Virus record (IMG/VR): IMGVR_UViG_3300033145_003233
Span: 483,944-547,943 of that record
DNA: 64,000 nt
Direction: 5' to 3' (one strand)
The translations under genes and the position numbers were made by a program. The notes beneath the pieces were generated by a model. That model saw only the letters and a program-made list of their open reading frames with translations. It searched no databases and was not told the origin of the DNA. Positions 1 to 64,000 of this stretch are shown piece after piece (the first letter of the stretch is position 1; each line of letters begins with the position of its first letter).

Positions 1-2506
1 CAGAACTTTCTGTTTGCTCAAAATAAAAAGAAATATATTTTTCTTTCTCCGTCAATGTCTCATAATTAGCATAAGAAAATTCTATTTCCAATCTCTTAAC
101 ATACCAATCAGATGGAATAATTAACTTAGGAGGATCATCATCAAAATCAAGATTAAAAGCAGAACCAGTTCCATCATACAATTCTTCTGTCCACCAAAAA
201 TCTCCCTCTTCTATATCCTCCATTCTACAAATATTAATAATATCATCTGCAACAGGAGAACCGTGGCTATAACTAGGTCTATCCCCCAATATTCTATTTT
301 GACCTACTATTAAACTGCCATCATGATTATAGGCATCTTTTACATGACTTTTAGAAGTATCGATATGCAATGCTTGCAACTGACCCTCAAAAAAGTCATC
401 ATTTAATTTATGATATGACAAACCATAATTAACATTTTCATCATTAAATGCTAAAGTAGATGCCCCTATATAATTATTAGTATCTAAAGATATGTTATGG
501 GGAACAAATGGCTGTGTATCAACATATATCCAGCTATAATTATCTAAAGAATTCCCTGCCATTTTTTCAATATATACCCTCGTTCTTCTTGTAAAATTTC
601 CACAAAAATAAGGAGTTTCAGCTTTCCAGTAACTTTCTATTGAAGCCCCACTAGGTCTCCATTCAAAAACTTCATTCTCTATATGATCCACATCATACCA
701 AGCCCCTGGACCTTCACTTTGAGCATCATAGTTTTGAGACCAATAATTATAAGAATGTATATGAAATGGCTCTTCACAAGAATAAGATTTTAATGGTTGG
801 GCATTAGCTGTTTCAAAATCTATGAAAGATAAATCATAATATTTAAGATCTATAGAAGAACTCAAAGACATAATATCTAAATGGGAAATCCCGACCCCAG
901 AAGTATCAGAATCATCACTATATGTGCTAACATTTTTCAAGGCTTCAGCAAATGGCCTATAATAGGGAATTTTTTCTCTATCGAATAACAAACTATTAGC
1001 AACTTCAGATATGTCAAATAAATACCCAGGCTCTCTATCTAAATCTATTCTGTTTTCTATGGATATATTTAAATCAGATGGCAGATAAGATCCATCAGTT
1101 CCTGAAGGATAAGTAAAATCTAAACCTTCCAAATAATCTGTAAACCAATCCTGATCTCTTATCTCAGATCGTGGAAGCATTACTGTGATATCTCCATCAT
1201 CATATAATAATACTCCTCGATAATCCGCCGCCCAGAATTTCTTTACACTAGTAGAAATAGATTCTGATAATCTCCATCCCTCTATTTCATCTGCCACATC
1301 AGTAAGATTAAAATCGTCTTCTTCTCTTTCTCTTCTTTTTATTGTAAAATAATTAGATGAAGCAAGAACGTAATCGCTATCAGAAGAATAATAATCTTCT
1401 AATAAATCTATATTATATATAGTTAACCCAGTTGGTAATTTAGGAACTTTCCATGTCTTTATTTGATAATTCCAAGCATCTACATCACTAGCTATGGCCC
1501 CTATAAATCCTGAGATACCAATAGTATTGCCCTGACCTATCTTGCCCAGATGAGATAAGTTCTGCCTAAGATGCCTATTAGAGGCAACTGAATAAGTAAT
1601 ATAAATAGTTTCCCCTATAACTAAATCAGAAACATCTATTCTAATTTGTTTATCTGTAGCATCTATACCAGCTACTCCGCTCAATTTATAAGGATATGCT
1701 TTACCTCCAGAGGCATCATAATTATCTCCGCGAAACTTTAATTTTCTTTCATCTCTCACTACCTTTATAAATAGCTGTTCTTGATCCTCATATTTAACAT
1801 CTTCAAATTTTACCTCTTCATCTCCAGCTCCTCCGAACAACCCATCACTATCTGTAGCCCCATCTATCCTTTTTCTCCTTGACCCCCTCCATGTTCCATC
1901 ACTATATTTTCCCAATATATCTAATTGCTCAGGAGTGAAAGGAAGACCAACCACCCTATCAACATTATTTTCATCTTCTTCTTCTGTAATTATATGCCTC
2001 TTTACTATACCGAAGACAGAAAGGGGATAACTATTTAAAGAAATGATTCCAGTATCTAATATTTGTTGATTGACTTTGATTGGATAATTTATTTTAGTTT
2101 CTGCATCAAGTAAGTGTAAGGTTATATATGTCAACCCAGATGTTACCCCCCCAAATCCCATAGATGGTAATGCAAAATTACCTATCAAACCCATCATAGG
2201 AATAAAAGAAAGAGCACCAGGAGATATGGGATTCCGAACTGCGCTTTTCATTACCTTACTAAAATCTATTTCAACTTTTATTTTACTGGCCGGTAATAAT
2301 TTCTTTCTTTCTACTACTTTGATAATATTACCATCTTCATCCCTATCAACTATATAAACAGTTCCTTTAGGAGGATTTTTTAATCTGTTAATATTGAATG
2401 TATCAACAGGAACATATTCTTTATTGATAGATGTTTTTATATAGCCATCTCTAATTAAATCGCTATTATCATAACAAAGATATGTTCTTCTATTATTAAA
2501 AGCCAT
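1..2506 (-). CDS. Large hypothetical protein, 3'-truncated at window edge (~835 aa visible); probable tail-tip/virion protein
   Basis: Not in ORF track. Manual translation from ATG 2506 (MAFNNRRTYLCYDNSDLIRDG...) appears open to the left edge. Lies directly downstream of the tape-measure gene. Confidence 0.6.
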   Translation of the reverse strand, partial: MAFNNRRTYLCYDNSDLIRDGYIKTSINKEYVPVDTFNINRLKNPPKGTVYIVDRDEDGNIIKVVERKKLLPASKIKVEIDFSKVMKSAVRNPISPGALSFIPMMGLIGNFALPSMGFGGVTSGLTYITLHLLDAETKINYPIKVNQQILDTGIISLNSYPLSVFGIVKRHIITEEEDENNVDRVVGLPFTPEQLDILGKYSDGTWRGSRRKRIDGATDSDGLFGGAGDEEVKFEDVKYEDQEQLFIKVVRDERKLKFRGDNYDASGGKAYPYKLSGVAGIDATDKQIRIDVSDLVIGETIYITYSVASNRHLRQNLSHLGKIGQGNTIGISGFIGAIASDVDAWNYQIKTWKVPKLPTGLTIYNIDLLEDYYSSDSDYVLASSNYFTIKRREREEDDFNLTDVADEIEGWRLSESISTSVKKFWAADYRGVLLYDDGDITVMLPRSEIRDQDWFTDYLEGLDFTYPSGTDGSYLPSDLNISIENRIDLDREPGYLFDISEVANSLLFDREKIPYYRPFAEALKNVSTYSDDSDTSGVGISHLDIMSLSSSIDLKYYDLSFIDFETANAQPLKSYSCEEPFHIHSYNYWSQNYDAQSEGPGAWYDVDHIENEVFEWRPSGASIESYWKAETPYFCGNFTRRTRVYIEKMAGNSLDNYSWIYVDTQPFVPHNISLDTNNYIGASTLAFNDENVNYGLSYHKLNDDFFEGQLQALHIDTSKSHVKDAYNHDGSLIVGQNRILGDRPSYSHGSPVADDIINICRMEDIEEGDFWWTEELYDGTGSAFNLDFDDDPPKLIIPSDWYVKRLEIEFSYANYETLTEKEKYISFYFEQTESS

Positions 2507-2524
2507 AAGAATATATTTTCATAA

Positions 2525-5500
2525 TTAGGCAGAATATGTACCTAGGGTCTCACTCATCATACCAGGAACTGCTTCATGCAAAGCAGTATTTATTCCCTTT
2601 GCCACCTTAGTAGAAAGGTCATTTAAACCAGATATATTTATATCAAATCGTGCATTCTCTAAAACAACAGTAACAGTATTAGCTGAAGTAGGAGCAGATA
2701 TTAACCCCTTCTCTGCTTCTGAGAAAACAGGTTTTGTGGGATCAGTACCATAAACACTTTCTGTAGGTATTAATAATTGTTGACCTCTTGCCGAAACCTC
2801 AGAAGTTACCCCTTCCCTACCAGGACGACCAACTAAATCAGCCCCCACTTTAACTTCTTGAAGAGCTTCTCTCTCAATAGCTACCTTAACTTCTTGAGGA
2901 GCTTCTCTCCCAACAGCTACCTTAACTTCTTGAGGAGCTTCTCTCCCAACAGCTACCTTAACTTCTTGAGGAGCTTCTCTCCCAACAGCTACCTTAACTT
3001 CTTGAGGAGCTTCTCTCTCTCCTGGCATTGCCTCACCTGATCTGAGTAAGCCAAACATTTTAGGGGGCATTAATTGCTCCCATCTCCCAAACTCCTCCTC
3101 TTCTCCTATTCTTGGAGGCATCCTGCGTGTCGGCCTTATTGTTCTCCCACCACCTCTTCTACCATCGTCCCTACTTAAGCGATGTTCCATTCTTCTTTCA
3201 GAACGACTAGGACGAGGTTGATATTCTCTCCCCATCATAATATCTAACCTAGTACGTCTGCCCTCCCCTGCTTCCCTGCCTCTTGCTCCCCTACGGCGAG
3301 AAACTTTAGGCCCGACTCCTCTTTTGGCAACAATCTTTTCTTGTTCCCTTTCCCTTCTTTTCTCCCAATCAACATATCCTTCTACTTCTCTAACTGCTCC
3401 TGGAGCAGCAGGAGCCTCTGGAGGTACAACAGCAATCCTTGCAGTGTCCTCAGATGGAACTATAATCGTCTGGGGAGCAGGCATGGTGGCCACTTCTGTT
3501 CTTCCAATTTTCTCTTGCTCTATCTGAAGACGCGAACGTTGAGCAAATAGTCCCTCACGCTCACTGTAAACAGTTTCTAATTTTCTTTTTGTATCATCAC
3601 GACCTGCTTCAGCGGCCTGAGCATATTGAAATGGTGGCTGATCTTTTAACCCCTCAATTTTACTATCATAAACTCTCCTATTCTTTTCCCACTGTTCCCT
3701 ATTCGCTGCCGCATCTGCTATTAATTCATCCGAGAGATTTTTAATTATGTCCCCAGAGGCCTCTCCCTCTTTAATAGTCTTTGCATGAACCTCTCTAGAC
3801 CATTCCTTACCAACTCCAACCCCCGTTTCTCTTTCCATCCTAACCAATACCCCTTCATCTTCATCTGATCCAGATTCCTCATACTGCTTAAATGCTTGAA
3901 GATACATATATGATGGAGTCTTCTTCTCTCGTTGTGTTTTTATCTTCTTTCTTCTGATAGCCTTTAAACTAGGCGCTCCAATAGTAAACCCTGGAGGCAC
4001 ACCTTCATATTTTTCTATTTCTTTTTCTTCTCTAGGCTCCTCTCGTATCATTAATGCCACTTTATCAGCTTGCTCCCTGAGTGTCTGTATCTGTGCGGCA
4101 ATTTTTGCTCCTTCATCGCGAACTTTTTGTCTAGCCGCTTCGCTCTTACCAGTTAAATCTAATTTTCCCTCTAAGGTTATAATTCCAGTATCAGGAGCAT
4201 AAAGAATATTTTCAAGATGTGTCATTTCTCTATTCTTAGTCTCTATAACTTTATCTACATCTTGAATTTCCCTAGTTTTACGCTCATATGGAGCCTGTAT
4301 CTCCTTAGCTTTATCAAGATATTCAGTTGATAATCCAGAAGCAACTAAACCAGGTTTACCACCCTCTGCAATTATCTCTTCCTCCCTACCCATAGCAAAT
4401 TTACGACCAGCACTCTTACTTACTTCTTGCTCTAACTGAACCGAGGCCAATGCCATAACACTACCCTTCTGTTCACTAGCAGATTTTTTATATTGACTAA
4501 GGAATCTGGAAATTATATTACCAAGCTCATCATCAAAATCTTCTTGAGCTATTCCTAAATCTTTTTGAGCTTTTGCGACTACCCCATGGGCAACACGAAT
4601 CTCTTTTATACTCATACTGCCACTACCCTTTAATCCATCATAAACATTTTTCATATCTGAAACATTATTGGTAGCTTCCTGAACTGTCTTCCCGAATTCT
4701 CCTAATCTATCAATAGCTCCATTCATTTGATCAAAATCAAAATCTGGAGAAGTATAAATGCCTTCCCTAATTCTATTAATTTCCTCTTTCGATAAAATCC
4801 CATCAATAGACAACTCCTGTAAAAAACTAGATGTTTTTTCTGCCTTATTTATAAAAGCCTGGGTATTAGCTACTATATCTCTTGTTGAGCTATAGACATT
4901 CCCGAAATTAACCAGCAAATCTTTGAACCTAACATCCTTTGTTTCTATTTCCATAGCATCAACAATTGATTTTAGCTCATTATAAATTCTATCATAATTC
5001 TTTTTCCCTATATCTAAAGTAATAACAGGAACCTTACCAACTCCCTCTACAATCTCTTCTGCACTAGTTGCAGTCCCTATAATGCTCTCTAAGAAATTAG
5101 AAATCGACACTCCTGTTTCTTCAGAAAAATCATTAACACTCCTATAAAATTCAGAAAAATATTTAACAAATTGTTGCTTGTCAAGATTTAAAGCTCTAGT
5201 AGCTTCATTAATTTCTACCTCAATATTGGGGAATAACCTTGCTAGCTTATCCATAGGCAATCCTATATCTATACTCTCTACTCCCTCAGGAATATGAATA
5301 GCCGACAACATCTTCTGAGGAGATCTAATATATGTCTCGAAATCTTGATGAAACTTAATAAGACTGCTCATCAAGACTCCTTTATCAATCTTATCGGGAT
5401 CAATAATTTCCTCAAAATCCACTCTTAATTCACTAATAGTTTCATTTATTAACTTATCTACTTCAGAAAAGTTTAATATATATTTTGCTGTTTTGCCAAT

Positions 5501-8500
5501 AACTCCTATATTCTCGGCATTAATTCCCAGCAAGGTTTTCTCAACTAAATCCAAAACCCTGTTCTTGTATTCATCAATACGAGTCTCAACAAGCCCAAGT
5601 TTACCAACTGGTTCATAAATAGCCTGACTAATAGAATCAAAAATATCCTTTATAGAAGATGTGTTAATTTCTGTTCCAGCCTCATACTCTAAATATTTTT
5701 CTACATCTTTCAGAACTATCTCTGCCCTCTCTGGTCTATTTTTAACATCAACAGCAGCAGTAAATAAATGAGGCATTTCTTTAATTATCACTGTAACTAT
5801 ATCAGGAGGTAAACCATCTTGTATTTGCCCACTAATGCTTGATAATATTTTACTTGCAGAAAAAACCATTTGTTCTTTAAAATCATCAAATTTTTCTCTA
5901 GGGAGTTTTATATCAGCAAAAGAATCTTTAACAATTTTACCAAAATCGACATTTAGCTCAGGGGCCTTCTCTCCAGCAAATTTATTATATAAATCAGCTA
6001 TATCGGAAATTGATATACCCATTTTAAGAGACATATTACTAGCGGCCGTATTTAATTCATCAAAACTATTTACAAATTTAGCCTTGTCTGAAGCATCAAC
6101 AATCATCATAGATTCGGCAAGAGAATCTAATAAATCAGTCATTTCTCCAACTGGAGTCTGAACATCAGGTTGGACATAAGACTTAGCTATATTCTGAAGA
6201 ATAATAGTTGGAGTATCTGTTATTTCTATATCCACTTCTTTAATTTTTTCATAAAATTTTTGCAAATTACCCAGTACAGCAGTAGCTTTTTCTGCTGGCA
6301 CATTCATCTTATCCATATTAAACAAAACAGCCAACTCCGGAGGTTCACCAATCGTCACATCTTCTTTTCGATATAGCAATTTTATAGCTTCTACATATGC
6401 TTTGACTCCCTTCCAATCTAATTCTCTATCATCAATAGGAACCAATATAGCATCTGACAATTCCTCAACCTCAAACTCCACCCTAGGAATACGCTTAGTA
6501 ACACCCTGCATCGTAACTTCTTCAGGCATTCCTTGAAGTAAAATATCATATCTATATTTTTTATCAAACTCATCTTTTGCTGTTAATTCTATAAATTCAG
6601 GAACATTCTTTGCTATTAACTCAAGAGCAGAAACATTATTGGGTAATGTTATATCTGCAAGGCCCTCAAATTTGGTTTTAAGGACATTAGAAATACGCTG
6701 TGCAGAATCAACTGCCGCCTCTTTTATTTTTATAATTTGAGTATCATCTAATCCCCAACTCTTACCCACTCTTTTTAATCTATCATCTAGGGAACTACTA
6801 AATCTAATAGCTCTAGCTAATACATCATCAAATGGCTGGCTAGTAGCTAATGAAATATCTGTTATCTTTCTATTTAAACCACCAAAATCCGTAAGAAGTT
6901 TAGTTGTGCTTATATTCATACTAGTAGCCATCATATTTAATTCTTTTGTAAGATCTGGAGTTGGTAATTCCACTTCAAAAACCTTATCAACATTAGTTAT
7001 AAGAACACTAGGCCTCCTATCAGTTCCCTCTACATCTCCGACAACATGATATGCTTCTTCTGTTAAATCCAAAATAGTAGAAACATCAACTTCTTGAGGC
7101 AACTGAGCATTTAATAATATAGAATCAAGAACCTGAGGTAATTTAAAAACAACTTCAGTAGGAAGCTTAGACCAGTCAGCTAAAATACTAAACTCAGTAA
7201 CCAAATTCTTAACATACGCCTCTGCTTCTAATCCTCTTAAATTCTGCTTATCAAGATCAAGAGCTACTTCTCTAGGAACTTGACTTAAAATTGCCGTGAC
7301 AGTAGGCACATCTATAGCTCTTAATCCTATTTTTTCAGGAGCATCCTCTACTACAGTTTTTACTTTTCTCTCTATGTTTTCAGGATCTCCATATAACTCT
7401 AAAACTTCTGGTATTGATTTTATAATTATCTGCCTATCTTCTGAGGATATATCATCAAATGTTTTCTCAAAAACTTTATCAACAACTTTATTTAACTGAG
7501 GATTTATCTCATTTATAGCCATAATATTATGACTAAACGCCTTCCCCAAAGAAATATAAATGTCCTCCATCTTTATTTCAGATGCTCTTTTTATTTTATC
7601 AATTCTACGTTCATCAATATTGAAATCGGAAAAAATATTATCTATCTTATTAGGCCAAGATTTCATAGCATCAAATATTTCATCAACAGAACGACCCGTT
7701 GCCATAGACATCTCTTTGATACTATTAAATACTGGAGAAAAATCTGATTCAAACTCTATTTCACTATCATATCCCAAATTCCTGGCCACAACAGGAAGCA
7801 TATCAGGAATTCGGATATCAGCAGTAACTTTATAAACATCTTCAAGACTCTTAATAATCACATGAGCCTCTTCTGGCTTCTCAATCACCTTAGTTTTTAA
7901 AAGAACTTTCTCTATTTTATCCGGAAATCTCAAAACAGCAGCAGAAGGCTCTCCCCTAACCTTAGTAGGCATTGCCACAATAAGCTCTGCTACATCATAA
8001 TATGCCTCTGCTTCTATATCTCTTAAATTACCATCTTTAACAGGGACCTTTATAGTTTTCGCTATTTCTGTTAATGCAAATACTGCATCAGGCATTTTTT
8101 CTAATCTACCTTCTATTGTCCCAGGTAGCTTAGAAATATCCAAATCTACTATTTGCTCTGGCTTACTCTCTGCCAGCATAGAAACAACACTTGGCAGAGC
8201 CTCATATAAAACATCTATCTCTAGATTATTTAACCCTTGGATCTGTTTTTCTATAGATCCGAAAATAGCAGTAGATTGTTTAAAAAGAGTAGCTTGAACT
8301 TTTTTAATACTATCAGGATCTACATCCCTTATCTCAATAGAAGAAATTGCTGTATCCAACTTATTGAATAAGTTATATACATCATCATCTGAAAATTGAA
8401 GGATAGGTATCCTAATATCTCCTTCTACTTTAGCAGGTATTTTTATAACTTCTTGTAATAATTTATAATATGCTGTTACTTCTAAACCTCTCATCTCCCC

Positions 8501-11500
8501 TTCAACAATCGGAATTCTAACTGTCTCAGCAATATCGGTTAACGCTGTTTTAACAGGAGGAACCTCTGCTAGTTCAACAGGTAACTCTCCAGGAAATGAA
8601 GAAATATCTAATAATATTGGATCAGTAAGAGGAGTTTTAGCTGTCATCGCTATAGTATGAGGCAAAGCCCTAAAAAGAACCTCTACATCACTGTCGTCCA
8701 GCGTCTCAATCTGATCTTTTATTGATTTAAAAATAATAGATGACTGTTCTTTAATCGTCTCTTGAATATTTTTAACTTCTTCTAGATTTACTTTAGGCAC
8801 ATAAGTAGAGGCGATAACATAATTTAATCTTTCAAAAATTCTCATCACATCTTCTTCTGGAAATCTCAATACAGTAGGATCAACTTGCCCCTGCACAACA
8901 ACAGGCATATCTACAACCTGTTCAGCTATATTATAAAATGCCTCTATTTCTAAATCAGAGAAATTCTGTCTAGCAGGAATTTGGATAGATTTAGCTATCC
9001 CCTCTAATTTAACCATAGGTTCTTCTATCTTTTCTAATTTAGCCCTCACTTCATCTGGAAAATTAGAAATATCTAACTCCACAGGTTTAGTAGGATCTTC
9101 GCTTTTAGCCATCATAGAAATAATAGTAGGTAATGCCTCAAATATTACCTTAACATCCGTATCTTTTAATCCATCAATTTCCTCATGTAATGATTCAAAT
9201 ATAGCTGAAGAGTGCTTTTTAAAAGTATCTTGAACCTTCGCTAAATGTGCTGGATCTACTTTAGGAACGTATACGGAAGTAATAAGAGTATTCAATCTAT
9301 TAAATAAAGCCACTACATCATCTTCTGGAAATTGCAAAACAGATGGCTTTATGTCTCCCTCTATCTGAGTAGGTAATTTTATAATCTGTTCAGCTATATC
9401 ATAATATGCCTTAACCTCCACACCACTTAAATCTCCCTCCTCAACAGGAACCCTGATAATTCTTGCTATCTCTGTTAACTTTATTTCTGCCCTTGGTATA
9501 TCTTGCAAGTCAGCAGCAATACCGTCAGGAAACGAAGAAATGTCCAGCTTAACTAGTGGAGTCGGTTCGCTTTCTACCATCATAGAAACTACTTCTGGCA
9601 AAGCCTTAAAAATTACTCTTACTTGCTCATCGTTTAACCCTTCTATTTGTTGCTCTATAGATCTAAATATCTCAGCAGATTGCTTTCTAAGAGTATCTTC
9701 AATTGCTCTTATCCTTTGAGGATCTACTTTTGGAACATACACAGAAGTAATAAGATTATTTAACTCTGTGAAAAGATTATATACATCTTGCTCTGGGAAT
9801 TGTAAGATAGAAGGCTTAACCTCTCCCTCTACTATAGTTGGTATTTTTACAAATTGCTCTGCCACCTCATAATATGCTACTACTTCCAGCCCGCTGATAT
9901 CCCCCTGTTTCACAGGAACCTTAATAGTTTCCGCTATCCCTGTCAACAGGATCTCTGCATCTGGTATCCCGAGAAGCTTAGCCTTTATTTCATCAGGGAA
10001 TTTAGAAATATCCAAATCAACATCTTTTTCAGGCTCACTCTTAGCCAGCATAGATACAACATCAGGCAAAGCATCGAATATAACCTGAATATCAACATTA
10101 TCCAATGCCTCTATCTGTTTATTTATAGATTCAAAAATAGCTGATGATTGTCGAATAAGAGTAGCTTGCACCTTTTTAATACTACCAGCATCAACATCGG
10201 GAATACCAACAGATAAAATAATGTCATTTAATTGCCTAAAAGTATCAAAAACACTGTCGATAGATACATCAGCGCTATCAGAAATGTCCTCTATTATCTT
10301 ATAGATAGGAGAATAATCCATTACAAATTGATCACTTCTAATCCCTAAATTACTAGCAGCAGCATTAATAGATTGTTGCAATCTAATAGCCACATCTGTA
10401 GTTGCCTCCTCAACTCGAGAAAATACCTTTACTAACACATCAAATGGATTCTCTTCTATCTCTAATTCGCTCTTAAGAATATCTCTCCATCCTGTAAAAA
10501 TTAAAGCAGATTTTTCTGGCGGAATATTTTCCTCAACAATTTTACTAACAAACTGATCCCTCCATCCTGATAATTTCATTGCAACTTCTTCTGGAGGTAA
10601 TATACCATATTTAACAAATTGATTGAAAGAATCAATAGCATCATATATCTTTGTGTGAAGATAAATAGGCGGAGCTTCTTTATATACAGCTTCCTGCCTA
10701 AATGAAGAAACATAATTTTCCACAAAAGTTTCAACTCTTTCTGGAGGAAGATCTTGATATTGCACAGTTGATCTGAATTCTTTAATTATTTCCTGAATAT
10801 AAGCAGGAATATTTTCAGGAGGAATTTCATCATAATAGATATGCTGAACAAATGATTTAATATAATCGCTAATAAGGCCAGGAACTTCTTCCTCAGGTAA
10901 CTTAAGGTATGTGGCTCTTTGTGCGAAAGCTTCTATAGATCCGTCTAGAAATATTTGTGCTTCTTTAGGAAGATCAGGGTACATAGCATATTGGGTAAAC
11001 GATTCTTTCAGCCGTCTTAATATAACCTCAAACCTAGTTTTTGGGACATCTTCGTAAGTAGCATATTGAGTCAAGTCCTCCATAACATTTCTTATCGAAG
11101 CTGGAATATTACGTGGAGGAACTTCCCTATAATCTACTACTTGCCTTAACGCCGACATCGAATCCTTAATTATCCCTTTAATTATCTCTGGTGGGAAATC
11201 CTCGTATGTAACACGTTGCACGAATGCCGCTTTTGAACCTCTAATAAATGCCTGAACTTCTTTAGGAACATCTTCCTGATAAATTGCCCATTGGTCAAAT
11301 GCCGTTTCAAAATTATGCATCACACCGACTACACTACGAGGAGGCAATTCCCTATAAATAACTGACTGTCTTAAATATTTTAAATATTGTTTTACAAACC
11401 CAGGAATCTGACTGTCAGGCAACTCGCTATATAAAATATTCTGAACAAAAGATTTTTGAGCGCCCGTTAGTATAGCGTCCATAGTCTCTGGTATTGCATC

Positions 11501-14500
11501 TTTATATTCTATTGACTGAGTGAACTCATCAATAGCCCCCTCTAAGAACAAACTTACCTCTCTAGGAAGAGTTCTATAATCACCATATTGAGTAAACGAA
11601 TCTATAACCTTCCTAACTACAACATCTATTTTATTCTCTGGTATATCTGCATAAGAAAAATATTGCTCGAATTGTGTAATAACTTCTTTGATAGAAGCTG
11701 GGATTATCTTGTCAGGAAGCTCAGTGTATCTAAGATGTTGATTATATAACTCAATCGCCCCCTGTATAAAAGCAGGGACTCTATATTTGGGAAGCTGCTC
11801 ATATTTCATGTGCTGAACAAAACTTGATTTAGCATCTCTAACAAAAGTTAATATTTCTTCTGGAATATCTTGGATATATACAGCTTCTTGCTTGGTGAAT
11901 TTTTTAACATTCTCTACAGCCATCGTTATTTTATCAGATATCTCCGTCTGATAATCAGCATGTTGTATCATAGATGAAATAACATCGCTAATAAAGAAAT
12001 CAACTTCTATTGGGAAGTCTTTATATCTGGACTCCTGCTTATATTCTTGTATCACTCCTTTTATCGTAGCAGACACATCTTCAGGAGGTATCTCTTTATA
12101 TTTAACCAATTGATTTATATCATTTATGAATCCGCTAATAAAAGAAGGTATATTTTCTTCTGGCAAATCAGAATAAACTAGTCTCTGCTGATAAAATCTT
12201 AGCGTGTCTTTAACAAAAGTGCGTATTTTCTCAGATGGCATCAACGGATAAACTGCTCTTTGAGTTATAGATTCCATCAAATCAGTTACAAAGAGTTGGA
12301 CTTCATCTGACACAGGCTTGTATTCAGCCTTCTGTTTGAAATCTCTTATAATATTAATTATTTCTGCATGAACCTTCTCATGTGGGAATTGCTCATCGTC
12401 ATATTCAACATACTGTTTTAATCTATCTATTGCCCCACTCATATACCCAGGAATTTCTTCTGGAGGAACCTCTCCGTAAACTACCTTCTGATTCCAAGAA
12501 TTAATAATATTAGTTAACCATGCATTAGCCTTAGCCGGAGGCTTAATAGGATAATAAGCAGTTTGGGTAAAATCTGCCATAACATCCCTCACAAAGAATT
12601 GAACCTCTTGAGAAATTTTTTCTGGATATTGAGCCTCCTGTCTATAAGATTCTATAAATTTATCAACCTCCATATTGACTTTCTCTGGAGGGATAACAGT
12701 ATAAGAAGCATATTGTTTTATATTATTAATAAAATCTGTGACATACGTTGGGATCTGAGCAGGTGGTAAATCTTTATATTCCATAGATTGAGCATAAGAA
12801 GTTATAGCTCTTTTTATAAAAGCAGGTATCTTTTCAGATGGCAAGGTAGTATAAGAAACATATTGTAAAATAGATTCTTTTACCCCCTGCACCTCTCCAC
12901 TTATTTGCTTAGGAATTTCATCTCCATAAAGAGTATATTGTATAAATGAGTCCTTAATACCCCTAAGCATAACAGGGATTTTAGAAGGCGGAATATTAAC
13001 ATGCTCTAGATGTGGTCTAAACTTATTGATAATATTATCATACTGAACCTCTACCTCTTCCGGCATTTTTGTAACTTCTACAATATTCCTTGTAATCCTA
13101 TCTTTAGCAGCAGTTTCTCCGCTATATGCCAAAAATAAATCATCCGTATTTAATCCGAATTCAATTACTTCTCTTTTTACAGCATCTACCCCAGATGTAA
13201 TCCCCTCATAATTAATCAATAACTCTTCTAGAGACAATCCCTTATCGGTGGCATACCTTTGCAAAACTTTTGTATAACCCACAATAATCTCTTCAACCCT
13301 TTTAGGAGGTTGCTCTGTTAGTTCTGCCACCCTATATATTTCAGAAACAAATCCAGAAAATATCTCTGGAACCTTCTTAGAAGGTAAACCAACTTCATCA
13401 GCAAATCTTTTAATTTCTCTAGTAAAACCAGAATAACGAGTAATAACTTCCAGTGGAGGAAGATTTTGCTCTTTAGCCACTCTCATTATCTCTTTTGTGA
13501 AACCAGTATAATAAGTCAGAACCTTTTCTGGCGGTAAATTATATTCCTTAGAAATCCTAATAATTTCTTTAGTAATATTCTGATAATAGATTTTTAACGG
13601 ATCTTTTACTATTTTTTCTTCTACTGCTCCCTCAATGCCATCCATTGATACTGCCATGCCCTGAAATAATACTCTCATAAATCTAGCTTGCTGTTTAACT
13701 TCGTCTGTAATGTTCTTTTTAAATTGAGCTTCTTTTCTTTGCGAAGAAGAAATATCTCCCTGAATTTCTCTCTGACCAGCAAGTTGAGATTGTGCTAAAA
13801 ATAATGCCTTTTTTCTATGAGCCACAATCTCTGTTTCAAGTTCAACTGCCTTAGATCTCCATTTGAAAGAATCTGCACCAGCTGTCCCTAATACTCTCAT
13901 GCGCTCATTTAGAGTAGTTAACATGCCCTCTTTTAATGTTGCCGCTTTCAACTCATCGTATGCCATTATCTCTCTGGTTCGAGATATTAATTCTTGCATA
14001 CGAACTTGATCGATAACTTCTACGCCAATCTTTTGAATAGCTTTAAAATATTTCTCCCCCTCTTTGGACAAATTACCAGTAGATAGAATTTCTGCCACAT
14101 CTATTTCTTCATCCATTTTTACATATTTCTCTAAATGGATAATTCCTTCTGCTTTTGTTTTTTCAGAAGCCGACAAAGCAGTAAGAGCTTCATGAAATTT
14201 AAAAGTTGATGATGGAGCAACTGCCTTAGGTTGCATTGGCCCAGGGGTCACATCTTCTCCCCTAACAGTGGCTTTAATCTCTCTCCCAATACCAACATCC
14301 CTTAAGTTTCTTAAATCGCTTATATTCACAACATAGACAGGAATAGCATCACGTTTCTCATTAATAATAAGACGAGAAGCAGTTCCCTTAGGAGCTTCTC
14401 TTAATGCTCTAAGCCATTTGCTATCCATTTTTACTGGAGGCAATTGAATTTTTTGAAATCCTGGCCCCATTTGAAAACCACCAGTAGCTCCACCAGCAGC

Positions 14501-17500
14501 AATAGATTGAGCTATATCTCTCGTTGTGCCTACATCTCTTGGGGCCATCTCTTTTTTAGTCTTATTAGCCTCGGAAGCTATTTGTCTTACAAATTGATCG
14601 GTAACATGGGACTCTAAAGCTGCTCCTTTTAGATATTTATTAGCACCAACCGCTAACGTCTCAGCATGACCTGCCATTGTAGCCTCAGCCTGTCTACTCA
14701 AACCTTCTAGTTGATCATAAAATACATCTCTTTCGGCTCTTTCAAATTGCCTCCATCCTCCAGTTTCCTTAGTCACTCCCATTCTTGAAGCAGTTAAGGT
14801 ATCATAAGCCATAGCCCACGCATCTCTTCCACCAGATGCTATAAACTGACCAAACTGATTCATTTTAACAGCGCCGACTCCAACATTTTCTGCAATATCT
14901 CCAAAAGCATCCCGAAGAGCAAAAGCACCACTAGCTGCTGATCTAACTGATCCCTCTAATCTCATAATCTGAGCAGTATTTTGCTCAGCATTCATTATAA
15001 TTTCACTAAATCCTTCTGCCCCTACATTCATAGCAGAAATAACAGAAATCCACCTATCTCTTAAAGCTTTTACAGCTTGTGCTTGACGCATTTGAGCATT
15101 AGCTATCCCTGTTTCCAACTCAACAACCTTCGCTTTTGCTCTAATATTTTCAGAAGATCCATCTTTAAATTTTCTAATAATTGCCGTTTGCACTGATAGT
15201 TGTTTTTGTAACACATCTATATTTTTTCCTTCTGCTTTATATGCCCTTACCCTCATTTCAGCGCTAGCCCCAACACCGATGGCATAATTATCTGCCAATT
15301 GAACTAAAACACTAGACTTTTGAGCAACAGCTTCAGTATATTTTAACTGATCTTGAAATATATTACCCGCCTGCAAAAGAATCTTTGTGCGTTCAACAAC
15401 TTTTTGATTTATCCTATCTTCTGCTTGAAGAATAACCTTATCAATAGCCGCCTGATCAAGAAGCCCTACCTTCATATCAACAAGAGTTTGAAACATGCCC
15501 TGTTCTTGTTTGCTTCTTTTTTCATTAGATGCTTCTTTCCTTGCGTCTAACCCTTCTGATATTTTCATTAATGCAACCATATCCTGTTGAGCAACAATCT
15601 CCTGGTTCAAGAATAACAATGATTTTTCAATTGCTCCAGTCATGACACTAAAATCTATTTGTCCAGTGATGGACATTTTTTCTATAATATTACTAAGATA
15701 AGATGTTTGAGCTTGATACAAACCATTAATAGCAGCTACAACATCCTTTTGTTTCTGAACTACAGTAGTTATGCCATCCATTCTACCTGCTATAACTGCT
15801 TGCAGCCTAGAAAGTCGCTTATACTCATCATTTCCTTCTTCTATAGTTTCAACGATCTCATGTAAATTTTTAACTCTTTTCTGACCTTTCTTAATAATAG
15901 TTTCTGCTATTCTAATTTGAGGAAGGTCTAAATCTTTTCTTCTAGTCTCAAGCAACGTCTTGGCCCTATTGATCTTCTCCTGCTCTTGCTCCATAACTCT
16001 TTGAACAGCATCTGTTGAAGTCTCTTTGCCGACTAAATCTACATCAATATCAAAATATTTTAACTTAAATTTGCTAAGAATCTCTTTATCTATTTTTTTT
16101 CTCTGCTCATCTAAAACTGTATTGGCATCAATTAACTCTGTAGACACTTGCCTATATAGGGCGTTAATAGCCTTTCCTCCTGTTACGGCAGCGATATCCT
16201 CATCTCTCACTTTTTTAATATCAACTTGTAGATTTTTGAGTTCTGCTGCTTTTGTGCCCATTTTTGCCAATTCTTCTTTGAAATCTGGAGGGATCTTTGC
16301 TTTTACCTCTGCCTCAATTTTTCCCTTTTTGCCAAGCAAATTTTCTATGCCGATACCAACTGACTTCCATTGGGTAGCTGCTCCAATTATACCTCCAGCT
16401 ACTCCCCCTAAAGCAGTCCCGATACCTGGAGCTATAAAAGTTCCTATAGTGGCTCCAATTTTAGCCCCACTAGCAAGAGCCAATCCAGCTCCCGCTAGAC
16501 CTACTGCTCCAGCGGCTTGACGATGCCCTCCTCTTTCTAATGCTTCTGCTCCTCTACCTGCTGCCCATGAGCCTCCAGCTAATAGACCTCCTGCTCCTAG
16601 TCCCTTAAGGGCGGTTAAGCCTCTTGCTTTAAATAATCCTTGGAGACCCATTGGGGCAATAGCTGGTACAGGTGCTTTCAAACGCCCGACACCTTTTGTC
16701 GAGAGTTTTTGCATAAGTGCCATTTCTTTAAGATTTACAACTTTAACTCTCACAGGAGCACCAACTGCCCCAGTGACCATTCCGAGCATTCCTCTACCCT
16801 TACCAAATGATCCAGCCCCACCTGCCTTAGCAGCTTTAGCTAACCCACCACCGCCACCTAATAAACTACCTGCCATACCCCCGCCAAGAGTAGCAATAAA
16901 TCCACCAGCAATTTTCAAACCGGCATAAGCAAGACCAACCTTCCCCAATGTTCCAAGCCACGACTTAGTTCCTTCTCTAATTTCTCTTAAGAAATCAGTA
17001 ACATGGGCTAAGTAAGGTAGAATAGACTCCCCAACTGCCAAACCAACAAACTCAATTTGACGTTGAAATTCTTGAGCAGCTTGAATATTCCTTTCCATCT
17101 CTCTTTGACGAGTTTTATCAGAACCTATGATCTGTTGATTACCACTTATATAGGAAGAAAGTTGCTTATATTGAGCATCTGTAATTTTGCCAATAAAATA
17201 TAAATTTCTTATTCTATTTTTAAGTGAGATCTTTTCTGCTGCATCTAAAGTGGCCCCCACTTTAGATAAATTAGCTAATCCCATAGCCAATGATGGATAT
17301 TCTTGAGAAACAGCAGCTATAGCACCTTGCATTTTTCCTATAGCCTGAGCATTAGCTCCAACAATATTCCTAGTTCTTTTTAGAATATCCTCAAATTGAC
17401 TAAGAGATATAAACCTCATACCTGTCTGAAATTCATCAAATAATTGAATCGTCTCTTTTCTAGTAAGACTTACTGAAGAAGCTACTCTTGCTAAAGTTCC

Positions 17501-17944
17501 TTCTAAATAAGACAGCCCTATCCCCAAACGATTAACACTAGCAGACACATCAAGAAGTGATTTATTATAATCTACTGTTAGACGAAGTGCCGACCCAAAA
17601 CTAGCGGGCATAACCATATGCTTAAAAGCTGCCTTTGCCTCAGCACCAGTTGACCGTAACCCACCCCTAAGATTTTCTATAGCCCTTGTTGTTGCTTTTA
17701 CTTGTTTTTGTTCTCGCTTTAGACCATCAATAGCAATCTTATTTCTTGCTTTATACCCGCCTATAAGCGTTTTAACAGCCTTATCTAGACCCCCATATTG
17801 TATCTTTAAAGCATTTACATTACGGAGTGCCTCTTTCTCTTTGTTGCATATTTCTTGAAAGGCCGCTGCTGCATCTGGAACCCCAGACACTGCCAGCATT
17901 ATTTCTAGTCTATTAAAAAATTCTTGTTGTTCTTGATCGGGCAT
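2525..17944 (-). CDS. Giant tape-measure-like protein, 5139 aa
   Basis: Follows tail tube and G/GT chaperones. N-terminal ~1100 aa is helical with a Gly/Ala-rich amphipathic segment (GAKIGATIGTFIAPGIGTALGGVAGGIIGAA), followed by long internal repeat arrays. Confidence 0.75.
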   Translation of the reverse strand: MPDQEQQEFFNRLEIMLAVSGVPDAAAAFQEICNKEKEALRNVNALKIQYGGLDKAVKTLIGGYKARNKIAIDGLKREQKQVKATTRAIENLRGGLRSTGAEAKAAFKHMVMPASFGSALRLTVDYNKSLLDVSASVNRLGIGLSYLEGTLARVASSVSLTRKETIQLFDEFQTGMRFISLSQFEDILKRTRNIVGANAQAIGKMQGAIAAVSQEYPSLAMGLANLSKVGATLDAAEKISLKNRIRNLYFIGKITDAQYKQLSSYISGNQQIIGSDKTRQREMERNIQAAQEFQRQIEFVGLAVGESILPYLAHVTDFLREIREGTKSWLGTLGKVGLAYAGLKIAGGFIATLGGGMAGSLLGGGGGLAKAAKAGGAGSFGKGRGMLGMVTGAVGAPVRVKVVNLKEMALMQKLSTKGVGRLKAPVPAIAPMGLQGLFKARGLTALKGLGAGGLLAGGSWAAGRGAEALERGGHRQAAGAVGLAGAGLALASGAKIGATIGTFIAPGIGTALGGVAGGIIGAATQWKSVGIGIENLLGKKGKIEAEVKAKIPPDFKEELAKMGTKAAELKNLQVDIKKVRDEDIAAVTGGKAINALYRQVSTELIDANTVLDEQRKKIDKEILSKFKLKYFDIDVDLVGKETSTDAVQRVMEQEQEKINRAKTLLETRRKDLDLPQIRIAETIIKKGQKRVKNLHEIVETIEEGNDEYKRLSRLQAVIAGRMDGITTVVQKQKDVVAAINGLYQAQTSYLSNIIEKMSITGQIDFSVMTGAIEKSLLFLNQEIVAQQDMVALMKISEGLDARKEASNEKRSKQEQGMFQTLVDMKVGLLDQAAIDKVILQAEDRINQKVVERTKILLQAGNIFQDQLKYTEAVAQKSSVLVQLADNYAIGVGASAEMRVRAYKAEGKNIDVLQKQLSVQTAIIRKFKDGSSENIRAKAKVVELETGIANAQMRQAQAVKALRDRWISVISAMNVGAEGFSEIIMNAEQNTAQIMRLEGSVRSAASGAFALRDAFGDIAENVGVGAVKMNQFGQFIASGGRDAWAMAYDTLTASRMGVTKETGGWRQFERAERDVFYDQLEGLSRQAEATMAGHAETLAVGANKYLKGAALESHVTDQFVRQIASEANKTKKEMAPRDVGTTRDIAQSIAAGGATGGFQMGPGFQKIQLPPVKMDSKWLRALREAPKGTASRLIINEKRDAIPVYVVNISDLRNLRDVGIGREIKATVRGEDVTPGPMQPKAVAPSSTFKFHEALTALSASEKTKAEGIIHLEKYVKMDEEIDVAEILSTGNLSKEGEKYFKAIQKIGVEVIDQVRMQELISRTREIMAYDELKAATLKEGMLTTLNERMRVLGTAGADSFKWRSKAVELETEIVAHRKKALFLAQSQLAGQREIQGDISSSQRKEAQFKKNITDEVKQQARFMRVLFQGMAVSMDGIEGAVEEKIVKDPLKIYYQNITKEIIRISKEYNLPPEKVLTYYTGFTKEIMRVAKEQNLPPLEVITRYSGFTREIKRFADEVGLPSKKVPEIFSGFVSEIYRVAELTEQPPKRVEEIIVGYTKVLQRYATDKGLSLEELLINYEGITSGVDAVKREVIEFGLNTDDLFLAYSGETAAKDRITRNIVEVTKMPEEVEVQYDNIINKFRPHLEHVNIPPSKIPVMLRGIKDSFIQYTLYGDEIPKQISGEVQGVKESILQYVSYTTLPSEKIPAFIKRAITSYAQSMEYKDLPPAQIPTYVTDFINNIKQYASYTVIPPEKVNMEVDKFIESYRQEAQYPEKISQEVQFFVRDVMADFTQTAYYPIKPPAKANAWLTNIINSWNQKVVYGEVPPEEIPGYMSGAIDRLKQYVEYDDEQFPHEKVHAEIINIIRDFKQKAEYKPVSDEVQLFVTDLMESITQRAVYPLMPSEKIRTFVKDTLRFYQQRLVYSDLPEENIPSFISGFINDINQLVKYKEIPPEDVSATIKGVIQEYKQESRYKDFPIEVDFFISDVISSMIQHADYQTEISDKITMAVENVKKFTKQEAVYIQDIPEEILTFVRDAKSSFVQHMKYEQLPKYRVPAFIQGAIELYNQHLRYTELPDKIIPASIKEVITQFEQYFSYADIPENKIDVVVRKVIDSFTQYGDYRTLPREVSLFLEGAIDEFTQSIEYKDAIPETMDAILTGAQKSFVQNILYSELPDSQIPGFVKQYLKYLRQSVIYRELPPRSVVGVMHNFETAFDQWAIYQEDVPKEVQAFIRGSKAAFVQRVTYEDFPPEIIKGIIKDSMSALRQVVDYREVPPRNIPASIRNVMEDLTQYATYEDVPKTRFEVILRRLKESFTQYAMYPDLPKEAQIFLDGSIEAFAQRATYLKLPEEEVPGLISDYIKSFVQHIYYDEIPPENIPAYIQEIIKEFRSTVQYQDLPPERVETFVENYVSSFRQEAVYKEAPPIYLHTKIYDAIDSFNQFVKYGILPPEEVAMKLSGWRDQFVSKIVEENIPPEKSALIFTGWRDILKSELEIEENPFDVLVKVFSRVEEATTDVAIRLQQSINAAASNLGIRSDQFVMDYSPIYKIIEDISDSADVSIDSVFDTFRQLNDIILSVGIPDVDAGSIKKVQATLIRQSSAIFESINKQIEALDNVDIQVIFDALPDVVSMLAKSEPEKDVDLDISKFPDEIKAKLLGIPDAEILLTGIAETIKVPVKQGDISGLEVVAYYEVAEQFVKIPTIVEGEVKPSILQFPEQDVYNLFTELNNLITSVYVPKVDPQRIRAIEDTLRKQSAEIFRSIEQQIEGLNDEQVRVIFKALPEVVSMMVESEPTPLVKLDISSFPDGIAADLQDIPRAEIKLTEIARIIRVPVEEGDLSGVEVKAYYDIAEQIIKLPTQIEGDIKPSVLQFPEDDVVALFNRLNTLITSVYVPKVDPAHLAKVQDTFKKHSSAIFESLHEEIDGLKDTDVKVIFEALPTIISMMAKSEDPTKPVELDISNFPDEVRAKLEKIEEPMVKLEGIAKSIQIPARQNFSDLEIEAFYNIAEQVVDMPVVVQGQVDPTVLRFPEEDVMRIFERLNYVIASTYVPKVNLEEVKNIQETIKEQSSIIFKSIKDQIETLDDSDVEVLFRALPHTIAMTAKTPLTDPILLDISSFPGELPVELAEVPPVKTALTDIAETVRIPIVEGEMRGLEVTAYYKLLQEVIKIPAKVEGDIRIPILQFSDDDVYNLFNKLDTAISSIEIRDVDPDSIKKVQATLFKQSTAIFGSIEKQIQGLNNLEIDVLYEALPSVVSMLAESKPEQIVDLDISKLPGTIEGRLEKMPDAVFALTEIAKTIKVPVKDGNLRDIEAEAYYDVAELIVAMPTKVRGEPSAAVLRFPDKIEKVLLKTKVIEKPEEAHVIIKSLEDVYKVTADIRIPDMLPVVARNLGYDSEIEFESDFSPVFNSIKEMSMATGRSVDEIFDAMKSWPNKIDNIFSDFNIDERRIDKIKRASEIKMEDIYISLGKAFSHNIMAINEINPQLNKVVDKVFEKTFDDISSEDRQIIIKSIPEVLELYGDPENIERKVKTVVEDAPEKIGLRAIDVPTVTAILSQVPREVALDLDKQNLRGLEAEAYVKNLVTEFSILADWSKLPTEVVFKLPQVLDSILLNAQLPQEVDVSTILDLTEEAYHVVGDVEGTDRRPSVLITNVDKVFEVELPTPDLTKELNMMATSMNISTTKLLTDFGGLNRKITDISLATSQPFDDVLARAIRFSSSLDDRLKRVGKSWGLDDTQIIKIKEAAVDSAQRISNVLKTKFEGLADITLPNNVSALELIAKNVPEFIELTAKDEFDKKYRYDILLQGMPEEVTMQGVTKRIPRVEFEVEELSDAILVPIDDRELDWKGVKAYVEAIKLLYRKEDVTIGEPPELAVLFNMDKMNVPAEKATAVLGNLQKFYEKIKEVDIEITDTPTIILQNIAKSYVQPDVQTPVGEMTDLLDSLAESMMIVDASDKAKFVNSFDELNTAASNMSLKMGISISDIADLYNKFAGEKAPELNVDFGKIVKDSFADIKLPREKFDDFKEQMVFSASKILSSISGQIQDGLPPDIVTVIIKEMPHLFTAAVDVKNRPERAEIVLKDVEKYLEYEAGTEINTSSIKDIFDSISQAIYEPVGKLGLVETRIDEYKNRVLDLVEKTLLGINAENIGVIGKTAKYILNFSEVDKLINETISELRVDFEEIIDPDKIDKGVLMSSLIKFHQDFETYIRSPQKMLSAIHIPEGVESIDIGLPMDKLARLFPNIEVEINEATRALNLDKQQFVKYFSEFYRSVNDFSEETGVSISNFLESIIGTATSAEEIVEGVGKVPVITLDIGKKNYDRIYNELKSIVDAMEIETKDVRFKDLLVNFGNVYSSTRDIVANTQAFINKAEKTSSFLQELSIDGILSKEEINRIREGIYTSPDFDFDQMNGAIDRLGEFGKTVQEATNNVSDMKNVYDGLKGSGSMSIKEIRVAHGVVAKAQKDLGIAQEDFDDELGNIISRFLSQYKKSASEQKGSVMALASVQLEQEVSKSAGRKFAMGREEEIIAEGGKPGLVASGLSTEYLDKAKEIQAPYERKTREIQDVDKVIETKNREMTHLENILYAPDTGIITLEGKLDLTGKSEAARQKVRDEGAKIAAQIQTLREQADKVALMIREEPREEKEIEKYEGVPPGFTIGAPSLKAIRRKKIKTQREKKTPSYMYLQAFKQYEESGSDEDEGVLVRMERETGVGVGKEWSREVHAKTIKEGEASGDIIKNLSDELIADAAANREQWEKNRRVYDSKIEGLKDQPPFQYAQAAEAGRDDTKRKLETVYSEREGLFAQRSRLQIEQEKIGRTEVATMPAPQTIIVPSEDTARIAVVPPEAPAAPGAVREVEGYVDWEKRREREQEKIVAKRGVGPKVSRRRGARGREAGEGRRTRLDIMMGREYQPRPSRSERRMEHRLSRDDGRRGGGRTIRPTRRMPPRIGEEEEFGRWEQLMPPKMFGLLRSGEAMPGEREAPQEVKVAVGREAPQEVKVAVGREAPQEVKVAVGREAPQEVKVAIEREALQEVKVGADLVGRPGREGVTSEVSARGQQLLIPTESVYGTDPTKPVFSEAEKGLISAPTSANTVTVVLENARFDINISGLNDLSTKVAKGINTALHEAVPGMMSETLGTYSA
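2847..3020 (-). repeat. 36-bp tandem repeat, about 5 copies, encoding REAPQEVKVAVG near the TMP C-terminus
   Basis: Unit ctaccttaacttcttgaggagcttctctcccaacag is near-identical in the central copies; flanking copies are degenerate. Confidence 0.95.
7920..10210 (-). repeat. Five ~155-aa protein-level repeats inside TMP
   Basis: Units start PDVDAGSIKKVQ / PKVDPQRIRAIE / PKVDPAHLAKVQ / PKVNLEEVKNIQ / RDVDPDSIKKVQ, spaced ~465-470 nt. Each has QSxxIFxSIxxQI, ALPxxxSM, DISxFP and AYY motifs. Boundaries approximate. Confidence 0.85.
10490..13590 (-). repeat. About 40 degenerate ~25-aa repeats inside TMP with a ~99-aa higher-order period
   Basis: Recurrent QxxxYxxxP every 24-27 aa; about every fourth unit carries E[VIA]xxF[VIL]. 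Boundaries approximate. Confidence 0.8.
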
Positions 17945-18019
17945 AATTAACTCGTATGAAATAAAGTATTATGTATGATTTGTAATACCATTTTTTTAAA
18001 AATATACCTTTATTTTTGC

Positions 18020-18060
18020 AAAAAATAGAAAAGAGGTAATAGAGAACTATTACCTCTTTC
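18020..18060 (-). terminator. Rho-independent terminator upstream of TMP gene
   Basis: Perfect 13-bp stem AAAGAGGTAATAG/CTATTACCTCTTT, 4-nt loop, U-rich tail on minus strand. Confidence 0.85.
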
Positions 18061-18091
18061 AAACGGGATTAAAATACGACACACCAATAAA

Positions 18092-18511
18092 TTATGATAA
18101 AATACCACCTGTTTCCAAATCTATTTGAATTCCTATAGCATTAGCAATTACCGGATGTAATTGTTGTATTTCCGCTTCTGTGGGTTTTTCATCTGTCCCT
18201 TTTAGATTCCAATTTTTTATAAGAGCAGTAATTTTCTTATATCTAGCTAAAACAGGATTAAAATTAACACTCATTTCATCTGTAACACTAAATATAGAAT
18301 CATATAAACCCATGGTATCACCAAATGATGGTTTCCTAAATACTGCCTGATAATCAGCCACCTCAAATGCACCAGTATCATAGCCCATATTTTGTAATGA
18401 CTCTATAAGGGAACCTTTTTTAAGGTCACAGAAGATAGTACCATCCTTGTCTGTAGCAACAGTAAATTTAACAACGAATTCATCATCTTCTTTCACAAAT
18501 AAGTTTTGCAT
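18092..18511 (-). CDS. Second tail-assembly-chaperone-like protein, paralog of 18741..19175
   Basis: Shares NF/FNP...IxxxxxNWN[IL]...xxIxxLxxx pattern with the 144-aa chaperone; located just before TMP. Confidence 0.6.
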   Translation of the reverse strand: MQNLFVKEDDEFVVKFTVATDKDGTIFCDLKKGSLIESLQNMGYDTGAFEVADYQAVFRKPSFGDTMGLYDSIFSVTDEMSVNFNPVLARYKKITALIKNWNLKGTDEKPTEAEIQQLHPVIANAIGIQIDLETGGILS

Positions 18512-18513
18512 TC

Positions 18514-18738
18514 TTATCTCCTCTTTTTAGATTGTTTGTTCATTCTTTCTATTTCTTGATTTTTAATTTTATTATAAGCAGAAAGAATATGTGTAATACC
18601 TTTTAAATCCTTTGATGATTCTTTTTGGCATTGACTAGGAAGCCAACCAAATTCTTTTGCTAATAAAAAATAAGTTATTTCTATTGGAACTGGCCTAACT
18701 GTAATATTGCGGCCACGAGCAAGTTCTGTCGCAGCCAT
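18514..18738 (-). CDS. Tail assembly chaperone, T segment (C-terminal part of GT fusion)
   Basis: In the -1 frame of the upstream chaperone after slippery site GGGAAAC; YFLLAKEFGWLPSQ resembles typical T segments. Confidence 0.7.
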   Translation of the reverse strand: MAATELARGRNITVRPVPIEITYFLLAKEFGWLPSQCQKESSKDLKGITHILSAYNKIKNQEIERMNKQSKKRR

Positions 18739-18740
18739 GG

Positions 18741-19175
18741 TTAGTTTCCCAGTTCTTTTTCACTATAATCAATTAAACTTTCAAATTTTTGATACAAACT
18801 AGTAACAACTGGACCAGGTAACTTATCAATCGCATCAGGAGAGACTGGAACTGGCTTCTCATTAATAGTTATATTCCAATTTCTCAAGCACCTCTTTATA
18901 ATAGCATCTCTATATGCTAAGAAATTAAATTGTCTTTCTCCTGTTTGTTGATTAACTGCCTGAGAAGATAGATTCATCACTTCGTTCTGTTCTTTCCACG
19001 TTAGCAAGCTCCAATTAGTTTCTAAAGTCTCTACAGAGTCAGATTGAGCAGGGTCATTTAACAATTCTTGTACTTTTTTATCTTCTAAAATAACCAATCT
19101 TTTTCCACTACCAACAACAGAGTACTTGTAATAAAGCTTTATTTCGATGAGATTTTGATCATCTAATAACGACAT
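18741..19175 (-). CDS. Tail assembly chaperone G
   Basis: Between tail tube and TMP; ends CTG GGA AAC TAA. Confidence 0.75.
   Translation of the reverse strand: MSLLDDQNLIEIKLYYKYSVVGSGKRLVILEDKKVQELLNDPAQSDSVETLETNWSLLTWKEQNEVMNLSSQAVNQQTGERQFNFLAYRDAIIKRCLRNWNITINEKPVPVSPDAIDKLPGPVVTSLYQKFESLIDYSEKELGN
18744..18750 (-). other. Programmed -1 ribosomal frameshift heptamer G GGA AAC
   Basis: X XXY YYZ heptamer. The -1 frame reads GGG AAA CTA ACC ATG GCT, in frame with 18514..18738. Analogous to lambda G/GT. Confidence 0.8.
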
Positions 19176-19210
19176 ATTGTTTCTCCTATAAAAATTAACA
19201 TCTTTGATTT

Positions 19211-19228
19211 TATAATATATCGGAAAAA
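19211..19228 (-). promoter_or_regulatory. Putative phage promoter motif A (TTCCGATATATTATA)
   Basis: Recurs at about 45466-45485, 30631-30648 and 61911-61928, each upstream of a gene start; two copies follow terminators. Confidence 0.45.
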
Positions 19229-19283
19229 AGGGGGAGTTTCATAAAAAAATGTGATAAAATTACAAATAAGGGGATATAAAGTA

Positions 19284-19319
19284 GGACAAAAGACAGCTAT
19301 ATTAAGCCGCCTTTTGTCC
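19284..19319 (-). terminator. Hairpin terminator after tail tube gene
   Basis: 15-bp stem GGACAAAAGGCGGCT/AGCTGTCTTTTGTCC that pairs fully with G-U wobbles only on the minus strand. Confidence 0.7.
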
Positions 19320-19348
19320 TGCAATAATTCTATTAAATTAAACCAACC

Positions 19349-20455
19349 TTATGCACTTGCTTCATATGTGAAGACAGTATTAGCAAGGGTAGTAAGCATA
19401 GGATCGCAAACACCAGTTCCAGCTGCTGGGAGAGCATGCCAGTTTACAGTTGATTCAAAAATATCGTTAGTAAGACTCATTTCTTCAATTTCAAACACGC
19501 AGTTAGGAAGAGTCACTCCGAATGTAGCAGCACTACATCCTTCACCAGTTCCTTCCGTAGTGAAACCGAATTTGACTTTAGCAGATTCAGTACAGTTATC
19601 TTCATTACTTAATGCCACATTACCAAGAATTGGATGACGACCCATCAATACAACATTGCCAGTAATCTCTCTTTTTCTAGGAGCAATTGCCTGTGCAAAT
19701 AACTTCGTATTTAATGTATAATACCTTTCTGCATCATTATTGATATTAGCTTCAAATGATCTTACATATTGACCTCCGATAGGGGCAGTAAGCCTTCCAC
19801 CAGAAAGTTCTACTCTTGCATCATTCCAGGTAATAATTCTAGTCGTTCCAATTGTTGCTGTTTCAGAAGTAGAAGAACCTTCACAAGCATCTGAGCCATC
19901 AGAATCAGCACTTCTTGCAGGTGCATCCATAGCTCCGATAGTTTCACGGTTAACTCCGATAACATCAACAGAACAAGTAACAACATCAGATTGTGAAACA
20001 GCAAACTGCCAAGTATTAACAATACAACCCGTATATCTAAATTCAGATTCATTGTGAGGCAGTGAATTAGAAGCAGCATATTTTACATCAATGTCAAACG
20101 GGCTAAGAACACCAGCATTAGTTCTAGTAACAGCGTATCTGTAAAGAATTTCAAACAAAGTGTAATCTTCGCCAGTAGGAACTTCATAAACAGCTGGGAA
20201 AGCAACAGTTCCATCAACTAGTTTTGGGCCTAACTGATAAACTGTTCTATCATAACGACTGTCTACTACGTCCGGTTTCGTGATTTCCTGCGTTAAATTG
20301 ATATCTGCCGTTGTAGCTCTGATAAGGTAGTTTCCATGCTGAATGGCACTAATACCATCCGAGTTTCCCTGAATAATACCTCCCAGAACTCTAACGAAGC
20401 CTACAAAGCCCATATAAGCAGGTGGGGCATTCCAAAAATTATGAGGTAGAGCCAT
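19349..20455 (-). CDS. Major tail tube protein, siphovirus-like
   Basis: 368 aa, beta-rich; VRSFEANINN...KREITGNVVL pattern typical of tube proteins; precedes chaperones and TMP. Confidence 0.75.
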   Translation of the reverse strand: MALPHNFWNAPPAYMGFVGFVRVLGGIIQGNSDGISAIQHGNYLIRATTADINLTQEITKPDVVDSRYDRTVYQLGPKLVDGTVAFPAVYEVPTGEDYTLFEILYRYAVTRTNAGVLSPFDIDVKYAASNSLPHNESEFRYTGCIVNTWQFAVSQSDVVTCSVDVIGVNRETIGAMDAPARSADSDGSDACEGSSTSETATIGTTRIITWNDARVELSGGRLTAPIGGQYVRSFEANINNDAERYYTLNTKLFAQAIAPRKREITGNVVLMGRHPILGNVALSNEDNCTESAKVKFGFTTEGTGEGCSAATFGVTLPNCVFEIEEMSLTNDIFESTVNWHALPAAGTGVCDPMLTTLANTVFTYEASA

Positions 20456-20524
20456 CTTTTTATCTCCGTTTTATATAATTAGTAATATTTATCTTAATTT
20501 TAACTTATTTATTCTAAACTAATC

Positions 20525-20959
20525 TTATGACCATGTAGCTGTAGCATATCCAGCATCTGCACATAGGTTTTTCCACCCAGTAGGCACAACATTACCGTCC
20601 CACGTAGTATTCATGTGAGTATTAATCCAGTAATTTAATTTAACCGTTGCTGTCCCTGTTTGGTCTGAGTTATTAATAACATGGTTATTAATAGCTCTCA
20701 CTGCGTCAAGAATTGAACCCGTGCTGTTAGCCAGATTAGAAGAACCAACAAATGCCGTGTTAAAAGGTGTCAAAAGCGCTAGCTCAAGCTCTAAAGCGGC
20801 ATCTGGATTAGCAGAAGGATCTGGATAACCAGTTGTACTGATATCCACGATTGCATCTACAGCCACTCTAGCTTGTGTACTAACACCAGATAGGCTATTG
20901 TCGATAGCAGCATACGCATCTGCGATAGTTTTGTATAAGTCGGGATCTATTTGAGCCAT
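20525..20959 (-). CDS. Hypothetical virion-module protein
   Basis: Strong SD (caggagaaataaaATG); located between neck and tube genes. Confidence 0.6.
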   Translation of the reverse strand: MAQIDPDLYKTIADAYAAIDNSLSGVSTQARVAVDAIVDISTTGYPDPSANPDAALELELALLTPFNTAFVGSSNLANSTGSILDAVRAINNHVINNSDQTGTATVKLNYWINTHMNTTWDGNVVPTGWKNLCADAGYATATWS

Positions 20960-21189
20960 TTTATTTCTCCTGTTTCTTGTAAATTTTATTTAACCATTTA
21001 ATATTTCAAAAATTATTCTTTATTACCTTTTTCTTATTTTTAATTATTTTTCCAATAGAGCATAACCATAATTAATCAATATAAATATACGATCTTCTGC
21101 TAGAATATCCTTTTTTTTATTTCTCCGCATTTTCAATCTACTTCATCTAATTCCATCTTTTATTATTATATCCTTTTTTATTTTTTAAA

Positions 21190-22110
21190 TTATCTCAACC
21201 TAGCTTCGTCTCTTCTCAAGAACTGTATTTCTTCTTCTTCTGCGAACCAGCTAATCTTAGCTGCCTTCAATAATTCTCCCTTATGAATAGTCCCATATTG
21301 AATATTATCTGGCCATGAATTATATATAAATCTCTTAGGAACTATCACAGAAGTATCATCACTATCAAAATCAAATGGTACACAATCTTTTAGCTTAATA
21401 GCTGTTTGTGCTGGATCATCATCTTCTGTATACCAATAAGTCACCCAATTTTCTTGAGATTCAGAATCATCTTCTATTATTATCCTTCTATAGTTATTAA
21501 CTAAAGATCTATCAGTAATCCTAATTACCGTATCTCCTGCCGTTACATCTTCAGTCAAAGATGTAACATCATAATCATTAACTAACGGCATAATATTTCT
21601 TTTTAATCCTAGCTGTATGGTATCTGCCATATTTAATAAAAACCTATAACCCTTTTCATGTGAAGATGCCTGAACCAATACATTAACCTCTACCTGAAAT
21701 CTCTCCTTTGTGCTTTCTAATGTAAACCATTCAGAACCCCTACTAATACCATTCACAGTTATAGCAGGGAAACGAGAAATAACATCTGGATCTCCTATAT
21801 ATATACCCTGAACAAATTGTTCATATATAGTTTTAATTAAAACAGTATTCTCTGCCGTTGTCCAATCATTAAGAATCGGAGTAGAGAGGGTGATACAATG
21901 CGTAATAAGATCTATAGATAAAATAACAAGACCTGTCTCATAAACCGAGTTATTTTTAAGCATAACCTGATCTCCGACACTAAATCTACGAGCATTTCTA
22001 ACCGGGATAACAGTAGCTCCTCGCGATAAATTGGATTGGATTCTACTAGTAGTATTAACCCACTTATGTATGATCCTTCTTATACTATCTAGAACTTCTT
22101 CCATAGCCAT
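21190..22110 (-). CDS. Tail terminator/neck-like protein with inserted beta domains
   Basis: FPAITVNG...FQVEVNVLV...LLNMADTIQLGL resembles tail-completion proteins; position in neck module. Confidence 0.55.
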   Translation of the reverse strand: MAMEEVLDSIRRIIHKWVNTTSRIQSNLSRGATVIPVRNARRFSVGDQVMLKNNSVYETGLVILSIDLITHCITLSTPILNDWTTAENTVLIKTIYEQFVQGIYIGDPDVISRFPAITVNGISRGSEWFTLESTKERFQVEVNVLVQASSHEKGYRFLLNMADTIQLGLKRNIMPLVNDYDVTSLTEDVTAGDTVIRITDRSLVNNYRRIIIEDDSESQENWVTYWYTEDDDPAQTAIKLKDCVPFDFDSDDTSVIVPKRFIYNSWPDNIQYGTIHKGELLKAAKISWFAEEEEIQFLRRDEARLR

Positions 22111-22115
22111 AATAA

Positions 22116-22382
22116 TTATTTCCCTAACACTTTCTCTATTTCTCTTTTAGCCATCTCATCTATGATGTCTTGTTTTTCTATTTCAAGCTCTAGTGGAGGA
22201 GTATCCATAGGCTCTTTATTCAGACATTGATCTGCCAAATGATTCACCCATGCTCCCTTATTATCTTTAGCCAGTCTTAATTTAGAACTATTCATATCTT
22301 TCCCTACAATCTTTCCGTCCATAGATTGAACTTGGAGAAGAATATTATTAAAAAAATCAGCCATTTCTGTTTTATTTTTCAT
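22116..22382 (-). CDS. Hypothetical protein
   Basis: 88-aa ORF tightly packed in the operon. Confidence 0.55.
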   Translation of the reverse strand: MKNKTEMADFFNNILLQVQSMDGKIVGKDMNSSKLRLAKDNKGAWVNHLADQCLNKEPMDTPPLELEIEKQDIIDEMAKREIEKVLGK

Positions 22383-23110
22383 TATTGTTTAATCTGCTTA
22401 AATTGTTTCGGTATCTTTCCACCTGTTGGCAATGCATATTGTTCAACAAGATTAGGATTATAAAATCTACGACCTATTCTTTGATGACCATGCAAAATAA
22501 TACTACCATTTAAAATATCATTTAGTCTATTTTCTGCCAACTCTCTCAATTTATCTCCGAAACCAGAAGTATTAGGAGAACTTTCTGAAGAAAAATATTT
22601 ATCATATATATTAGCAGATGCTATTCTAGCAGATATGAATCTTATTGGAGGAGGATAAGTAACTCTCAAAATTCTAGTGTCCTCTCCAAAGAAATACTGT
22701 ATCTCTGAAACGGTAGCAAAAGTAGACCCATCTATTACTTCACCTATTTCATGCCTTTCTTCTCTAGTCCCATCGGTCAATATAACCATATCTCCAGCTG
22801 CAAACGGACAATACTTTTCAAGAACAATATATGGATTATACTCATCTATTGATGAATATAATGAACTTTCAAAATCACATAATTCACAGAAAGGGGTTAT
22901 ATACAACTGACTTAAAGAACCATCTATTTCGCTATCAGCTAATTGAATATAATAATTTACATTATCTGTGCTTACCAAATTCTTATCTAAAACATTCCCA
23001 ACATTCATTAAATTTGAGAATGTGCCCAAACCATCAGAAGTAGCAGAAGTAGCAGTAGTCAATGATTGAGCTATAGTTTTAACTATATCATTTTCGGTAC
23101 AATAGCCCAT
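22382..23110 (-). CDS. Head-to-tail adaptor, DUF1320/Mu gp36-like, with insertion
   Basis: MGYCTxxDI...YIQLADSEIDGSL...Y..PF...IxxxIASANIY...AENRLNDI pattern. Confidence 0.65.
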   Translation of the reverse strand: MGYCTENDIVKTIAQSLTTATSATSDGLGTFSNLMNVGNVLDKNLVSTDNVNYYIQLADSEIDGSLSQLYITPFCELCDFESSLYSSIDEYNPYIVLEKYCPFAAGDMVILTDGTREERHEIGEVIDGSTFATVSEIQYFFGEDTRILRVTYPPPIRFISARIASANIYDKYFSSESSPNTSGFGDKLRELAENRLNDILNGSIILHGHQRIGRRFYNPNLVEQYALPTGGKIPKQFKQIKQ

Positions 23111-23119
23111 TTTTTCTCC

Positions 23120-23163
23120 TAAAAAATAAAAAAGAAGCCATACCCTTATAGATATAGCTTCTT
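23120..23163 (-). terminator. Terminator after actin-like gene
   Basis: 13-bp stem AAGAAGCTATATC/GGGTATGGCTTCTT with G-U pairs, then a U-run on the minus strand. Confidence 0.7.
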
Positions 23164-23193
23164 AAAAAATGGTCTAAAAACCTTTATTCTGTT

Positions 23194-24219
23194 TTATAAT
23201 TTCTTCTGAGAAATAATTGCCTGTGTAAGACAGCCCTTCACAACTGCATTCCTAGGATCTTTAGAACAAATTACATTTTTGATTTTAAATGGCAATTCCA
23301 AATCTTCTACAACAGACTCCACCTTACTACTAAATCCACTAGGGATTGCGGTTCCTCCCGCTATTACGATATCTAAAGGAGCCTCAAATTCACTCTTAAC
23401 TTTAGAAAATTTCTTAGCAAAATTCTTAAACACATATTCGATCATATTCGTATAATATGCATCTAAAGCAAAAATAACATCATCATCATAATCTATACTA
23501 TTAAAGTCTAACTTCGTTTCTTTAATATTCGTAACTTGTGATAAAGGCTTATCTGTATGCTCTGATACCTTTTGATCAACCCAATCTCCGCTCCTAGCAG
23601 CACTCATACCAACTACTGACAATCCCCTATATGCTAATACACAATTTACTTTTCCAGCACCAAAAGACATACCAATACCACTAAACGGAACTTTCTTTCC
23701 TCCCGCTTCTATAATAACTGGTTTTTCAGATAAAATTACAGCATGACCTTCTTCAATAACCTTAACGTTCCATCCCAATCTTTTAAACATGCCTTCAAGC
23801 CTGGCCTTATGAAACGTATTGTCAACAGCATTATCTACTGGGTCAGAAGAAACACACGTACAAACTAAAGACTTGTCATCAGGAGCCTTACCTATAGAAG
23901 ATTCTATCATTTTAGCCATAACAAGCATCTTCTTATCTTCTCCTTTATTTAAAACCCCTCCCTGCATAGGTCTTCTTAACTCAACTCTTCCAGGGAACAT
24001 CCTTGCCACTCTCATACTATCTTCCCCGATTACATAATAATGTTTACCATCGCTAACATACTGCCAGTCATTTTGCTCTAAAACCTGCTCTATGTCTTCA
24101 TCTGCCTCTAGCTCTACAAAAGCATTTCTTATTTCCTTAAGGTTTAAAGTCCCATCTGTAGCATTTTCTGCCACCTGAAAAAACATAGTGCCGCAATCGA
24201 CTCCATATACTTTACTCAT
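23194..24219 (-). CDS. Actin-like ATPase (ParM/MamK/FtsA superfamily)
   Basis: Phosphate-1 GVDCGTM, connect EEGHAV, phosphate-2 GMSFGAGKVN, adenosine IVIAGGTAIPSGF, connect-2 DPRNAVVKG. Confidence 0.85.
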   Translation of the reverse strand: MSKVYGVDCGTMFFQVAENATDGTLNLKEIRNAFVELEADEDIEQVLEQNDWQYVSDGKHYYVIGEDSMRVARMFPGRVELRRPMQGGVLNKGEDKKMLVMAKMIESSIGKAPDDKSLVCTCVSSDPVDNAVDNTFHKARLEGMFKRLGWNVKVIEEGHAVILSEKPVIIEAGGKKVPFSGIGMSFGAGKVNCVLAYRGLSVVGMSAARSGDWVDQKVSEHTDKPLSQVTNIKETKLDFNSIDYDDDVIFALDAYYTNMIEYVFKNFAKKFSKVKSEFEAPLDIVIAGGTAIPSGFSSKVESVVEDLELPFKIKNVICSKDPRNAVVKGCLTQAIISQKKL

Positions 24220-24481
24220 TATGCTCTCTCCTCTTTTTCTCTAAATTTAATTTTCTTTTTCTTCTAACCTCTTTCGTAAAATCACTTTCTCCGACCCTAA
24301 TCTCAACTTCATGCCCCGCGCCCTTTAGAAAAAGAACCTCATAAAGAGTACGAACCACACTATCGCTTTTATCTAAATACATATTAATACACTTTTTCAT
24401 GCCCTCAATAGACATAAATTCAGGAGAAATTCCATTAATTATTATAGGCTTTCCCACTATGTCATCTTCCATATCTTTCAC
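24212..24481 (-). CDS. Hypothetical protein
   Basis: 89 aa; overlaps both neighbours, consistent with translational coupling. Confidence 0.6.
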   Translation of the reverse strand: MKDMEDDIVGKPIIINGISPEFMSIEGMKKCINMYLDKSDSVVRTLYEVLFLKGAGHEVEIRVGESDFTKEVRRKRKLNLEKKRREHNE

Positions 24482-24696
24482 TCCAAATCTAAAATTTCAA
24501 ATCTATTCTTTATTGGATTATCTTCTATCTCAGCATCATCTAAATTCTCTTTTTCTATTTCTTTTATCCAATCAGAATATCCTCCTCTAACCGGCTCCAC
24601 CATTGCTTCTGCCAAAGCCGACCGGCCCTCTGGGGTGCTCAGCGCCTCAGATAGTATCATTTCCTTATCAGCGTCCGATAGGGGAGTAATTGGCAT
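24478..24696 (-). CDS. Small protein with capsid-N-arm-like N-terminus and C-terminal NRFEILDLE tag
   Basis: 72 aa; PLSDADKEMILSEALSTPEGRSALAEAMVEPVR, then an acidic linker and the tag. Confidence 0.7.
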   Translation of the reverse strand: MPITPLSDADKEMILSEALSTPEGRSALAEAMVEPVRGGYSDWIKEIEKENLDDAEIEDNPIKNRFEILDLE

Positions 24697-24697
24697 T

Positions 24698-25042
24698 TTA
24701 TACCCCTAATTCTTTCATACCTGTAATTATCGACTCTAAATCTAAAATTTCAAACCTATTATCAACTGGGTCATACTCACTATTAACTACACACTTCTTT
24801 GCTTTCTCTGATAGATTTTCTTTTTCTTTATCTTGTTTTTTCATCATATCTTTAGTATAAAGATAATAATACGGAATTTTATTCTGATATAAAAATTGCC
24901 TAACTAAACCCAAGTCTATTCTCTCTTTGTCAAAACTATAATATGGAAAAACTTTTTGAAAATCCAACTTATTCACCAGCTTTCTTATCATTCTTCTACC
25001 AGGAGGACAATTCAAACTATATTTATACCTTTTTATTTTCAT
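24698..25042 (-). CDS. Hypothetical protein with near-C-terminal NRFEILDLE motif
   Basis: 114 aa; YDPVDNRFEILDLE followed by 11 more residues. Confidence 0.65.
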   Translation of the reverse strand: MKIKRYKYSLNCPPGRRMIRKLVNKLDFQKVFPYYSFDKERIDLGLVRQFLYQNKIPYYYLYTKDMMKKQDKEKENLSEKAKKCVVNSEYDPVDNRFEILDLESIITGMKELGV

Positions 25043-25614
25043 CCCAGTAAATCCTCTAACTCATCTGCATTACTTAATATCGTATTTTTTTGCTTTTCTT
25101 CTTTATAATGAACAGATTTCACCTCTGTCCCTTCTACTATTTCATCGACCGCCCTAGCATTAATCTCTGCAAGCATTTCTTCGTCCATTTCTACCTCCTC
25201 ATCTTGTCTTTCAGATTGCCCACCTTCCTTTATTATTATAGTTTCTTTATTAGCAGGCATAGCCTCCAATAAAGTTTGAGTCATTTGTGTTAAATCTTGA
25301 CTAGACATCCCACCTTTAGGTTGCTTATCCAATATCTCCTTCATAGTGTCTTTCATCTCTCCTATAATATCTTGCTTCATTTTATCTAAATCGGAAGATT
25401 TAGGATCTTTTTCTGTTCTAACCGGAACATTCAACGCATCTTTAACTCTTATTTCTATATCACCTTTTTTCTTCGCCATTAATAGATGTTTAGAAGCTTC
25501 GGATTTAGCTCTCGGCATTATCCTATCTAAATCAATAGCCTGCCTAGGCCCTAATGACAGAGCTATATCTCCAAGAGTTATATGTTGTTTTGTTTTATTA
25601 ACAATAAAAAACAT
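25039..25614 (-). CDS. Hypothetical protein
   Basis: 191-aa ORF in operon. Confidence 0.65.
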   Translation of the reverse strand: MFFIVNKTKQHITLGDIALSLGPRQAIDLDRIMPRAKSEASKHLLMAKKKGDIEIRVKDALNVPVRTEKDPKSSDLDKMKQDIIGEMKDTMKEILDKQPKGGMSSQDLTQMTQTLLEAMPANKETIIIKEGGQSERQDEEVEMDEEMLAEINARAVDEIVEGTEVKSVHYKEEKQKNTILSNADELEDLLG

Positions 25615-25616
25615 AA

Positions 25617-25787
25617 TTACATTCTTCTAGTTTTAGGATATGGGCTAGCGTCTGCTGTTAATTCTATTTTACTCTCTTTTTTACATTCAGGGCACATATA
25701 ATATATTTTACCATCTCTAAAATTTATTTCTATATTAGGGTCCTTATCATGATTCCTACAATGAGAACAAACCACAGTTATATTCAT
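25617..25787 (-). CDS. Small zinc-ribbon protein, 56 aa, below ORF-track cutoff
   Basis: Manual translation MNITVVCSHCRNHDKDPNIEINFRDGKIYYMCPECKKESKIELTADASPYPKTRRM; two CxxC; fills the gap between neighbours. Confidence 0.7.
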   Translation of the reverse strand: MNITVVCSHCRNHDKDPNIEINFRDGKIYYMCPECKKESKIELTADASPYPKTRRM

Positions 25788-26350
25788 ATATCAATCATTT
25801 CACTATTAAGCATATCAATCATTTCATCATCTTCTTTATGTTTGATTTTTCTTTCAACAGTAACTATCGTATCGTTATGAATTCCTCCATGTGGAACTAA
25901 TAAGATTTCTACTATCTCAAAACCCCTTGTTTTACCTACCCCATTAGAATTCCACCCACAACTAATAACGATGCCATTATCTTTAATCACTCTTGATATT
26001 CCATCTCTAGCTTCACTCCAAAACGTAGTCCTAGTATTATCTGCGGTCGATTCTAATCCGATACCATCATAGACTCTTTTAACCTGAGTAGGGGAATAGG
26101 GGGGATCATAAATAATACCATCAGCATACTTATCATCAAACATCTTTAAAAACTTTCTGGCATCGATGTGATAATTTGTGTCCATTTTGGGATTTAAATC
26201 GTTGGTTATAGTAGCTGGGCTATAACGACCTGCAAAGGGATCTAACCATATTTTATTTCTATCCACGTACCTTGCAAGCAACTCTTTAATCGGTTTTATC
26301 TTAAAAGTCCATTTATTAGGCATGTTCCATATTCTTTTTATTTCCATCAT
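25784..26350 (-). CDS. DNA N6-adenine methyltransferase
   Basis: SAM-binding LDPFAG and catalytic DPPY motifs. Confidence 0.85.
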   Translation of the reverse strand: MMEIKRIWNMPNKWTFKIKPIKELLARYVDRNKIWLDPFAGRYSPATITNDLNPKMDTNYHIDARKFLKMFDDKYADGIIYDPPYSPTQVKRVYDGIGLESTADNTRTTFWSEARDGISRVIKDNGIVISCGWNSNGVGKTRGFEIVEILLVPHGGIHNDTIVTVERKIKHKEDDEMIDMLNSEMIDI

Positions 26351-26437
26351 ATAGCTTCCCTATAAAAAATGTAGGATATCCTATTTAATATCGTGTTTAT
26401 TTGATAGAGTTCTTGAGATATTTCCATTAAAAATAAA

Positions 26438-29400
26438 TTATGAGAACAATTTATTGAAGAAATGGTCATATTCCCTTCTAGCACTATAAATAAGTTCATC
26501 TATTAAGTAGGAGTTGGAAGATGTAGAAGCGTACTTATAATTTTTCATCTTGGTAAATTGAGATATTTTTGTCATAGCTCTTTGATATGATATATATGCT
26601 AATTTTAGAGCAGATAAATCTATTTGATAATTATGCCGTTCTAACATAGACTTTAATTGTAATTTGATACTATTAGCTTTATCTTGCATCTGTTTTAAGC
26701 CAGGAACAGTCTTCTTCTTACCTTCCTGAGATTTATAACCACTTTTATGCTTATCTATTTTTTCATTTATTTTGGCTAATTTACCAGATGTAGCTTTCTG
26801 CCCTAATGCTGTATAATAACTATCTGGCAACTGACTAGCTCCATCCCACTTGTCCAAAGTTCTTTCAACCTCTTCCCTCAATTGTGGGGCTAATTTACTT
26901 ATAACCCTTCTATATGCAATATCATCTTTTACAATCCTCATAGCTTTATCATTAGCATAACCGACATATTCTGCCTTCTTTTGTTCTAGTTCTTTAATTT
27001 TATCTACTTTGTCTTCCGCTAATCTTTGCAAAGAATCAAAAGTGCTATATAGTTTAAAAAATTGACCATACCATGTGGCAGAATTTATTGTTGGAGCACC
27101 ATGAGATGTTCTTCTAGAATGTTTAAGACCATCATTATATACTTGATATAGCGTCTTAACATGTGATGGAGGTTCTTCCCCTCTTATTAAATAATATAAT
27201 TCCGTATTAGTTCTTTGTTTATCATCAAATGGATTAACAGAGCTACCAGTAGATAAAAAATTCCTCATCTTGGTGGGATGATGATCAAATAAATCTATTA
27301 ATGCTCTTCTAGCAGATGGTGAGCCTCCTCCACCTGTTTCCACGGAACGGGCAAGATATCCTAAAAGAGGAGTGTATGTTGTCCCCATAATAGCTTTCAA
27401 CTGCTTAACTTCTATTTTCTCCTCTACTGATAATTCTTTCATCGCTTTATCTTTCTTCTCTGGATCTTTATATTTTTTAGCTCTACGCTTTTCTATATTT
27501 TCTTTCTTTTTATAAGTATCTGTAAAAACTTTTATTTGATCATCACTTTGAATAGTTGTCATATAAATAAAATTATCTATTTTTCTATTAGCCTCAGATG
27601 GTCTATCTTTTGGAGTGACATTCGAAAATTGCTTTAGAAGAGAATCTGTCCTAGGATCTGTTCTTAGCACTTCTCTTATCCCATCTATAGTGCTATTCTT
27701 TTTGTTTAATTTCTTGATCTGTCCTTTTATTTCTCCCAAATTAGCCTCTGCTAGGAATGGAATCCTATAATTAGTCATCTGCTTCCAATCAGGAACGAAT
27801 GGAGAAGCTATCTCTCCATCTGCCAACCTCTTCTTGTATATTTCAACATATTCTTGAAAACCTTGTACAGTAGTTCTTTCTCCTTCTTCGTCATCCTTAG
27901 ATTTACCAATATTAAACATCTGCTTTAATATGTCCGATGGAATATTTATCTTCCCGAATCTATTTTTATAACTCATAGTTTTGTCCTCTTGACGAAGCGC
28001 TCTCCCTCTTGTCTTGAATAAAGCTTCAAGCTGTTGTGTAATAGATTTAGAATAAGAATTCATTCTTTCCGCAAATGTGTACCTCTTAATAAAAGGCTCC
28101 TGTGATTTTCTTATTCTTTTTATGTCATCAGTATCTATCATCCCAACCATTTTTTGATCTAATCCTCTGCACTTATCTACATTTTCATTCATCATAGTAT
28201 GAACAGAATCTGACGCTAATTGCTGCATAATATCCAGCTCTCCTTGCAAATAGCTTCTCGTAATGGCTGCCACCATTTTAGATGACCTATCCATATCTGA
28301 GTCACTAACAGGATCTCTGCCCATATCTTTAGAGGTAAGACCCGCTAGGTTTTTAGACATAGGATCACCTTCTTCGTCTTCTCCCTGATTATAACTAGCC
28401 CCACTCCCACCAACATCTACATTAAAAATATCTGTTTTTAGCCATTGAGATATAGCAGGATCAAATTTACTTATAAGTTCTTCTAATTTTTTATATAATT
28501 CCTGAGCCTTTTCATTATGTAATATATTTAATATTCTTGATTTATTATGTTTTAGCCCCCATGCCTGAGATAGTATTTCATTAGCTTCTCCATGCAACCC
28601 CATTCTAGCTGATTCTGTTTTTAATCTATCTTCAAAAGATGGATCTGATTTTATAATAGGAACAAGATGATGAGGATATTTTAAAAAGAAATTCATTCTC
28701 TGATCCAGCCCACCTTCTGGAGGAGAACTTAATTTGTTAGCTGTTGCCTGACTTATCATGGCTTCATATTTTTCATTAAAAATATTTCTTGGAGGAATAG
28801 GATGCCCCCAACCTTCCAATACAGCCAATCTTTCCGGCGGCTTTAAATCCAAATAAAGTTTAGCTGCCTTAATATCTAGTCGTGGATCGGGTAAGGATAT
28901 CGGTTGAGCATAAGGATCTGGGCCTCCTTTTCTGGCTTTATCTTCTTCAATAGCCCTTGCTCTCGCTTCTTCTTCAGCCATCTCTGATTCTCTTTGAGTT
29001 ATATCTCCCATCAATCCTTCTGTCTTGGCCAACATGGTATCAACAAATAAACTAGCCTTTTGTTTATCCCCCACAAAAGCCTCCAACTTCGCCACAAAAG
29101 AGTCTTTATATCTAGAATTAGTAAGCATGGCTTGATATAAAACAGGATCTGGGGATAAATAAGAATCAGAAGGAGATACATTTTTTTTGGTCATTAGCTC
29201 AGGCAGAGCATATTGGCTTTCAACTTCCAGTTCTTTTTGATTTTCCCTTATCCACATATCCATCCTTTGATCTATATCTTCTGGCAAATCTCCTGAATGA
29301 TAAACTACTGGAGATGATTGAGGAGGCATTTCTTGAGCTGGCTCCTGAATAGCATTTGGATCTTCGACAAATTCCGGATGGGCCTTATAAAATGCTGCTT

Positions 29401-29524
29401 CTTCGGCAGTCCAATTTTTATCTGCTTTCTTCCTTCTTAAATTAAACGAACTATAAGAGCAGGAATTATTTTTAACAATTCTAAGAATTCTTTGTAACGC
29501 GACCATTATTTTCCCATAGAGCAC
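26438..29524 (-). CDS. Large hypothetical protein, 1028 aa, possibly head-internal
   Basis: Long charged helical ORF; no catalytic motif recognised. Confidence 0.7.
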   Translation of the reverse strand: MLYGKIMVALQRILRIVKNNSCSYSSFNLRRKKADKNWTAEEAAFYKAHPEFVEDPNAIQEPAQEMPPQSSPVVYHSGDLPEDIDQRMDMWIRENQKELEVESQYALPELMTKKNVSPSDSYLSPDPVLYQAMLTNSRYKDSFVAKLEAFVGDKQKASLFVDTMLAKTEGLMGDITQRESEMAEEEARARAIEEDKARKGGPDPYAQPISLPDPRLDIKAAKLYLDLKPPERLAVLEGWGHPIPPRNIFNEKYEAMISQATANKLSSPPEGGLDQRMNFFLKYPHHLVPIIKSDPSFEDRLKTESARMGLHGEANEILSQAWGLKHNKSRILNILHNEKAQELYKKLEELISKFDPAISQWLKTDIFNVDVGGSGASYNQGEDEEGDPMSKNLAGLTSKDMGRDPVSDSDMDRSSKMVAAITRSYLQGELDIMQQLASDSVHTMMNENVDKCRGLDQKMVGMIDTDDIKRIRKSQEPFIKRYTFAERMNSYSKSITQQLEALFKTRGRALRQEDKTMSYKNRFGKINIPSDILKQMFNIGKSKDDEEGERTTVQGFQEYVEIYKKRLADGEIASPFVPDWKQMTNYRIPFLAEANLGEIKGQIKKLNKKNSTIDGIREVLRTDPRTDSLLKQFSNVTPKDRPSEANRKIDNFIYMTTIQSDDQIKVFTDTYKKKENIEKRRAKKYKDPEKKDKAMKELSVEEKIEVKQLKAIMGTTYTPLLGYLARSVETGGGGSPSARRALIDLFDHHPTKMRNFLSTGSSVNPFDDKQRTNTELYYLIRGEEPPSHVKTLYQVYNDGLKHSRRTSHGAPTINSATWYGQFFKLYSTFDSLQRLAEDKVDKIKELEQKKAEYVGYANDKAMRIVKDDIAYRRVISKLAPQLREEVERTLDKWDGASQLPDSYYTALGQKATSGKLAKINEKIDKHKSGYKSQEGKKKTVPGLKQMQDKANSIKLQLKSMLERHNYQIDLSALKLAYISYQRAMTKISQFTKMKNYKYASTSSNSYLIDELIYSARREYDHFFNKLFS

Positions 29525-29579
29525 AAATTAACCATAAATGAATATTATGATTTTTATGGTACAAACCTTTATTTTTCCC

Positions 29580-30017
29580 TTATTCATCAGGGTCATTATC
29601 TTGAGGATCATACACTATTAAACTAACATTGCTGTTTTGAGTGCATTTAATAGAATGAAGACCGTACATAACAAATTTTACATCTTCTGGTTTATAGTGC
29701 TCCATTTGCTCTCTTACTACTTGCCAAAATTTTGTAGGAACATAAACGCTTTTTCCTTTTAATATCTTAGCTCTTAATGACAGAACATCGTATCCATATG
29801 CCTCCTTAAGATCATCAAGCCTTTCATCTATTTCATTACGATAAAAGAGGTCATTCCATCCATCAGCCAAATAAGAATTATCTAGAAATCTCTTTTGCTC
29901 TGACGGCAAACTCTTATATATGAGTTTTCTTTGCGCTCGAGACAAATATTTAGCATAGTACCAATATTCACTAAAACTATTAAAAACTGGCTTTTTTAAC
30001 ATTTTATATGCCTCCAT
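29580..30017 (-). CDS. Hypothetical protein
   Basis: 145-aa ORF. Confidence 0.65.
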   Translation of the reverse strand: MEAYKMLKKPVFNSFSEYWYYAKYLSRAQRKLIYKSLPSEQKRFLDNSYLADGWNDLFYRNEIDERLDDLKEAYGYDVLSLRAKILKGKSVYVPTKFWQVVREQMEHYKPEDVKFVMYGLHSIKCTQNSNVSLIVYDPQDNDPDE

Positions 30018-30021
30018 GAGA

Positions 30022-30303
30022 TTATAAATTTACTATCTCCATACAAACAGCATGATGAGTCACAAATGCCAAACAATCAACATTGTTTTCCTTCAAAAAA
30101 ACAATAAATTTATCTTGGATCTCTTTAATTTGTTCTGGTGAAGCTGGATCAGCAGAAGTGCCAACTCTTATATGAATAAATTTTCCCTCTAAATCTTTAA
30201 TCTTTGTAGTTTTAACAACTTTCTTATTTTGCTTTTTAGAAATTGTTTTCTTGGATTTACTTTTATTCATATTTTCTTTCCCTTTTTTTATTTCTTTACT
30301 CAT
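30022..30303 (-). CDS. Hypothetical protein
   Basis: 93-aa ORF with upstream AAGGAG. Confidence 0.6.
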   Translation of the reverse strand: MSKEIKKGKENMNKSKSKKTISKKQNKKVVKTTKIKDLEGKFIHIRVGTSADPASPEQIKEIQDKFIVFLKENNVDCLAFVTHHAVCMEIVNL

Positions 30304-30604
30304 TGTTATTCTCCTTCATTTTTGTTTCAAATCTTGGAGGAACTACCTTAATATCTCCACGATCTAATAACCATGTATTCTTAGTATTTAACCTATCATT
30401 GCAATATTCAATAATCATCTTACTTTCTAATCTAATAGGCTTACCACTTAATAAAAACTCTATTAAACTGGGATTAAGATCTTTTGTCTCTTCAGTTACT
30501 CTAACAACCATCTCCCGAAGTATGGCTGACGGAATGAACATAAATTCAGCACCATTAAAGGCATAATTTAAAGCTATATTTTTTTCATGTTCTGTTAATC
30601 CCAC
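30296..30604 (-). CDS. Hypothetical protein
   Basis: 102-aa ORF, GTG start. Confidence 0.55.
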   Translation of the reverse strand: MGLTEHEKNIALNYAFNGAEFMFIPSAILREMVVRVTEETKDLNPSLIEFLLSGKPIRLESKMIIEYCNDRLNTKNTWLLDRGDIKVVPPRFETKMKENNNE

Positions 30605-30741
30605 AATAAAGATCCCTTAAATTAATAATCTATTTAAGTATCGGCAAAATTGACTGCCAAAAATGAATAAGATATGACATAATGGCAGTTTCTATTTTTA
30701 TAAATCCTAGATTCTGCACGATTATATAAGATTTGGAACAT

Positions 30742-30757
30742 TGGCACGAAAATTGCT
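30742..30757 (+). promoter_or_regulatory. Sigma54 (RpoN) -24/-12 promoter
   Basis: TGGCACGAAAATTGCT is an exact match to consensus TGGCACG-N4-TTGC[AT], in an intergenic gap. Confidence 0.7.
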
Positions 30758-30767
30758 AATTACTAAG

Positions 30768-30858
30768 ATAGCAGAGAGCGCCAAATGTTACGTATCAAGC
30801 AAATGTATGCCAGTTGCGTCACCGGGAAGGCCATCTTAATTTATTAAGGTGGTCTTTT
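30768..30858 (+). ncRNA. Candidate ~90-nt sigma54-driven small RNA, or 20-aa peptide mRNA
   Basis: Bounded by the sigma54 promoter and a plus-strand terminator. Contains ATG 30785..TAA 30847 (MLRIKQMYASCVTGKAILIY). Start site inferred from -12 spacing. Confidence 0.4.
30827..30858 (+). terminator. Plus-strand intrinsic terminator
   Basis: AAGGCCATCTTAAT/ATTAAGGTGGTCTT pairs fully via two G-U pairs on the plus strand and has A-C mismatches on the minus strand; ends in TTTT. Confidence 0.65.
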
Positions 30859-31419
30859 CTACTCTACATTGGGATTATAATCTGGTTGCCTTTGGATGTT
30901 ATTATCTTCTTCAGACATTTCTATATCTGATACTATCTGTGCTTCATGAAAAGATCCAATAGCATCTAAAATATTACGATCTGAAATAACGCTTTTTGTG
31001 GCATAATCTTTAGCATATAAAATTCTAATATTAGAAGCCATTCTATTAGTATAATCATAATCATACCTATATGAAATCCAGATAGTAGTAGAAGCAGGTC
31101 TTTTACTAAAAGTTTCTGGAAGAGGAGATCCGCCCGATGAAAACCACCTACTAAATTTCTGCCAATCAACAGCTATTTCAGATTCTCCCTGTTGATTAGA
31201 TGAGCCACCTAATTCAGGACCAGCAGGAGGAATATCTCTTTCAGTCATTTGACCAGGAAGATTAGCATCTCCAACAGGCATTTCTTGGGCTTCTTTCTTA
31301 AGATGTTTAATAGTCTTTATCTCTTTCATTACTATACCATTATAGATATTTTTCTTTTTTCCTGCAAATAAAAAATAAGCCACACAGAAAACCATGTGGC
31401 CTATTTCAGGATAGAGCAA
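30859..31419 (-). CDS. Hypothetical protein (true start may be internal MKEIK...)
   Basis: 186-aa ORF; contains KHLKKEAQ. Confidence 0.6.
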   Translation of the reverse strand: MLYPEIGHMVFCVAYFLFAGKKKNIYNGIVMKEIKTIKHLKKEAQEMPVGDANLPGQMTERDIPPAGPELGGSSNQQGESEIAVDWQKFSRWFSSGGSPLPETFSKRPASTTIWISYRYDYDYTNRMASNIRILYAKDYATKSVISDRNILDAIGSFHEAQIVSDIEMSEEDNNIQRQPDYNPNVE

Positions 31420-31433
31420 ATTCCTACTATTTT

Positions 31434-32417
31434 TTAAAAGTTATAACGAATAGTGATTCCTGTCCATACTTCTGCATCAGAATTCCCATCTCCAGCAAGA
31501 GTGTCATCTAGGTAATAGATGTAATTCACAGAAGGAGTAACAATAATACCGCTAGCCAGCTCCATATCAAACAATACACCAACAGTAACATCTGTAAACT
31601 TATTTTCACTACTCTCGAAACCTTCACTATAATTCAATCTTAAATATATATCAGTCAGCCACTTTTCAGTTAATGGCCTATAATAATCAAGACCTCCAGT
31701 GAAAACAGTTCCATCATATTCATTAACATTATTTCCCTGATCGTCCAATTTTAAATTCCATACTTTACCCACATAAAAACTTGGAACTAATGTCCCTTTT
31801 CCTTCAAAAACAAACAAATTTGGGAAAGCCAATCCCACTCCAAACTCTTGACCATCATCTCCGTCCTCAGCATTAGTTAAATCATAATAAATCTCAGAAA
31901 TAGAAAGCTGAACTTGATGTTTTTCTCCCTCAAATATATTTTGGACATAATAAACTTTATAATTATTTTGCTTAGCCTTCTCTGATCCTTCCCTCTTCGT
32001 TCCCATAGGAGACCAATTCATAATATCCAGATAAAGCTGTCCAGGAAGCTCAGTAATCTTAGGAATTCTATAATTCACACCATATCCCACAGCCCCCTTG
32101 TCATCAAACCAATCTTGACCATACCACTTATGTTTCGATTTAAACACAGTTCTAGCAGTAACCTCGGAATCCCCTAAATACTGACCGAGATCTATCCCGA
32201 AAACATTATTCCTTACTTTAGGAGTATGCATCAGATCAATATTCGGAATAGTAGGGATATTAGGCACTATTGACAGAGTATCGAAATTGAAAAACGAAGA
32301 TGGGATCACTGGAACAACTGGAATAGAAGGCTCCGGCTCTGGAACTTCTTGTGCCATTACGGGCACAAAAAACAACAACACACACAGAAAAGTAATTAAT
32401 AACATACCTTTTCTCAT
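31434..32417 (-). CDS. Secreted outer-membrane beta-barrel (porin-like) protein
   Basis: Sec signal MRKGMLLITFLCVLLFFVPVMA, alternating aromatic beta-strands, C-terminal VWTGITIRYNF with terminal Phe. Confidence 0.7.
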   Translation of the reverse strand: MRKGMLLITFLCVLLFFVPVMAQEVPEPEPSIPVVPVIPSSFFNFDTLSIVPNIPTIPNIDLMHTPKVRNNVFGIDLGQYLGDSEVTARTVFKSKHKWYGQDWFDDKGAVGYGVNYRIPKITELPGQLYLDIMNWSPMGTKREGSEKAKQNNYKVYYVQNIFEGEKHQVQLSISEIYYDLTNAEDGDDGQEFGVGLAFPNLFVFEGKGTLVPSFYVGKVWNLKLDDQGNNVNEYDGTVFTGGLDYYRPLTEKWLTDIYLRLNYSEGFESSENKFTDVTVGVLFDMELASGIIVTPSVNYIYYLDDTLAGDGNSDAEVWTGITIRYNF

Positions 32418-32452
32418 AACTTTCTCCTTTTAAACTAACATTTAAAATACTT

Positions 32453-32701
32453 TCAACTTGAATTATTCGTCATATTTTGTTGTTTTTCTTTATTAGAAAA
32501 ATTCTTTAATGCTTTATTAACTGCTTTATAGTTTCTATATCGTAATAATGTTCTTATTTTTTCCATCCAATAAGGGCTAACATTATAATAAGTATAAGTC
32601 GGCCCTCCATTAAAAGAAATGCCCAGCTCCCCAGCTTGATCATAAGAAGTAATAACTATGGGAGCAGGCCTATATTGTTGGGATATCTTATACCAATTCA
32701 C
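32453..32701 (-). CDS. KTSC-like domain protein
   Basis: ITSYD..GELGISFNGG.TYTYYNV pattern; N-terminus MNWYKISQ. Confidence 0.55.
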   Translation of the reverse strand: MNWYKISQQYRPAPIVITSYDQAGELGISFNGGPTYTYYNVSPYWMEKIRTLLRYRNYKAVNKALKNFSNKEKQQNMTNNSS

Positions 32702-33075
32702 TACTTAGCCATCCTTCTTTCTTCATATCTTTTTCCCTTTACCTGTCTTTCTATTACTAATTCAGATAACCTAGCTTCTGCTTGTTTTAATGCCTCTTTT
32801 TCCATAGGGGTAGGCGGAGCAGGTTCTTTCTTTTGCTCAAAAACCTGATAATTCTTCATTTGTTGAATATGTTGCTGTTGCTGAAAAACCCGATCATCAG
32901 AAATAGCCATATCCACTCTTTCATTAATCAATTCGTCATTCTCTACCCTAACTTTAACCTCTTCTTTAACTTCAGCATCTTTAGCAAAATATTTTTCAAT
33001 AGCAAATAAGGTTCCACCAATAGTTATAATACCAATAATAAGGCCAACTACTATTTGCACTTTACCTAACTTCAT
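32701..33075 (-). CDS. Single-pass membrane protein with coiled coil
   Basis: Hydrophobic VQIVVGLIIGIITIGGTLFAI, then charged helix. Confidence 0.65.
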   Translation of the reverse strand: MKLGKVQIVVGLIIGIITIGGTLFAIEKYFAKDAEVKEEVKVRVENDELINERVDMAISDDRVFQQQQHIQQMKNYQVFEQKKEPAPPTPMEKEALKQAEARLSELVIERQVKGKRYEERRMAK

Positions 33076-33141
33076 ATTTCTATCCCTCCAAAATAAATTT
33101 ATACTGATATATATTGAGAAATAGGATTGAAAAACCTCTTA

Positions 33142-33387
33142 TTATCTTGCGTGGAAATGATAATGTTCAGGGATTGCCCTTCTTTTAAAATCCAACTCGG
33201 CATCAGGGAAATACTCTTTGGCATGATCCACCATAACTTCAACTTCTTCTTCAGTAGGAAATACATGACTTTTCCATACATACATAGGAACTTCGCACTT
33301 CATACAATCCATCACGACAAAATCATCTTCTTCAAAATGCCATGTGGTTACTTTTTCTAACTTACATAATCTACATTCTTTAGCCAT
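33142..33387 (-). CDS. Small HIT-like protein
   Basis: N-terminal CxxC and C-terminal HYHFHA histidine triad. Confidence 0.6.
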   Translation of the reverse strand: MAKECRLCKLEKVTTWHFEEDDFVVMDCMKCEVPMYVWKSHVFPTEEEVEVMVDHAKEYFPDAELDFKRRAIPEHYHFHAR

Positions 33388-33575
33388 TACAAATCCAATA
33401 TATCTAATCTATTGAGAGGCTTGGGTTTTCGTCCTCTTTTTTTCTTTTTAGATAAAACTATTTTACCATCTTTAACGGTAATCTTAAAGTCCTTCTCTAA
33501 TTCTTTCAAATCTGGAAGAGAATTAAGCATATTTTTCAACAACTTATTCCTCTCTTCTGTAAACTCAAAACCCAC
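33387..33575 (-). CDS. Small protein ending NRLDILDL
   Basis: 62 aa; stop overlaps next start. Confidence 0.65.
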   Translation of the reverse strand: MGFEFTEERNKLLKNMLNSLPDLKELEKDFKITVKDGKIVLSKKKKRGRKPKPLNRLDILDL

Positions 33576-33583
33576 TATAAATC

Positions 33584-34171
33584 CTATAACAATTTTTCAT
33601 ATTCTACAAAATTATGATCATCAAAGCAAACTATTTGGACCAAATCTATATAAGTATATACATGACTATTAAAAAAATTCCAAAAAGCATTAATTGCTAC
33701 TTCTGCGGCAACATCTTTTGGAAAACAATACGCTCCTGTAGAGATACAAGGAAATGCTATAGATTTTAATCCCTGAAGCTCTGCTAATAACAAACAACTT
33801 TTATAACAGTTTTCTAGCATCTCTTTTTTTATTTCGGGAGAAACACCATCAGTCCAAACAGGCCCAACGGTATGAATTATATATTTAGAAGGCATATTAT
33901 AAGCCCCAGTAATCCTGGCCTCTCCTTGAGGGCATCCATATAAATTAAGACATTCTCCCAGAAGTTTTTGCCCAGAAGCCTGATGCATAGCTCCATCAAC
34001 TCCTCCTCCACCTGTTAAATCATCATGCGCAGCATTTACTACTGCATCTACTTCCAATTGAGTTATGTCCCCCCGAATTAACTCGATATCAACATATGGA
34101 GTCTTTTCATTAGTTTCTCTCTCCATCATACTTACTTCTAAATCTTTACTAATTTCTTCCATGTCAGACAT
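33584..34171 (-). CDS. Macro-domain ADP-ribose hydrolase, YmdB/MacroD-like
   Basis: GDITQLEVDAVVNAA...GGGGVDGAMH...IIHTVGP...SIAFPCISTGAY. Confidence 0.9.
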   Translation of the reverse strand: MSDMEEISKDLEVSMMERETNEKTPYVDIELIRGDITQLEVDAVVNAAHDDLTGGGGVDGAMHQASGQKLLGECLNLYGCPQGEARITGAYNMPSKYIIHTVGPVWTDGVSPEIKKEMLENCYKSCLLLAELQGLKSIAFPCISTGAYCFPKDVAAEVAINAFWNFFNSHVYTYIDLVQIVCFDDHNFVEYEKLL

Positions 34172-34192
34172 AACTTTCTCCCAATCTATAAT

Positions 34193-34471
34193 CTATGTAA
34201 CTGATTCTCGTAATAAGCTATCTTCCTCTGCCTGTCCGTTTCTATCATCTCCTCCTTCTCCATCTGATTTAGATTCCTCAATGCTTCCTTGAACACTTTC
34301 CTCCTCTGTTTTTTCTCTTTCCTGGCTTTTCTTATCGTAGTCATCGATTGCTCTCCTCACTTTTTGTTCTCTATCGATTATTTCGCTCATTTCTTTTAAA
34401 CAACAATGTTTGTACTTGCGGTCACTACCACAAGGACATTTCTCATTTCTCCCTATCTTATTCTTACTCAT
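34193..34471 (-). CDS. SEC-C motif protein
   Basis: IGRNEKCPCGSDRKYKHCC. Confidence 0.85.
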   Translation of the reverse strand: MSKNKIGRNEKCPCGSDRKYKHCCLKEMSEIIDREQKVRRAIDDYDKKSQEREKTEEESVQGSIEESKSDGEGGDDRNGQAEEDSLLRESVT

Positions 34472-34480
34472 TTCCCCCCC

Positions 34481-34768
34481 CTATAAATCCAATATTTCGT
34501 ACCTGCTTACTACCTTAGATGATTTTTTGTGAGAACCTCTTTTATTAAGAGATGGACAGACAGAAGATATAGTCGGGATAGACTCCTTATTGCGTCTCCT
34601 AGCAAGAATCTTTTTTATCCTGTCAGGATCTGCAATGGCCTTATAGGTTTTAGTAGGTCTACCCCGATATATCGCTGGCTCAAATAATCTATCATCCCAA
34701 ATATAAAATTTAGAATGAGGAGTTACTCTTTCTCCCTGCTCGCTTATTATTTCCGCCGAAACTCTCAT
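34481..34768 (-). CDS. Small basic protein ending SRYEILDL
   Basis: 95-aa ORF. Confidence 0.65.
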   Translation of the reverse strand: MRVSAEIISEQGERVTPHSKFYIWDDRLFEPAIYRGRPTKTYKAIADPDRIKKILARRRNKESIPTISSVCPSLNKRGSHKKSSKVVSRYEILDL

Positions 34769-34782
34769 ATAAATATTATCGG

Positions 34783-35202
34783 CTAGAAATCTCCTCCACC
34801 ACTATCGAAATCGCTGCTACCATAATCACTGCTGCTGCCACTGTCAGTATCGCTACTGCCAAAGTCGCTGCTATCGGATGTAATTTCCTCTACAGCTACG
34901 GCTGATTCAGCTTCAACTGCCTCAGGCTCCACTTCTTCAAACGTCAACTCCATCATTTCATCTACAGACTCATCAAATTCCGACATAACTTCCTCATCTA
35001 ATAGAAGTAAATACAGAACGACTAGTTCTACATCAAGGATATCATCATCGTAATCATAAATATCTACACTAGTGCGTGTAGGATATTTTTTACGAAGTTC
35101 TTTTAACCTTTTTACCTTTTCTTCTTTCGACAAGTTTTTCAACTCTTTTTCCTGCTCTGCAATGCTCTTCGCATTCTTCTCTTTTCTACTAAATCCTAAC
35201 AT
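34783..35202 (-). CDS. Hypothetical protein with acidic Ser/Asp/Gly tail
   Basis: 139 aa; SD AAGGAAAG upstream. Confidence 0.6.
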   Translation of the reverse strand: MLGFSRKEKNAKSIAEQEKELKNLSKEEKVKRLKELRKKYPTRTSVDIYDYDDDILDVELVVLYLLLLDEEVMSEFDESVDEMMELTFEEVEPEAVEAESAVAVEEITSDSSDFGSSDTDSGSSSDYGSSDFDSGGGDF

Positions 35203-35249
35203 AACTTCTTTCCTTTCTTCAAAAATGTATTACTAGAAAACAACAATTT

Positions 35250-36182
35250 TTACCCTAAAATATTACAAATTTTGTCAATTTGTATCTTATGGGTCTTTAT
35301 TAATTTCTTTGCTTCTAACTTGAGATTATCAATATTCCCTTTTGTAACATTATCCATATCATCTGAAGCCACAACAAGACTTGTTTGTAATCTTATAAAA
35401 GAATCTCCAAGAATTTGTTTCATCTGATAATCTACAACATCACTAGCCCCATCAAACATGCAACTCAACAAAGGAACCGTCCATCCAACAAGACCCCAAT
35501 CCTTAGCCTCTGAATAAGAAATAGATCTTGTTAATTCTCCAGTCCCTAAAGACACAACAAAAATTTCTTTTTCATCAGGAAATAATCTTTTACATTCAGC
35601 ATACGCAGATACAGCTGGATTATTTACAAATACCCCACCATCAATCAAAACCCTTGTACCGCTACCCACTTGGATAGATGCTGGTTCAAAATACGTTGGA
35701 GCAGCCGAAGTAGCTCTTGCTACAAGTCTCATTTCTGTAGTATTCCACTCATCTCTCCAACTCTTAAAGAAATAAGGCTCTCTATTCTGTATATCATAAC
35801 TAGTTATCAACACATTTTTCAACGAAGCTCCCAAAGGCTCATTTTTAAAATATTCTTTAAGAACTTTTTCTAAACCTTTCTCAGAATATTTCTCATTACC
35901 CAAACCTCCTATTGAAGAGAACCCCTTCCAAAGAGAACGTGGGAAAATCTCTTTTCCTTTTTTCTCATACAGTTCAGCAAAATCCTGAGCAGTATATTTA
36001 GAGCCTCCATTGCCATCGTTGTGGGACATACCCAACGCTATTATCCCACCAGTTGAAGTCCCAGCTAAAAAATCAAATAATTTAGCGACACTCTTCCCTG
36101 TTCTTTTTTCAATCTCAGCCAATATTAATGCTGGGATGATTCCTCTAATCCCACCACCATCTATAGATAAAACACATTTCAT
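35250..36182 (-). CDS. Patatin-like phospholipase
   Basis: DGGGIRG oxyanion loop, GTSTG nucleophile elbow, DGG catalytic Asp. Confidence 0.92.
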   Translation of the reverse strand: MKCVLSIDGGGIRGIIPALILAEIEKRTGKSVAKLFDFLAGTSTGGIIALGMSHNDGNGGSKYTAQDFAELYEKKGKEIFPRSLWKGFSSIGGLGNEKYSEKGLEKVLKEYFKNEPLGASLKNVLITSYDIQNREPYFFKSWRDEWNTTEMRLVARATSAAPTYFEPASIQVGSGTRVLIDGGVFVNNPAVSAYAECKRLFPDEKEIFVVSLGTGELTRSISYSEAKDWGLVGWTVPLLSCMFDGASDVVDYQMKQILGDSFIRLQTSLVVASDDMDNVTKGNIDNLKLEAKKLIKTHKIQIDKICNILG

Positions 36183-36260
36183 TATTACTCCCCCTAAATA
36201 TCCAAAATATCAAATCTATCTATGTTATCTATTACCGTCTCCTTAAAATCTTTCCTCTAA

Positions 36261-36518
36261 TCATTTCTCCTCGTTGAAAGCATCTTTATAAGATTTGTCT
36301 GTTAAAAAATGACAAGCTCCAGCTCTAAATTTCATTCTCTTATAATTATCGATAAGAGGTAAAATGGTTAAAATCGCCCCCAATTTTTTCCAGTTAGACC
36401 ACCCAAACATAGAATCATAGGTTGACCACCACTTATTATTAACACCAAACCTGTTGGTTCTAAAAATAAGATGGACGCCTATTTTCCAATTCTTAACAAA
36501 ATATCTAATTCTCCCCAT
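36261..36518 (-). CDS. Hypothetical protein
   Basis: 85-aa ORF. Confidence 0.5.
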   Translation of the reverse strand: MGRIRYFVKNWKIGVHLIFRTNRFGVNNKWWSTYDSMFGWSNWKKLGAILTILPLIDNYKRMKFRAGACHFLTDKSYKDAFNEEK

Positions 36519-36526
36519 TTACAAAT

Positions 36527-36820
36527 CTATACTTGAGATTGTCTTCTCTTCAATTCTCGTCTTCTCAGCAACTCTTTTCTTTGTAAAATATCCACAGATT
36601 TTTTACTAGGAACAGGGGCATCTCCGTCTGCCTTCTTAAAAACAATCTTGGGCATTAGATGTTTATTCCGATCTTCCCATCCCATCGAATAGCCCGCAAA
36701 AAAGATACCTAGGACTATAGCAAGAAGCAAAAGAACAACAGATGCCCTTCTTACAACCTTCTTCCATGTAGGATTTTGAACCCTGTCAAAATACGCTCGG
36801 TTTTCATAACCTGGTCTCAT
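36527..36820 (-). CDS. Single-pass membrane protein
   Basis: Hydrophobic ASVVLLLLAIVLGIFFAGY; SD AGGAG; directly downstream of sigma70 promoter. Confidence 0.65.
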   Translation of the reverse strand: MRPGYENRAYFDRVQNPTWKKVVRRASVVLLLLAIVLGIFFAGYSMGWEDRNKHLMPKIVFKKADGDAPVPSKKSVDILQRKELLRRRELKRRQSQV

Positions 36821-36879
36821 CAGTCAATCTCCTTCTTTCTAAATCCATAAAATCAACAATCACTATTATATACTATTGT

Positions 36880-36908
36880 ATTATACCACCTTTTCACTTT
36901 CAAGTCAA
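36880..36908 (-). promoter_or_regulatory. Sigma70-type (early) promoter
   Basis: TTGACT-N17-TATAAT on the minus strand, 60 nt upstream of ATG 36820. Confidence 0.8.
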
Positions 36909-37042
36909 ATTAAAAAATTAATAACAATAGCAACAATTAACCTCATAACTACCCTCTATATTGCCTCCACAAGCCCTCAGATCGTCCAGAATCAACTTTA
37001 ATGAACAAGTGGAGTAAATATGCCTTATTTTACTTTTAAGCC

Positions 37043-37243
37043 CTATAAATCTAAAATCTCGAATCTATTTTCTATGGGTTCTGGATTAAGTACATTAGCA
37101 ATACGTTCCCAGCCTATAGACCGATGACAATCAGCACAAAGCAAACGGCTACGAGTTTTGCCAGATGAAGAGACAATAATACGATCAACAAAAAGTGTGC
37201 AATCAACTCCGTCTTTGCCGCAAGCTAAACAGAAACTTCCCAT
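37043..37243 (-). CDS. Small zinc-finger protein ending NRFEILDL
   Basis: CxxC...CxxC; 66 aa. Confidence 0.7.
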   Translation of the reverse strand: MGSFCLACGKDGVDCTLFVDRIIVSSSGKTRSRLLCADCHRSIGWERIANVLNPEPIENRFEILDL

Positions 37244-37249
37244 TTCTTC

Positions 37250-37456
37250 CTACAAATCTAAAATATCAAAACGGCTCTCTATTATTTCTTTTTTAACTAT
37301 TTTTCTCTTCTCTTTCGCAACATGCCATGCTCCACAAGCACAAGGACCATCTATAGTATCGCATCTAACCCCACCATTACTTCCTAAATCGACATATTGG
37401 GAATGAGCATCTACTAATCCAAAATCCAAAGCTCCATCAACATAACAACATGCCAT
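37250..37456 (-). CDS. Small Cys-rich protein ending SRFDILDL
   Basis: CDTIDGPCACGAWH; 68 aa. Confidence 0.65.
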   Translation of the reverse strand: MACCYVDGALDFGLVDAHSQYVDLGSNGGVRCDTIDGPCACGAWHVAKEKRKIVKKEIIESRFDILDL

Positions 37457-37515
37457 TAACTCATCAAAAGTATGGATATGCTTCTCTGGATTATTCTTTA
37501 TATGCCCTAATTTGT

Positions 37516-37764
37516 CTAACCTTCCGATTTTTCTTCCCTTTTCCTAAAAGCCCTTTTTAAAACACCTTCATTATCTACATCTTTACCCCCATCATAAGAT
37601 AAAGGAATATCAAAATATAAAGCACATGCAGAAGCAGCTTCTCGACCCACTGGATACCAACTAGTTAATGACTCTCCGCTCTCAGATTGAAAGAATAATT
37701 CAGATTTACATAAAACTAGTAAAGTGCATTTATCTATTATCTCAAACATTATTTTTACTCCCAT
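37516..37764 (-). CDS. Hypothetical protein
   Basis: 82-aa ORF. Confidence 0.5.
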   Translation of the reverse strand: MGVKIMFEIIDKCTLLVLCKSELFFQSESGESLTSWYPVGREAASACALYFDIPLSYDGGKDVDNEGVLKRAFRKREEKSEG

Positions 37765-38282
37765 GAAAAATCATCTTCCTCGTCAACTTTAGATAATTGT
37801 TTCAGATCTTCTAAAGAATGATTTAAGTCATCTTGTTGTAGGGCATAAGTTTTGCCATACCCCAAATCAGTAATATTATCTTCGCTGATAAGATCATTAC
37901 AATACACCCACCCAACAAAAGTATAAGTAGGCAATTCCCCTACCATTAAAACATATATATCTACATCATTTTTCTCCTTCTTAATATATCCTAACAATCT
38001 TCCTGTTTTATACGAAGTTTGCTTGATATCTATTCTATTATCATCTAGCAAAACATCATAACCACCTTTTCTAGGCTCTATAGAAAAATCAGGGTACAAA
38101 TTACATAATTTACAAAAAGCCAACTCAGCACCAAAACCATCTATATCAGTTATAGCATTACTTTGGCCTCCCATTTTTGCATCATGGACGCCTGCTTTTC
38201 TATTGGATTCGTATCTTAATTGAGCAACTTTTTTAACTATTGCTTGCTCCATATCATCTAAAACAACTATTTTTGAGTCCAT
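37755..38282 (-). CDS. PD-(D/E)xK-like nuclease-fold protein
   Basis: GAELAF...YDV...IDIKQT pattern; SD GGAG. Confidence 0.5.
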   Translation of the reverse strand: MDSKIVVLDDMEQAIVKKVAQLRYESNRKAGVHDAKMGGQSNAITDIDGFGAELAFCKLCNLYPDFSIEPRKGGYDVLLDDNRIDIKQTSYKTGRLLGYIKKEKNDVDIYVLMVGELPTYTFVGWVYCNDLISEDNITDLGYGKTYALQQDDLNHSLEDLKQLSKVDEEDDFSWE

Positions 38283-38291
38283 TTTTCTCTC

Positions 38292-38627
38292 CTACAAATC
38301 TAAAATATCATATCTGCTATATATCTTTTCCACCTCTGCCCTCAAAATATCGACTTCTTCCCTTAAGCCTTTTATCTCCTCCATAAATGCGACTCTCTCT
38401 AACTCTACATTTTTATTTAATACATAAATTTTCCCTGTTGTATTAAAAACATTGCTTTCTGCCCCCTTCTTTTTACCCCATTGACGATTGCCTAAGAATT
38501 TTACCTTAATACTCTTTTGCCTAACTTTAATTATTTCTGCTTCTTCATGAACCATCCCGCCAGGACCACTACGAAAATAAAACACATGCTGCCCTACACG
38601 CAACTCTATTTGCACCATATCTCTCAT
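38292..38627 (-). CDS. Small beta-domain plus coiled-coil protein ending SRYDILDL
   Basis: 111 aa. Confidence 0.65.
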   Translation of the reverse strand: MRDMVQIELRVGQHVFYFRSGPGGMVHEEAEIIKVRQKSIKVKFLGNRQWGKKKGAESNVFNTTGKIYVLNKNVELERVAFMEEIKGLREEVDILRAEVEKIYSRYDILDL

Positions 38628-38818
38628 TATAAATCTAAAATCTCAAATCTACTATTGATAGGATCATAATACTCTACATCATATCTATCATGACAATAAC
38701 TTTCATCACACTTTCTACAAAATGGCATAACGTCCCCCTTATCTACCATGTTAAAGGACTTAAACGAATCCCATGGAAATTCTCTACCACAATGATAACA
38801 TATATATATCTTATTCAC
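38627..38818 (-). CDS. Small zinc-finger protein ending SRFEILDL
   Basis: CYHC...CRKC; GTG start after AGGAG. Confidence 0.7.
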   Translation of the reverse strand: MNKIYICYHCGREFPWDSFKSFNMVDKGDVMPFCRKCDESYCHDRYDVEYYDPINSRFEILDL

Positions 38819-38830
38819 TTTTCTCCTATC

Positions 38831-39004
38831 TTATATCGCAATCTGGGGATTGGCACAGTCAGGGCAAGGAATGATTTTCCAATAAGTCCCAGCGGGGCAA
38901 TCAGATTTGCAAGGATACGACTTATTACAACCAGCACACCACTCTTCGCCCTTGACTTCCCTACTTCCTCCACATGTTTTGCACTGGTTCTGTTGCTTAG
39001 ACAT
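38831..39004 (-). CDS. Small Cys-rich protein, 57 aa, below ORF-track cutoff
   Basis: Manual translation MSKQQNQCKTCGGSREVKGEEWCAGCNKSYPCKSDCPAGTYWKIIPCPDCANPQIAI; SD AGGAG. Confidence 0.7.
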   Translation of the reverse strand: MSKQQNQCKTCGGSREVKGEEWCAGCNKSYPCKSDCPAGTYWKIIPCPDCANPQIAI

Positions 39005-39046
39005 TACTTTTCTCCTATCTTATATCGCATACTGGGGATTATATTC

Positions 39047-39388
39047 TTATTCTGCCAAAAACTTAGTCGTTCCTTCATGATGGTTAAATTCTATATAAAA
39101 ACCTGGAGATGGAGCATGAGAAGGCTGTGTGCCAAGATCTGGATCATAAGCAGGACCATCACATTCTTCGCAATATACTCCTATTCTTATTGTATAATCA
39201 GCACCTCCTTGACATTTATCTATATTAGATATTTCTATATCATTCTGGTTTTGATCTATAATCATTTCCCCACCTCTTTCTTCTAATCTATTTTTGACAA
39301 CATCTACAGATATTATGTGGGTAAAATTGAAACCACAATGAACACAATTCAAATCTCCATCTTTATCTACTAACTCTTTTCCTGCCAT
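39047..39388 (-). CDS. Zinc-binding hypothetical protein
   Basis: CVHC...CEEC; 113 aa. Confidence 0.65.
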   Translation of the reverse strand: MAGKELVDKDGDLNCVHCGFNFTHIISVDVVKNRLEERGGEMIIDQNQNDIEISNIDKCQGGADYTIRIGVYCEECDGPAYDPDLGTQPSHAPSPGFYIEFNHHEGTTKFLAE

Positions 39389-39417
39389 TTTTGTTTCCTT
39401 AACTAAAATTAAATTAT

Positions 39418-40434
39418 TTACTTCTCTCCTATCTTATATCGCATAGAAGGGATAATGTGGGGACGAATGAGATCGAAAAAAGAATGAACAGAATGGAATT
39501 TAACAATAATTCTCCCTCTTGCAGAACGATAATGACAATCAATATTCCATCTCTCTTTGAACCATTCTATAATTAAATCACACGATTCTTTAGAAAAGGA
39601 ATCTGTGCAAAGAATATAATTACTTTTATCTATATATCCATCATCCATCGCCCATACAGCAACTGACAACTCCGTTAAATTATCTAGCACCTCTCTCGTA
39701 ATTTGCTTATCTTCTTTATAAAATTGAGATATTATTTCTTCTATCTCTGTGTTAGCTGTTGTATAAAATCTCCAACTAACATACGTTTTATCAAATCTTT
39801 TATCATACTGAGAATATTTCTTTAAAGATCCCTTACTAGCCAAATTCTCCAATTCTATATATTTCCATCTCAAATAGCTCTCCTGCTTATCACTATGCCC
39901 AAATCCAACAGAAGAACCATGCCTCTTATCATTTCTTTTAGCATCCCCCATGAGGCTACCATATATTATTTCTCTTTGTCTTTGAGAAAGAGGCTCTTCC
40001 GTTTTCTTCCTATTTATATATGTGGCCCCTCTTCTCTTAATACCATATAATTGTCTCAAATAGGTGAGATCTTCTCTTGTTACAGAAAATTCTTTACAAA
40101 TTTCATCTAACGACATCCCCTTCTCATAATTATACTCAAATTGCTCTTTTGTAAGATTTATCTTTCCTTGACAAAAATTGCTAAAAAATTGCAATATCTT
40201 TTTTGATATACCTGTTTGGGCCATATCATTTATAGATAGACCATCCTCTATATTATTTTTAAATTCCCGGAAGGTTATATATTGATTTGTCCTCTTTACA
40301 GATCCATTCTTAATATCTGCATCAAGATATGGCTCTGCTAATACCCAATTATATTTAGACAAAAGCCTCGATAGCTTCGATTCTTTCATCTTATTAATGG
40401 ATTCTATCGATAATGTCTGACCTTTTACTGGCAT
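39418..40434 (-). mobile_element. Free-standing LAGLIDADG homing endonuclease (338-aa CDS)
   Basis: Two LAGLIDADG helices IIYGSLMGDA and LSVAVWAMDDG; NUMOD3-like N-terminus KGQTLSIESINKMKESK. Confidence 0.85.
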
Positions 40435-40565
40435 AAAAAATTCTCCCTATTTCCCAAACTATAAAGAATATGTTTTCACTTTTCAATATAATTCGGAGAA
40501 ACAAGGAGAAATTCCTGCTTTTTTTATTGATTTCCAGAAAATTGTATTCAGGAGTATCGTTAACC

Positions 40566-41915
40566 TTACCCTTTGAACAAGTACCGAAACCAACGACTCC
40601 TCCCCCCAGGCAATGTATATTCAGGTGTCACTACCATTCTGGTAGTTGGATATGGCCCATATTTCTTTTGTTCTAACAGCTTTTCCCAGTCTTTTTCATA
40701 ATTTTGTTTTAAAGTCTCAAAATTAGCAAAAGCCTTTTGAGCATTTTCAAGACCACCAAATACCTGAGCAGGTTGTTGGAACGGCAAACATCCCATTATC
40801 TGCCTAAAAGCATCTTTAGCTGCACCATATAAAACTATGGTAGTATATCTATCAGGAAGATTTTCTAAGGTATAGCCGCTATGAGGAGGATAAATATTGA
40901 CTGTTTGAAGAGCATTTAGAAGAAACCTATTTAGCTTATCCTCATCAAACCATCTAAAATTATAATCCACATGGACTACTTCCTGTGGCATCAAAGCTTC
41001 TGAGAATCTAACTTTTCCATTACCATAATCTACCTCTATGCCAGAGCTAATCAATAACTCATTCCTATAAACCCTTGCTCCAGCTGACTGATTCCATTCA
41101 GGAAAAGAGAACTGAAAAGTTCTTAAATCATATGATGGTTTCGCCTGCTCATAATACACAGGTATAGATTGAGCACAACCTATATGATGTTCTAGGGCAG
41201 TTCTAAATGCTATAAATCTATATGAATAAAAACCTGGGACAGTAGTATCAGCAGTAACCATAACATTTTGATATTCATGTCTTTCTATTTCATCTACAAA
41301 ATATTCCCAGTCTACTACATAGGTTCCTGTAGGAGCATCTGCGGCAACAAACCACTCATAGACATAGAATCCTCTCGCTGCCTGGAAAGGAGTTCCGCTA
41401 TCAGCTTCATGACTAGCACTATCATCTTCTACCGGACCTGTAATAGTAACGGTGATGCGATACGGGTCAATAGGGGTTCCATCAAATGTAGTAATTTTTA
41501 GATTAAGAACTGCTCCACTTCCTTGTTTAAAACTACCCCTAAAATCTGCTACAGCATTAACATTATCTATTAGTCCCTCCCCTATCACATCGTCAGTTCC
41601 AACTACTACAAATGTATAAGTCCTTGCAACAGAATTGCCACTTATTGTTGCTCCAATAACTATAATATACGTTTTGTATAATTCAAAAAGAGTGCTATCT
41701 AAATCTATTATCGCATAATATAACCCAAGGGTATTATCATCAGCTAACATTGAAAGACCGTCTAATCCAGACACTTTATCTGTTTCATTTGTCGTTTCTT
41801 CGTAGACTGTATATGTCGGAGCAGAATCTGCCCAAACCGGGGCATCCTCTGAATCCAGTGTTCTTATAGTAAAGCTTATACTACCGTTTAATATACCTTG
41901 ATTTGGACAAGCCAT
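40566..41915 (-). CDS. Probable virion structural protein (Ig-like N-terminal domains, adaptor-like C-terminus)
   Basis: Beta-sandwich-like segments (GFYVYEWFVAADAPTGTYVVDWEY); C-terminal FDEDKLNRFLLNAL...IVLYGA. Confidence 0.5.
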   Translation of the reverse strand: MACPNQGILNGSISFTIRTLDSEDAPVWADSAPTYTVYEETTNETDKVSGLDGLSMLADDNTLGLYYAIIDLDSTLFELYKTYIIVIGATISGNSVARTYTFVVVGTDDVIGEGLIDNVNAVADFRGSFKQGSGAVLNLKITTFDGTPIDPYRITVTITGPVEDDSASHEADSGTPFQAARGFYVYEWFVAADAPTGTYVVDWEYFVDEIERHEYQNVMVTADTTVPGFYSYRFIAFRTALEHHIGCAQSIPVYYEQAKPSYDLRTFQFSFPEWNQSAGARVYRNELLISSGIEVDYGNGKVRFSEALMPQEVVHVDYNFRWFDEDKLNRFLLNALQTVNIYPPHSGYTLENLPDRYTTIVLYGAAKDAFRQIMGCLPFQQPAQVFGGLENAQKAFANFETLKQNYEKDWEKLLEQKKYGPYPTTRMVVTPEYTLPGGRSRWFRYLFKG

Positions 41916-41976
41916 TTAAAAATTTCCTATTATATTTGTCATTTATATATTATTATTTATGGAGTAAAAACCTTTT

Positions 41977-42675
41977 TTAATCTCCTAAGCTTGGGCCTCC
42001 GCTTCCTGTCCCTGTTGCCCCTCCATATGATAGTTTGCTAATTGATATTATATCTCCATTTACCACATCAAAACTAAGAACTCTATCTAATGTAATCTCC
42101 TTAGTAGCTCCCACATAATCAGCAACTCTTCTCATTTCTATATGACCATCTGTTTGATCTTGAACTGCTATAATACAATTATTATAAGTATCATCAATAC
42201 CTATTCCATCTACCATAGTAAATCTAAGATTAGCAGAACCCGATATAGGATTATTTACTGTCGTGCTTAATGAATATAAAGACTCATCTGAAATAGTTCC
42301 TGTATTATCTGATATATTAGAAATTTCTGCCCCATAAGAACCTGCTACCTGCATACTAGGATCTATAACCTTATCCCAAACTGCATCAGCTACAGCATCT
42401 AAATCTCCACCTGCCGAAGCTTCTTCCAATTTCTCTCCTGCTGAATCTCCAGTAGTATGAGTAGTTAAATCTTCTTCTTCTCCGAATCCTCTCATCCAAG
42501 GGCACAAGAAAGTAGAACACATCTCTGGTCTTGTATCTTCATTATAAATACTACATCCTTTTTCGCATAAATATTTACACCAGACTAAAGATGGTTTAAC
42601 TTCTCCATTTGGGAACTCCACCACTGAAGCATAGCAACATTCTCTACATTCTCCACAACTCCTATTGTTTCTCAT
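41977..42675 (-). CDS. Chimeric ORF: CxxCxxCC (YkgJ-like) domain joined to a virion-protein-like segment
   Basis: First ~70 aa CGECRECC...CSIYNEDTRPEMCSTFLCPW, then an abrupt switch to DAVADAVWDKV...GSYG. Confidence 0.6.
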   Translation of the reverse strand: MRNNRSCGECRECCYASVVEFPNGEVKPSLVWCKYLCEKGCSIYNEDTRPEMCSTFLCPWMRGFGEEEDLTTHTTGDSAGEKLEEASAGGDLDAVADAVWDKVIDPSMQVAGSYGAEISNISDNTGTISDESLYSLSTTVNNPISGSANLRFTMVDGIGIDDTYNNCIIAVQDQTDGHIEMRRVADYVGATKEITLDRVLSFDVVNGDIISISKLSYGGATGTGSGGPSLGD

Positions 42676-43207
42676 CTTTTATTTTTCCCAATTTTTTATC
42701 TATAGGTTCCGGAGGCCCCACCATTTCTTCTAAAGGAATTTCTATATGCTCATGCGATGGAACTTCTACTTTTTCCTGTGAAGCTGGAATAACTTTTTCT
42801 TTAATTTTATCTAACGAGACCCCTCTAAAATTTCCACCTAGCATCAATATTATCATTATAAATAAAATTACACCAAGAATTCTTATCCACCATCTATGTG
42901 ACCTTAATGTTTCCCATATTCCTGGGTCTCCATTGCCTCTCAAAGAATCATCAAAATCATCTAATTGATCTATTTTATCCCCTATATTTTTTTCAGTAAG
43001 AATGATCTTATTTTTAAGATTCTGATTTTTTTCATTTATGTCCTTTTTTAGGTCTATAATCATGTCTTTAAGTTCTTGGTGATTTCTTTCATCAGATTCT
43101 TTTATATCTAACAAATCTTTATCTAGTGCTTTATGTTTTAATTGACATACATCAGGATTGAATTTAGTCATATCATAGAAATCGCCATTAGGTGCTCCGT
43201 TGGCCAT
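42662..43207 (-). CDS. Coiled-coil membrane protein, possibly lysis-related
   Basis: Coiled coil, then TM WWIRILGVILFIMIILMLGG. Confidence 0.6.
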   Translation of the reverse strand: MANGAPNGDFYDMTKFNPDVCQLKHKALDKDLLDIKESDERNHQELKDMIIDLKKDINEKNQNLKNKIILTEKNIGDKIDQLDDFDDSLRGNGDPGIWETLRSHRWWIRILGVILFIMIILMLGGNFRGVSLDKIKEKVIPASQEKVEVPSHEHIEIPLEEMVGPPEPIDKKLGKIKDEKQ

Positions 43208-43216
43208 ATTTCTCTC

Positions 43217-44041
43217 CTATTTAATGGTTTTTAATAAACTAGCATATACTTTTTCAGGAATATCCCTTCTTCCCTCTTTTTTATATTGTTCAACTAAAAC
43301 AGCCGCCAATCCTGCAAAAAATGCGGTAGCAACACTGGAACCAGATGCTCTCACATATTTATCATCTATATATGTAGTAAATAGGCTTTTATTAGGTAAA
43401 TAGAAATCAGTTTTTTCTCTGATAATATTGTTTTTTATTTTTGATCTTGTTAAGAATCCCGTTGAAAAGACTTCTTTATATCTTGCCGGATAATCTATTT
43501 CCCAGTTTTTATCAATTTTTTTATCTCCTGAGGCGGCAAAGATGCAAATATTATAATTTTTTGCTTTTTTAATTGCATCATGTAATACCCTATAATCATA
43601 CTGTGTTCCAAGTGCCATCACAATTATATCTACTTCTTTTACGATAGCCCACAAAACCCCTGCTACTAATGAATTAAAATCACACATCCCATGATTATCT
43701 ATTATTTTACCAAATAGTAATTGTGCATTAGGAGCTAATCCTACAATAGATTTTTTATTATTTGCCTTTACAATACCAGAAACTATAGTAGCATGTCCAT
43801 TTTTATCATAAACATTTATGTTTTCTTGGCAAAAACTAAGCTTTTCACTTCCTATTTTAATATCTTTATGCTGTGGAGCGCCAGAATCAAGAATAGCTAT
43901 TTTGATATTTTTACCAGTACACATATTCTTTATCCCATAGGAGAGAGGAGAATAGATAACCTGTTGAGGCAATTTGTCTGTAATATTTCTGGTTCTATTT
44001 TTTTCTATATTGATTTTGTCAGGAAGTAGCTCTAAGTCCAT
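43217..44041 (-). CDS. S8 subtilisin-like serine protease
   Basis: IAILDSG (Asp), DKNGHAT (His), SGSSVAT (Ser); no signal peptide. Confidence 0.85.
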   Translation of the reverse strand: MDLELLPDKINIEKNRTRNITDKLPQQVIYSPLSYGIKNMCTGKNIKIAILDSGAPQHKDIKIGSEKLSFCQENINVYDKNGHATIVSGIVKANNKKSIVGLAPNAQLLFGKIIDNHGMCDFNSLVAGVLWAIVKEVDIIVMALGTQYDYRVLHDAIKKAKNYNICIFAASGDKKIDKNWEIDYPARYKEVFSTGFLTRSKIKNNIIREKTDFYLPNKSLFTTYIDDKYVRASGSSVATAFFAGLAAVLVEQYKKEGRRDIPEKVYASLLKTIK

Positions 44042-44057
44042 ATAAATATCCTACCTT

Positions 44058-44789
44058 TTATTGAAAAACACTTGTTGGAACTTTGTGAATTTGACCATTA
44101 TTAAATAACTCTAATTTTGCCCGGAGTGGAAATGTATTTAAATAATAAACATATTTTCTCATAGATATAGCAAGATGTAGAGTTGTTAAGTCATCTGTAA
44201 TTATTTTTTTACACCTATTAATCTCGTCCATTTTTCTAAAGATATTCTTTTTATATGGTATATACCATACCTTCATATCTTCTAGTTCTAAATTCTCTAG
44301 TACATAATTCCTCAAATTAGCATTTGCCACAGATATCCCCACTCTATTTTTTCTACTTTTTGTTTTAGGATAGTATCCAGTATTATACCCCTCACCCTTC
44401 CATGTAAAACCACATAACATAAAATATAACTGCAAAACACTAATATCTAAGAAACTATTTTCTCCTAAAAATATTCCTTTAAACTCATCATATTTTTCGC
44501 AAAAACAAAATCCTGTAGTATTCCTGATCCCAGCATTAGATTTTAAATTAGTTGGAAAAATAGGATACAAATTAATAAATAAATCATACATCTTTTTTTC
44601 TTGTGAAAACTGAGGCAGAGTAATGGTTCTTTTAACATCTCTATTATATTTATTTATATAACAGAGATTCTCCTCTTTCACTACCCACGTTATATCAATC
44701 TTTATTTCTTGTTTTTTAATACGCTTTATAACGCTTAAGGCAGGAACTAATTGAGACATATTCCCCATATGGGCTATTACTATTTCCAC
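44058..44789 (-). CDS. Divergent glycosyltransferase family 9-like protein
   Basis: MGNMSQLVPALSVIKRIK...ITWVV and IITDDLTTLHLAISM mirror GT9 GDxxxxxP and DTGxxHLA motifs. Confidence 0.55.
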   Translation of the reverse strand: MEIVIAHMGNMSQLVPALSVIKRIKKQEIKIDITWVVKEENLCYINKYNRDVKRTITLPQFSQEKKMYDLFINLYPIFPTNLKSNAGIRNTTGFCFCEKYDEFKGIFLGENSFLDISVLQLYFMLCGFTWKGEGYNTGYYPKTKSRKNRVGISVANANLRNYVLENLELEDMKVWYIPYKKNIFRKMDEINRCKKIITDDLTTLHLAISMRKYVYYLNTFPLRAKLELFNNGQIHKVPTSVFQ

Positions 44790-44797
44790 TAACTTTA

Positions 44798-45436
44798 TTA
44801 CTCCATACCTTCCATCTCTGATAGTAATTCGCTCATTGTATTAACAGAGGCTCCCTCTATAGCAGAACCTCCCCCCATAATATCTATTTCTTTAGCATCA
44901 TATTCATCTGGTGGAAGTCCCTTATAATCTTCTACTCTTTCATCCAAAAGAATTCTATCTAAACTAGAATCTACCTCTCTTTGCTTCTTTATCTCTTCGG
45001 CTTGGAAAATTTTAAAGTCATGTATAAGTTTTCTTTTTTTAATTTCCCCTATTACTTCTATCTTCTTATTTTTTATTAATTGCTGAAGAATAGGATTTTC
45101 TTGTATCACCCGATTCATGGCTTCGTCCATTATCCTAAGATCAAATTTACCTTTAAATTTTAATTCATCATTAATATATATAGTCTCATCTCCTATCCCA
45201 TGTAAATATTTTATACCCGTTTCGACAGGGGCAGATGATTCTACCTGAACGCCCATCTTTTGTATCATATTAACAATATCATAGGCATTAACCTCCATAG
45301 CGTTAGTAATATAATAAACGTTTTTATCTTCTATATAGTCAAACAAATCATTGGCTTTTCTAAACGGGATCACTACCATTCCTTCTTTGCCATATAGAGA
45401 TATTCTTTTATTATTTACATCTAATAATACTATCAT
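44798..45436 (-). CDS. Hypothetical protein
   Basis: 212-aa ORF. Confidence 0.65.
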   Translation of the reverse strand: MIVLLDVNNKRISLYGKEGMVVIPFRKANDLFDYIEDKNVYYITNAMEVNAYDIVNMIQKMGVQVESSAPVETGIKYLHGIGDETIYINDELKFKGKFDLRIMDEAMNRVIQENPILQQLIKNKKIEVIGEIKKRKLIHDFKIFQAEEIKKQREVDSSLDRILLDERVEDYKGLPPDEYDAKEIDIMGGGSAIEGASVNTMSELLSEMEGME

Positions 45437-45492
45437 AATAAATTCCCTAACAAATCTAATTTCACTATATTATATATCGGAAAAACCATAAA

Positions 45493-45522
45493 AAAATCCA
45501 CACCCAATTGAATGTGGATTTT
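45493..45522 (-). terminator. Rho-independent terminator
   Basis: AAAATCCACATTC/GGGTGTGGATTTT stem followed by a U-run on the minus strand. Confidence 0.75.
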
Positions 45523-45667
45523 AAAAAAATATAAAAAATATAAAAAGTATAAAAATTAATATGTTGGGTTATCATTCCCCAACCAGTTATATAGTCTTTT
45601 AAATAGCGAACAGATCTCTTAAATTTTACGAGATCTTATTTCCTCCTCTAGTAATCTTATTGGGAAA

Positions 45668-46174
45668 TTACACCCTATTAAGATTGCCCCTATGAATCAT
45701 AAATTCTACTGTCCTAACTTCACTAGCCAAACCTCGTGCATATGTTCTGGCCTTAAAAATAGTATTATCGTGACCAGATAGATTTCTCCTAATCCGCACT
45801 TGTCCAGTATATAAATTAGCTTTAGTTCTAACAGGATCTTTGCCATTAACAGTATAATATGTTTCTGAATTCCAGTTCATACCACCCGAAGATGCTTCTG
45901 TCTTTCCTATAATATCGTCTGTAGAACGATTCTCATAGGTAGTAGTTTCAAACTTACTATCTGGAGTCAACGTAACATAAACATCTCCATCAAAAATCAG
46001 AGAGTCTCTCCTTCTAGCAGTAGGACTACCAGCTATAGATCCCTCAACTACTAACTGGGTATTAATAGTAGTTGTAGAAGTAGGATCAATGACCCCATCT
46101 GTACCAATAAAAGCCCCATTTAAAACTATAGTTGGGGGTTCAACCCTAGTGCTAGAATGATTAATATTAGGCAT
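45668..46174 (-). CDS. Protein with chitobiase/Fn3-associated (CHB_HEX_C-like) beta domain
   Basis: TYYTVNGKDP...LYTGQVRI...TIFKART..SEV. Confidence 0.6.
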   Translation of the reverse strand: MPNINHSSTRVEPPTIVLNGAFIGTDGVIDPTSTTTINTQLVVEGSIAGSPTARRRDSLIFDGDVYVTLTPDSKFETTTYENRSTDDIIGKTEASSGGMNWNSETYYTVNGKDPVRTKANLYTGQVRIRRNLSGHDNTIFKARTYARGLASEVRTVEFMIHRGNLNRV

Positions 46175-46262
46175 TATTTTTTCTCCTTTGAAAAATTTAT
46201 CTTTCTATAATTCAACTCTTTACTGTGATATTCTCTTAAAATAAGAAAAATCCTTTTTATTT

Positions 46263-46964
46263 TTAAACATATATCACATTTATATTGTTATTTGACCTAA
46301 TCTTTCTAAATGTAGTATATAAATGAAAATTTATATTTGGAAAAGCATCACATAAATGATAAAATGTTTTTATCATCCCCTCTCTAAATCCGTTATAAAT
46401 TTCTGCCCCTTTCTTTTTTGGCAGATCATGTTCCTCTCTAGCGAAATAAGGTTTTACATTTCTATTATAAAAATCCACCCCTATAATATATATGTTTTTA
46501 GGATTAAAATAAGTAGCAAACAAAATAGATGCCATTCCTGTAGAATAAAGACTAGATTCATCATCTATTTTATTTATCAATTCACAATGTCTTTTATTAT
46601 ATCCCACCACTTTTAAATCTGGAAACTTTTTAACACATTCTTTATAATCGTCAGTACCTTCTTGAGATTTTAGCTGAATATTTTTAATACCCAACTTCTG
46701 ACAATGATATTTTGAAGTTCTATATCTATCATACTGTATCACGCACAACACAATATTTTTGCCCAGCAAGTATTTCCCTATATAATCTAAAGAATTATTG
46801 AATTCTCCCGCCAAATAACAATAATTAAATTTTTTATAGCACAAATCTAGTCTAGACACAGAAGGACCTCTTGCTATAACTCCTATATTTTCTGCTTTAA
46901 AAAAATCAGAATCTTTGTACTGGAGAGAAGCACGATATATTTTATCTTCAAATGTTAGCATCAA
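46263..46964 (-). CDS. Sialyltransferase-like (CstII/DUF115-like) nucleotide-sugar enzyme
   Basis: IGVIARGPSV...STGMASILFATYFNPKNIYIIGVDFY. Confidence 0.6.
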   Translation of the reverse strand: MMLTFEDKIYRASLQYKDSDFFKAENIGVIARGPSVSRLDLCYKKFNYCYLAGEFNNSLDYIGKYLLGKNIVLCVIQYDRYRTSKYHCQKLGIKNIQLKSQEGTDDYKECVKKFPDLKVVGYNKRHCELINKIDDESSLYSTGMASILFATYFNPKNIYIIGVDFYNRNVKPYFAREEHDLPKKKGAEIYNGFREGMIKTFYHLCDAFPNINFHLYTTFRKIRSNNNINVIYV

Positions 46965-46970
46965 AATATT

Positions 46971-47804
46971 TTATGTTGTGATATCTAAACTTTCTTTAAT
47001 AGCTAGAATCAATGCTTGATCAGCAGAAAGCTCACCAGCACTAACCATCTCTACCAATTTATCTTCCTTCTCTTCGGTTGTTAGACCAACAAATAATGGG
47101 TGGTACTGTTGATATAATGCTTCCATCTCTTCCTCTGTATACTTCCTCAAGATAAATGGGTCGATAGCTCCATGGGCAGAAGACGATGGAGGAGCCGAAG
47201 ACGAAGACGAAGAAGATAATGAAGACGAAGACGAAATCGAAGATGAAGAAGACGAAGAAGATATCGAAGACGAAGATGAAGACGATGATGAAGATAGCGA
47301 AGACGATGATGAAGATGAAGAAATCGAAGATGAAGAACTTGAAGACAACGAAGATGACGAACTTGAAGACGACAATGAAGACGAACTTGAAGACGACAAT
47401 GAAGACGAACTTGAAGATGACCTTGAGGACGAAGACGAAGACGAACTCGAAGAAGATAATGACGAAGACGAAGATGATGAACTTGAAGAAGATAATGACG
47501 ATGACGAAGATGAAGAACTTGAAGAAGATAATGACGAAGATGAAGAACTTGAAGAAGATAATGACGAAGATGAAGAACTTGAAGAAGATAATGACGAAGA
47601 TGAAGAACTTGAAGAAGATAAACTTGAAGATGACGATGATGACGAAGAAAGCGAAGATGAAGAAGACAGAGATGACGAAGAAGACGAAGAGGATGAAGAT
47701 GAGGAAGAAGCAACCCCAGGATAAAAATTAAATGTTTTAGTTGCCGCACCTTCACTGATAGTTAAAACTCTTCCATCAAGAAAAAATGTTCTTGGCCCTG
47801 CCAT
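46971..47804 (-). CDS. Poly-serine protein with conserved C-terminal ~40-aa domain
   Basis: ~175-residue Ser tract including a perfect 30-nt repeat. C-terminus EEKEDKLVEMVSAGELSADQALILAIKESL resembles the end of 50905..52551. Confidence 0.75.
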   Translation of the reverse strand: MAGPRTFFLDGRVLTISEGAATKTFNFYPGVASSSSSSSSSSSSSLSSSSSLSSSSSSSSSLSSSSSSSSSLSSSSSSSSSLSSSSSSSSSLSSSSSSSSSSSLSSSSSSSSSSSLSSSSSSSSSSSRSSSSSSSLSSSSSSSLSSSSSSSSLSSSSSSSISSSSSSSSLSSSSSSSSSSISSSSSSSSISSSSSLSSSSSSSAPPSSSAHGAIDPFILRKYTEEEMEALYQQYHPLFVGLTTEEKEDKLVEMVSAGELSADQALILAIKESLDITT

Positions 47805-47913
47805 AATCTATTCCACCTGTCTTTTCACTTACTTTATAATTATCCCTTAGATTAATAATTTATAAAATAAATCATTATATCCTTGTTTTTTGTTTATTTT
47901 AACCATAAAAATA

Positions 47914-48456
47914 TTATGCTTCTTCCGTCCATGCTCCATTTCTGGCTATTGTAGCCCAATCTCCATTTTCATCGGAAATCAATGTTATACAAGCCCCGAT
48001 ATTACTGTTACTCTTATACTTACTAGCTGTTTGACCACTTAAGTCTCGAATTGTTTTACCTGCCTCTGGATAAATCCGAATCTCTTGGGCGACCTGCACA
48101 GCAAATATCAGTTCAATCCCTTCTCCCGGAGAAGGAGGTAGGTTAAACTTAATTCCAAAATTTGCCCCTAAATTAGTAAAAACTGATTGATGATCTCCTA
48201 TATCTAAATCATGTGGAGAACCTACCTCTGTGTATGATTTTATTACTTTAGTTCCATGAGCTAATGGAAATCCATATGTTAGCTGCCATAAGGTATAAGT
48301 TCCAGCAACCGTATCTTTAAAAGTTAAATTACCAGAGTCATCTTCCCATATTCTAGTATTTGTATCAAAGAAACATACTCCATCCGATCCATTAACATAT
48401 AAATCAGCATTAGTAATTAAAAAGCCATATATAGTTGTAGGATTTAATTCTGCCAT
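47914..48456 (-). CDS. Virion fibre/adhesin module A protein (start refined to MAELN)
   Basis: Paralog of 48456..48992 and of the N-terminus of 50905..52551 (LTFKD.VAG.YTL.QL; ITLI.D..G.W.TIA..G.W). Confidence 0.65.
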   Translation of the reverse strand: MAELNPTTIYGFLITNADLYVNGSDGVCFFDTNTRIWEDDSGNLTFKDTVAGTYTLWQLTYGFPLAHGTKVIKSYTEVGSPHDLDIGDHQSVFTNLGANFGIKFNLPPSPGEGIELIFAVQVAQEIRIYPEAGKTIRDLSGQTASKYKSNSNIGACITLISDENGDWATIARNGAWTEEA

Positions 48457-48992
48457 TAAGGTCCCTCCGTCCACGTTCCTTCTTTAGCTATTGTTCCCCA
48501 ATTCCCATCCCTATCAGCAATTAAGGTGATAGTTTCACCTATAACATTTGCTGTTTTATAACTATCTATAGTTTGCCCACTATCATCTTTAATAGAACGT
48601 CCAGACCCAGGATATATAAACAAACTTTGAGCCGCTTGCACTGCGAAAATAAATTCAATACCATCTACCACAGCAAGAGGAAGATAAAAAGAAACGCTGT
48701 TAATAGCCCCAAGGTTTGTAAGAATATTACCCGTTTGCCTTGCCTGTAAATTAACAGGAGAATCTGACTCTGTGTAGGATTCTATTATTCTACTCCCTTG
48801 AACAGAAGGATTTCCTGTTAAAAGTTGCTGTAGGGTATATTCTCCAGCAACTGCATCTTTAAAAGTTAAATCAACATTTTTCCAAATCTTAGTATTTAAA
48901 TCATTGAAACATATACCATTTGACCCCTTAATATATAGATCATCATTGCCAAATAATGATCCCTGTATAGTTGTAGAAGATAATATCGCCAT
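48456..48992 (-). CDS. Virion fibre/adhesin module A protein
   Basis: Same paralogous module; TAATG stop/start overlap with next gene. Confidence 0.65.
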   Translation of the reverse strand: MAILSSTTIQGSLFGNDDLYIKGSNGICFNDLNTKIWKNVDLTFKDAVAGEYTLQQLLTGNPSVQGSRIIESYTESDSPVNLQARQTGNILTNLGAINSVSFYLPLAVVDGIEFIFAVQAAQSLFIYPGSGRSIKDDSGQTIDSYKTANVIGETITLIADRDGNWGTIAKEGTWTEGP

Positions 48993-49011
48993 AATTATTT
49001 TATATTAACCA

Positions 49012-49126
49012 TTAATCCCTAATTTTTCTTGAATAGCTATATAAACTGCTTCATAAGCTGTTATTTTTCCGTCCCCGACCATCTTAATAATAAAGGTTTC
49101 TTTTTCAGAGTTGGTTAAATCTACTT
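49012..49126. repeat. 115-bp exact duplication of 50915..51029
   Basis: Identical sequence; encodes the C-terminal domain in frame in 50905..52551 but out of frame here. Confidence 0.9.
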
Positions 49127-50860
49127 ACTTAGGCTTGAACTACTTTGGCTTGAGCTACTTGAACTTGAGCTACTTACACTAGAACTACTTGAGCTAGAGC
49201 TACTTAAACTTGAACTACTTGAGCTTGAGCTACTTAAGCTTGAGCTACTCAGGCTAGAACTACTTGAGCTTGAGCTACTTGAGCTTGAACTACTTGAACT
49301 GCTTGAGCTACTTTCAATAGGTAGACAACCATTCAAATTTTCAGTTCCACACTCAATTGATGGATTATAGCAATTAAACAGACCATTAACCTCATTGCCA
49401 GTTAGTGCTCTATTAAATAATATTACATTATCAATTTTACCATTGAATAAACCATAATTATAAGGATCAGAGCCAACAACAAAAGCTCCTCCAGAATCAG
49501 CCAAACCATTAGTAGGAGCAGCACTTGCATCATAAGAACTACCTGCTACTGTATTAACATATATTTTACTATTTGTGCCATCATATGTAGCAACAATATG
49601 ATACCAGTCTCCAAGATTATCAGCAGCAAAATCGAACTTAGCTGCTTCATCATAATTATTCCATACATAATTATTTGTTACCCAGAATCTAATTTGATCT
49701 GTAGACAAGGTAGTGGCAGCACTTGCCCAATAAACAGCCCAACCATTGTTCCAACCACTATCAGTTACTTTTGAAACAAAAACTTCTTCAGAATTTAAAG
49801 CATCTGCATTCATCCAGAAAGAAACAGACATAGCGCCAGTTAATTCTATAGAAGAATGAGTTCCCATATTTATAGCATCATTATTGCCTGGAGTAAGGTC
49901 AACTGCATTACCAGTGACTCCATCAACATATGTCTCAACTCCAGAGTTCCCAGTATATTCACCATTATTGCTAGGATTAATTGAATCTGTTAAATCATTA
50001 TTAAATTTCCACTGAGCAAGAGCAGCATCTGAGACATCCCAAGTTCCAAATTCACAAGAAGAACTTGAAGAACTTGAAGAACTTGATAAACTTGAAGAGC
50101 TTGAAGAGCTTGAAGAACTTGAAGCGCTTGAAGCAGTCGGATATCCAGTAACAATCTTTACGGAAGCACCTGTTGTTTTTGTTATTATTTTGCCTCCATC
50201 AGTACGAATCCTTAATCCAGGAGTGGCCCCAGTGTAGATATAAGAATCTCCGAATAAAATAGCGGTCTCTGCATCAATAACATCCCTGCCATCTATAGTA
50301 AATGGCCACCAATGAATTAGCTTTCCGCTACCAGCTCCGACCGTCATGAATTGAGAATTCCTGCCAAGATTATATAAGGAGGTAATCTCACTTTCTGTTA
50401 AATCATCATTAAATAACATTACATCGCAAATATAGCCACTCCATGGGTCCGTCTGGTGAGAACTTGCCCCTATCGACAAAGGGGTTAGCGTACTAGTAGC
50501 GGGATCTACCGCACCCGTAGCTTCTCCATCTATATCTCCATCAACATATATTTTATGATCTGCCCCATCGTATAAAACAACGATATGATGCCAAAGATTA
50601 TCACATACATTAACATTGTGTTCTAAACTTCCAGCATTAACAACAACTTTAATATATCCATCACTAGTTGTTAGTATGTCCCATGCTAGATTACCAGGGT
50701 CATCCCAAAGCCCATATCCAAAAATATATCGCCCTGTAAAGCTCGTCTTGAACCATGCAGCAAAAGATCTGGACGAAGCACCGGCTATGTCATCACCAGT
50801 ATAATCAGGAGTATAGGCGTAATCAGCGCCTCCTGGCAAAACTAAATATCCTCTACTCAT
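49121..50860 (-). CDS. Two-LamG-domain protein with poly-Ser linkers
   Basis: LamG motifs (WHHIVVLYDG..KIYVDG; WYHIVATYDG..KIYVN..FNGKIDNVILFNRAL) separated and followed by Ser tracts. Start refined to MSRGY (SD AGGTG). Confidence 0.85.
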   Translation of the reverse strand: MSRGYLVLPGGADYAYTPDYTGDDIAGASSRSFAAWFKTSFTGRYIFGYGLWDDPGNLAWDILTTSDGYIKVVVNAGSLEHNVNVCDNLWHHIVVLYDGADHKIYVDGDIDGEATGAVDPATSTLTPLSIGASSHQTDPWSGYICDVMLFNDDLTESEITSLYNLGRNSQFMTVGAGSGKLIHWWPFTIDGRDVIDAETAILFGDSYIYTGATPGLRIRTDGGKIITKTTGASVKIVTGYPTASSASSSSSSSSSSSLSSSSSSSSSSCEFGTWDVSDAALAQWKFNNDLTDSINPSNNGEYTGNSGVETYVDGVTGNAVDLTPGNNDAINMGTHSSIELTGAMSVSFWMNADALNSEEVFVSKVTDSGWNNGWAVYWASAATTLSTDQIRFWVTNNYVWNNYDEAAKFDFAADNLGDWYHIVATYDGTNSKIYVNTVAGSSYDASAAPTNGLADSGGAFVVGSDPYNYGLFNGKIDNVILFNRALTGNEVNGLFNCYNPSIECGTENLNGCLPIESSSSSSSSSSSSSSSSSSSSLSSSSLSSSSSSSSSLSSSSSSSSSVSSSSSSSSSQSSSSLSK

Positions 50861-50904
50861 TATTCTCACCTATTATTTTAAATAATATCTTTATTTTTTA
50901 ATCC

Positions 50905-52551
50905 CTAATTCTTTTTAATCCCTAATTTTTCTTGAATAGCTATATAAACTGCTTCATAAGCTGTTATTTTTCCGTCCCCGACCATCTTAATAATAAAGGT
51001 TTCTTTTTCAGAGTTGGTTAAATCTACTTCAGTAAATACAAAGAATTGACCATGAACTGATTCTTCACTTGAACTACTTGAACTACTTAGGCTTGAACTA
51101 CTTGAGCTAGAGCTACTTAAACTTGAACTACTTAGGCTAGAACTGCTTGAGCTAGAGCTACTTAGACTTGAGCTGCTTGAGCTACTTAGACTTGAGCTAC
51201 TTAGGCTAGAGCTACTTGAGCTAGAGCTACTCTGACTTGAACTTGAACTTGAACTTGAACTTGAGCTTGAGCTTGAACTCGAACTAGGTAATAGAGGCAA
51301 ACAACCAGACAATTCTTCTGTTCCACATTCAATTGATGGATCTTGACAATTATAAAGACCTATAACTTCAGTACTGGTTAACGCTCTATTAAATAATATT
51401 ACATTATCAATTCTGCCATCAAATGTTTGATATGTATCCACCATGTCCCCAATACCCATTGCCGCCCCAGAATCAGCTAACCCTCCAGGGTTGCCAGCTG
51501 AAACATCATAAGGACTACCTGCTACTGTATTAATATATATTTTACTATTTGTTCCATCATATGTAGCTACAACATGATACCAGTCTCCTGTATTGTCAGC
51601 AGGAAAATCAAATTTAGCAGCTTCAAGATAATTAACCCATACATAATTATCTGTCACCCAAAATCTAACTTGATTAGGACTTGTTGCATTTGTCCAATAA
51701 ACAACCCACCCATTCTGCCAATTAGCATCTATTTTTGAAATCATTATCGGTTCAGATGTTAATGTATCTGCATTTATCCAAAAAGAAACGGACATAGCAG
51801 CAGTTAATTCTATAGAGTGATGAGTTCCTACATTTATGTGCTCTAAATTCCCAGGATTAAAATCTACTGCATTGCCAGTAACACCGGCAGCATATGTTTC
51901 AACAGTACCAGTTCCAGCATATTCACCATTATTACTAGGATTAATTGAATCTGTTAAGTCGTCATTAAATTTCCACTGAGCAACTGCTGCATTAATAACA
52001 TCCCAGGAACCGAACTCACAACCAGCCGATTCCCATGTTCCATTTTTAGCTATTGTAGCCCAATCTCCATTCTCGTCAGAAATTAATGTGATACAAGAAC
52101 CTATAGTAGAAGATGTCTTATACGCTCCAGTAACTACCCCACTATCATCCCTAATAGTAGAATTGGCCCCAGGGTCAATCCTAAATTCTTCTGACTCCTG
52201 AACTTCAAATGTAAAAACTATTCCTTCCGAAGCTGCTTTTGGCAAAGATAATATTATCAAATCATTTGCCCCAAGATTACTATGTACACTCCCTGATTCT
52301 TCTTCAGTTAGAATATCATTATTAGTATGGAATTCGATTCTTTCCCCCTCCTGATAAGATGGGCTTCCTACAATAAGTTGTTCTAACGTATATGTTCCAA
52401 CCACAGCATCTTTAAAAGTTAAATTAGAAGCTTTACCTTCCCATATTTGGGTATTGATATCATCAAAATATATATTATTTGGACCTTTAACATATAGATC
52501 TTCCGCGACTATTAAATCCCCGTATGTAGTTGTGGTTCTTAATTTAGCCAT
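50905..52551 (-). CDS. Module A + LamG + poly-Ser + C-terminal domain protein
   Basis: LamG domain closely similar to the second LamG of 49121..50860; start refined to MAKLR (TAATG overlap). Confidence 0.85.
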   Translation of the reverse strand: MAKLRTTTTYGDLIVAEDLYVKGPNNIYFDDINTQIWEGKASNLTFKDAVVGTYTLEQLIVGSPSYQEGERIEFHTNNDILTEEESGSVHSNLGANDLIILSLPKAASEGIVFTFEVQESEEFRIDPGANSTIRDDSGVVTGAYKTSSTIGSCITLISDENGDWATIAKNGTWESAGCEFGSWDVINAAVAQWKFNDDLTDSINPSNNGEYAGTGTVETYAAGVTGNAVDFNPGNLEHINVGTHHSIELTAAMSVSFWINADTLTSEPIMISKIDANWQNGWVVYWTNATSPNQVRFWVTDNYVWVNYLEAAKFDFPADNTGDWYHVVATYDGTNSKIYINTVAGSPYDVSAGNPGGLADSGAAMGIGDMVDTYQTFDGRIDNVILFNRALTSTEVIGLYNCQDPSIECGTEELSGCLPLLPSSSSSSSSSSSSSSSSSQSSSSSSSSSLSSSSLSSSSSSSLSSSSSSSSSLSSSSLSSSSSSSSSLSSSSSSSEESVHGQFFVFTEVDLTNSEKETFIIKMVGDGKITAYEAVYIAIQEKLGIKKN

Positions 52552-53312
52552 TATAGCTGTTCTTTTATCTCTCCAAAAACGTACCAATTATCTAAATTTA
52601 ATTGCATATTTGTCATAGAGGCTGCGTCAGTATCGAACATTTTTGATAGCACTCCTATTTCTGGAAGAGGAGATTCAATATGAACATAAGCATCTCCTTG
52701 AATAACACCATGATTAAGACCCTTTTTATCACTAGCATCTACAGTAAAAGGCCACCAAGAAATTAGATTATCATATGTAGAAAGATCTGATACCTGATTA
52801 TTATTAGGGTTCCTGCCTAAATCATAAATCTCTTGAATGTCTGATTGCGTTAAATACTCATCAAAAAACATTACATCAGAAAAATTCCCTTCAAAATCAG
52901 AAGATAAAACAGTCGATACACCCATAACTACAGGGTCAGAAGAACCATCTGAAGCTAATGCACTTAAAGCACCTGAATTATTTGCAACCCCAGCATCAAT
53001 ATATAGATATGCAGTATCATCACTAGTATCAAAAGCTACTGCAACAAAGGTCCAAATGTTAGTAGGTATAATATCTACAGAATCTATAAGGCCTACATGA
53101 GAAGCTACTCTAAGCTTGTTTGACGAATTAATAATAATAAAACGAAAATGAGATATACCACTATCTCCATAATCTAAAATACAACTGTTTTTAGTGGAAT
53201 TCCAGTATACCCAAGCACAAACTGTCCTTGATGCGTTCCCCGAAACACCTGTATAACTAGTACTAATATAATCATCTGAACCCTGTAAAACCAAATATCC
53301 ACTATTACTCAT
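52551..53312 (-). CDS. LamG (concanavalin A-like) domain protein
   Basis: WTFVAVAFD..YLYIDAG..FEGNFSDVMFFD; paralog of the N-terminal LamG of 49121..50860. Confidence 0.85.
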   Translation of the reverse strand: MSNSGYLVLQGSDDYISTSYTGVSGNASRTVCAWVYWNSTKNSCILDYGDSGISHFRFIIINSSNKLRVASHVGLIDSVDIIPTNIWTFVAVAFDTSDDTAYLYIDAGVANNSGALSALASDGSSDPVVMGVSTVLSSDFEGNFSDVMFFDEYLTQSDIQEIYDLGRNPNNNQVSDLSTYDNLISWWPFTVDASDKKGLNHGVIQGDAYVHIESPLPEIGVLSKMFDTDAASMTNMQLNLDNWYVFGEIKEQL

Positions 53313-53324
53313 TATTTTTCCTAT

Positions 53325-54008
53325 TTAAACCAATTTTTTATTATATATTCTAAAATCAAACATCAAACCATTAAAAGCAGTTAAAGCAGAACTATCAGGA
53401 TTATCTCCTATCCTATTAACATCTATATCTCCAGCAAGCACAACTTCTCCAACATGAACAGCATCTAAATAAAATTGAAAAACATTATTGCTAGTATGTG
53501 TAATAACAAAATTAAACCATTTATTAACAGGACAAGAATCTGTTAAATTCACCGCCTCATTACTAGCTGTAGTAGTATAAATAGCTAACTGAGCAGGACT
53601 TTTGAAACTTATTGCTCCACTAGGACTAGTTATAGTGTGATCATCTTGATTACCAGCTATACCATCATCGCCATATGATATTTTGTATCCCCAAAATGAC
53701 CAAGACCATTCTGCCCCATCATTACACTCAACAATAGAATCTAAATTAATTTTATCATTATTATAATTAGTAAAATCATAACACCCTCTATCTCTTGGAG
53801 CAGTATAATTCAACATGAGATCAGCACTAGGAGATGTCACTGTCCCATGATTCATATTGCCGCTTAAATCTCTAGCATGGCCGTCCATAGGCCAATATCC
53901 TATTAGTGCATCTGTAGGACCAACCTCAGAAAAAGAATCGCTGTATATATTCCCCTGTTTATCAATATAATTATTTTTGTCAGAAGCTAAATGTTCTCTT
54001 AACACCAT
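53325..54008 (-). CDS. LamG domain protein
   Basis: LIGYWPMDG...WFNFVITH...FNGLMFDFRIYN. Confidence 0.8.
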   Translation of the reverse strand: MVLREHLASDKNNYIDKQGNIYSDSFSEVGPTDALIGYWPMDGHARDLSGNMNHGTVTSPSADLMLNYTAPRDRGCYDFTNYNNDKINLDSIVECNDGAEWSWSFWGYKISYGDDGIAGNQDDHTITSPSGAISFKSPAQLAIYTTTASNEAVNLTDSCPVNKWFNFVITHTSNNVFQFYLDAVHVGEVVLAGDIDVNRIGDNPDSSALTAFNGLMFDFRIYNKKLV

Positions 54009-55309
54009 AAATTCCCATTTTTATCTAAAGCTGCACTTGTTTTATATAATCTTAATACTTCATCAGCGGAGAATACCTTATTGTAAAGTCTCATATCTGT
54101 TATGTGACCAACATAATCTCTTCCTCCGACTCCAGCTTCTCCCACTGTTATCCCAGATTGCACGTCCATATCTCCACCAGATAAAAGAGTTTTCTGTTCT
54201 TGATTACCATCTATATAAACAATACCATAACTTCCATCATAAGTACAACAAATATGATGCCATACGTCATCAACAATAGAAAATGTAGCATCAGTGTACT
54301 CAACACTTTCGATGTCAACTCCCCATCTTACTGTGGTATTATTTATATGAATACCATAAGAAGATGAAAACGATGAAGAAATGTCCCCATGAAAAACAGT
54401 GTCCGTTCCAGTAATAGAATTTGCTACCTTAATCCAGATACTAATAGTTATCTTATCAACAAAAACAACTGGAAAATCAGTTGAATTAATCTCAATTTTA
54501 ACAGCATCAGCACCCGTAGGAAAATAATAAGAACCAACTCCTTTCCCAGTATCTGATGACCATGTTAATGCATCAGCGCCTATAATAGCATGATGTCCAT
54601 AATCACTACTATCTACAACAACTTCTCCAGTAGCCGTTCTATCTAAATCACATTTCCAATGCAATACTTTTGCTTCTGCTAAATTTTGTATCTCTTGAAG
54701 AGATAATTTATGATCATAAATCCTAACATCATTTATAAGACCTTCAAAACTATTATCAACAGTAGGGCCAGGATAATCTAATTCCCCCCCTATCCCCATA
54801 AAATTACTACTTTCCACATCTGAATTCATCTCCGTATCTTTGCCCAACCCATCAAACTCTCCATCTACATATCCCACAACCTTATCCGTTATAACATCAT
54901 ATATATAACAAACATGATACCATCTATTAAAACTTATAACATGCTCCCCAGTAACTGTTATATTATTGCTATGACCCAATCTCATTCTTTTTATGCTGGA
55001 AACAGTAGCAATGCGCCATAATCTCTGCTGCCATCCGCTTTCATCTCCCTTATTTATAGATACTATTTCTGCCCCACCGACATCAGGAATATTGGTTAGA
55101 TATATCCATGCGCACATAGTATAAGATTTTCCAACAAGATATGGAATGACATCATTTATAGAGACATAAGATCCAGAACCATCAAAGGAACCAGCTTGTC
55201 CTATTATGCCTCCAGTGTCCCATGTAACATCTGTATTTATTCCATGAGCACCATTTATAGAGCTATCATTAACATCCCCATTTAATTTCCACCATCCGAC
55301 AAGAGACAT
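53999..55309 (-). CDS. Tandem LamG domain protein
   Basis: LVGWWKLNG...WYHVCYIYD...FEGLINDVRIYD and a second WHHICCTYDG...ITDMRLYN; start refined to MSLVG. Confidence 0.85.
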   Translation of the reverse strand: MSLVGWWKLNGDVNDSSINGAHGINTDVTWDTGGIIGQAGSFDGSGSYVSINDVIPYLVGKSYTMCAWIYLTNIPDVGGAEIVSINKGDESGWQQRLWRIATVSSIKRMRLGHSNNITVTGEHVISFNRWYHVCYIYDVITDKVVGYVDGEFDGLGKDTEMNSDVESSNFMGIGGELDYPGPTVDNSFEGLINDVRIYDHKLSLQEIQNLAEAKVLHWKCDLDRTATGEVVVDSSDYGHHAIIGADALTWSSDTGKGVGSYYFPTGADAVKIEINSTDFPVVFVDKITISIWIKVANSITGTDTVFHGDISSSFSSSYGIHINNTTVRWGVDIESVEYTDATFSIVDDVWHHICCTYDGSYGIVYIDGNQEQKTLLSGGDMDVQSGITVGEAGVGGRDYVGHITDMRLYNKVFSADEVLRLYKTSAALDKNGNLWC

Positions 55310-55370
55310 ATTTCTCCCCAAAAAAAAGATTCTATACTATTTATTTTCCACTTTAACAACATAAAAACCT

Positions 55371-57692
55371 CTATTCAGATAATAGACTATATGTTAATAT
55401 TTTATCTTCATGCTCTCTTTCATTATAATGCAATCTTATTAACCAATTAATACACTTCTTATCTAAAGCCTTTGCCCACTGATTATGACCTATTTTTGTT
55501 GAATAAATAATTTTATTATTGTCTCTATTAATAAATTCAACTAAATATTTTTCCCATGGATTACCTCCCTTTAATTTAACATAAGGACCATCCCGAAGAA
55601 CACAATTCCAGAATATAGGACGATTAAAAAACTTTATACCATTTTTTTCTTTATAATTTATTATTTTATTAGCGTCACTAAGAATATTAGCTGTCATTTC
55701 ATCTTCATAATATTCTTTTATAGTTTCTTGGGTTTTTTTATTTTTTTCTACATCAGCATAAACAACATCTATATCTAACTCAATAAAACTCCCAGTCAAA
55801 TACCCTACATCTTCCATATAACTATCTGTATGAGCGCTTAAACTCAGATGCCCTAATATCTCATATATTTTTCTACCAACTATTGGAGCAAGATTGGCAC
55901 ATATCCTCTTTCTTTCCCCATCTTTCTCAGAATAAACAACCGGAGCAATAATTGATAAAGTATCTGCTTGGGATTTTATGATAGAATCCCATCCTTTAGT
56001 TTTAATACTAAAATCACCACCATAACAAAGAATAAAATCTCCTTCACTAATAGCCGCTAATTCATTCTGATATTTGAATAAACCCTGATAGCCAAATCTA
56101 GGACCAGTAATAATATTAATGCTAAGCTCATTAATAATTGGATTAGAATTCAACTTATCAATAGTTTCGACATCATCTTCATCCAACCGAATAAAAGCCT
56201 CTACTTCATCTGGATTGTCGGCAAGAGAAAATAAATTATTTAAACTACTTAGCAGATTGTCCACACCATCTATCCCCCTGTGAGGAATAATAGCTGAAAA
56301 TTTCTTTTTATTTTTACCTATTATTTTATCTATTCTTTCAATAACCATATCTGGAGTGATTGTAGTTGTACATTCAAAATCTTTTTTATGAGGGCACCAA
56401 TACCAATCTCCTCTATCAAAAATAATATCTTCATCATTCATACAACCATTACACACATCTGAATTATGTATTCTCTCCACCCCAGATTCAAATTCATTAA
56501 AAGGAGTAGTACATCCTGAAATTAAAATTGTAGGAGTCCCGATAGCCCAGGATAACCACGACAATCCAGAGCTAATTCCTATAAACATATCAGCATATTT
56601 TAAATCAATAATTCTATCTTCAATAGAAATAGGCCCTGTTTTATTTATAATCCCATCAGGAGGAACATTGCCCATATATAATCCCTCTTCCTTAGAAATA
56701 AAAACAACTTCATATCCTTTCTTATTTAAATAATCTATCACTTTTTGCCACCCATCGGGATAATTCCAATATTTACACTGTGCGGTAGCATGTATCCCTA
56801 TGCATACATATTTGTCCTTAATATTTCTTGGCTTACTAGGAATTGTTATTTTTGACCGGATTTCCTTATATTCTAATCCCAATATATCAGAGGCTATCTT
56901 AGGAATAGGGGTTCTTCTCCAATCTTCTTTATTCCTATCAAGATCATTATCCCAACAACCTATTGTATATTGAGCATATAGGTTTTGGACGGGGGAATCT
57001 GGGTCAATAAATTCTATTTCAGGATATTGATCTTCAAATAATTTATTCCAAAATGTTGATAATATCACATGGCATTCATGTTTCTTTCTAAATTCCTCAA
57101 CCTGAGGAAGCCACCCTATATTATCTCCTAGAGATTTACTATCAAAACTGATCAGGACTCTTTTGTTGCTTAAATTAAATTTATGTTCAAATATAGTTGT
57201 GTCATATGTACTTATGCTTAGTAGCCATTCAGTAAAATATTTTCTATTCGGCCGTGCCCAATGATTCGGCATTAATAAATCACTGTATAGAATAGAACCA
57301 TCTGCCGCATCCTTAAATTCAAATTTATAAAGCTTCTGATCTTCACTCTTTAATTCCATATATGCCCCATTAATGAAATTAAATATAACTTTTATATCCC
57401 CATCACCAACAGTAGACTTGGTTATTTTGGGTGTATCATCATAATCTCCTAATAAATCATCATCATCTCTTTCTATATCATAACTAATATAACAATCATT
57501 AACCACCTCTCCACATTCGATAAAACCATCTATATCAATCATCTCTGTTTTTAAGATGTCATTAAACTTACTAGCTATAAATAATTTACAATCATGTTCT
57601 TTTTTATATTCTACAGCTTGGATACACCATCTGAATACTTCTTCAAAATAATTAGATAGTAAATTTATTTGTACATTTTTCCCCTCATGCAT
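55371..57692 (-). CDS. Aah/TibC-family protein O-heptosyltransferase (GT9-like) fused to a GT2-like domain
   Basis: VLISFDSKSLGDNIGW, FIGISSGLSWLSWAIGTPTILISG and four-Cys VCNGCMND...WCP...FEC motif; C-terminal FSAIIPHRG...SEGDFIL. Confidence 0.8.
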   Translation of the reverse strand: MHEGKNVQINLLSNYFEEVFRWCIQAVEYKKEHDCKLFIASKFNDILKTEMIDIDGFIECGEVVNDCYISYDIERDDDDLLGDYDDTPKITKSTVGDGDIKVIFNFINGAYMELKSEDQKLYKFEFKDAADGSILYSDLLMPNHWARPNRKYFTEWLLSISTYDTTIFEHKFNLSNKRVLISFDSKSLGDNIGWLPQVEEFRKKHECHVILSTFWNKLFEDQYPEIEFIDPDSPVQNLYAQYTIGCWDNDLDRNKEDWRRTPIPKIASDILGLEYKEIRSKITIPSKPRNIKDKYVCIGIHATAQCKYWNYPDGWQKVIDYLNKKGYEVVFISKEEGLYMGNVPPDGIINKTGPISIEDRIIDLKYADMFIGISSGLSWLSWAIGTPTILISGCTTPFNEFESGVERIHNSDVCNGCMNDEDIIFDRGDWYWCPHKKDFECTTTITPDMVIERIDKIIGKNKKKFSAIIPHRGIDGVDNLLSSLNNLFSLADNPDEVEAFIRLDEDDVETIDKLNSNPIINELSINIITGPRFGYQGLFKYQNELAAISEGDFILCYGGDFSIKTKGWDSIIKSQADTLSIIAPVVYSEKDGERKRICANLAPIVGRKIYEILGHLSLSAHTDSYMEDVGYLTGSFIELDIDVVYADVEKNKKTQETIKEYYEDEMTANILSDANKIINYKEKNGIKFFNRPIFWNCVLRDGPYVKLKGGNPWEKYLVEFINRDNNKIIYSTKIGHNQWAKALDKKCINWLIRLHYNEREHEDKILTYSLLSE

Positions 57693-57695
57693 GCC

Positions 57696-58487
57696 TTATC
57701 TCCACATATACAACATTTGGATATGATTATTAGCCCCCAGGAATAAAGCATGGGTATGAAAACCTGAAGATAAAAATCTATTCAATAATTGATCTCTCCT
57801 ACTCTTATCAAAGTAAAACATAAAATTATGATATTCCATACATATTTTATTTATTTTCAAAAGATTATGATCAGAGATACCTTTAAAGATGTCTAATTCC
57901 GACCCTTCTGCATCAATCTTTAAGAAATCTATATGAGATTTAATATTATCTAAAAAATAATTGAGAGAAATACATCCGATAATTTGTGTCTCTCCTGTTT
58001 TTGTATTATTAGTATCATTATTTAAAATAGTATGCCCACCAGTATATTTATCTATATTTAAAAAACTCACTTTATTTTCATTAGAAAACCCAAAATTATA
58101 AACTTTTTGATTACTAGATTGATTTCTTTCCAGGCAATAAAAACTTTTTATCTCTGGCTCAAATGAGAATATTTCTCTTCCACCATTCATATAAGCATAC
58201 CTACTGAATATCCCAACATTAGCTCCTATATCAACAACAATATCTCCTTTTTCTACCTTGCATTGATTATAAGAATAATTTTCCTGCTCAAATATTTCTG
58301 CATATATGCAACAAACTGTTTCATAATCTTTTCGATTATCCCATACAAATCCCATGGATTCTTCATATAAATTCATTTTCTTCAAAAAACCATCATCTGA
58401 TACAATCACAAAATCATCATTAGATATAATTGGAGATGGATCTACCACCCTAGTATCTCTATAAACATTTTTTAATTCATCGTACAT
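57696..58487 (-). CDS. FkbM-family methyltransferase
   Basis: VVDIGANVGIFS...FSFEP...IDFLKIDAEGSE. Confidence 0.9.
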   Translation of the reverse strand: MYDELKNVYRDTRVVDPSPIISNDDFVIVSDDGFLKKMNLYEESMGFVWDNRKDYETVCCIYAEIFEQENYSYNQCKVEKGDIVVDIGANVGIFSRYAYMNGGREIFSFEPEIKSFYCLERNQSSNQKVYNFGFSNENKVSFLNIDKYTGGHTILNNDTNNTKTGETQIIGCISLNYFLDNIKSHIDFLKIDAEGSELDIFKGISDHNLLKINKICMEYHNFMFYFDKSRRDQLLNRFLSSGFHTHALFLGANNHIQMLYMWR

Positions 58488-61400
58488 TATTTTTCTATTC
58501 CCAACAAAGACAATATTCTTTCAGCATCTTTCTCATTCTCTCCGGTTAGAAAATCAACATTTTCTTTTTCATCATATTTGCCGCAATAAGTTTCTAGATT
58601 ACGCATCAAAACAGGCATCTTCCAACCTAACGCCTCTTTTATAACAACTGGATTACACTCTACCTTAGAAGGAAACAAAAACAAATCCATAGACCCATAA
58701 AAGTTATCTACATCATTTCTTTCTCCCCATATAACACAATTAGAAGATTTATTTTTCATTAAGGGAGACCAATAATGTGCAAAATTACTAGCCTGATTAC
58801 CAACAAAATGAAACTTGATATTCTTATCTTTAAGTAAGAGAGCTATATTAAAAATTTCTTCCTGATTTTTACCAGGAGTAAACAATCCGACATGCAGAAC
58901 ATGGAGGTCACTTGGATTTAATCCTAATTTTTTTAAAGTATCTTCCCTAGAAAGCCTCTCTTTTAACTCTATGGGATATTCTATTACTTCCATAGGAACA
59001 TCAAAATTTTTATACTTTTTTAAATGCCAAGGACTAACAAATAAAAATTTATCTGGTATCCATCTTTTATGAATATCTGGATTAAAAGTAGAATTATGAG
59101 ATGTCTCATATATTGAATATTCTCTATACTCATCATATAACTCTCTACCCAACTCATCAGGAAAACCACTAAAATCAAACAACTCTGGAGCTTCTTCAAT
59201 ATGAACTATATCTGGATTAATTTTTTCTATTATATCTATTAATTTTAATCTATTTCTTACATGAGTTTCTTGATCTTCGTTCAAATTACCTAAAGTATAG
59301 AATTTATCTTCCCCCACCATCTCTATAATAGCATTTCTCTGCACTATAAATCCAGGACCATAAAAAGTGAATTCGACAACATAAATATTAAAATCATCTT
59401 TCATAAGTTCTATTGTTTTTCTTAAAAATTCCGGCATCCCCCCAGTTGAAAGATGTGGAGCAACAAATAAAATTTTTCTCCTATTATCGTTTTCTCCCGC
59501 ATCAATAATATCAAATTTATGTAACAGATCATTATCTTTAACCAAAGATTCTATATACTCTCTTTTCTCTCCACCTGATAAACTTTTTATTTTATCAGAT
59601 ATTATATCATCAGGGTTATTATTTACGACAGTATAAACTTCCTTTAATTTATTAATATTCTCCATAAAAGGAGATCTTGAATATGTTTTTGCTCTATCTC
59701 GAAGAAAATCTATTTCGGTATAAACGAGAAAAACCACATCAAAATCATGGATATATTCAAGAGAATCATTTCCTATCATAATTAATTTTTCAAAACTCCT
59801 CATCCGTTCAAGATGTTCCTTTGTTATATGAGAAAACTCATCACTCATATTCTCTTTAGTAGGTTGAGGATATCCCTCTCCTAAAGAATTATATCCATAC
59901 TCTAAAGTTCCTAAATCATCAATAATAACAAAATCTTTTAAATTATTATTTTCTGCAATAACTTTTCGTATGCATGATTTACCTGAGCTACTTTTCCCGA
60001 TAATAGCTATTTTATTATTCCTACTACAAACATCCAATATTTTTTCTTCTATATTTTTAATATCAACCGTATCTCTAGAACATCTAAAAAACGGTCTACT
60101 ATTAGAAACATCTCCCTTATAGACTATCTCTGTAAAATCTGTATAATCTAAAATATTTCTCATATATTTTTTATAATGTTGAGAATGATGGCCTTCAAAA
60201 TACATAACTTTTTTAGTTCTATTAGATGCTTTGGTTAGTCCCCCATACCTATTTTGTAATTCAATAGTATCTATAACAGAAAGATATAAAACAACATCAA
60301 AATCCGTCAATTGATGCCAGCACAAAGGGCTATCAATATCATCAATATAAAAATCAATATCTAAATTTAATTTTTCATTTAATTCAATAGCTTTTTTGAT
60401 AGCTGTTAAGTCATAATCAATTCCTACTACTTTTTCTGCCCCCCAATTTTTAGACTGAATTGACATTTGCCCCATATTACACCCTACATCCAAAACTGAA
60501 GCTCCGTCAAAATCAGCATTATTAAAATACTGCACCCTGGAAACAACAGAACGCCCCCCTTTGATATTTAAATCTGGTATTTCATGATATCCCGTAAACC
60601 AATTATCACGTTTTGTATAAGGTTGACAATGTTCGTCATTTTCAAAGATTGTACGGGAATAAACTAAATCCCCATCTTCCCCAAAAATTTCAAATATAAT
60701 ACCTTTTAGAGTATGTTTGAGTCTATTCGGCATAAACCAATAAGAGCTTCTGGGATGTAAAATAAATTTATCACTATAAAAATTAGTGTACTCTCCAATC
60801 CCCCTAAGAGCCACAAGATGTCTTTCTACTCCAAAATCAACAAGAGAATGAAAACTTACTTTGATGCGATCAGGATTCTCTAAAAACTCACATTTAATTT
60901 CCATTTTATCTCTAGCATCATAAAATTTTCTATTTCTTAAAATATCTCCAACCTTTTTTAAAACCTGATCTACATTAGGATGACACCCAAATTCGCTCTT
61001 ATTTTCTAAGCAACCTTTTAGTGGTGGTATGCCATGAATATTCCCATGTTCTTCTAACCCATATTTTATATTAGAGGCACAGAATAAATCACAATCCCCC
61101 AAAACATAATCATATTTATAATCTTGACTTCCTCCTCTGAAGGGAGATCTAAATTTAGGATTAATAGAACTGCCTAGCTGAATAATATTTGCATCAGTAG
61201 TGCCAGCCAAATGTAATATACCACTATCCATAACAACTACACATTCTGATTTATTTATAATATGCCAACACTGAGATAAATTAGTTTTATTTAACAGATT
61301 CAACCCAATAGAAATATTGATATCAAAAACAAATTTATCAGGATCATTTGATTTATGACAAAAATCCCTACCGATAGCAACCACAGCAATATTATTATCA

Positions 61401-61867
61401 TTCAATTCATTAATCAATTTTTGCCATTTATTTTTCCCCCAACTTCTAGATTCCCAGGTCATAGTAGGATGAACCACAGCATACCTATCCGGTAAATTGT
61501 CCACCAACTCATATTTATTAGGATAAAAATCTAAAGAACATTCTGAAGGCAAGAGCTGCATACCCATATAGGCAGCATGATATTGCACGATATGCATTCT
61601 ATTATGTTTTAATTCCCCATCCTCTTTAAATAATTTCTGCTCTGGCGTGCCTATTATATGAATAAGAAATTTATTAGATTCTTCATTATAATTTTTATTT
61701 GAGATATTAAAATTATGCTTTACATATGGGTTGTTATCAAAAACCTCTGGGAGATAAGAAAAAACAGTTATTTTTTCATCATATGTCTCATATAACTTTC
61801 TAAGGATGGGAGTAGAGCATAATATATCCCCCATTCCGACACAATCAATCCACAAAGCTTTATCCAT
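58487..61867 (-). CDS. Multidomain GT9 + class I methyltransferase + P-loop + GT4 glycosyltransferase
   Basis: GMGDILCSTP...MDSGILHLAG (GT9); VLDVGCNMG (SAM); IIGKSSSGKS (Walker A); FVAPHLSTGGM...DLFLFPSKVECNPVVIKEAL (GT4). Confidence 0.85.
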   Translation of the reverse strand: MDKALWIDCVGMGDILCSTPILRKLYETYDEKITVFSYLPEVFDNNPYVKHNFNISNKNYNEESNKFLIHIIGTPEQKLFKEDGELKHNRMHIVQYHAAYMGMQLLPSECSLDFYPNKYELVDNLPDRYAVVHPTMTWESRSWGKNKWQKLINELNDNNIAVVAIGRDFCHKSNDPDKFVFDINISIGLNLLNKTNLSQCWHIINKSECVVVMDSGILHLAGTTDANIIQLGSSINPKFRSPFRGGSQDYKYDYVLGDCDLFCASNIKYGLEEHGNIHGIPPLKGCLENKSEFGCHPNVDQVLKKVGDILRNRKFYDARDKMEIKCEFLENPDRIKVSFHSLVDFGVERHLVALRGIGEYTNFYSDKFILHPRSSYWFMPNRLKHTLKGIIFEIFGEDGDLVYSRTIFENDEHCQPYTKRDNWFTGYHEIPDLNIKGGRSVVSRVQYFNNADFDGASVLDVGCNMGQMSIQSKNWGAEKVVGIDYDLTAIKKAIELNEKLNLDIDFYIDDIDSPLCWHQLTDFDVVLYLSVIDTIELQNRYGGLTKASNRTKKVMYFEGHHSQHYKKYMRNILDYTDFTEIVYKGDVSNSRPFFRCSRDTVDIKNIEEKILDVCSRNNKIAIIGKSSSGKSCIRKVIAENNNLKDFVIIDDLGTLEYGYNSLGEGYPQPTKENMSDEFSHITKEHLERMRSFEKLIMIGNDSLEYIHDFDVVFLVYTEIDFLRDRAKTYSRSPFMENINKLKEVYTVVNNNPDDIISDKIKSLSGGEKREYIESLVKDNDLLHKFDIIDAGENDNRRKILFVAPHLSTGGMPEFLRKTIELMKDDFNIYVVEFTFYGPGFIVQRNAIIEMVGEDKFYTLGNLNEDQETHVRNRLKLIDIIEKINPDIVHIEEAPELFDFSGFPDELGRELYDEYREYSIYETSHNSTFNPDIHKRWIPDKFLFVSPWHLKKYKNFDVPMEVIEYPIELKERLSREDTLKKLGLNPSDLHVLHVGLFTPGKNQEEIFNIALLLKDKNIKFHFVGNQASNFAHYWSPLMKNKSSNCVIWGERNDVDNFYGSMDLFLFPSKVECNPVVIKEALGWKMPVLMRNLETYCGKYDEKENVDFLTGENEKDAERILSLLGIEK

Positions 61868-61952
61868 AATTATTCCATAAAAGATGCTTATAATATCAAT
61901 TATATAATCGACATTATAAGCATCGGAAATTAATTAATTACTGACTAAGATA

Positions 61953-64000
61953 TTATAAGAAATTAAAATCTATAGTTTCAGTAACTTCGTTATAAACCAT
62001 TTCTGCTTTAGAGTCAAAAGGATCGCTTTGTTCTTTCATTTGAAAAGCATCTGATTCGATATATCCTAATATATTTAAAGTTCCGCCCCAATCTCCAGAT
62101 GGACCTGACATAGGATCAACAACAAGATCATTCCCATCGAAATAAATACTACCACTATTGATTGTTCCCATAAAAATTCTTTTTCCATCAGCAAAGAACA
62201 TATGATCATCATCATCTACAATAATGCCCGTTTCTTCTAATTCTCCTATTGAGGGGTTATTATATACTGTTTTAACTAATCTATTATCATTAAAAACAGT
62301 AAGTGTAGCTCCACCACCTCCTGCTTCACCTGCTCCATCAGCCCCATCTTGACCAGAGCTTCCGCTACTTCCAGAAGATCCCGAACTTCCACTACTTCCT
62401 GAACTTCCAGAACTTCCTGATGTTCCACTACTACCTGAAGTTCCTGACGAACCACTACTACCTGAACTTCCTGATGTTCCACTACTACCTGAAGTTCCTG
62501 ATGAACCACTACTACCTGAGCTACCAGAAGATCCAGAAGAACCTGATGTTCCACTACTACCTGAACTTCCACTACTACCTGAAGAACCACTGCTGCCAGA
62601 AGTTCCACTACTTCCAGAACTACCTGAAGTCCCACTACTACCTGAAGTTCCTGACGAACCACTACTACCTGAACTACCTGAAGAACCGCTACTACCAGAA
62701 GTTCCTGAACTTCCTGAACTTCCACTACTAACTACCAGAAGTTCCTGAACTTCCACTACTACCTGACGAACCTGAACTTCCACTACTACCAGAAGTTCCT
62801 GAACTTCCGCTACTGCCAGAAGAACCCGAACTACCTGATGTCCCGCTACTTCCCGATGTTCCTGACGAACCACTACTACCTGAACTACCTGAAGAACCGC
62901 TACTACCAGAAGTTCCTGAACTTCCACTACTACCTGAAGAACCTGAACTACCTGAGGTTCCACTACTACCAGAAGTCCCTGAACTTCCACTACTACCTGA
63001 ACTTCCTGAACTACCTGAGGTTCCACTACTACCTGATGAACCTGAAGAGCCACTACTACCTGAACTTCCACTACTACCCGAAGAACCCGAACTACCTGAT
63101 GTTCCCGATTCACCTACAGCACTGGGATCTGCTTCTATAAGAGTAGCATTTACCCAAGCTAAACCATTCCACTTTAAGTACTCATCAATTTGTATATTAG
63201 TAAGAGTAACATCACACAAATCTTCTACATTTAAACAACTTGAAGTAAGATTAAAAATTGTAGTGCAATAATAATTACCACCTATTTCAGTTACTGTGAT
63301 TTCGTCACCATTAACTAAACGAGGTGTAGCACTATTTAAGTCTTCATCTAGTGAAGGATTGTTACCTGCTATTAAGCAAATAACATTTGTAGGTGTTCCA
63401 CCTGGGGTATCTAAGTTACATAAAATAATATTACCTTCAGGAGCATCTTCCTGACAATAAGCTTTCTTACCATACGCAGAAACACCTGAGCTACCTGAAG
63501 AGCCTGAACTACCAGAAGAACCTGAACTTCCACTACTACCTGAAGTTCCTGACGAACCACTACTACCTGAACTTCCTGATGTTCCACTACTACCTGAGCT
63601 TCCTGAAGAACCTGATGTTCCACTACTACCTGATGTTCCCGAAGAACCACTACTACCAGAAGAACCACTACTACCTGAACTTCCTGATGTTCCCGAAGAA
63701 CCGCTACTTCCAGAACTTCCTGAGCTACCTGATGTTCCGCTACTACCTGAAGTTCCTGAAGAACCGCTACTTCCAGAACTTCCACTACTACCTGATGTTC
63801 CACTACTCCCTGAAGATCCACTACTACCTGAACTACCTGAAGATCCTGAGCTTCCTGATTCTCCTACAGCACTAGGATCTGCTTCCGTAAGAGTAGCATT
63901 AACCCATGCAGAACCATTCCACTTTAAGTATTCATCTAGTTTAAGATCAGTTAAAGTAACATCATCTAAATCTTCCAAATTGAAAGCTTCAGCAGCAAGA
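61953..64000 (-). CDS. Ser/Gly/Thr-repeat (SSG/TSG) virion fibre-like protein, 5'-partial, with a frameshift at ~62730
   Basis: Frame is open from the right edge to TAG 62728; the repeat continues in another frame to IDFNFL* 61953. Duplicated spacer EDLxDVTLT..DEYLKWNG.AWVNATL.EADPSAVGESG. Confidence 0.75.

What the first reader, a model, noticed from the sequence alone, without database searches (positions are those of the whole stretch)
46263..64000. Probable phage-encoded serine O-glycosylation system for poly-Ser virion proteins
Seen: an Aah/TibC-type heptosyltransferase with the four-Cys motif (55371..57692), a GT9-MTase-P-loop-GT4 fusion and an FkbM methyltransferase lie between a Ser/Gly-repeat fibre gene and a LamG array whose proteins carry long poly-Ser tracts (46971, 49121, 50905). 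A sialyltransferase-like gene flanks the other end. Established: Aah/TibC transfer heptose from ADP-heptose onto Ser residues of autotransporter adhesins; serine-rich repeat adhesins are glycosylated by adjacent GTs; virion glycosylation has been reported in mycobacteriophages. Inference: the phage uses host LPS precursors to build a mucin-like, possibly methyl-capped glycan coat on Ser-rich stalks that display LamG lectin domains.
Basis: partly seen in the sequence, partly recalled or inferred. Interest (0 to 1): 0.88.

Follow-up and report, generated by a model that had tools for sequence, protein, structure and literature searches.

The report
Phage fibre O-heptosylation gene cassette
A huge phage carries a TibC/Aah-type protein serine-heptosyltransferase, with extra sugar- and methyl-transferases, set among serine-rich fibre genes; the same enzyme sits beside Gly-Ser/Thr-Ser collagen-like fibre genes in many other uncultured phages, which suggests a common but undescribed way of sugar-coating phage fibres.

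Summary
Window 55371-57692 (-) encodes a 773-aa protein. Residues 96-457 match NCBIfam TIGR04414 (Aah/TibC O-heptosyltransferase) at 325 bits against a cutoff of 200, and match solved TibC at E=1.5e-59. The catalytic Asp, all four ADP-heptose contact residues and all four iron-finger Cys are kept. A GT2 domain is fused to it.

Next to it lie an FkbM methyltransferase, a GT9-methyltransferase-P-loop-GT4 fusion, five LamG proteins, three poly-Ser proteins, a GT42 (sialyltransferase)-fold protein and a (G-S/T-S)n collagen-like fibre gene.

- Among 83 other phage loci with this enzyme, poly-Ser tracts appear in none. They appear in one further syntenic relative found separately.
- 79% of loci of at least 15 kb carry a large proline-free collagen-like ORF. 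70% of its triplets are GSS or GTS.
- Control loci show 0-3%.
- Ten loci also carry HldA/HldC-like ADP-heptose activation genes.

Most likely this is a virion-fibre Ser-O-heptosylation and glycan-elaboration cassette. The collagen-like fibre is the conserved substrate and the poly-Ser linkers are lineage-specific extra targets. No modification has been shown. I found no description of this in the literature searched.

The parts
61953..64000 (-). Collagen-like fibre gene made of (G-S-S / G-T-S)n runs separated by small globular modules. It reads as two pieces: 62728-63999, open to the contig end, and 61953 to about 62735. An in-frame TAG and a frame change lie at about 62728-62735.
   Evidence: PF01391 Collagen at 5.3e-37 and 7.5e-16. 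Triplets are GSS 65 and GTS 17 of 85 in one piece, and 32 and 9 of 43 in the other. Frame break read. Window end equals contig end.
61883..61924 (-). Terminator-like hairpin (19-bp stem followed by a T run) between the fibre gene and the glycosyltransferase genes.
   Evidence: The total number of such sites in the region is no more than chance, so this is only suggestive.
58487..61867 (-). 1126-aa fusion. It contains an LPS-type GT9 domain (aa about 11-243, GMGD motif), a class-I SAM methyltransferase (aa about 439-542), a Walker-A P-loop region (aa about 615-770, family unassigned) and a GT4 domain (aa about 900-1121).
   Evidence: Pfam and NCBIfam hits. Only a weak ABC_tran hit for the P-loop part and no PDB match. 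The GT9 part aligns to the TibC profile only weakly, at 22.5 bits.
57696..58487 (-). FkbM-family methyltransferase (263 aa).
   Evidence: PF05050 5.9e-21, TIGR01444 3.3e-21, phrog_8156.
56322..57407 (-). Aah/TibC-family (BAHT) protein Ser-O-heptosyltransferase domain of the 773-aa protein (aa 96-457). It comprises a beta-barrel, a GT-B catalytic core and a four-Cys iron finger.
   Evidence: TIGR04414 at 325 bits against a cutoff of 200. TibC structures at 1.5e-59. Equivalents of D110, T226, K230, R286, W305 and C339/342/358/370 are all kept; position 300 is Ser, as in AAH.
55593..56321 (-). GT2-family (GT-A fold) glycosyltransferase domain of the same 773-aa protein (aa 458-700). The second Asp motif reads G-D where the family has D-D.
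   Evidence: 996 relatives found. 30 of 40 relatives hit PF00535. The profile hits GT2 structures. The AF2 model has pLDDT 93 and matches RmlT, WrtF, SpsA and K4CP at E about 1e-9. Motif.
55413..55592 (-). Second copy of the TibC N-terminal beta-barrel, at the C-terminus of the 773-aa protein (aa 701-760). A degenerate N-lobe fragment without the catalytic Asp lies at aa 3-74 (57471-57686).
   Evidence: hmmsearch with the A1 profile: 25.3 bits (7e-10) and 18.5 bits (7.8e-8).
52551..55321 (-). Three LamG/ConA-like proteins: 440 aa with two domains, 227 aa and 253 aa.
   Evidence: PF13385 at 7.5e-39, 3.9e-11 and 3.4e-18. PHROG 'virion structural protein' families 701, 18802 and 3545.
50905..52587 (-). 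560-aa protein. Order of parts: N-terminal domain shared with the two small paralogues, LamG, poly-Ser tract (51067-51285), short C-terminal helical module. The true start is probably the internal ATG that aligns with the paralogues.
   Evidence: (phrog_8510).
49121..50869 (-). 582-aa protein. Order of parts: LamG, poly-Ser (50057-50131), LamG, poly-Ser running to the C-terminus (49133-49312).
   Evidence: PF13385 at 3.6e-39 with two stretches, phrog_8510, tracts.
47914..48992 (-). Two paralogous small proteins (178 and 186 aa) that resemble the N-terminal domain of the 560-aa protein. No family assigned.
46971..47804 (-). 277-aa protein. A 32-aa head is followed by about 170 residues of poly-Ser with occasional Leu/Ile (47193-47708) and a 70-aa C-terminal module. 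That module is shared with the 560-aa protein and with the 983-aa protein of relative L200.
   Evidence: Weak SHOCT-like hit at E=0.0097.
46263..46964 (-). 233-aa GT42-fold (Cst-I sialyltransferase-like) protein. It is conserved at the edge of the variable glyco/fibre island in syntenic relatives.
   Evidence: 19 homologues without a Pfam family. AF2 pLDDT 87.9. Foldseek 2P2V at E=7.2e-5, TMq 0.49. Synteny in L200 and L201.
45668..46174 (-). 168-aa protein with an Fn3-associated / CHB_HEX_C-like domain. It is a conserved downstream neighbour, followed by a 13-bp-stem terminator-like hairpin at 45493-45522.
   Evidence: PF13287 at 1.9e-5. Same neighbour in L200. Hairpin.

Best explanation
This is a phage-encoded protein O-glycosylation cassette for virion fibres. 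It lies in the structural-gene region of a roughly 548-kb phage.

Inferred steps:
1. The TibC/Aah-type domain of the 773-aa protein transfers heptose from ADP-heptose onto Ser hydroxyls of phage fibre proteins in the host cytoplasm before assembly.
2. The fused GT2 domain, the GT9 and GT4 domains of the 1126-aa protein, and possibly the GT42-fold protein extend the sugar.
3. The FkbM and SAM methyltransferases O-methylate the glycan.

The substrate class conserved across phages is the proline-free (G-S/T-S)n collagen-like fibre encoded directly upstream. The poly-Ser linkers of the LamG proteins are plausible extra substrates specific to this phage lineage.

Shown here: family membership and intact catalytic residues of each enzyme, gene order, and cross-phage co-occurrence. 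Inferred: the acceptor proteins, the order of sugar additions, and the biological role. That role could be stiffening or stabilising fibres that lack proline, or protecting them from proteases and shielding them.
For: Enzyme:
- TIGR04414 at 325 bits against a cutoff of 200. TibC structures at 1.5e-59.
- In TibC, Asp110 is the base, Thr226/Lys230 bind the beta-phosphate, Arg286 binds adenine, Trp305 binds heptose O4, and four Cys bind iron. TibC modifies Ser and not Thr (PMC4358343).
- All of these residues are kept in the window protein. D, K, W and the four Cys are kept in 76-77 of 77 phage homologues.

Context:
- All genes lie on one strand with gaps of 0-128 bp, among PHROG 'virion structural protein' LamG genes.
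- In about 30 other loci the homologue sits directly upstream of the tail sheath gene.

Module recurrence:
- Phage homologues are fused to GT4, FkbM, SAM-methyltransferase, GT25 or GT32 domains.
- GT4 is present in 52 of 86 loci and FkbM in 31 of 86.
- L013 repeats the set: GT4+FkbM, methyltransferase, TibC-like, collagen-like, phrog_8510 LamG-like proteins.

Substrate association:
- A collagen-like ORF (at least 60 aa of G-X-Y runs) is present in 48 of 83 TibC-like loci and in 37 of 47 loci of at least 15 kb. It lies within 300 bp in 10 loci.
- The association holds in 34 of 47 sub-lineages clustered at 70% identity.
- Of 9,797 triplets, GSS makes up 38% and GTS 32%. The Y position is Ser in 78%. 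Pro is under 0.5%.

Controls:
- 0 of 21 capsid-centred phage loci.
- 3 of 80 bacterial-genome TibC-family loci, and all three are low-GC MAG contigs.
- Within 80 kinase-centred phage loci, 7 of 18 with TibC against 2 of 62 without (Fisher p=2.7e-4).
- Microcystis phage Mel-JY01 has one large collagen-like ORF in 190 kb, and it lies 1.7 kb from its TibC-like gene.

Donor:
- HldA-like kinase and HldC-like adenylyltransferase genes lie beside the TibC-like gene in 10 phage loci. Their best NCBIfam hits are rfaE_dom_I and rfaE_dom_II.

Poly-Ser:
- Syntenic relative L200 again has TibC-like, LamG, a 983-aa protein with Ser-rich linkers and the same C-terminal module, and the GT42-fold gene.
Against: - No chemistry has been done. 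Nothing shows that any Ser is modified.
- Known family members act on a strand-loop-strand motif of folded autotransporter beta-helices. Neither a collagen-like helix nor a disordered poly-Ser run resembles that motif.
- Poly-Ser tracts are absent from all 83 other TibC-like phage loci.
- About 20% of long loci have no collagen-like neighbour. These include L201, a syntenic relative of this phage, within its visible 19 kb, and L004/L012.
- The loci are the 80 best hits and are phylogenetically related, so the counts are not independent events.
- No heptose-pathway gene lies in the 64 kb of this phage available, nor in Mel-JY01. The host is unknown.
- The HldA/C-like hits fall below NCBIfam's curated cutoffs.
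- Arg286 is replaced in 44 of 77 phage homologues, though not in the window's.
- The fibre gene is truncated and frame-broken in this assembly.
- GT9 and GT4 domains are classic LPS-core enzymes.
Confidence: 0.6

Rival explanations
1. Host-surface remodelling. The heptosyltransferases, GT4, GT2 and methyltransferases act as auxiliary genes on the infected cell's LPS core or capsule, or on a host adhesin. The purpose would be to block superinfection or change the receptor. Their position among fibre genes would be incidental.
For: GT9 and GT4 are typical LPS-core families. The 1126-aa protein's GT9 domain resembles WaaC/F/Q more than TibC. A published huge-phage survey reads a phage heptosyltransferase as an LPS auxiliary gene (PMC10747093). 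Some TibC-like loci are pure glycosyltransferase islands with no fibre gene nearby (L004).
Against: The 773-aa protein passes the equivalog cutoff of the protein-specific family and fails the LPS heptosyltransferase models, scoring 15-28 bits against cutoffs of 170-467. There is strong and specific linkage to G-S/T-S collagen-like ORFs and to tail sheath genes across sub-lineages. The genes lie in a late, structural, co-directional block.
Confidence: 0.15
2. The poly-Ser tracts of the LamG proteins are the main, defining substrate, giving a mucin-like coat. The collagen-like gene is only a neighbour.
For: About 310 Ser-tract residues lie in three proteins within 9 kb of the enzyme. They are kept by mixed codons. 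The tracts recur as linkers in syntenic relative L200 together with a TibC-like gene. TibC modifies Ser and not Thr.
Against: No poly-Ser tracts in 83 other TibC-like phage loci or in 80 kinase loci. The cross-phage partner is the collagen-like repeat. Poly-Ser linkers work unmodified in other systems (own knowledge: Cellvibrio glycoside hydrolases).
Confidence: 0.15
3. The cassette glycosylates something other than a fibre. Candidates are phage DNA, as with T-even glucosyltransferases, or another virion protein such as capsid or sheath.
For: Phage glycosyltransferases are often DNA-modifying (own knowledge; the view is also cited in PMC10202952). In about 30 loci the gene abuts the tail sheath gene. 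In L002 it lies near the head genes.
Against: None of the domains belongs to a known DNA glucosyltransferase family. The BAHT catalytic residues and the iron finger (acceptor-binding in TibC) are conserved. FkbM-type sugar O-methylation fits a glycan and not DNA.
Confidence: 0.07

Closest known systems
Bacterial autotransporter heptosyltransferases (BAHT: TibC, AAH/Aah, BimC-type; TIGR04414)
   Same: The same family by the curated HMM cutoff. It has the same beta-barrel plus GT-B core plus four-Cys iron finger. The catalytic Asp and the ADP-heptose contacts are identical. Position 300 is Ser, as in AAH, which accepts both ADP-L,D- and ADP-D,D-heptose.
   Different: It is encoded by a phage. 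It is fused to a GT2 domain, an extra beta-barrel and a degenerate N-lobe fragment. No autotransporter lies nearby; the neighbours are collagen-like and poly-Ser fibre proteins. Phage sequences largely separate from true bacterial ones in a tree, with 32-37% identity to them against 42-56% among phages.
Mycobacteriophage virion glycosylation (glycosyltransferases next to capsid and tail genes; Freeman et al. 2023, own knowledge; mentioned in PMC12582341 and PMC11256854)
   Same: Phage-encoded glycosyltransferases placed among structural genes and modifying virion proteins in the cytoplasm before assembly.
   Different: The enzyme families, hosts and acceptors differ. In mycobacteriophages the acceptors are C-terminal extensions of capsid and tail tube proteins. 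No heptose, BAHT enzyme or collagen-like acceptor is involved.
Glycosylated collagen-like surface filaments: the Bacillus exosporium protein BclA (GXT repeats O-glycosylated on Thr) and Mimivirus fibrils and collagen modified by virus-encoded enzymes (own knowledge)
   Same: A collagen-like G-X-Y repeat with a hydroxy amino acid in the repeat, encoded beside dedicated glycosyltransferases and methyltransferases, forming an outer hair-like layer.
   Different: The repeats here are GSS/GTS with almost no Pro. The predicted first sugar is heptose, added by a BAHT enzyme. The carrier is a tailed phage.
Serine-rich repeat glycoproteins of Gram-positive bacteria (GtfA/GtfB plus accessory Sec; PMC5207161, PMC6973325)
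   Same: Long Ser-rich tracts encoded next to several glycosyltransferases that build an O-linked glycan stepwise.
   Different: The initiating enzyme is not GtfA/B. No aSec genes are present. The repeats are pure poly-Ser or G-S-S, not SASESAS-type dipeptide repeats.

Membership tests
BAHT / TIGR04414 autotransporter O-heptosyltransferase | Scores above the curated equivalog cutoff over the full model | tested here: met
   325 bits against a cutoff of 200; model positions 6-374 of 374.
BAHT / TIGR04414 autotransporter O-heptosyltransferase | Catalytic base Asp110 and donor contacts Thr226, Lys230, Arg286, Trp305 | tested here: met
   All five are identical in the alignment to TibC.
BAHT / TIGR04414 autotransporter O-heptosyltransferase | Four-Cys 1Fe-0S iron finger (Cys339/342/358/370) | tested here: met
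   All four are aligned and conserved. They are kept in 76 of 77 phage homologues. Iron binding itself was not tested.
BAHT / TIGR04414 autotransporter O-heptosyltransferase | N-terminal flattened beta-barrel and beta-hairpin thumb with two hydrophobic tip residues (dodecamer contacts) | tested here: inconclusive
   The barrel region aligns. The thumb tip is Tyr-Met where TibC has Phe-Val. The oligomeric state cannot be tested here.
BAHT / TIGR04414 autotransporter O-heptosyltransferase | Adjacent autotransporter (beta-helix passenger) as substrate | tested here: not met
   No autotransporter was found in the window or in the phage loci. The neighbours are collagen-like, LamG and poly-Ser proteins. 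This is a feature of context, not of the enzyme fold.
BAHT / TIGR04414 autotransporter O-heptosyltransferase | Transfers heptose from ADP-heptose to protein Ser | not testable with these tools
   Needs an enzyme assay or mass spectrometry.
GT42 sialyltransferases (Cst-I/Cst-II type), for the 233-aa protein | GT42 fold | tested here: met
   The only significant Foldseek PDB match is 2P2V Cst-I (E=7.2e-5, probability 1.00, TMq 0.49, rmsd 6.3). The match is moderate.
GT42 sialyltransferases (Cst-I/Cst-II type), for the 233-aa protein | Sequence-family match and catalytic His / CMP-sugar contacts | tested here: inconclusive
   No Pfam or NCBIfam hit apart from a sub-threshold MptE-like hit (E=0.0078). 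A conserved ExHD stretch exists, but I did not map it onto the Cst-I active site.
GT2 (GT-A) glycosyltransferases, for aa 458-700 of the 773-aa protein | Family HMM, GT-A fold and acidic motifs | tested here: met
   30 of 40 homologues hit PF00535. The profile hits GT2 structures. Foldseek E is about 1e-9. The first acidic motif, DEDD, is kept. The second reads G-D where the family has D-D, so activity is likely but not certain.
Gram-positive serine-rich repeat glycoprotein (SRRP/aSec) systems | GtfA/GtfB initiating pair and SecA2/SecY2 export genes | tested here: not met
   None was found among the Pfam, NCBIfam or PHROG hits for the region.

The most novel reading that the evidence does not exclude
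A widespread and so far undescribed phage system. A BAHT-family iron-finger heptosyltransferase is usually fused to elongating glycosyltransferases and methyltransferases, and sometimes comes with phage-encoded ADP-heptose activation genes. It heavily O-glycosylates proline-free (G-S/T-S)n collagen-like virion fibres, and poly-Ser linkers in this lineage. In this reading the sugars take over the helix-stabilising and protective role that proline or hydroxyproline plays in ordinary collagens.
Probability: 0.35. Interest if true: 0.82.

Novelty: new variant of a known kind. Interest (0 to 1): 0.68.

Why it matters
- Virion glycosylation in tailed phages is documented experimentally only for mycobacteriophages. 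This finding would extend it to a different chemistry (Ser-O-heptose), a different acceptor (collagen-like fibres) and many environmental phages. At least 77 distinct full-length homologues were recovered, out of 578 or more candidate hits in IMG/VR.
- It would give the BAHT family a second natural substrate class. The family is currently known only as a virulence-associated modifier of autotransporter adhesins.
- It would explain how Gly-Ser-Ser repeats that lack proline could form stable fibres.
- It would change how phage heptosyltransferases and glycosyltransferases are annotated. They are currently read as LPS-directed auxiliary genes.
- It bears on receptor binding, protease resistance and antibody recognition of phage fibres.
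- One cultured carrier, Microcystis phage Mel-JY01, makes the idea directly testable.

Tried and rejected
- DNA similarity of the glycosyltransferase block to GenBank phages gave no match.
- Literature searches found no paper on phage TibC-like enzymes or glycosylated collagen-like phage fibres. PMC10202952 turned out to be irrelevant.
- I searched for poly-Ser in the related loci. The only extra hit, on the L002 minus strand, is the shadow frame of an acidic scaffold-like gene.
- E. coli GmhA and GmhB found nothing in any phage locus. HldE found nothing in the window or in Mel-JY01.
- The HldA-like kinase scan did not return the window's own contig among the best 80. Whether this phage makes ADP-heptose remains open.
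- The Mel-JY01 'cytidylyltransferase-like' protein gave only a marginal PF01467 hit.
- No family could be assigned to several parts: the P-loop region of the 1126-aa protein, aa 245-440 of that protein, the two small paralogues, and the C-terminal module of the poly-Ser proteins. No homologue of that module was found in the allowed length range.
- The word-indexed search found no protein of similar length sharing the C-terminal half of the 773-aa protein. The exhaustive search then found 996 relatives.
- The capsid-centred control comes from one phage lineage only, so I added the bacterial-locus and kinase-locus controls.
- A jackhmmer domain census drifted for the short N- and C-terminal queries, because they contain partial TibC repeats. 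I did not use it for those.

Full report
**Origin and layout.** The window is the last 64 kb of a 547,943-bp IMG/VR contig, IMGVR_UViG_3300033145_003233. GC content is about 33%, and almost every gene lies on the minus strand. Several features mark it as a huge phage. PHROG tail families match at 19349-22110. There is a 5139-aa ORF. A LAGLIDADG endonuclease and an S8 peptidase are present. A patatin-like gene has its nearest non-Wolbachia-phage relative in a 634-kb uncultured phage. The TibC-like gene has relatives in the 735-kb and 636-kb phages. The phages above 634 kb were predicted to infect Bacteroidetes (PMC7162821). The host of this phage is unknown.

**Checking the observation.**
- The 773-aa product of 55371-57692 matches NCBIfam TIGR04414 (hepto_Aah_TibC, an equivalog model) at 325 bits against a cutoff of 200. 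It scores only 15-28 bits on the LPS heptosyltransferase models.
- It matches the TibC crystal structures 4RB4/4RAP at E=1.5e-59 over residues 94-456.
- The TibC structure paper names Asp110 as catalytic base, Thr226/Lys230 on the beta-phosphate, Arg286 on adenine N1 and Trp305 on heptose O4. Pro300 (Ser in AAH) sets D,D versus L,D selectivity. Cys339/342/358/370 hold the iron. The enzyme modifies Ser and not Thr (PMC4358343).
- In the window protein all of these are kept. Position 300 is Ser, as in AAH. The thumb tip is Tyr-Met.
- The FkbM methyltransferase, the GT9/methyltransferase/P-loop/GT4 fusion, the five LamG proteins and the collagen-like Ser/Gly gene are confirmed by Pfam, NCBIfam and PHROGs.
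- The poly-Ser tracts use four or five different Ser codons from both codon boxes. They join in-frame conserved N- and C-terminal modules. They are therefore real coding features selected at the protein level.
- The 'sialyltransferase-like' gene has no sequence family. A confident model (pLDDT 87.9) has one significant PDB match, C. jejuni Cst-I of family GT42.

**Additions and corrections.**
- The 773-aa protein is a mosaic. It has a degenerate N-lobe fragment (aa 3-74), the full TibC-like unit (aa 96-457), a GT2 domain (aa 458-700) and a second copy of the TibC beta-barrel (aa 701-760).
- The fibre gene runs off the contig end. It contains an in-frame TAG with a frame change near 62728-62735, inside the repeat. 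This may be an assembly error. I searched the two pieces separately.
- The 277-aa poly-Ser protein has no LamG domain.
- Long-stem hairpins with T runs at 61883-61924 and 45493-45522 bracket the block from the glycosyltransferase genes to the Fn3-associated gene. The number of such sites is not above chance.

**Testing the interpretation by co-occurrence.**

*How common is the enzyme in phages?*
- A profile of nine phage homologues (A1) found at least 578 candidate relatives in IMG/VR. The best 80 are full-length at 42-49% identity.
- GenBank phages hold only four: Microcystis phage Mel-JY01 and three huge uncultured phages.
- In the genome collection, true bacterial members (Burkholderiales, Bradyrhizobium, Acetobacteraceae) are 32-37% identical. 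The closer hits are low-GC MAG contigs that look like phage DNA.
- In a tree the viral and bacterial labels are strongly clustered, with 8 changes against 52 after shuffling.

*What sits next to it?*
- Poly-Ser tracts occur in none of the 83 other loci.
- 48 of 83 loci, and 37 of 47 loci of at least 15 kb, hold a large ORF with at least 60 residues of G-X-Y runs. The ORF is often 1,000-3,000 aa long. It lies within 300 bp of the enzyme gene in ten loci.
- The link holds in 34 of 47 sub-lineages clustered at 70% identity.
- The repeats are of one particular kind. Of 9,797 triplets, 38% are GSS and 32% are GTS. The Y position is Ser in 78%. Proline is under 0.5%. The window's fibre gene has the same make-up.

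*Controls.*
- 0 of 21 capsid-centred phage loci.
- 3 of 80 loci around bacterial family members, and all three are phage-like MAG contigs.
- Within 80 phage loci chosen on an unrelated gene, 7 of 18 with a TibC-like gene against 2 of 62 without (p=2.7e-4).
- In the complete 190-kb Mel-JY01 genome, the single large collagen-like ORF lies 1.7 kb from the TibC-like gene. GenBank mis-annotates it as minus-strand hypotheticals.

*Other recurring partners.*
- The enzyme is repeatedly fused to GT4, FkbM, SAM-methyltransferase, GT25 or GT32 domains.
- L013 repeats the window's full component list, including phrog_8510 LamG-type virion proteins.
- About 30 loci place a stand-alone copy directly upstream of the tail sheath gene.

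**The sugar donor.** Ten phage loci carry two small genes next to the TibC-like gene. Their best matches are the kinase and adenylyltransferase halves of E. coli HldE (rfaE_dom_I and rfaE_dom_II). The scores are below the curated cutoffs. The kinase alone has at least 368 relatives in IMG/VR. Trp305 and Lys230 are universally conserved. Together these make ADP-heptose the most likely donor. Arg286 is replaced in 44 of 77 phage copies, though not in the window's. No GmhA or GmhB was found in any phage locus, and no pathway gene in the window or in Mel-JY01.

**The poly-Ser proteins.** Two syntenic relatives of this phage were found through the GT42-fold gene.
- L200 has a TibC-like gene, two LamG proteins and a 983-aa protein. 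That protein reads LamG-LamG, poly-Ser, metallophosphoesterase-like domain, Ser-rich linker, and the same C-terminal module as the window's 277-aa and 560-aa proteins.
- L201 has GT4-methyltransferase and methyltransferase-PIG-L-TibC fusions plus a UDP-galactopyranose mutase. It has no Ser-rich gene in view.
- In this lineage the Ser tracts are therefore inter-domain linkers, within a variable glyco/fibre island bounded by the conserved GT42-fold gene.
- They are reasonable extra acceptors, but they are not what the enzyme family tracks across phages.

**Most likely mechanism.** The cassette acts in the cytoplasm and late in infection. The BAHT domain puts heptose on Ser of the (G-S/T-S)n fibre, and perhaps on the poly-Ser linkers. 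The GT2, GT9, GT4 and possibly GT42-fold enzymes extend the glycan. The FkbM and SAM methyltransferases cap it. Every step after family assignment is inference. A heavy sugar coat could stabilise or stiffen a collagen-like helix that has no proline. Glycosylated Thr does this in some animal cuticle collagens (own knowledge). It could also protect fibres and linkers from proteases.

**Rivals.** The main rival is the conventional reading of phage heptosyltransferases as LPS-directed auxiliary genes (PMC10747093). The protein-specific family assignment and the fibre linkage argue against it. The rivals and what would refute each are listed in the Rival explanations section.

**Novelty.** The enzyme family and the idea of virus-encoded virion glycosylation are both known. 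The combination is not described in anything I could find. That combination is a phage BAHT clade, G-S/T-S collagen-like partners, fused tailoring enzymes and occasional ADP-heptose genes. I rate it a new variant of a known kind. It is moderately to highly interesting because it is widespread and directly testable.

Noticed in passing
window 23194-24219 (-): A 341-aa protein matches Pfam PF25216 'Volactin' (an actin-family protein named in haloarchaea) at E=4.4e-59 and 201 bits. This would be an actin-like protein encoded by a huge phage.
   Followed up: no
window 2525-17944 (-): A single 5139-aa ORF with no Pfam hit in either half. It lies next to tail-protein PHROG hits and is probably a giant structural or fibre protein.
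   Followed up: partly
window 35250-36182 (-): A 310-aa patatin-like phospholipase (phrog_25573, 2.3e-99). It is 47-50% identical to the patatin gene of Wolbachia phage WO and 40% identical to a gene in the 634-kb uncultured phage LR745206.
   Followed up: partly
window 62728-62735: The collagen-like repeat carries four extra bases relative to the neighbouring units. They create an in-frame TAG and shift the G-S-S frame. This is either an assembly error in the repeat or a real break.
   Followed up: partly
L030 11429-12561; also L007, L016, L022, L025, L069, L074, L075, L077, L089: Split HldC-like adenylyltransferase and HldA-like kinase genes lie next to phage TibC-like genes. The kinase has at least 368 relatives in IMG/VR, and most are not near a TibC-like gene. 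Phage-encoded heptose activation may therefore be common.
   Followed up: partly
L008 (Microcystis phage Mel-JY01, PP395634) 2-3049 (+) and 9143-9983 (+): The GenBank annotation places minus-strand 'hypothetical protein' CDSs over what reads as a collagen-like G-T/S-S ORF of over 1000 aa on the plus strand. A second, smaller such ORF lies downstream of the TibC-like fusion.
   Followed up: yes
L201 7249-8250 (-) and 3946-7254 (+): In a syntenic relative the island holds a UDP-galactopyranose mutase and a methyltransferase-PIG-L deacetylase-TibC fusion instead. The glycan built probably differs between close relatives, with galactofuranose in this one.
   Followed up: no
L002 3292-4497 (+): A tubulin/FtsZ-like gene with a GGGTGGG motif lies between an HNH gene and the portal gene, in a small contig that also carries a TibC-methyltransferase-GT2 fusion.
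   Followed up: no
window 39418-40434 (-) and 43217-44041 (-): A LAGLIDADG homing endonuclease and a subtilase (S8) peptidase. Both are conserved in the same order in relative L201, and the peptidase also in L200.
   Followed up: partly
L167 (256-kb contig binned as Lentimicrobiaceae MAG) 7625-20003: Four S/T-rich collagen-like ORFs surround a TibC-like gene on a low-GC 256-kb contig. It is probably a jumbo phage binned with a Bacteroidota genome.
   Followed up: no
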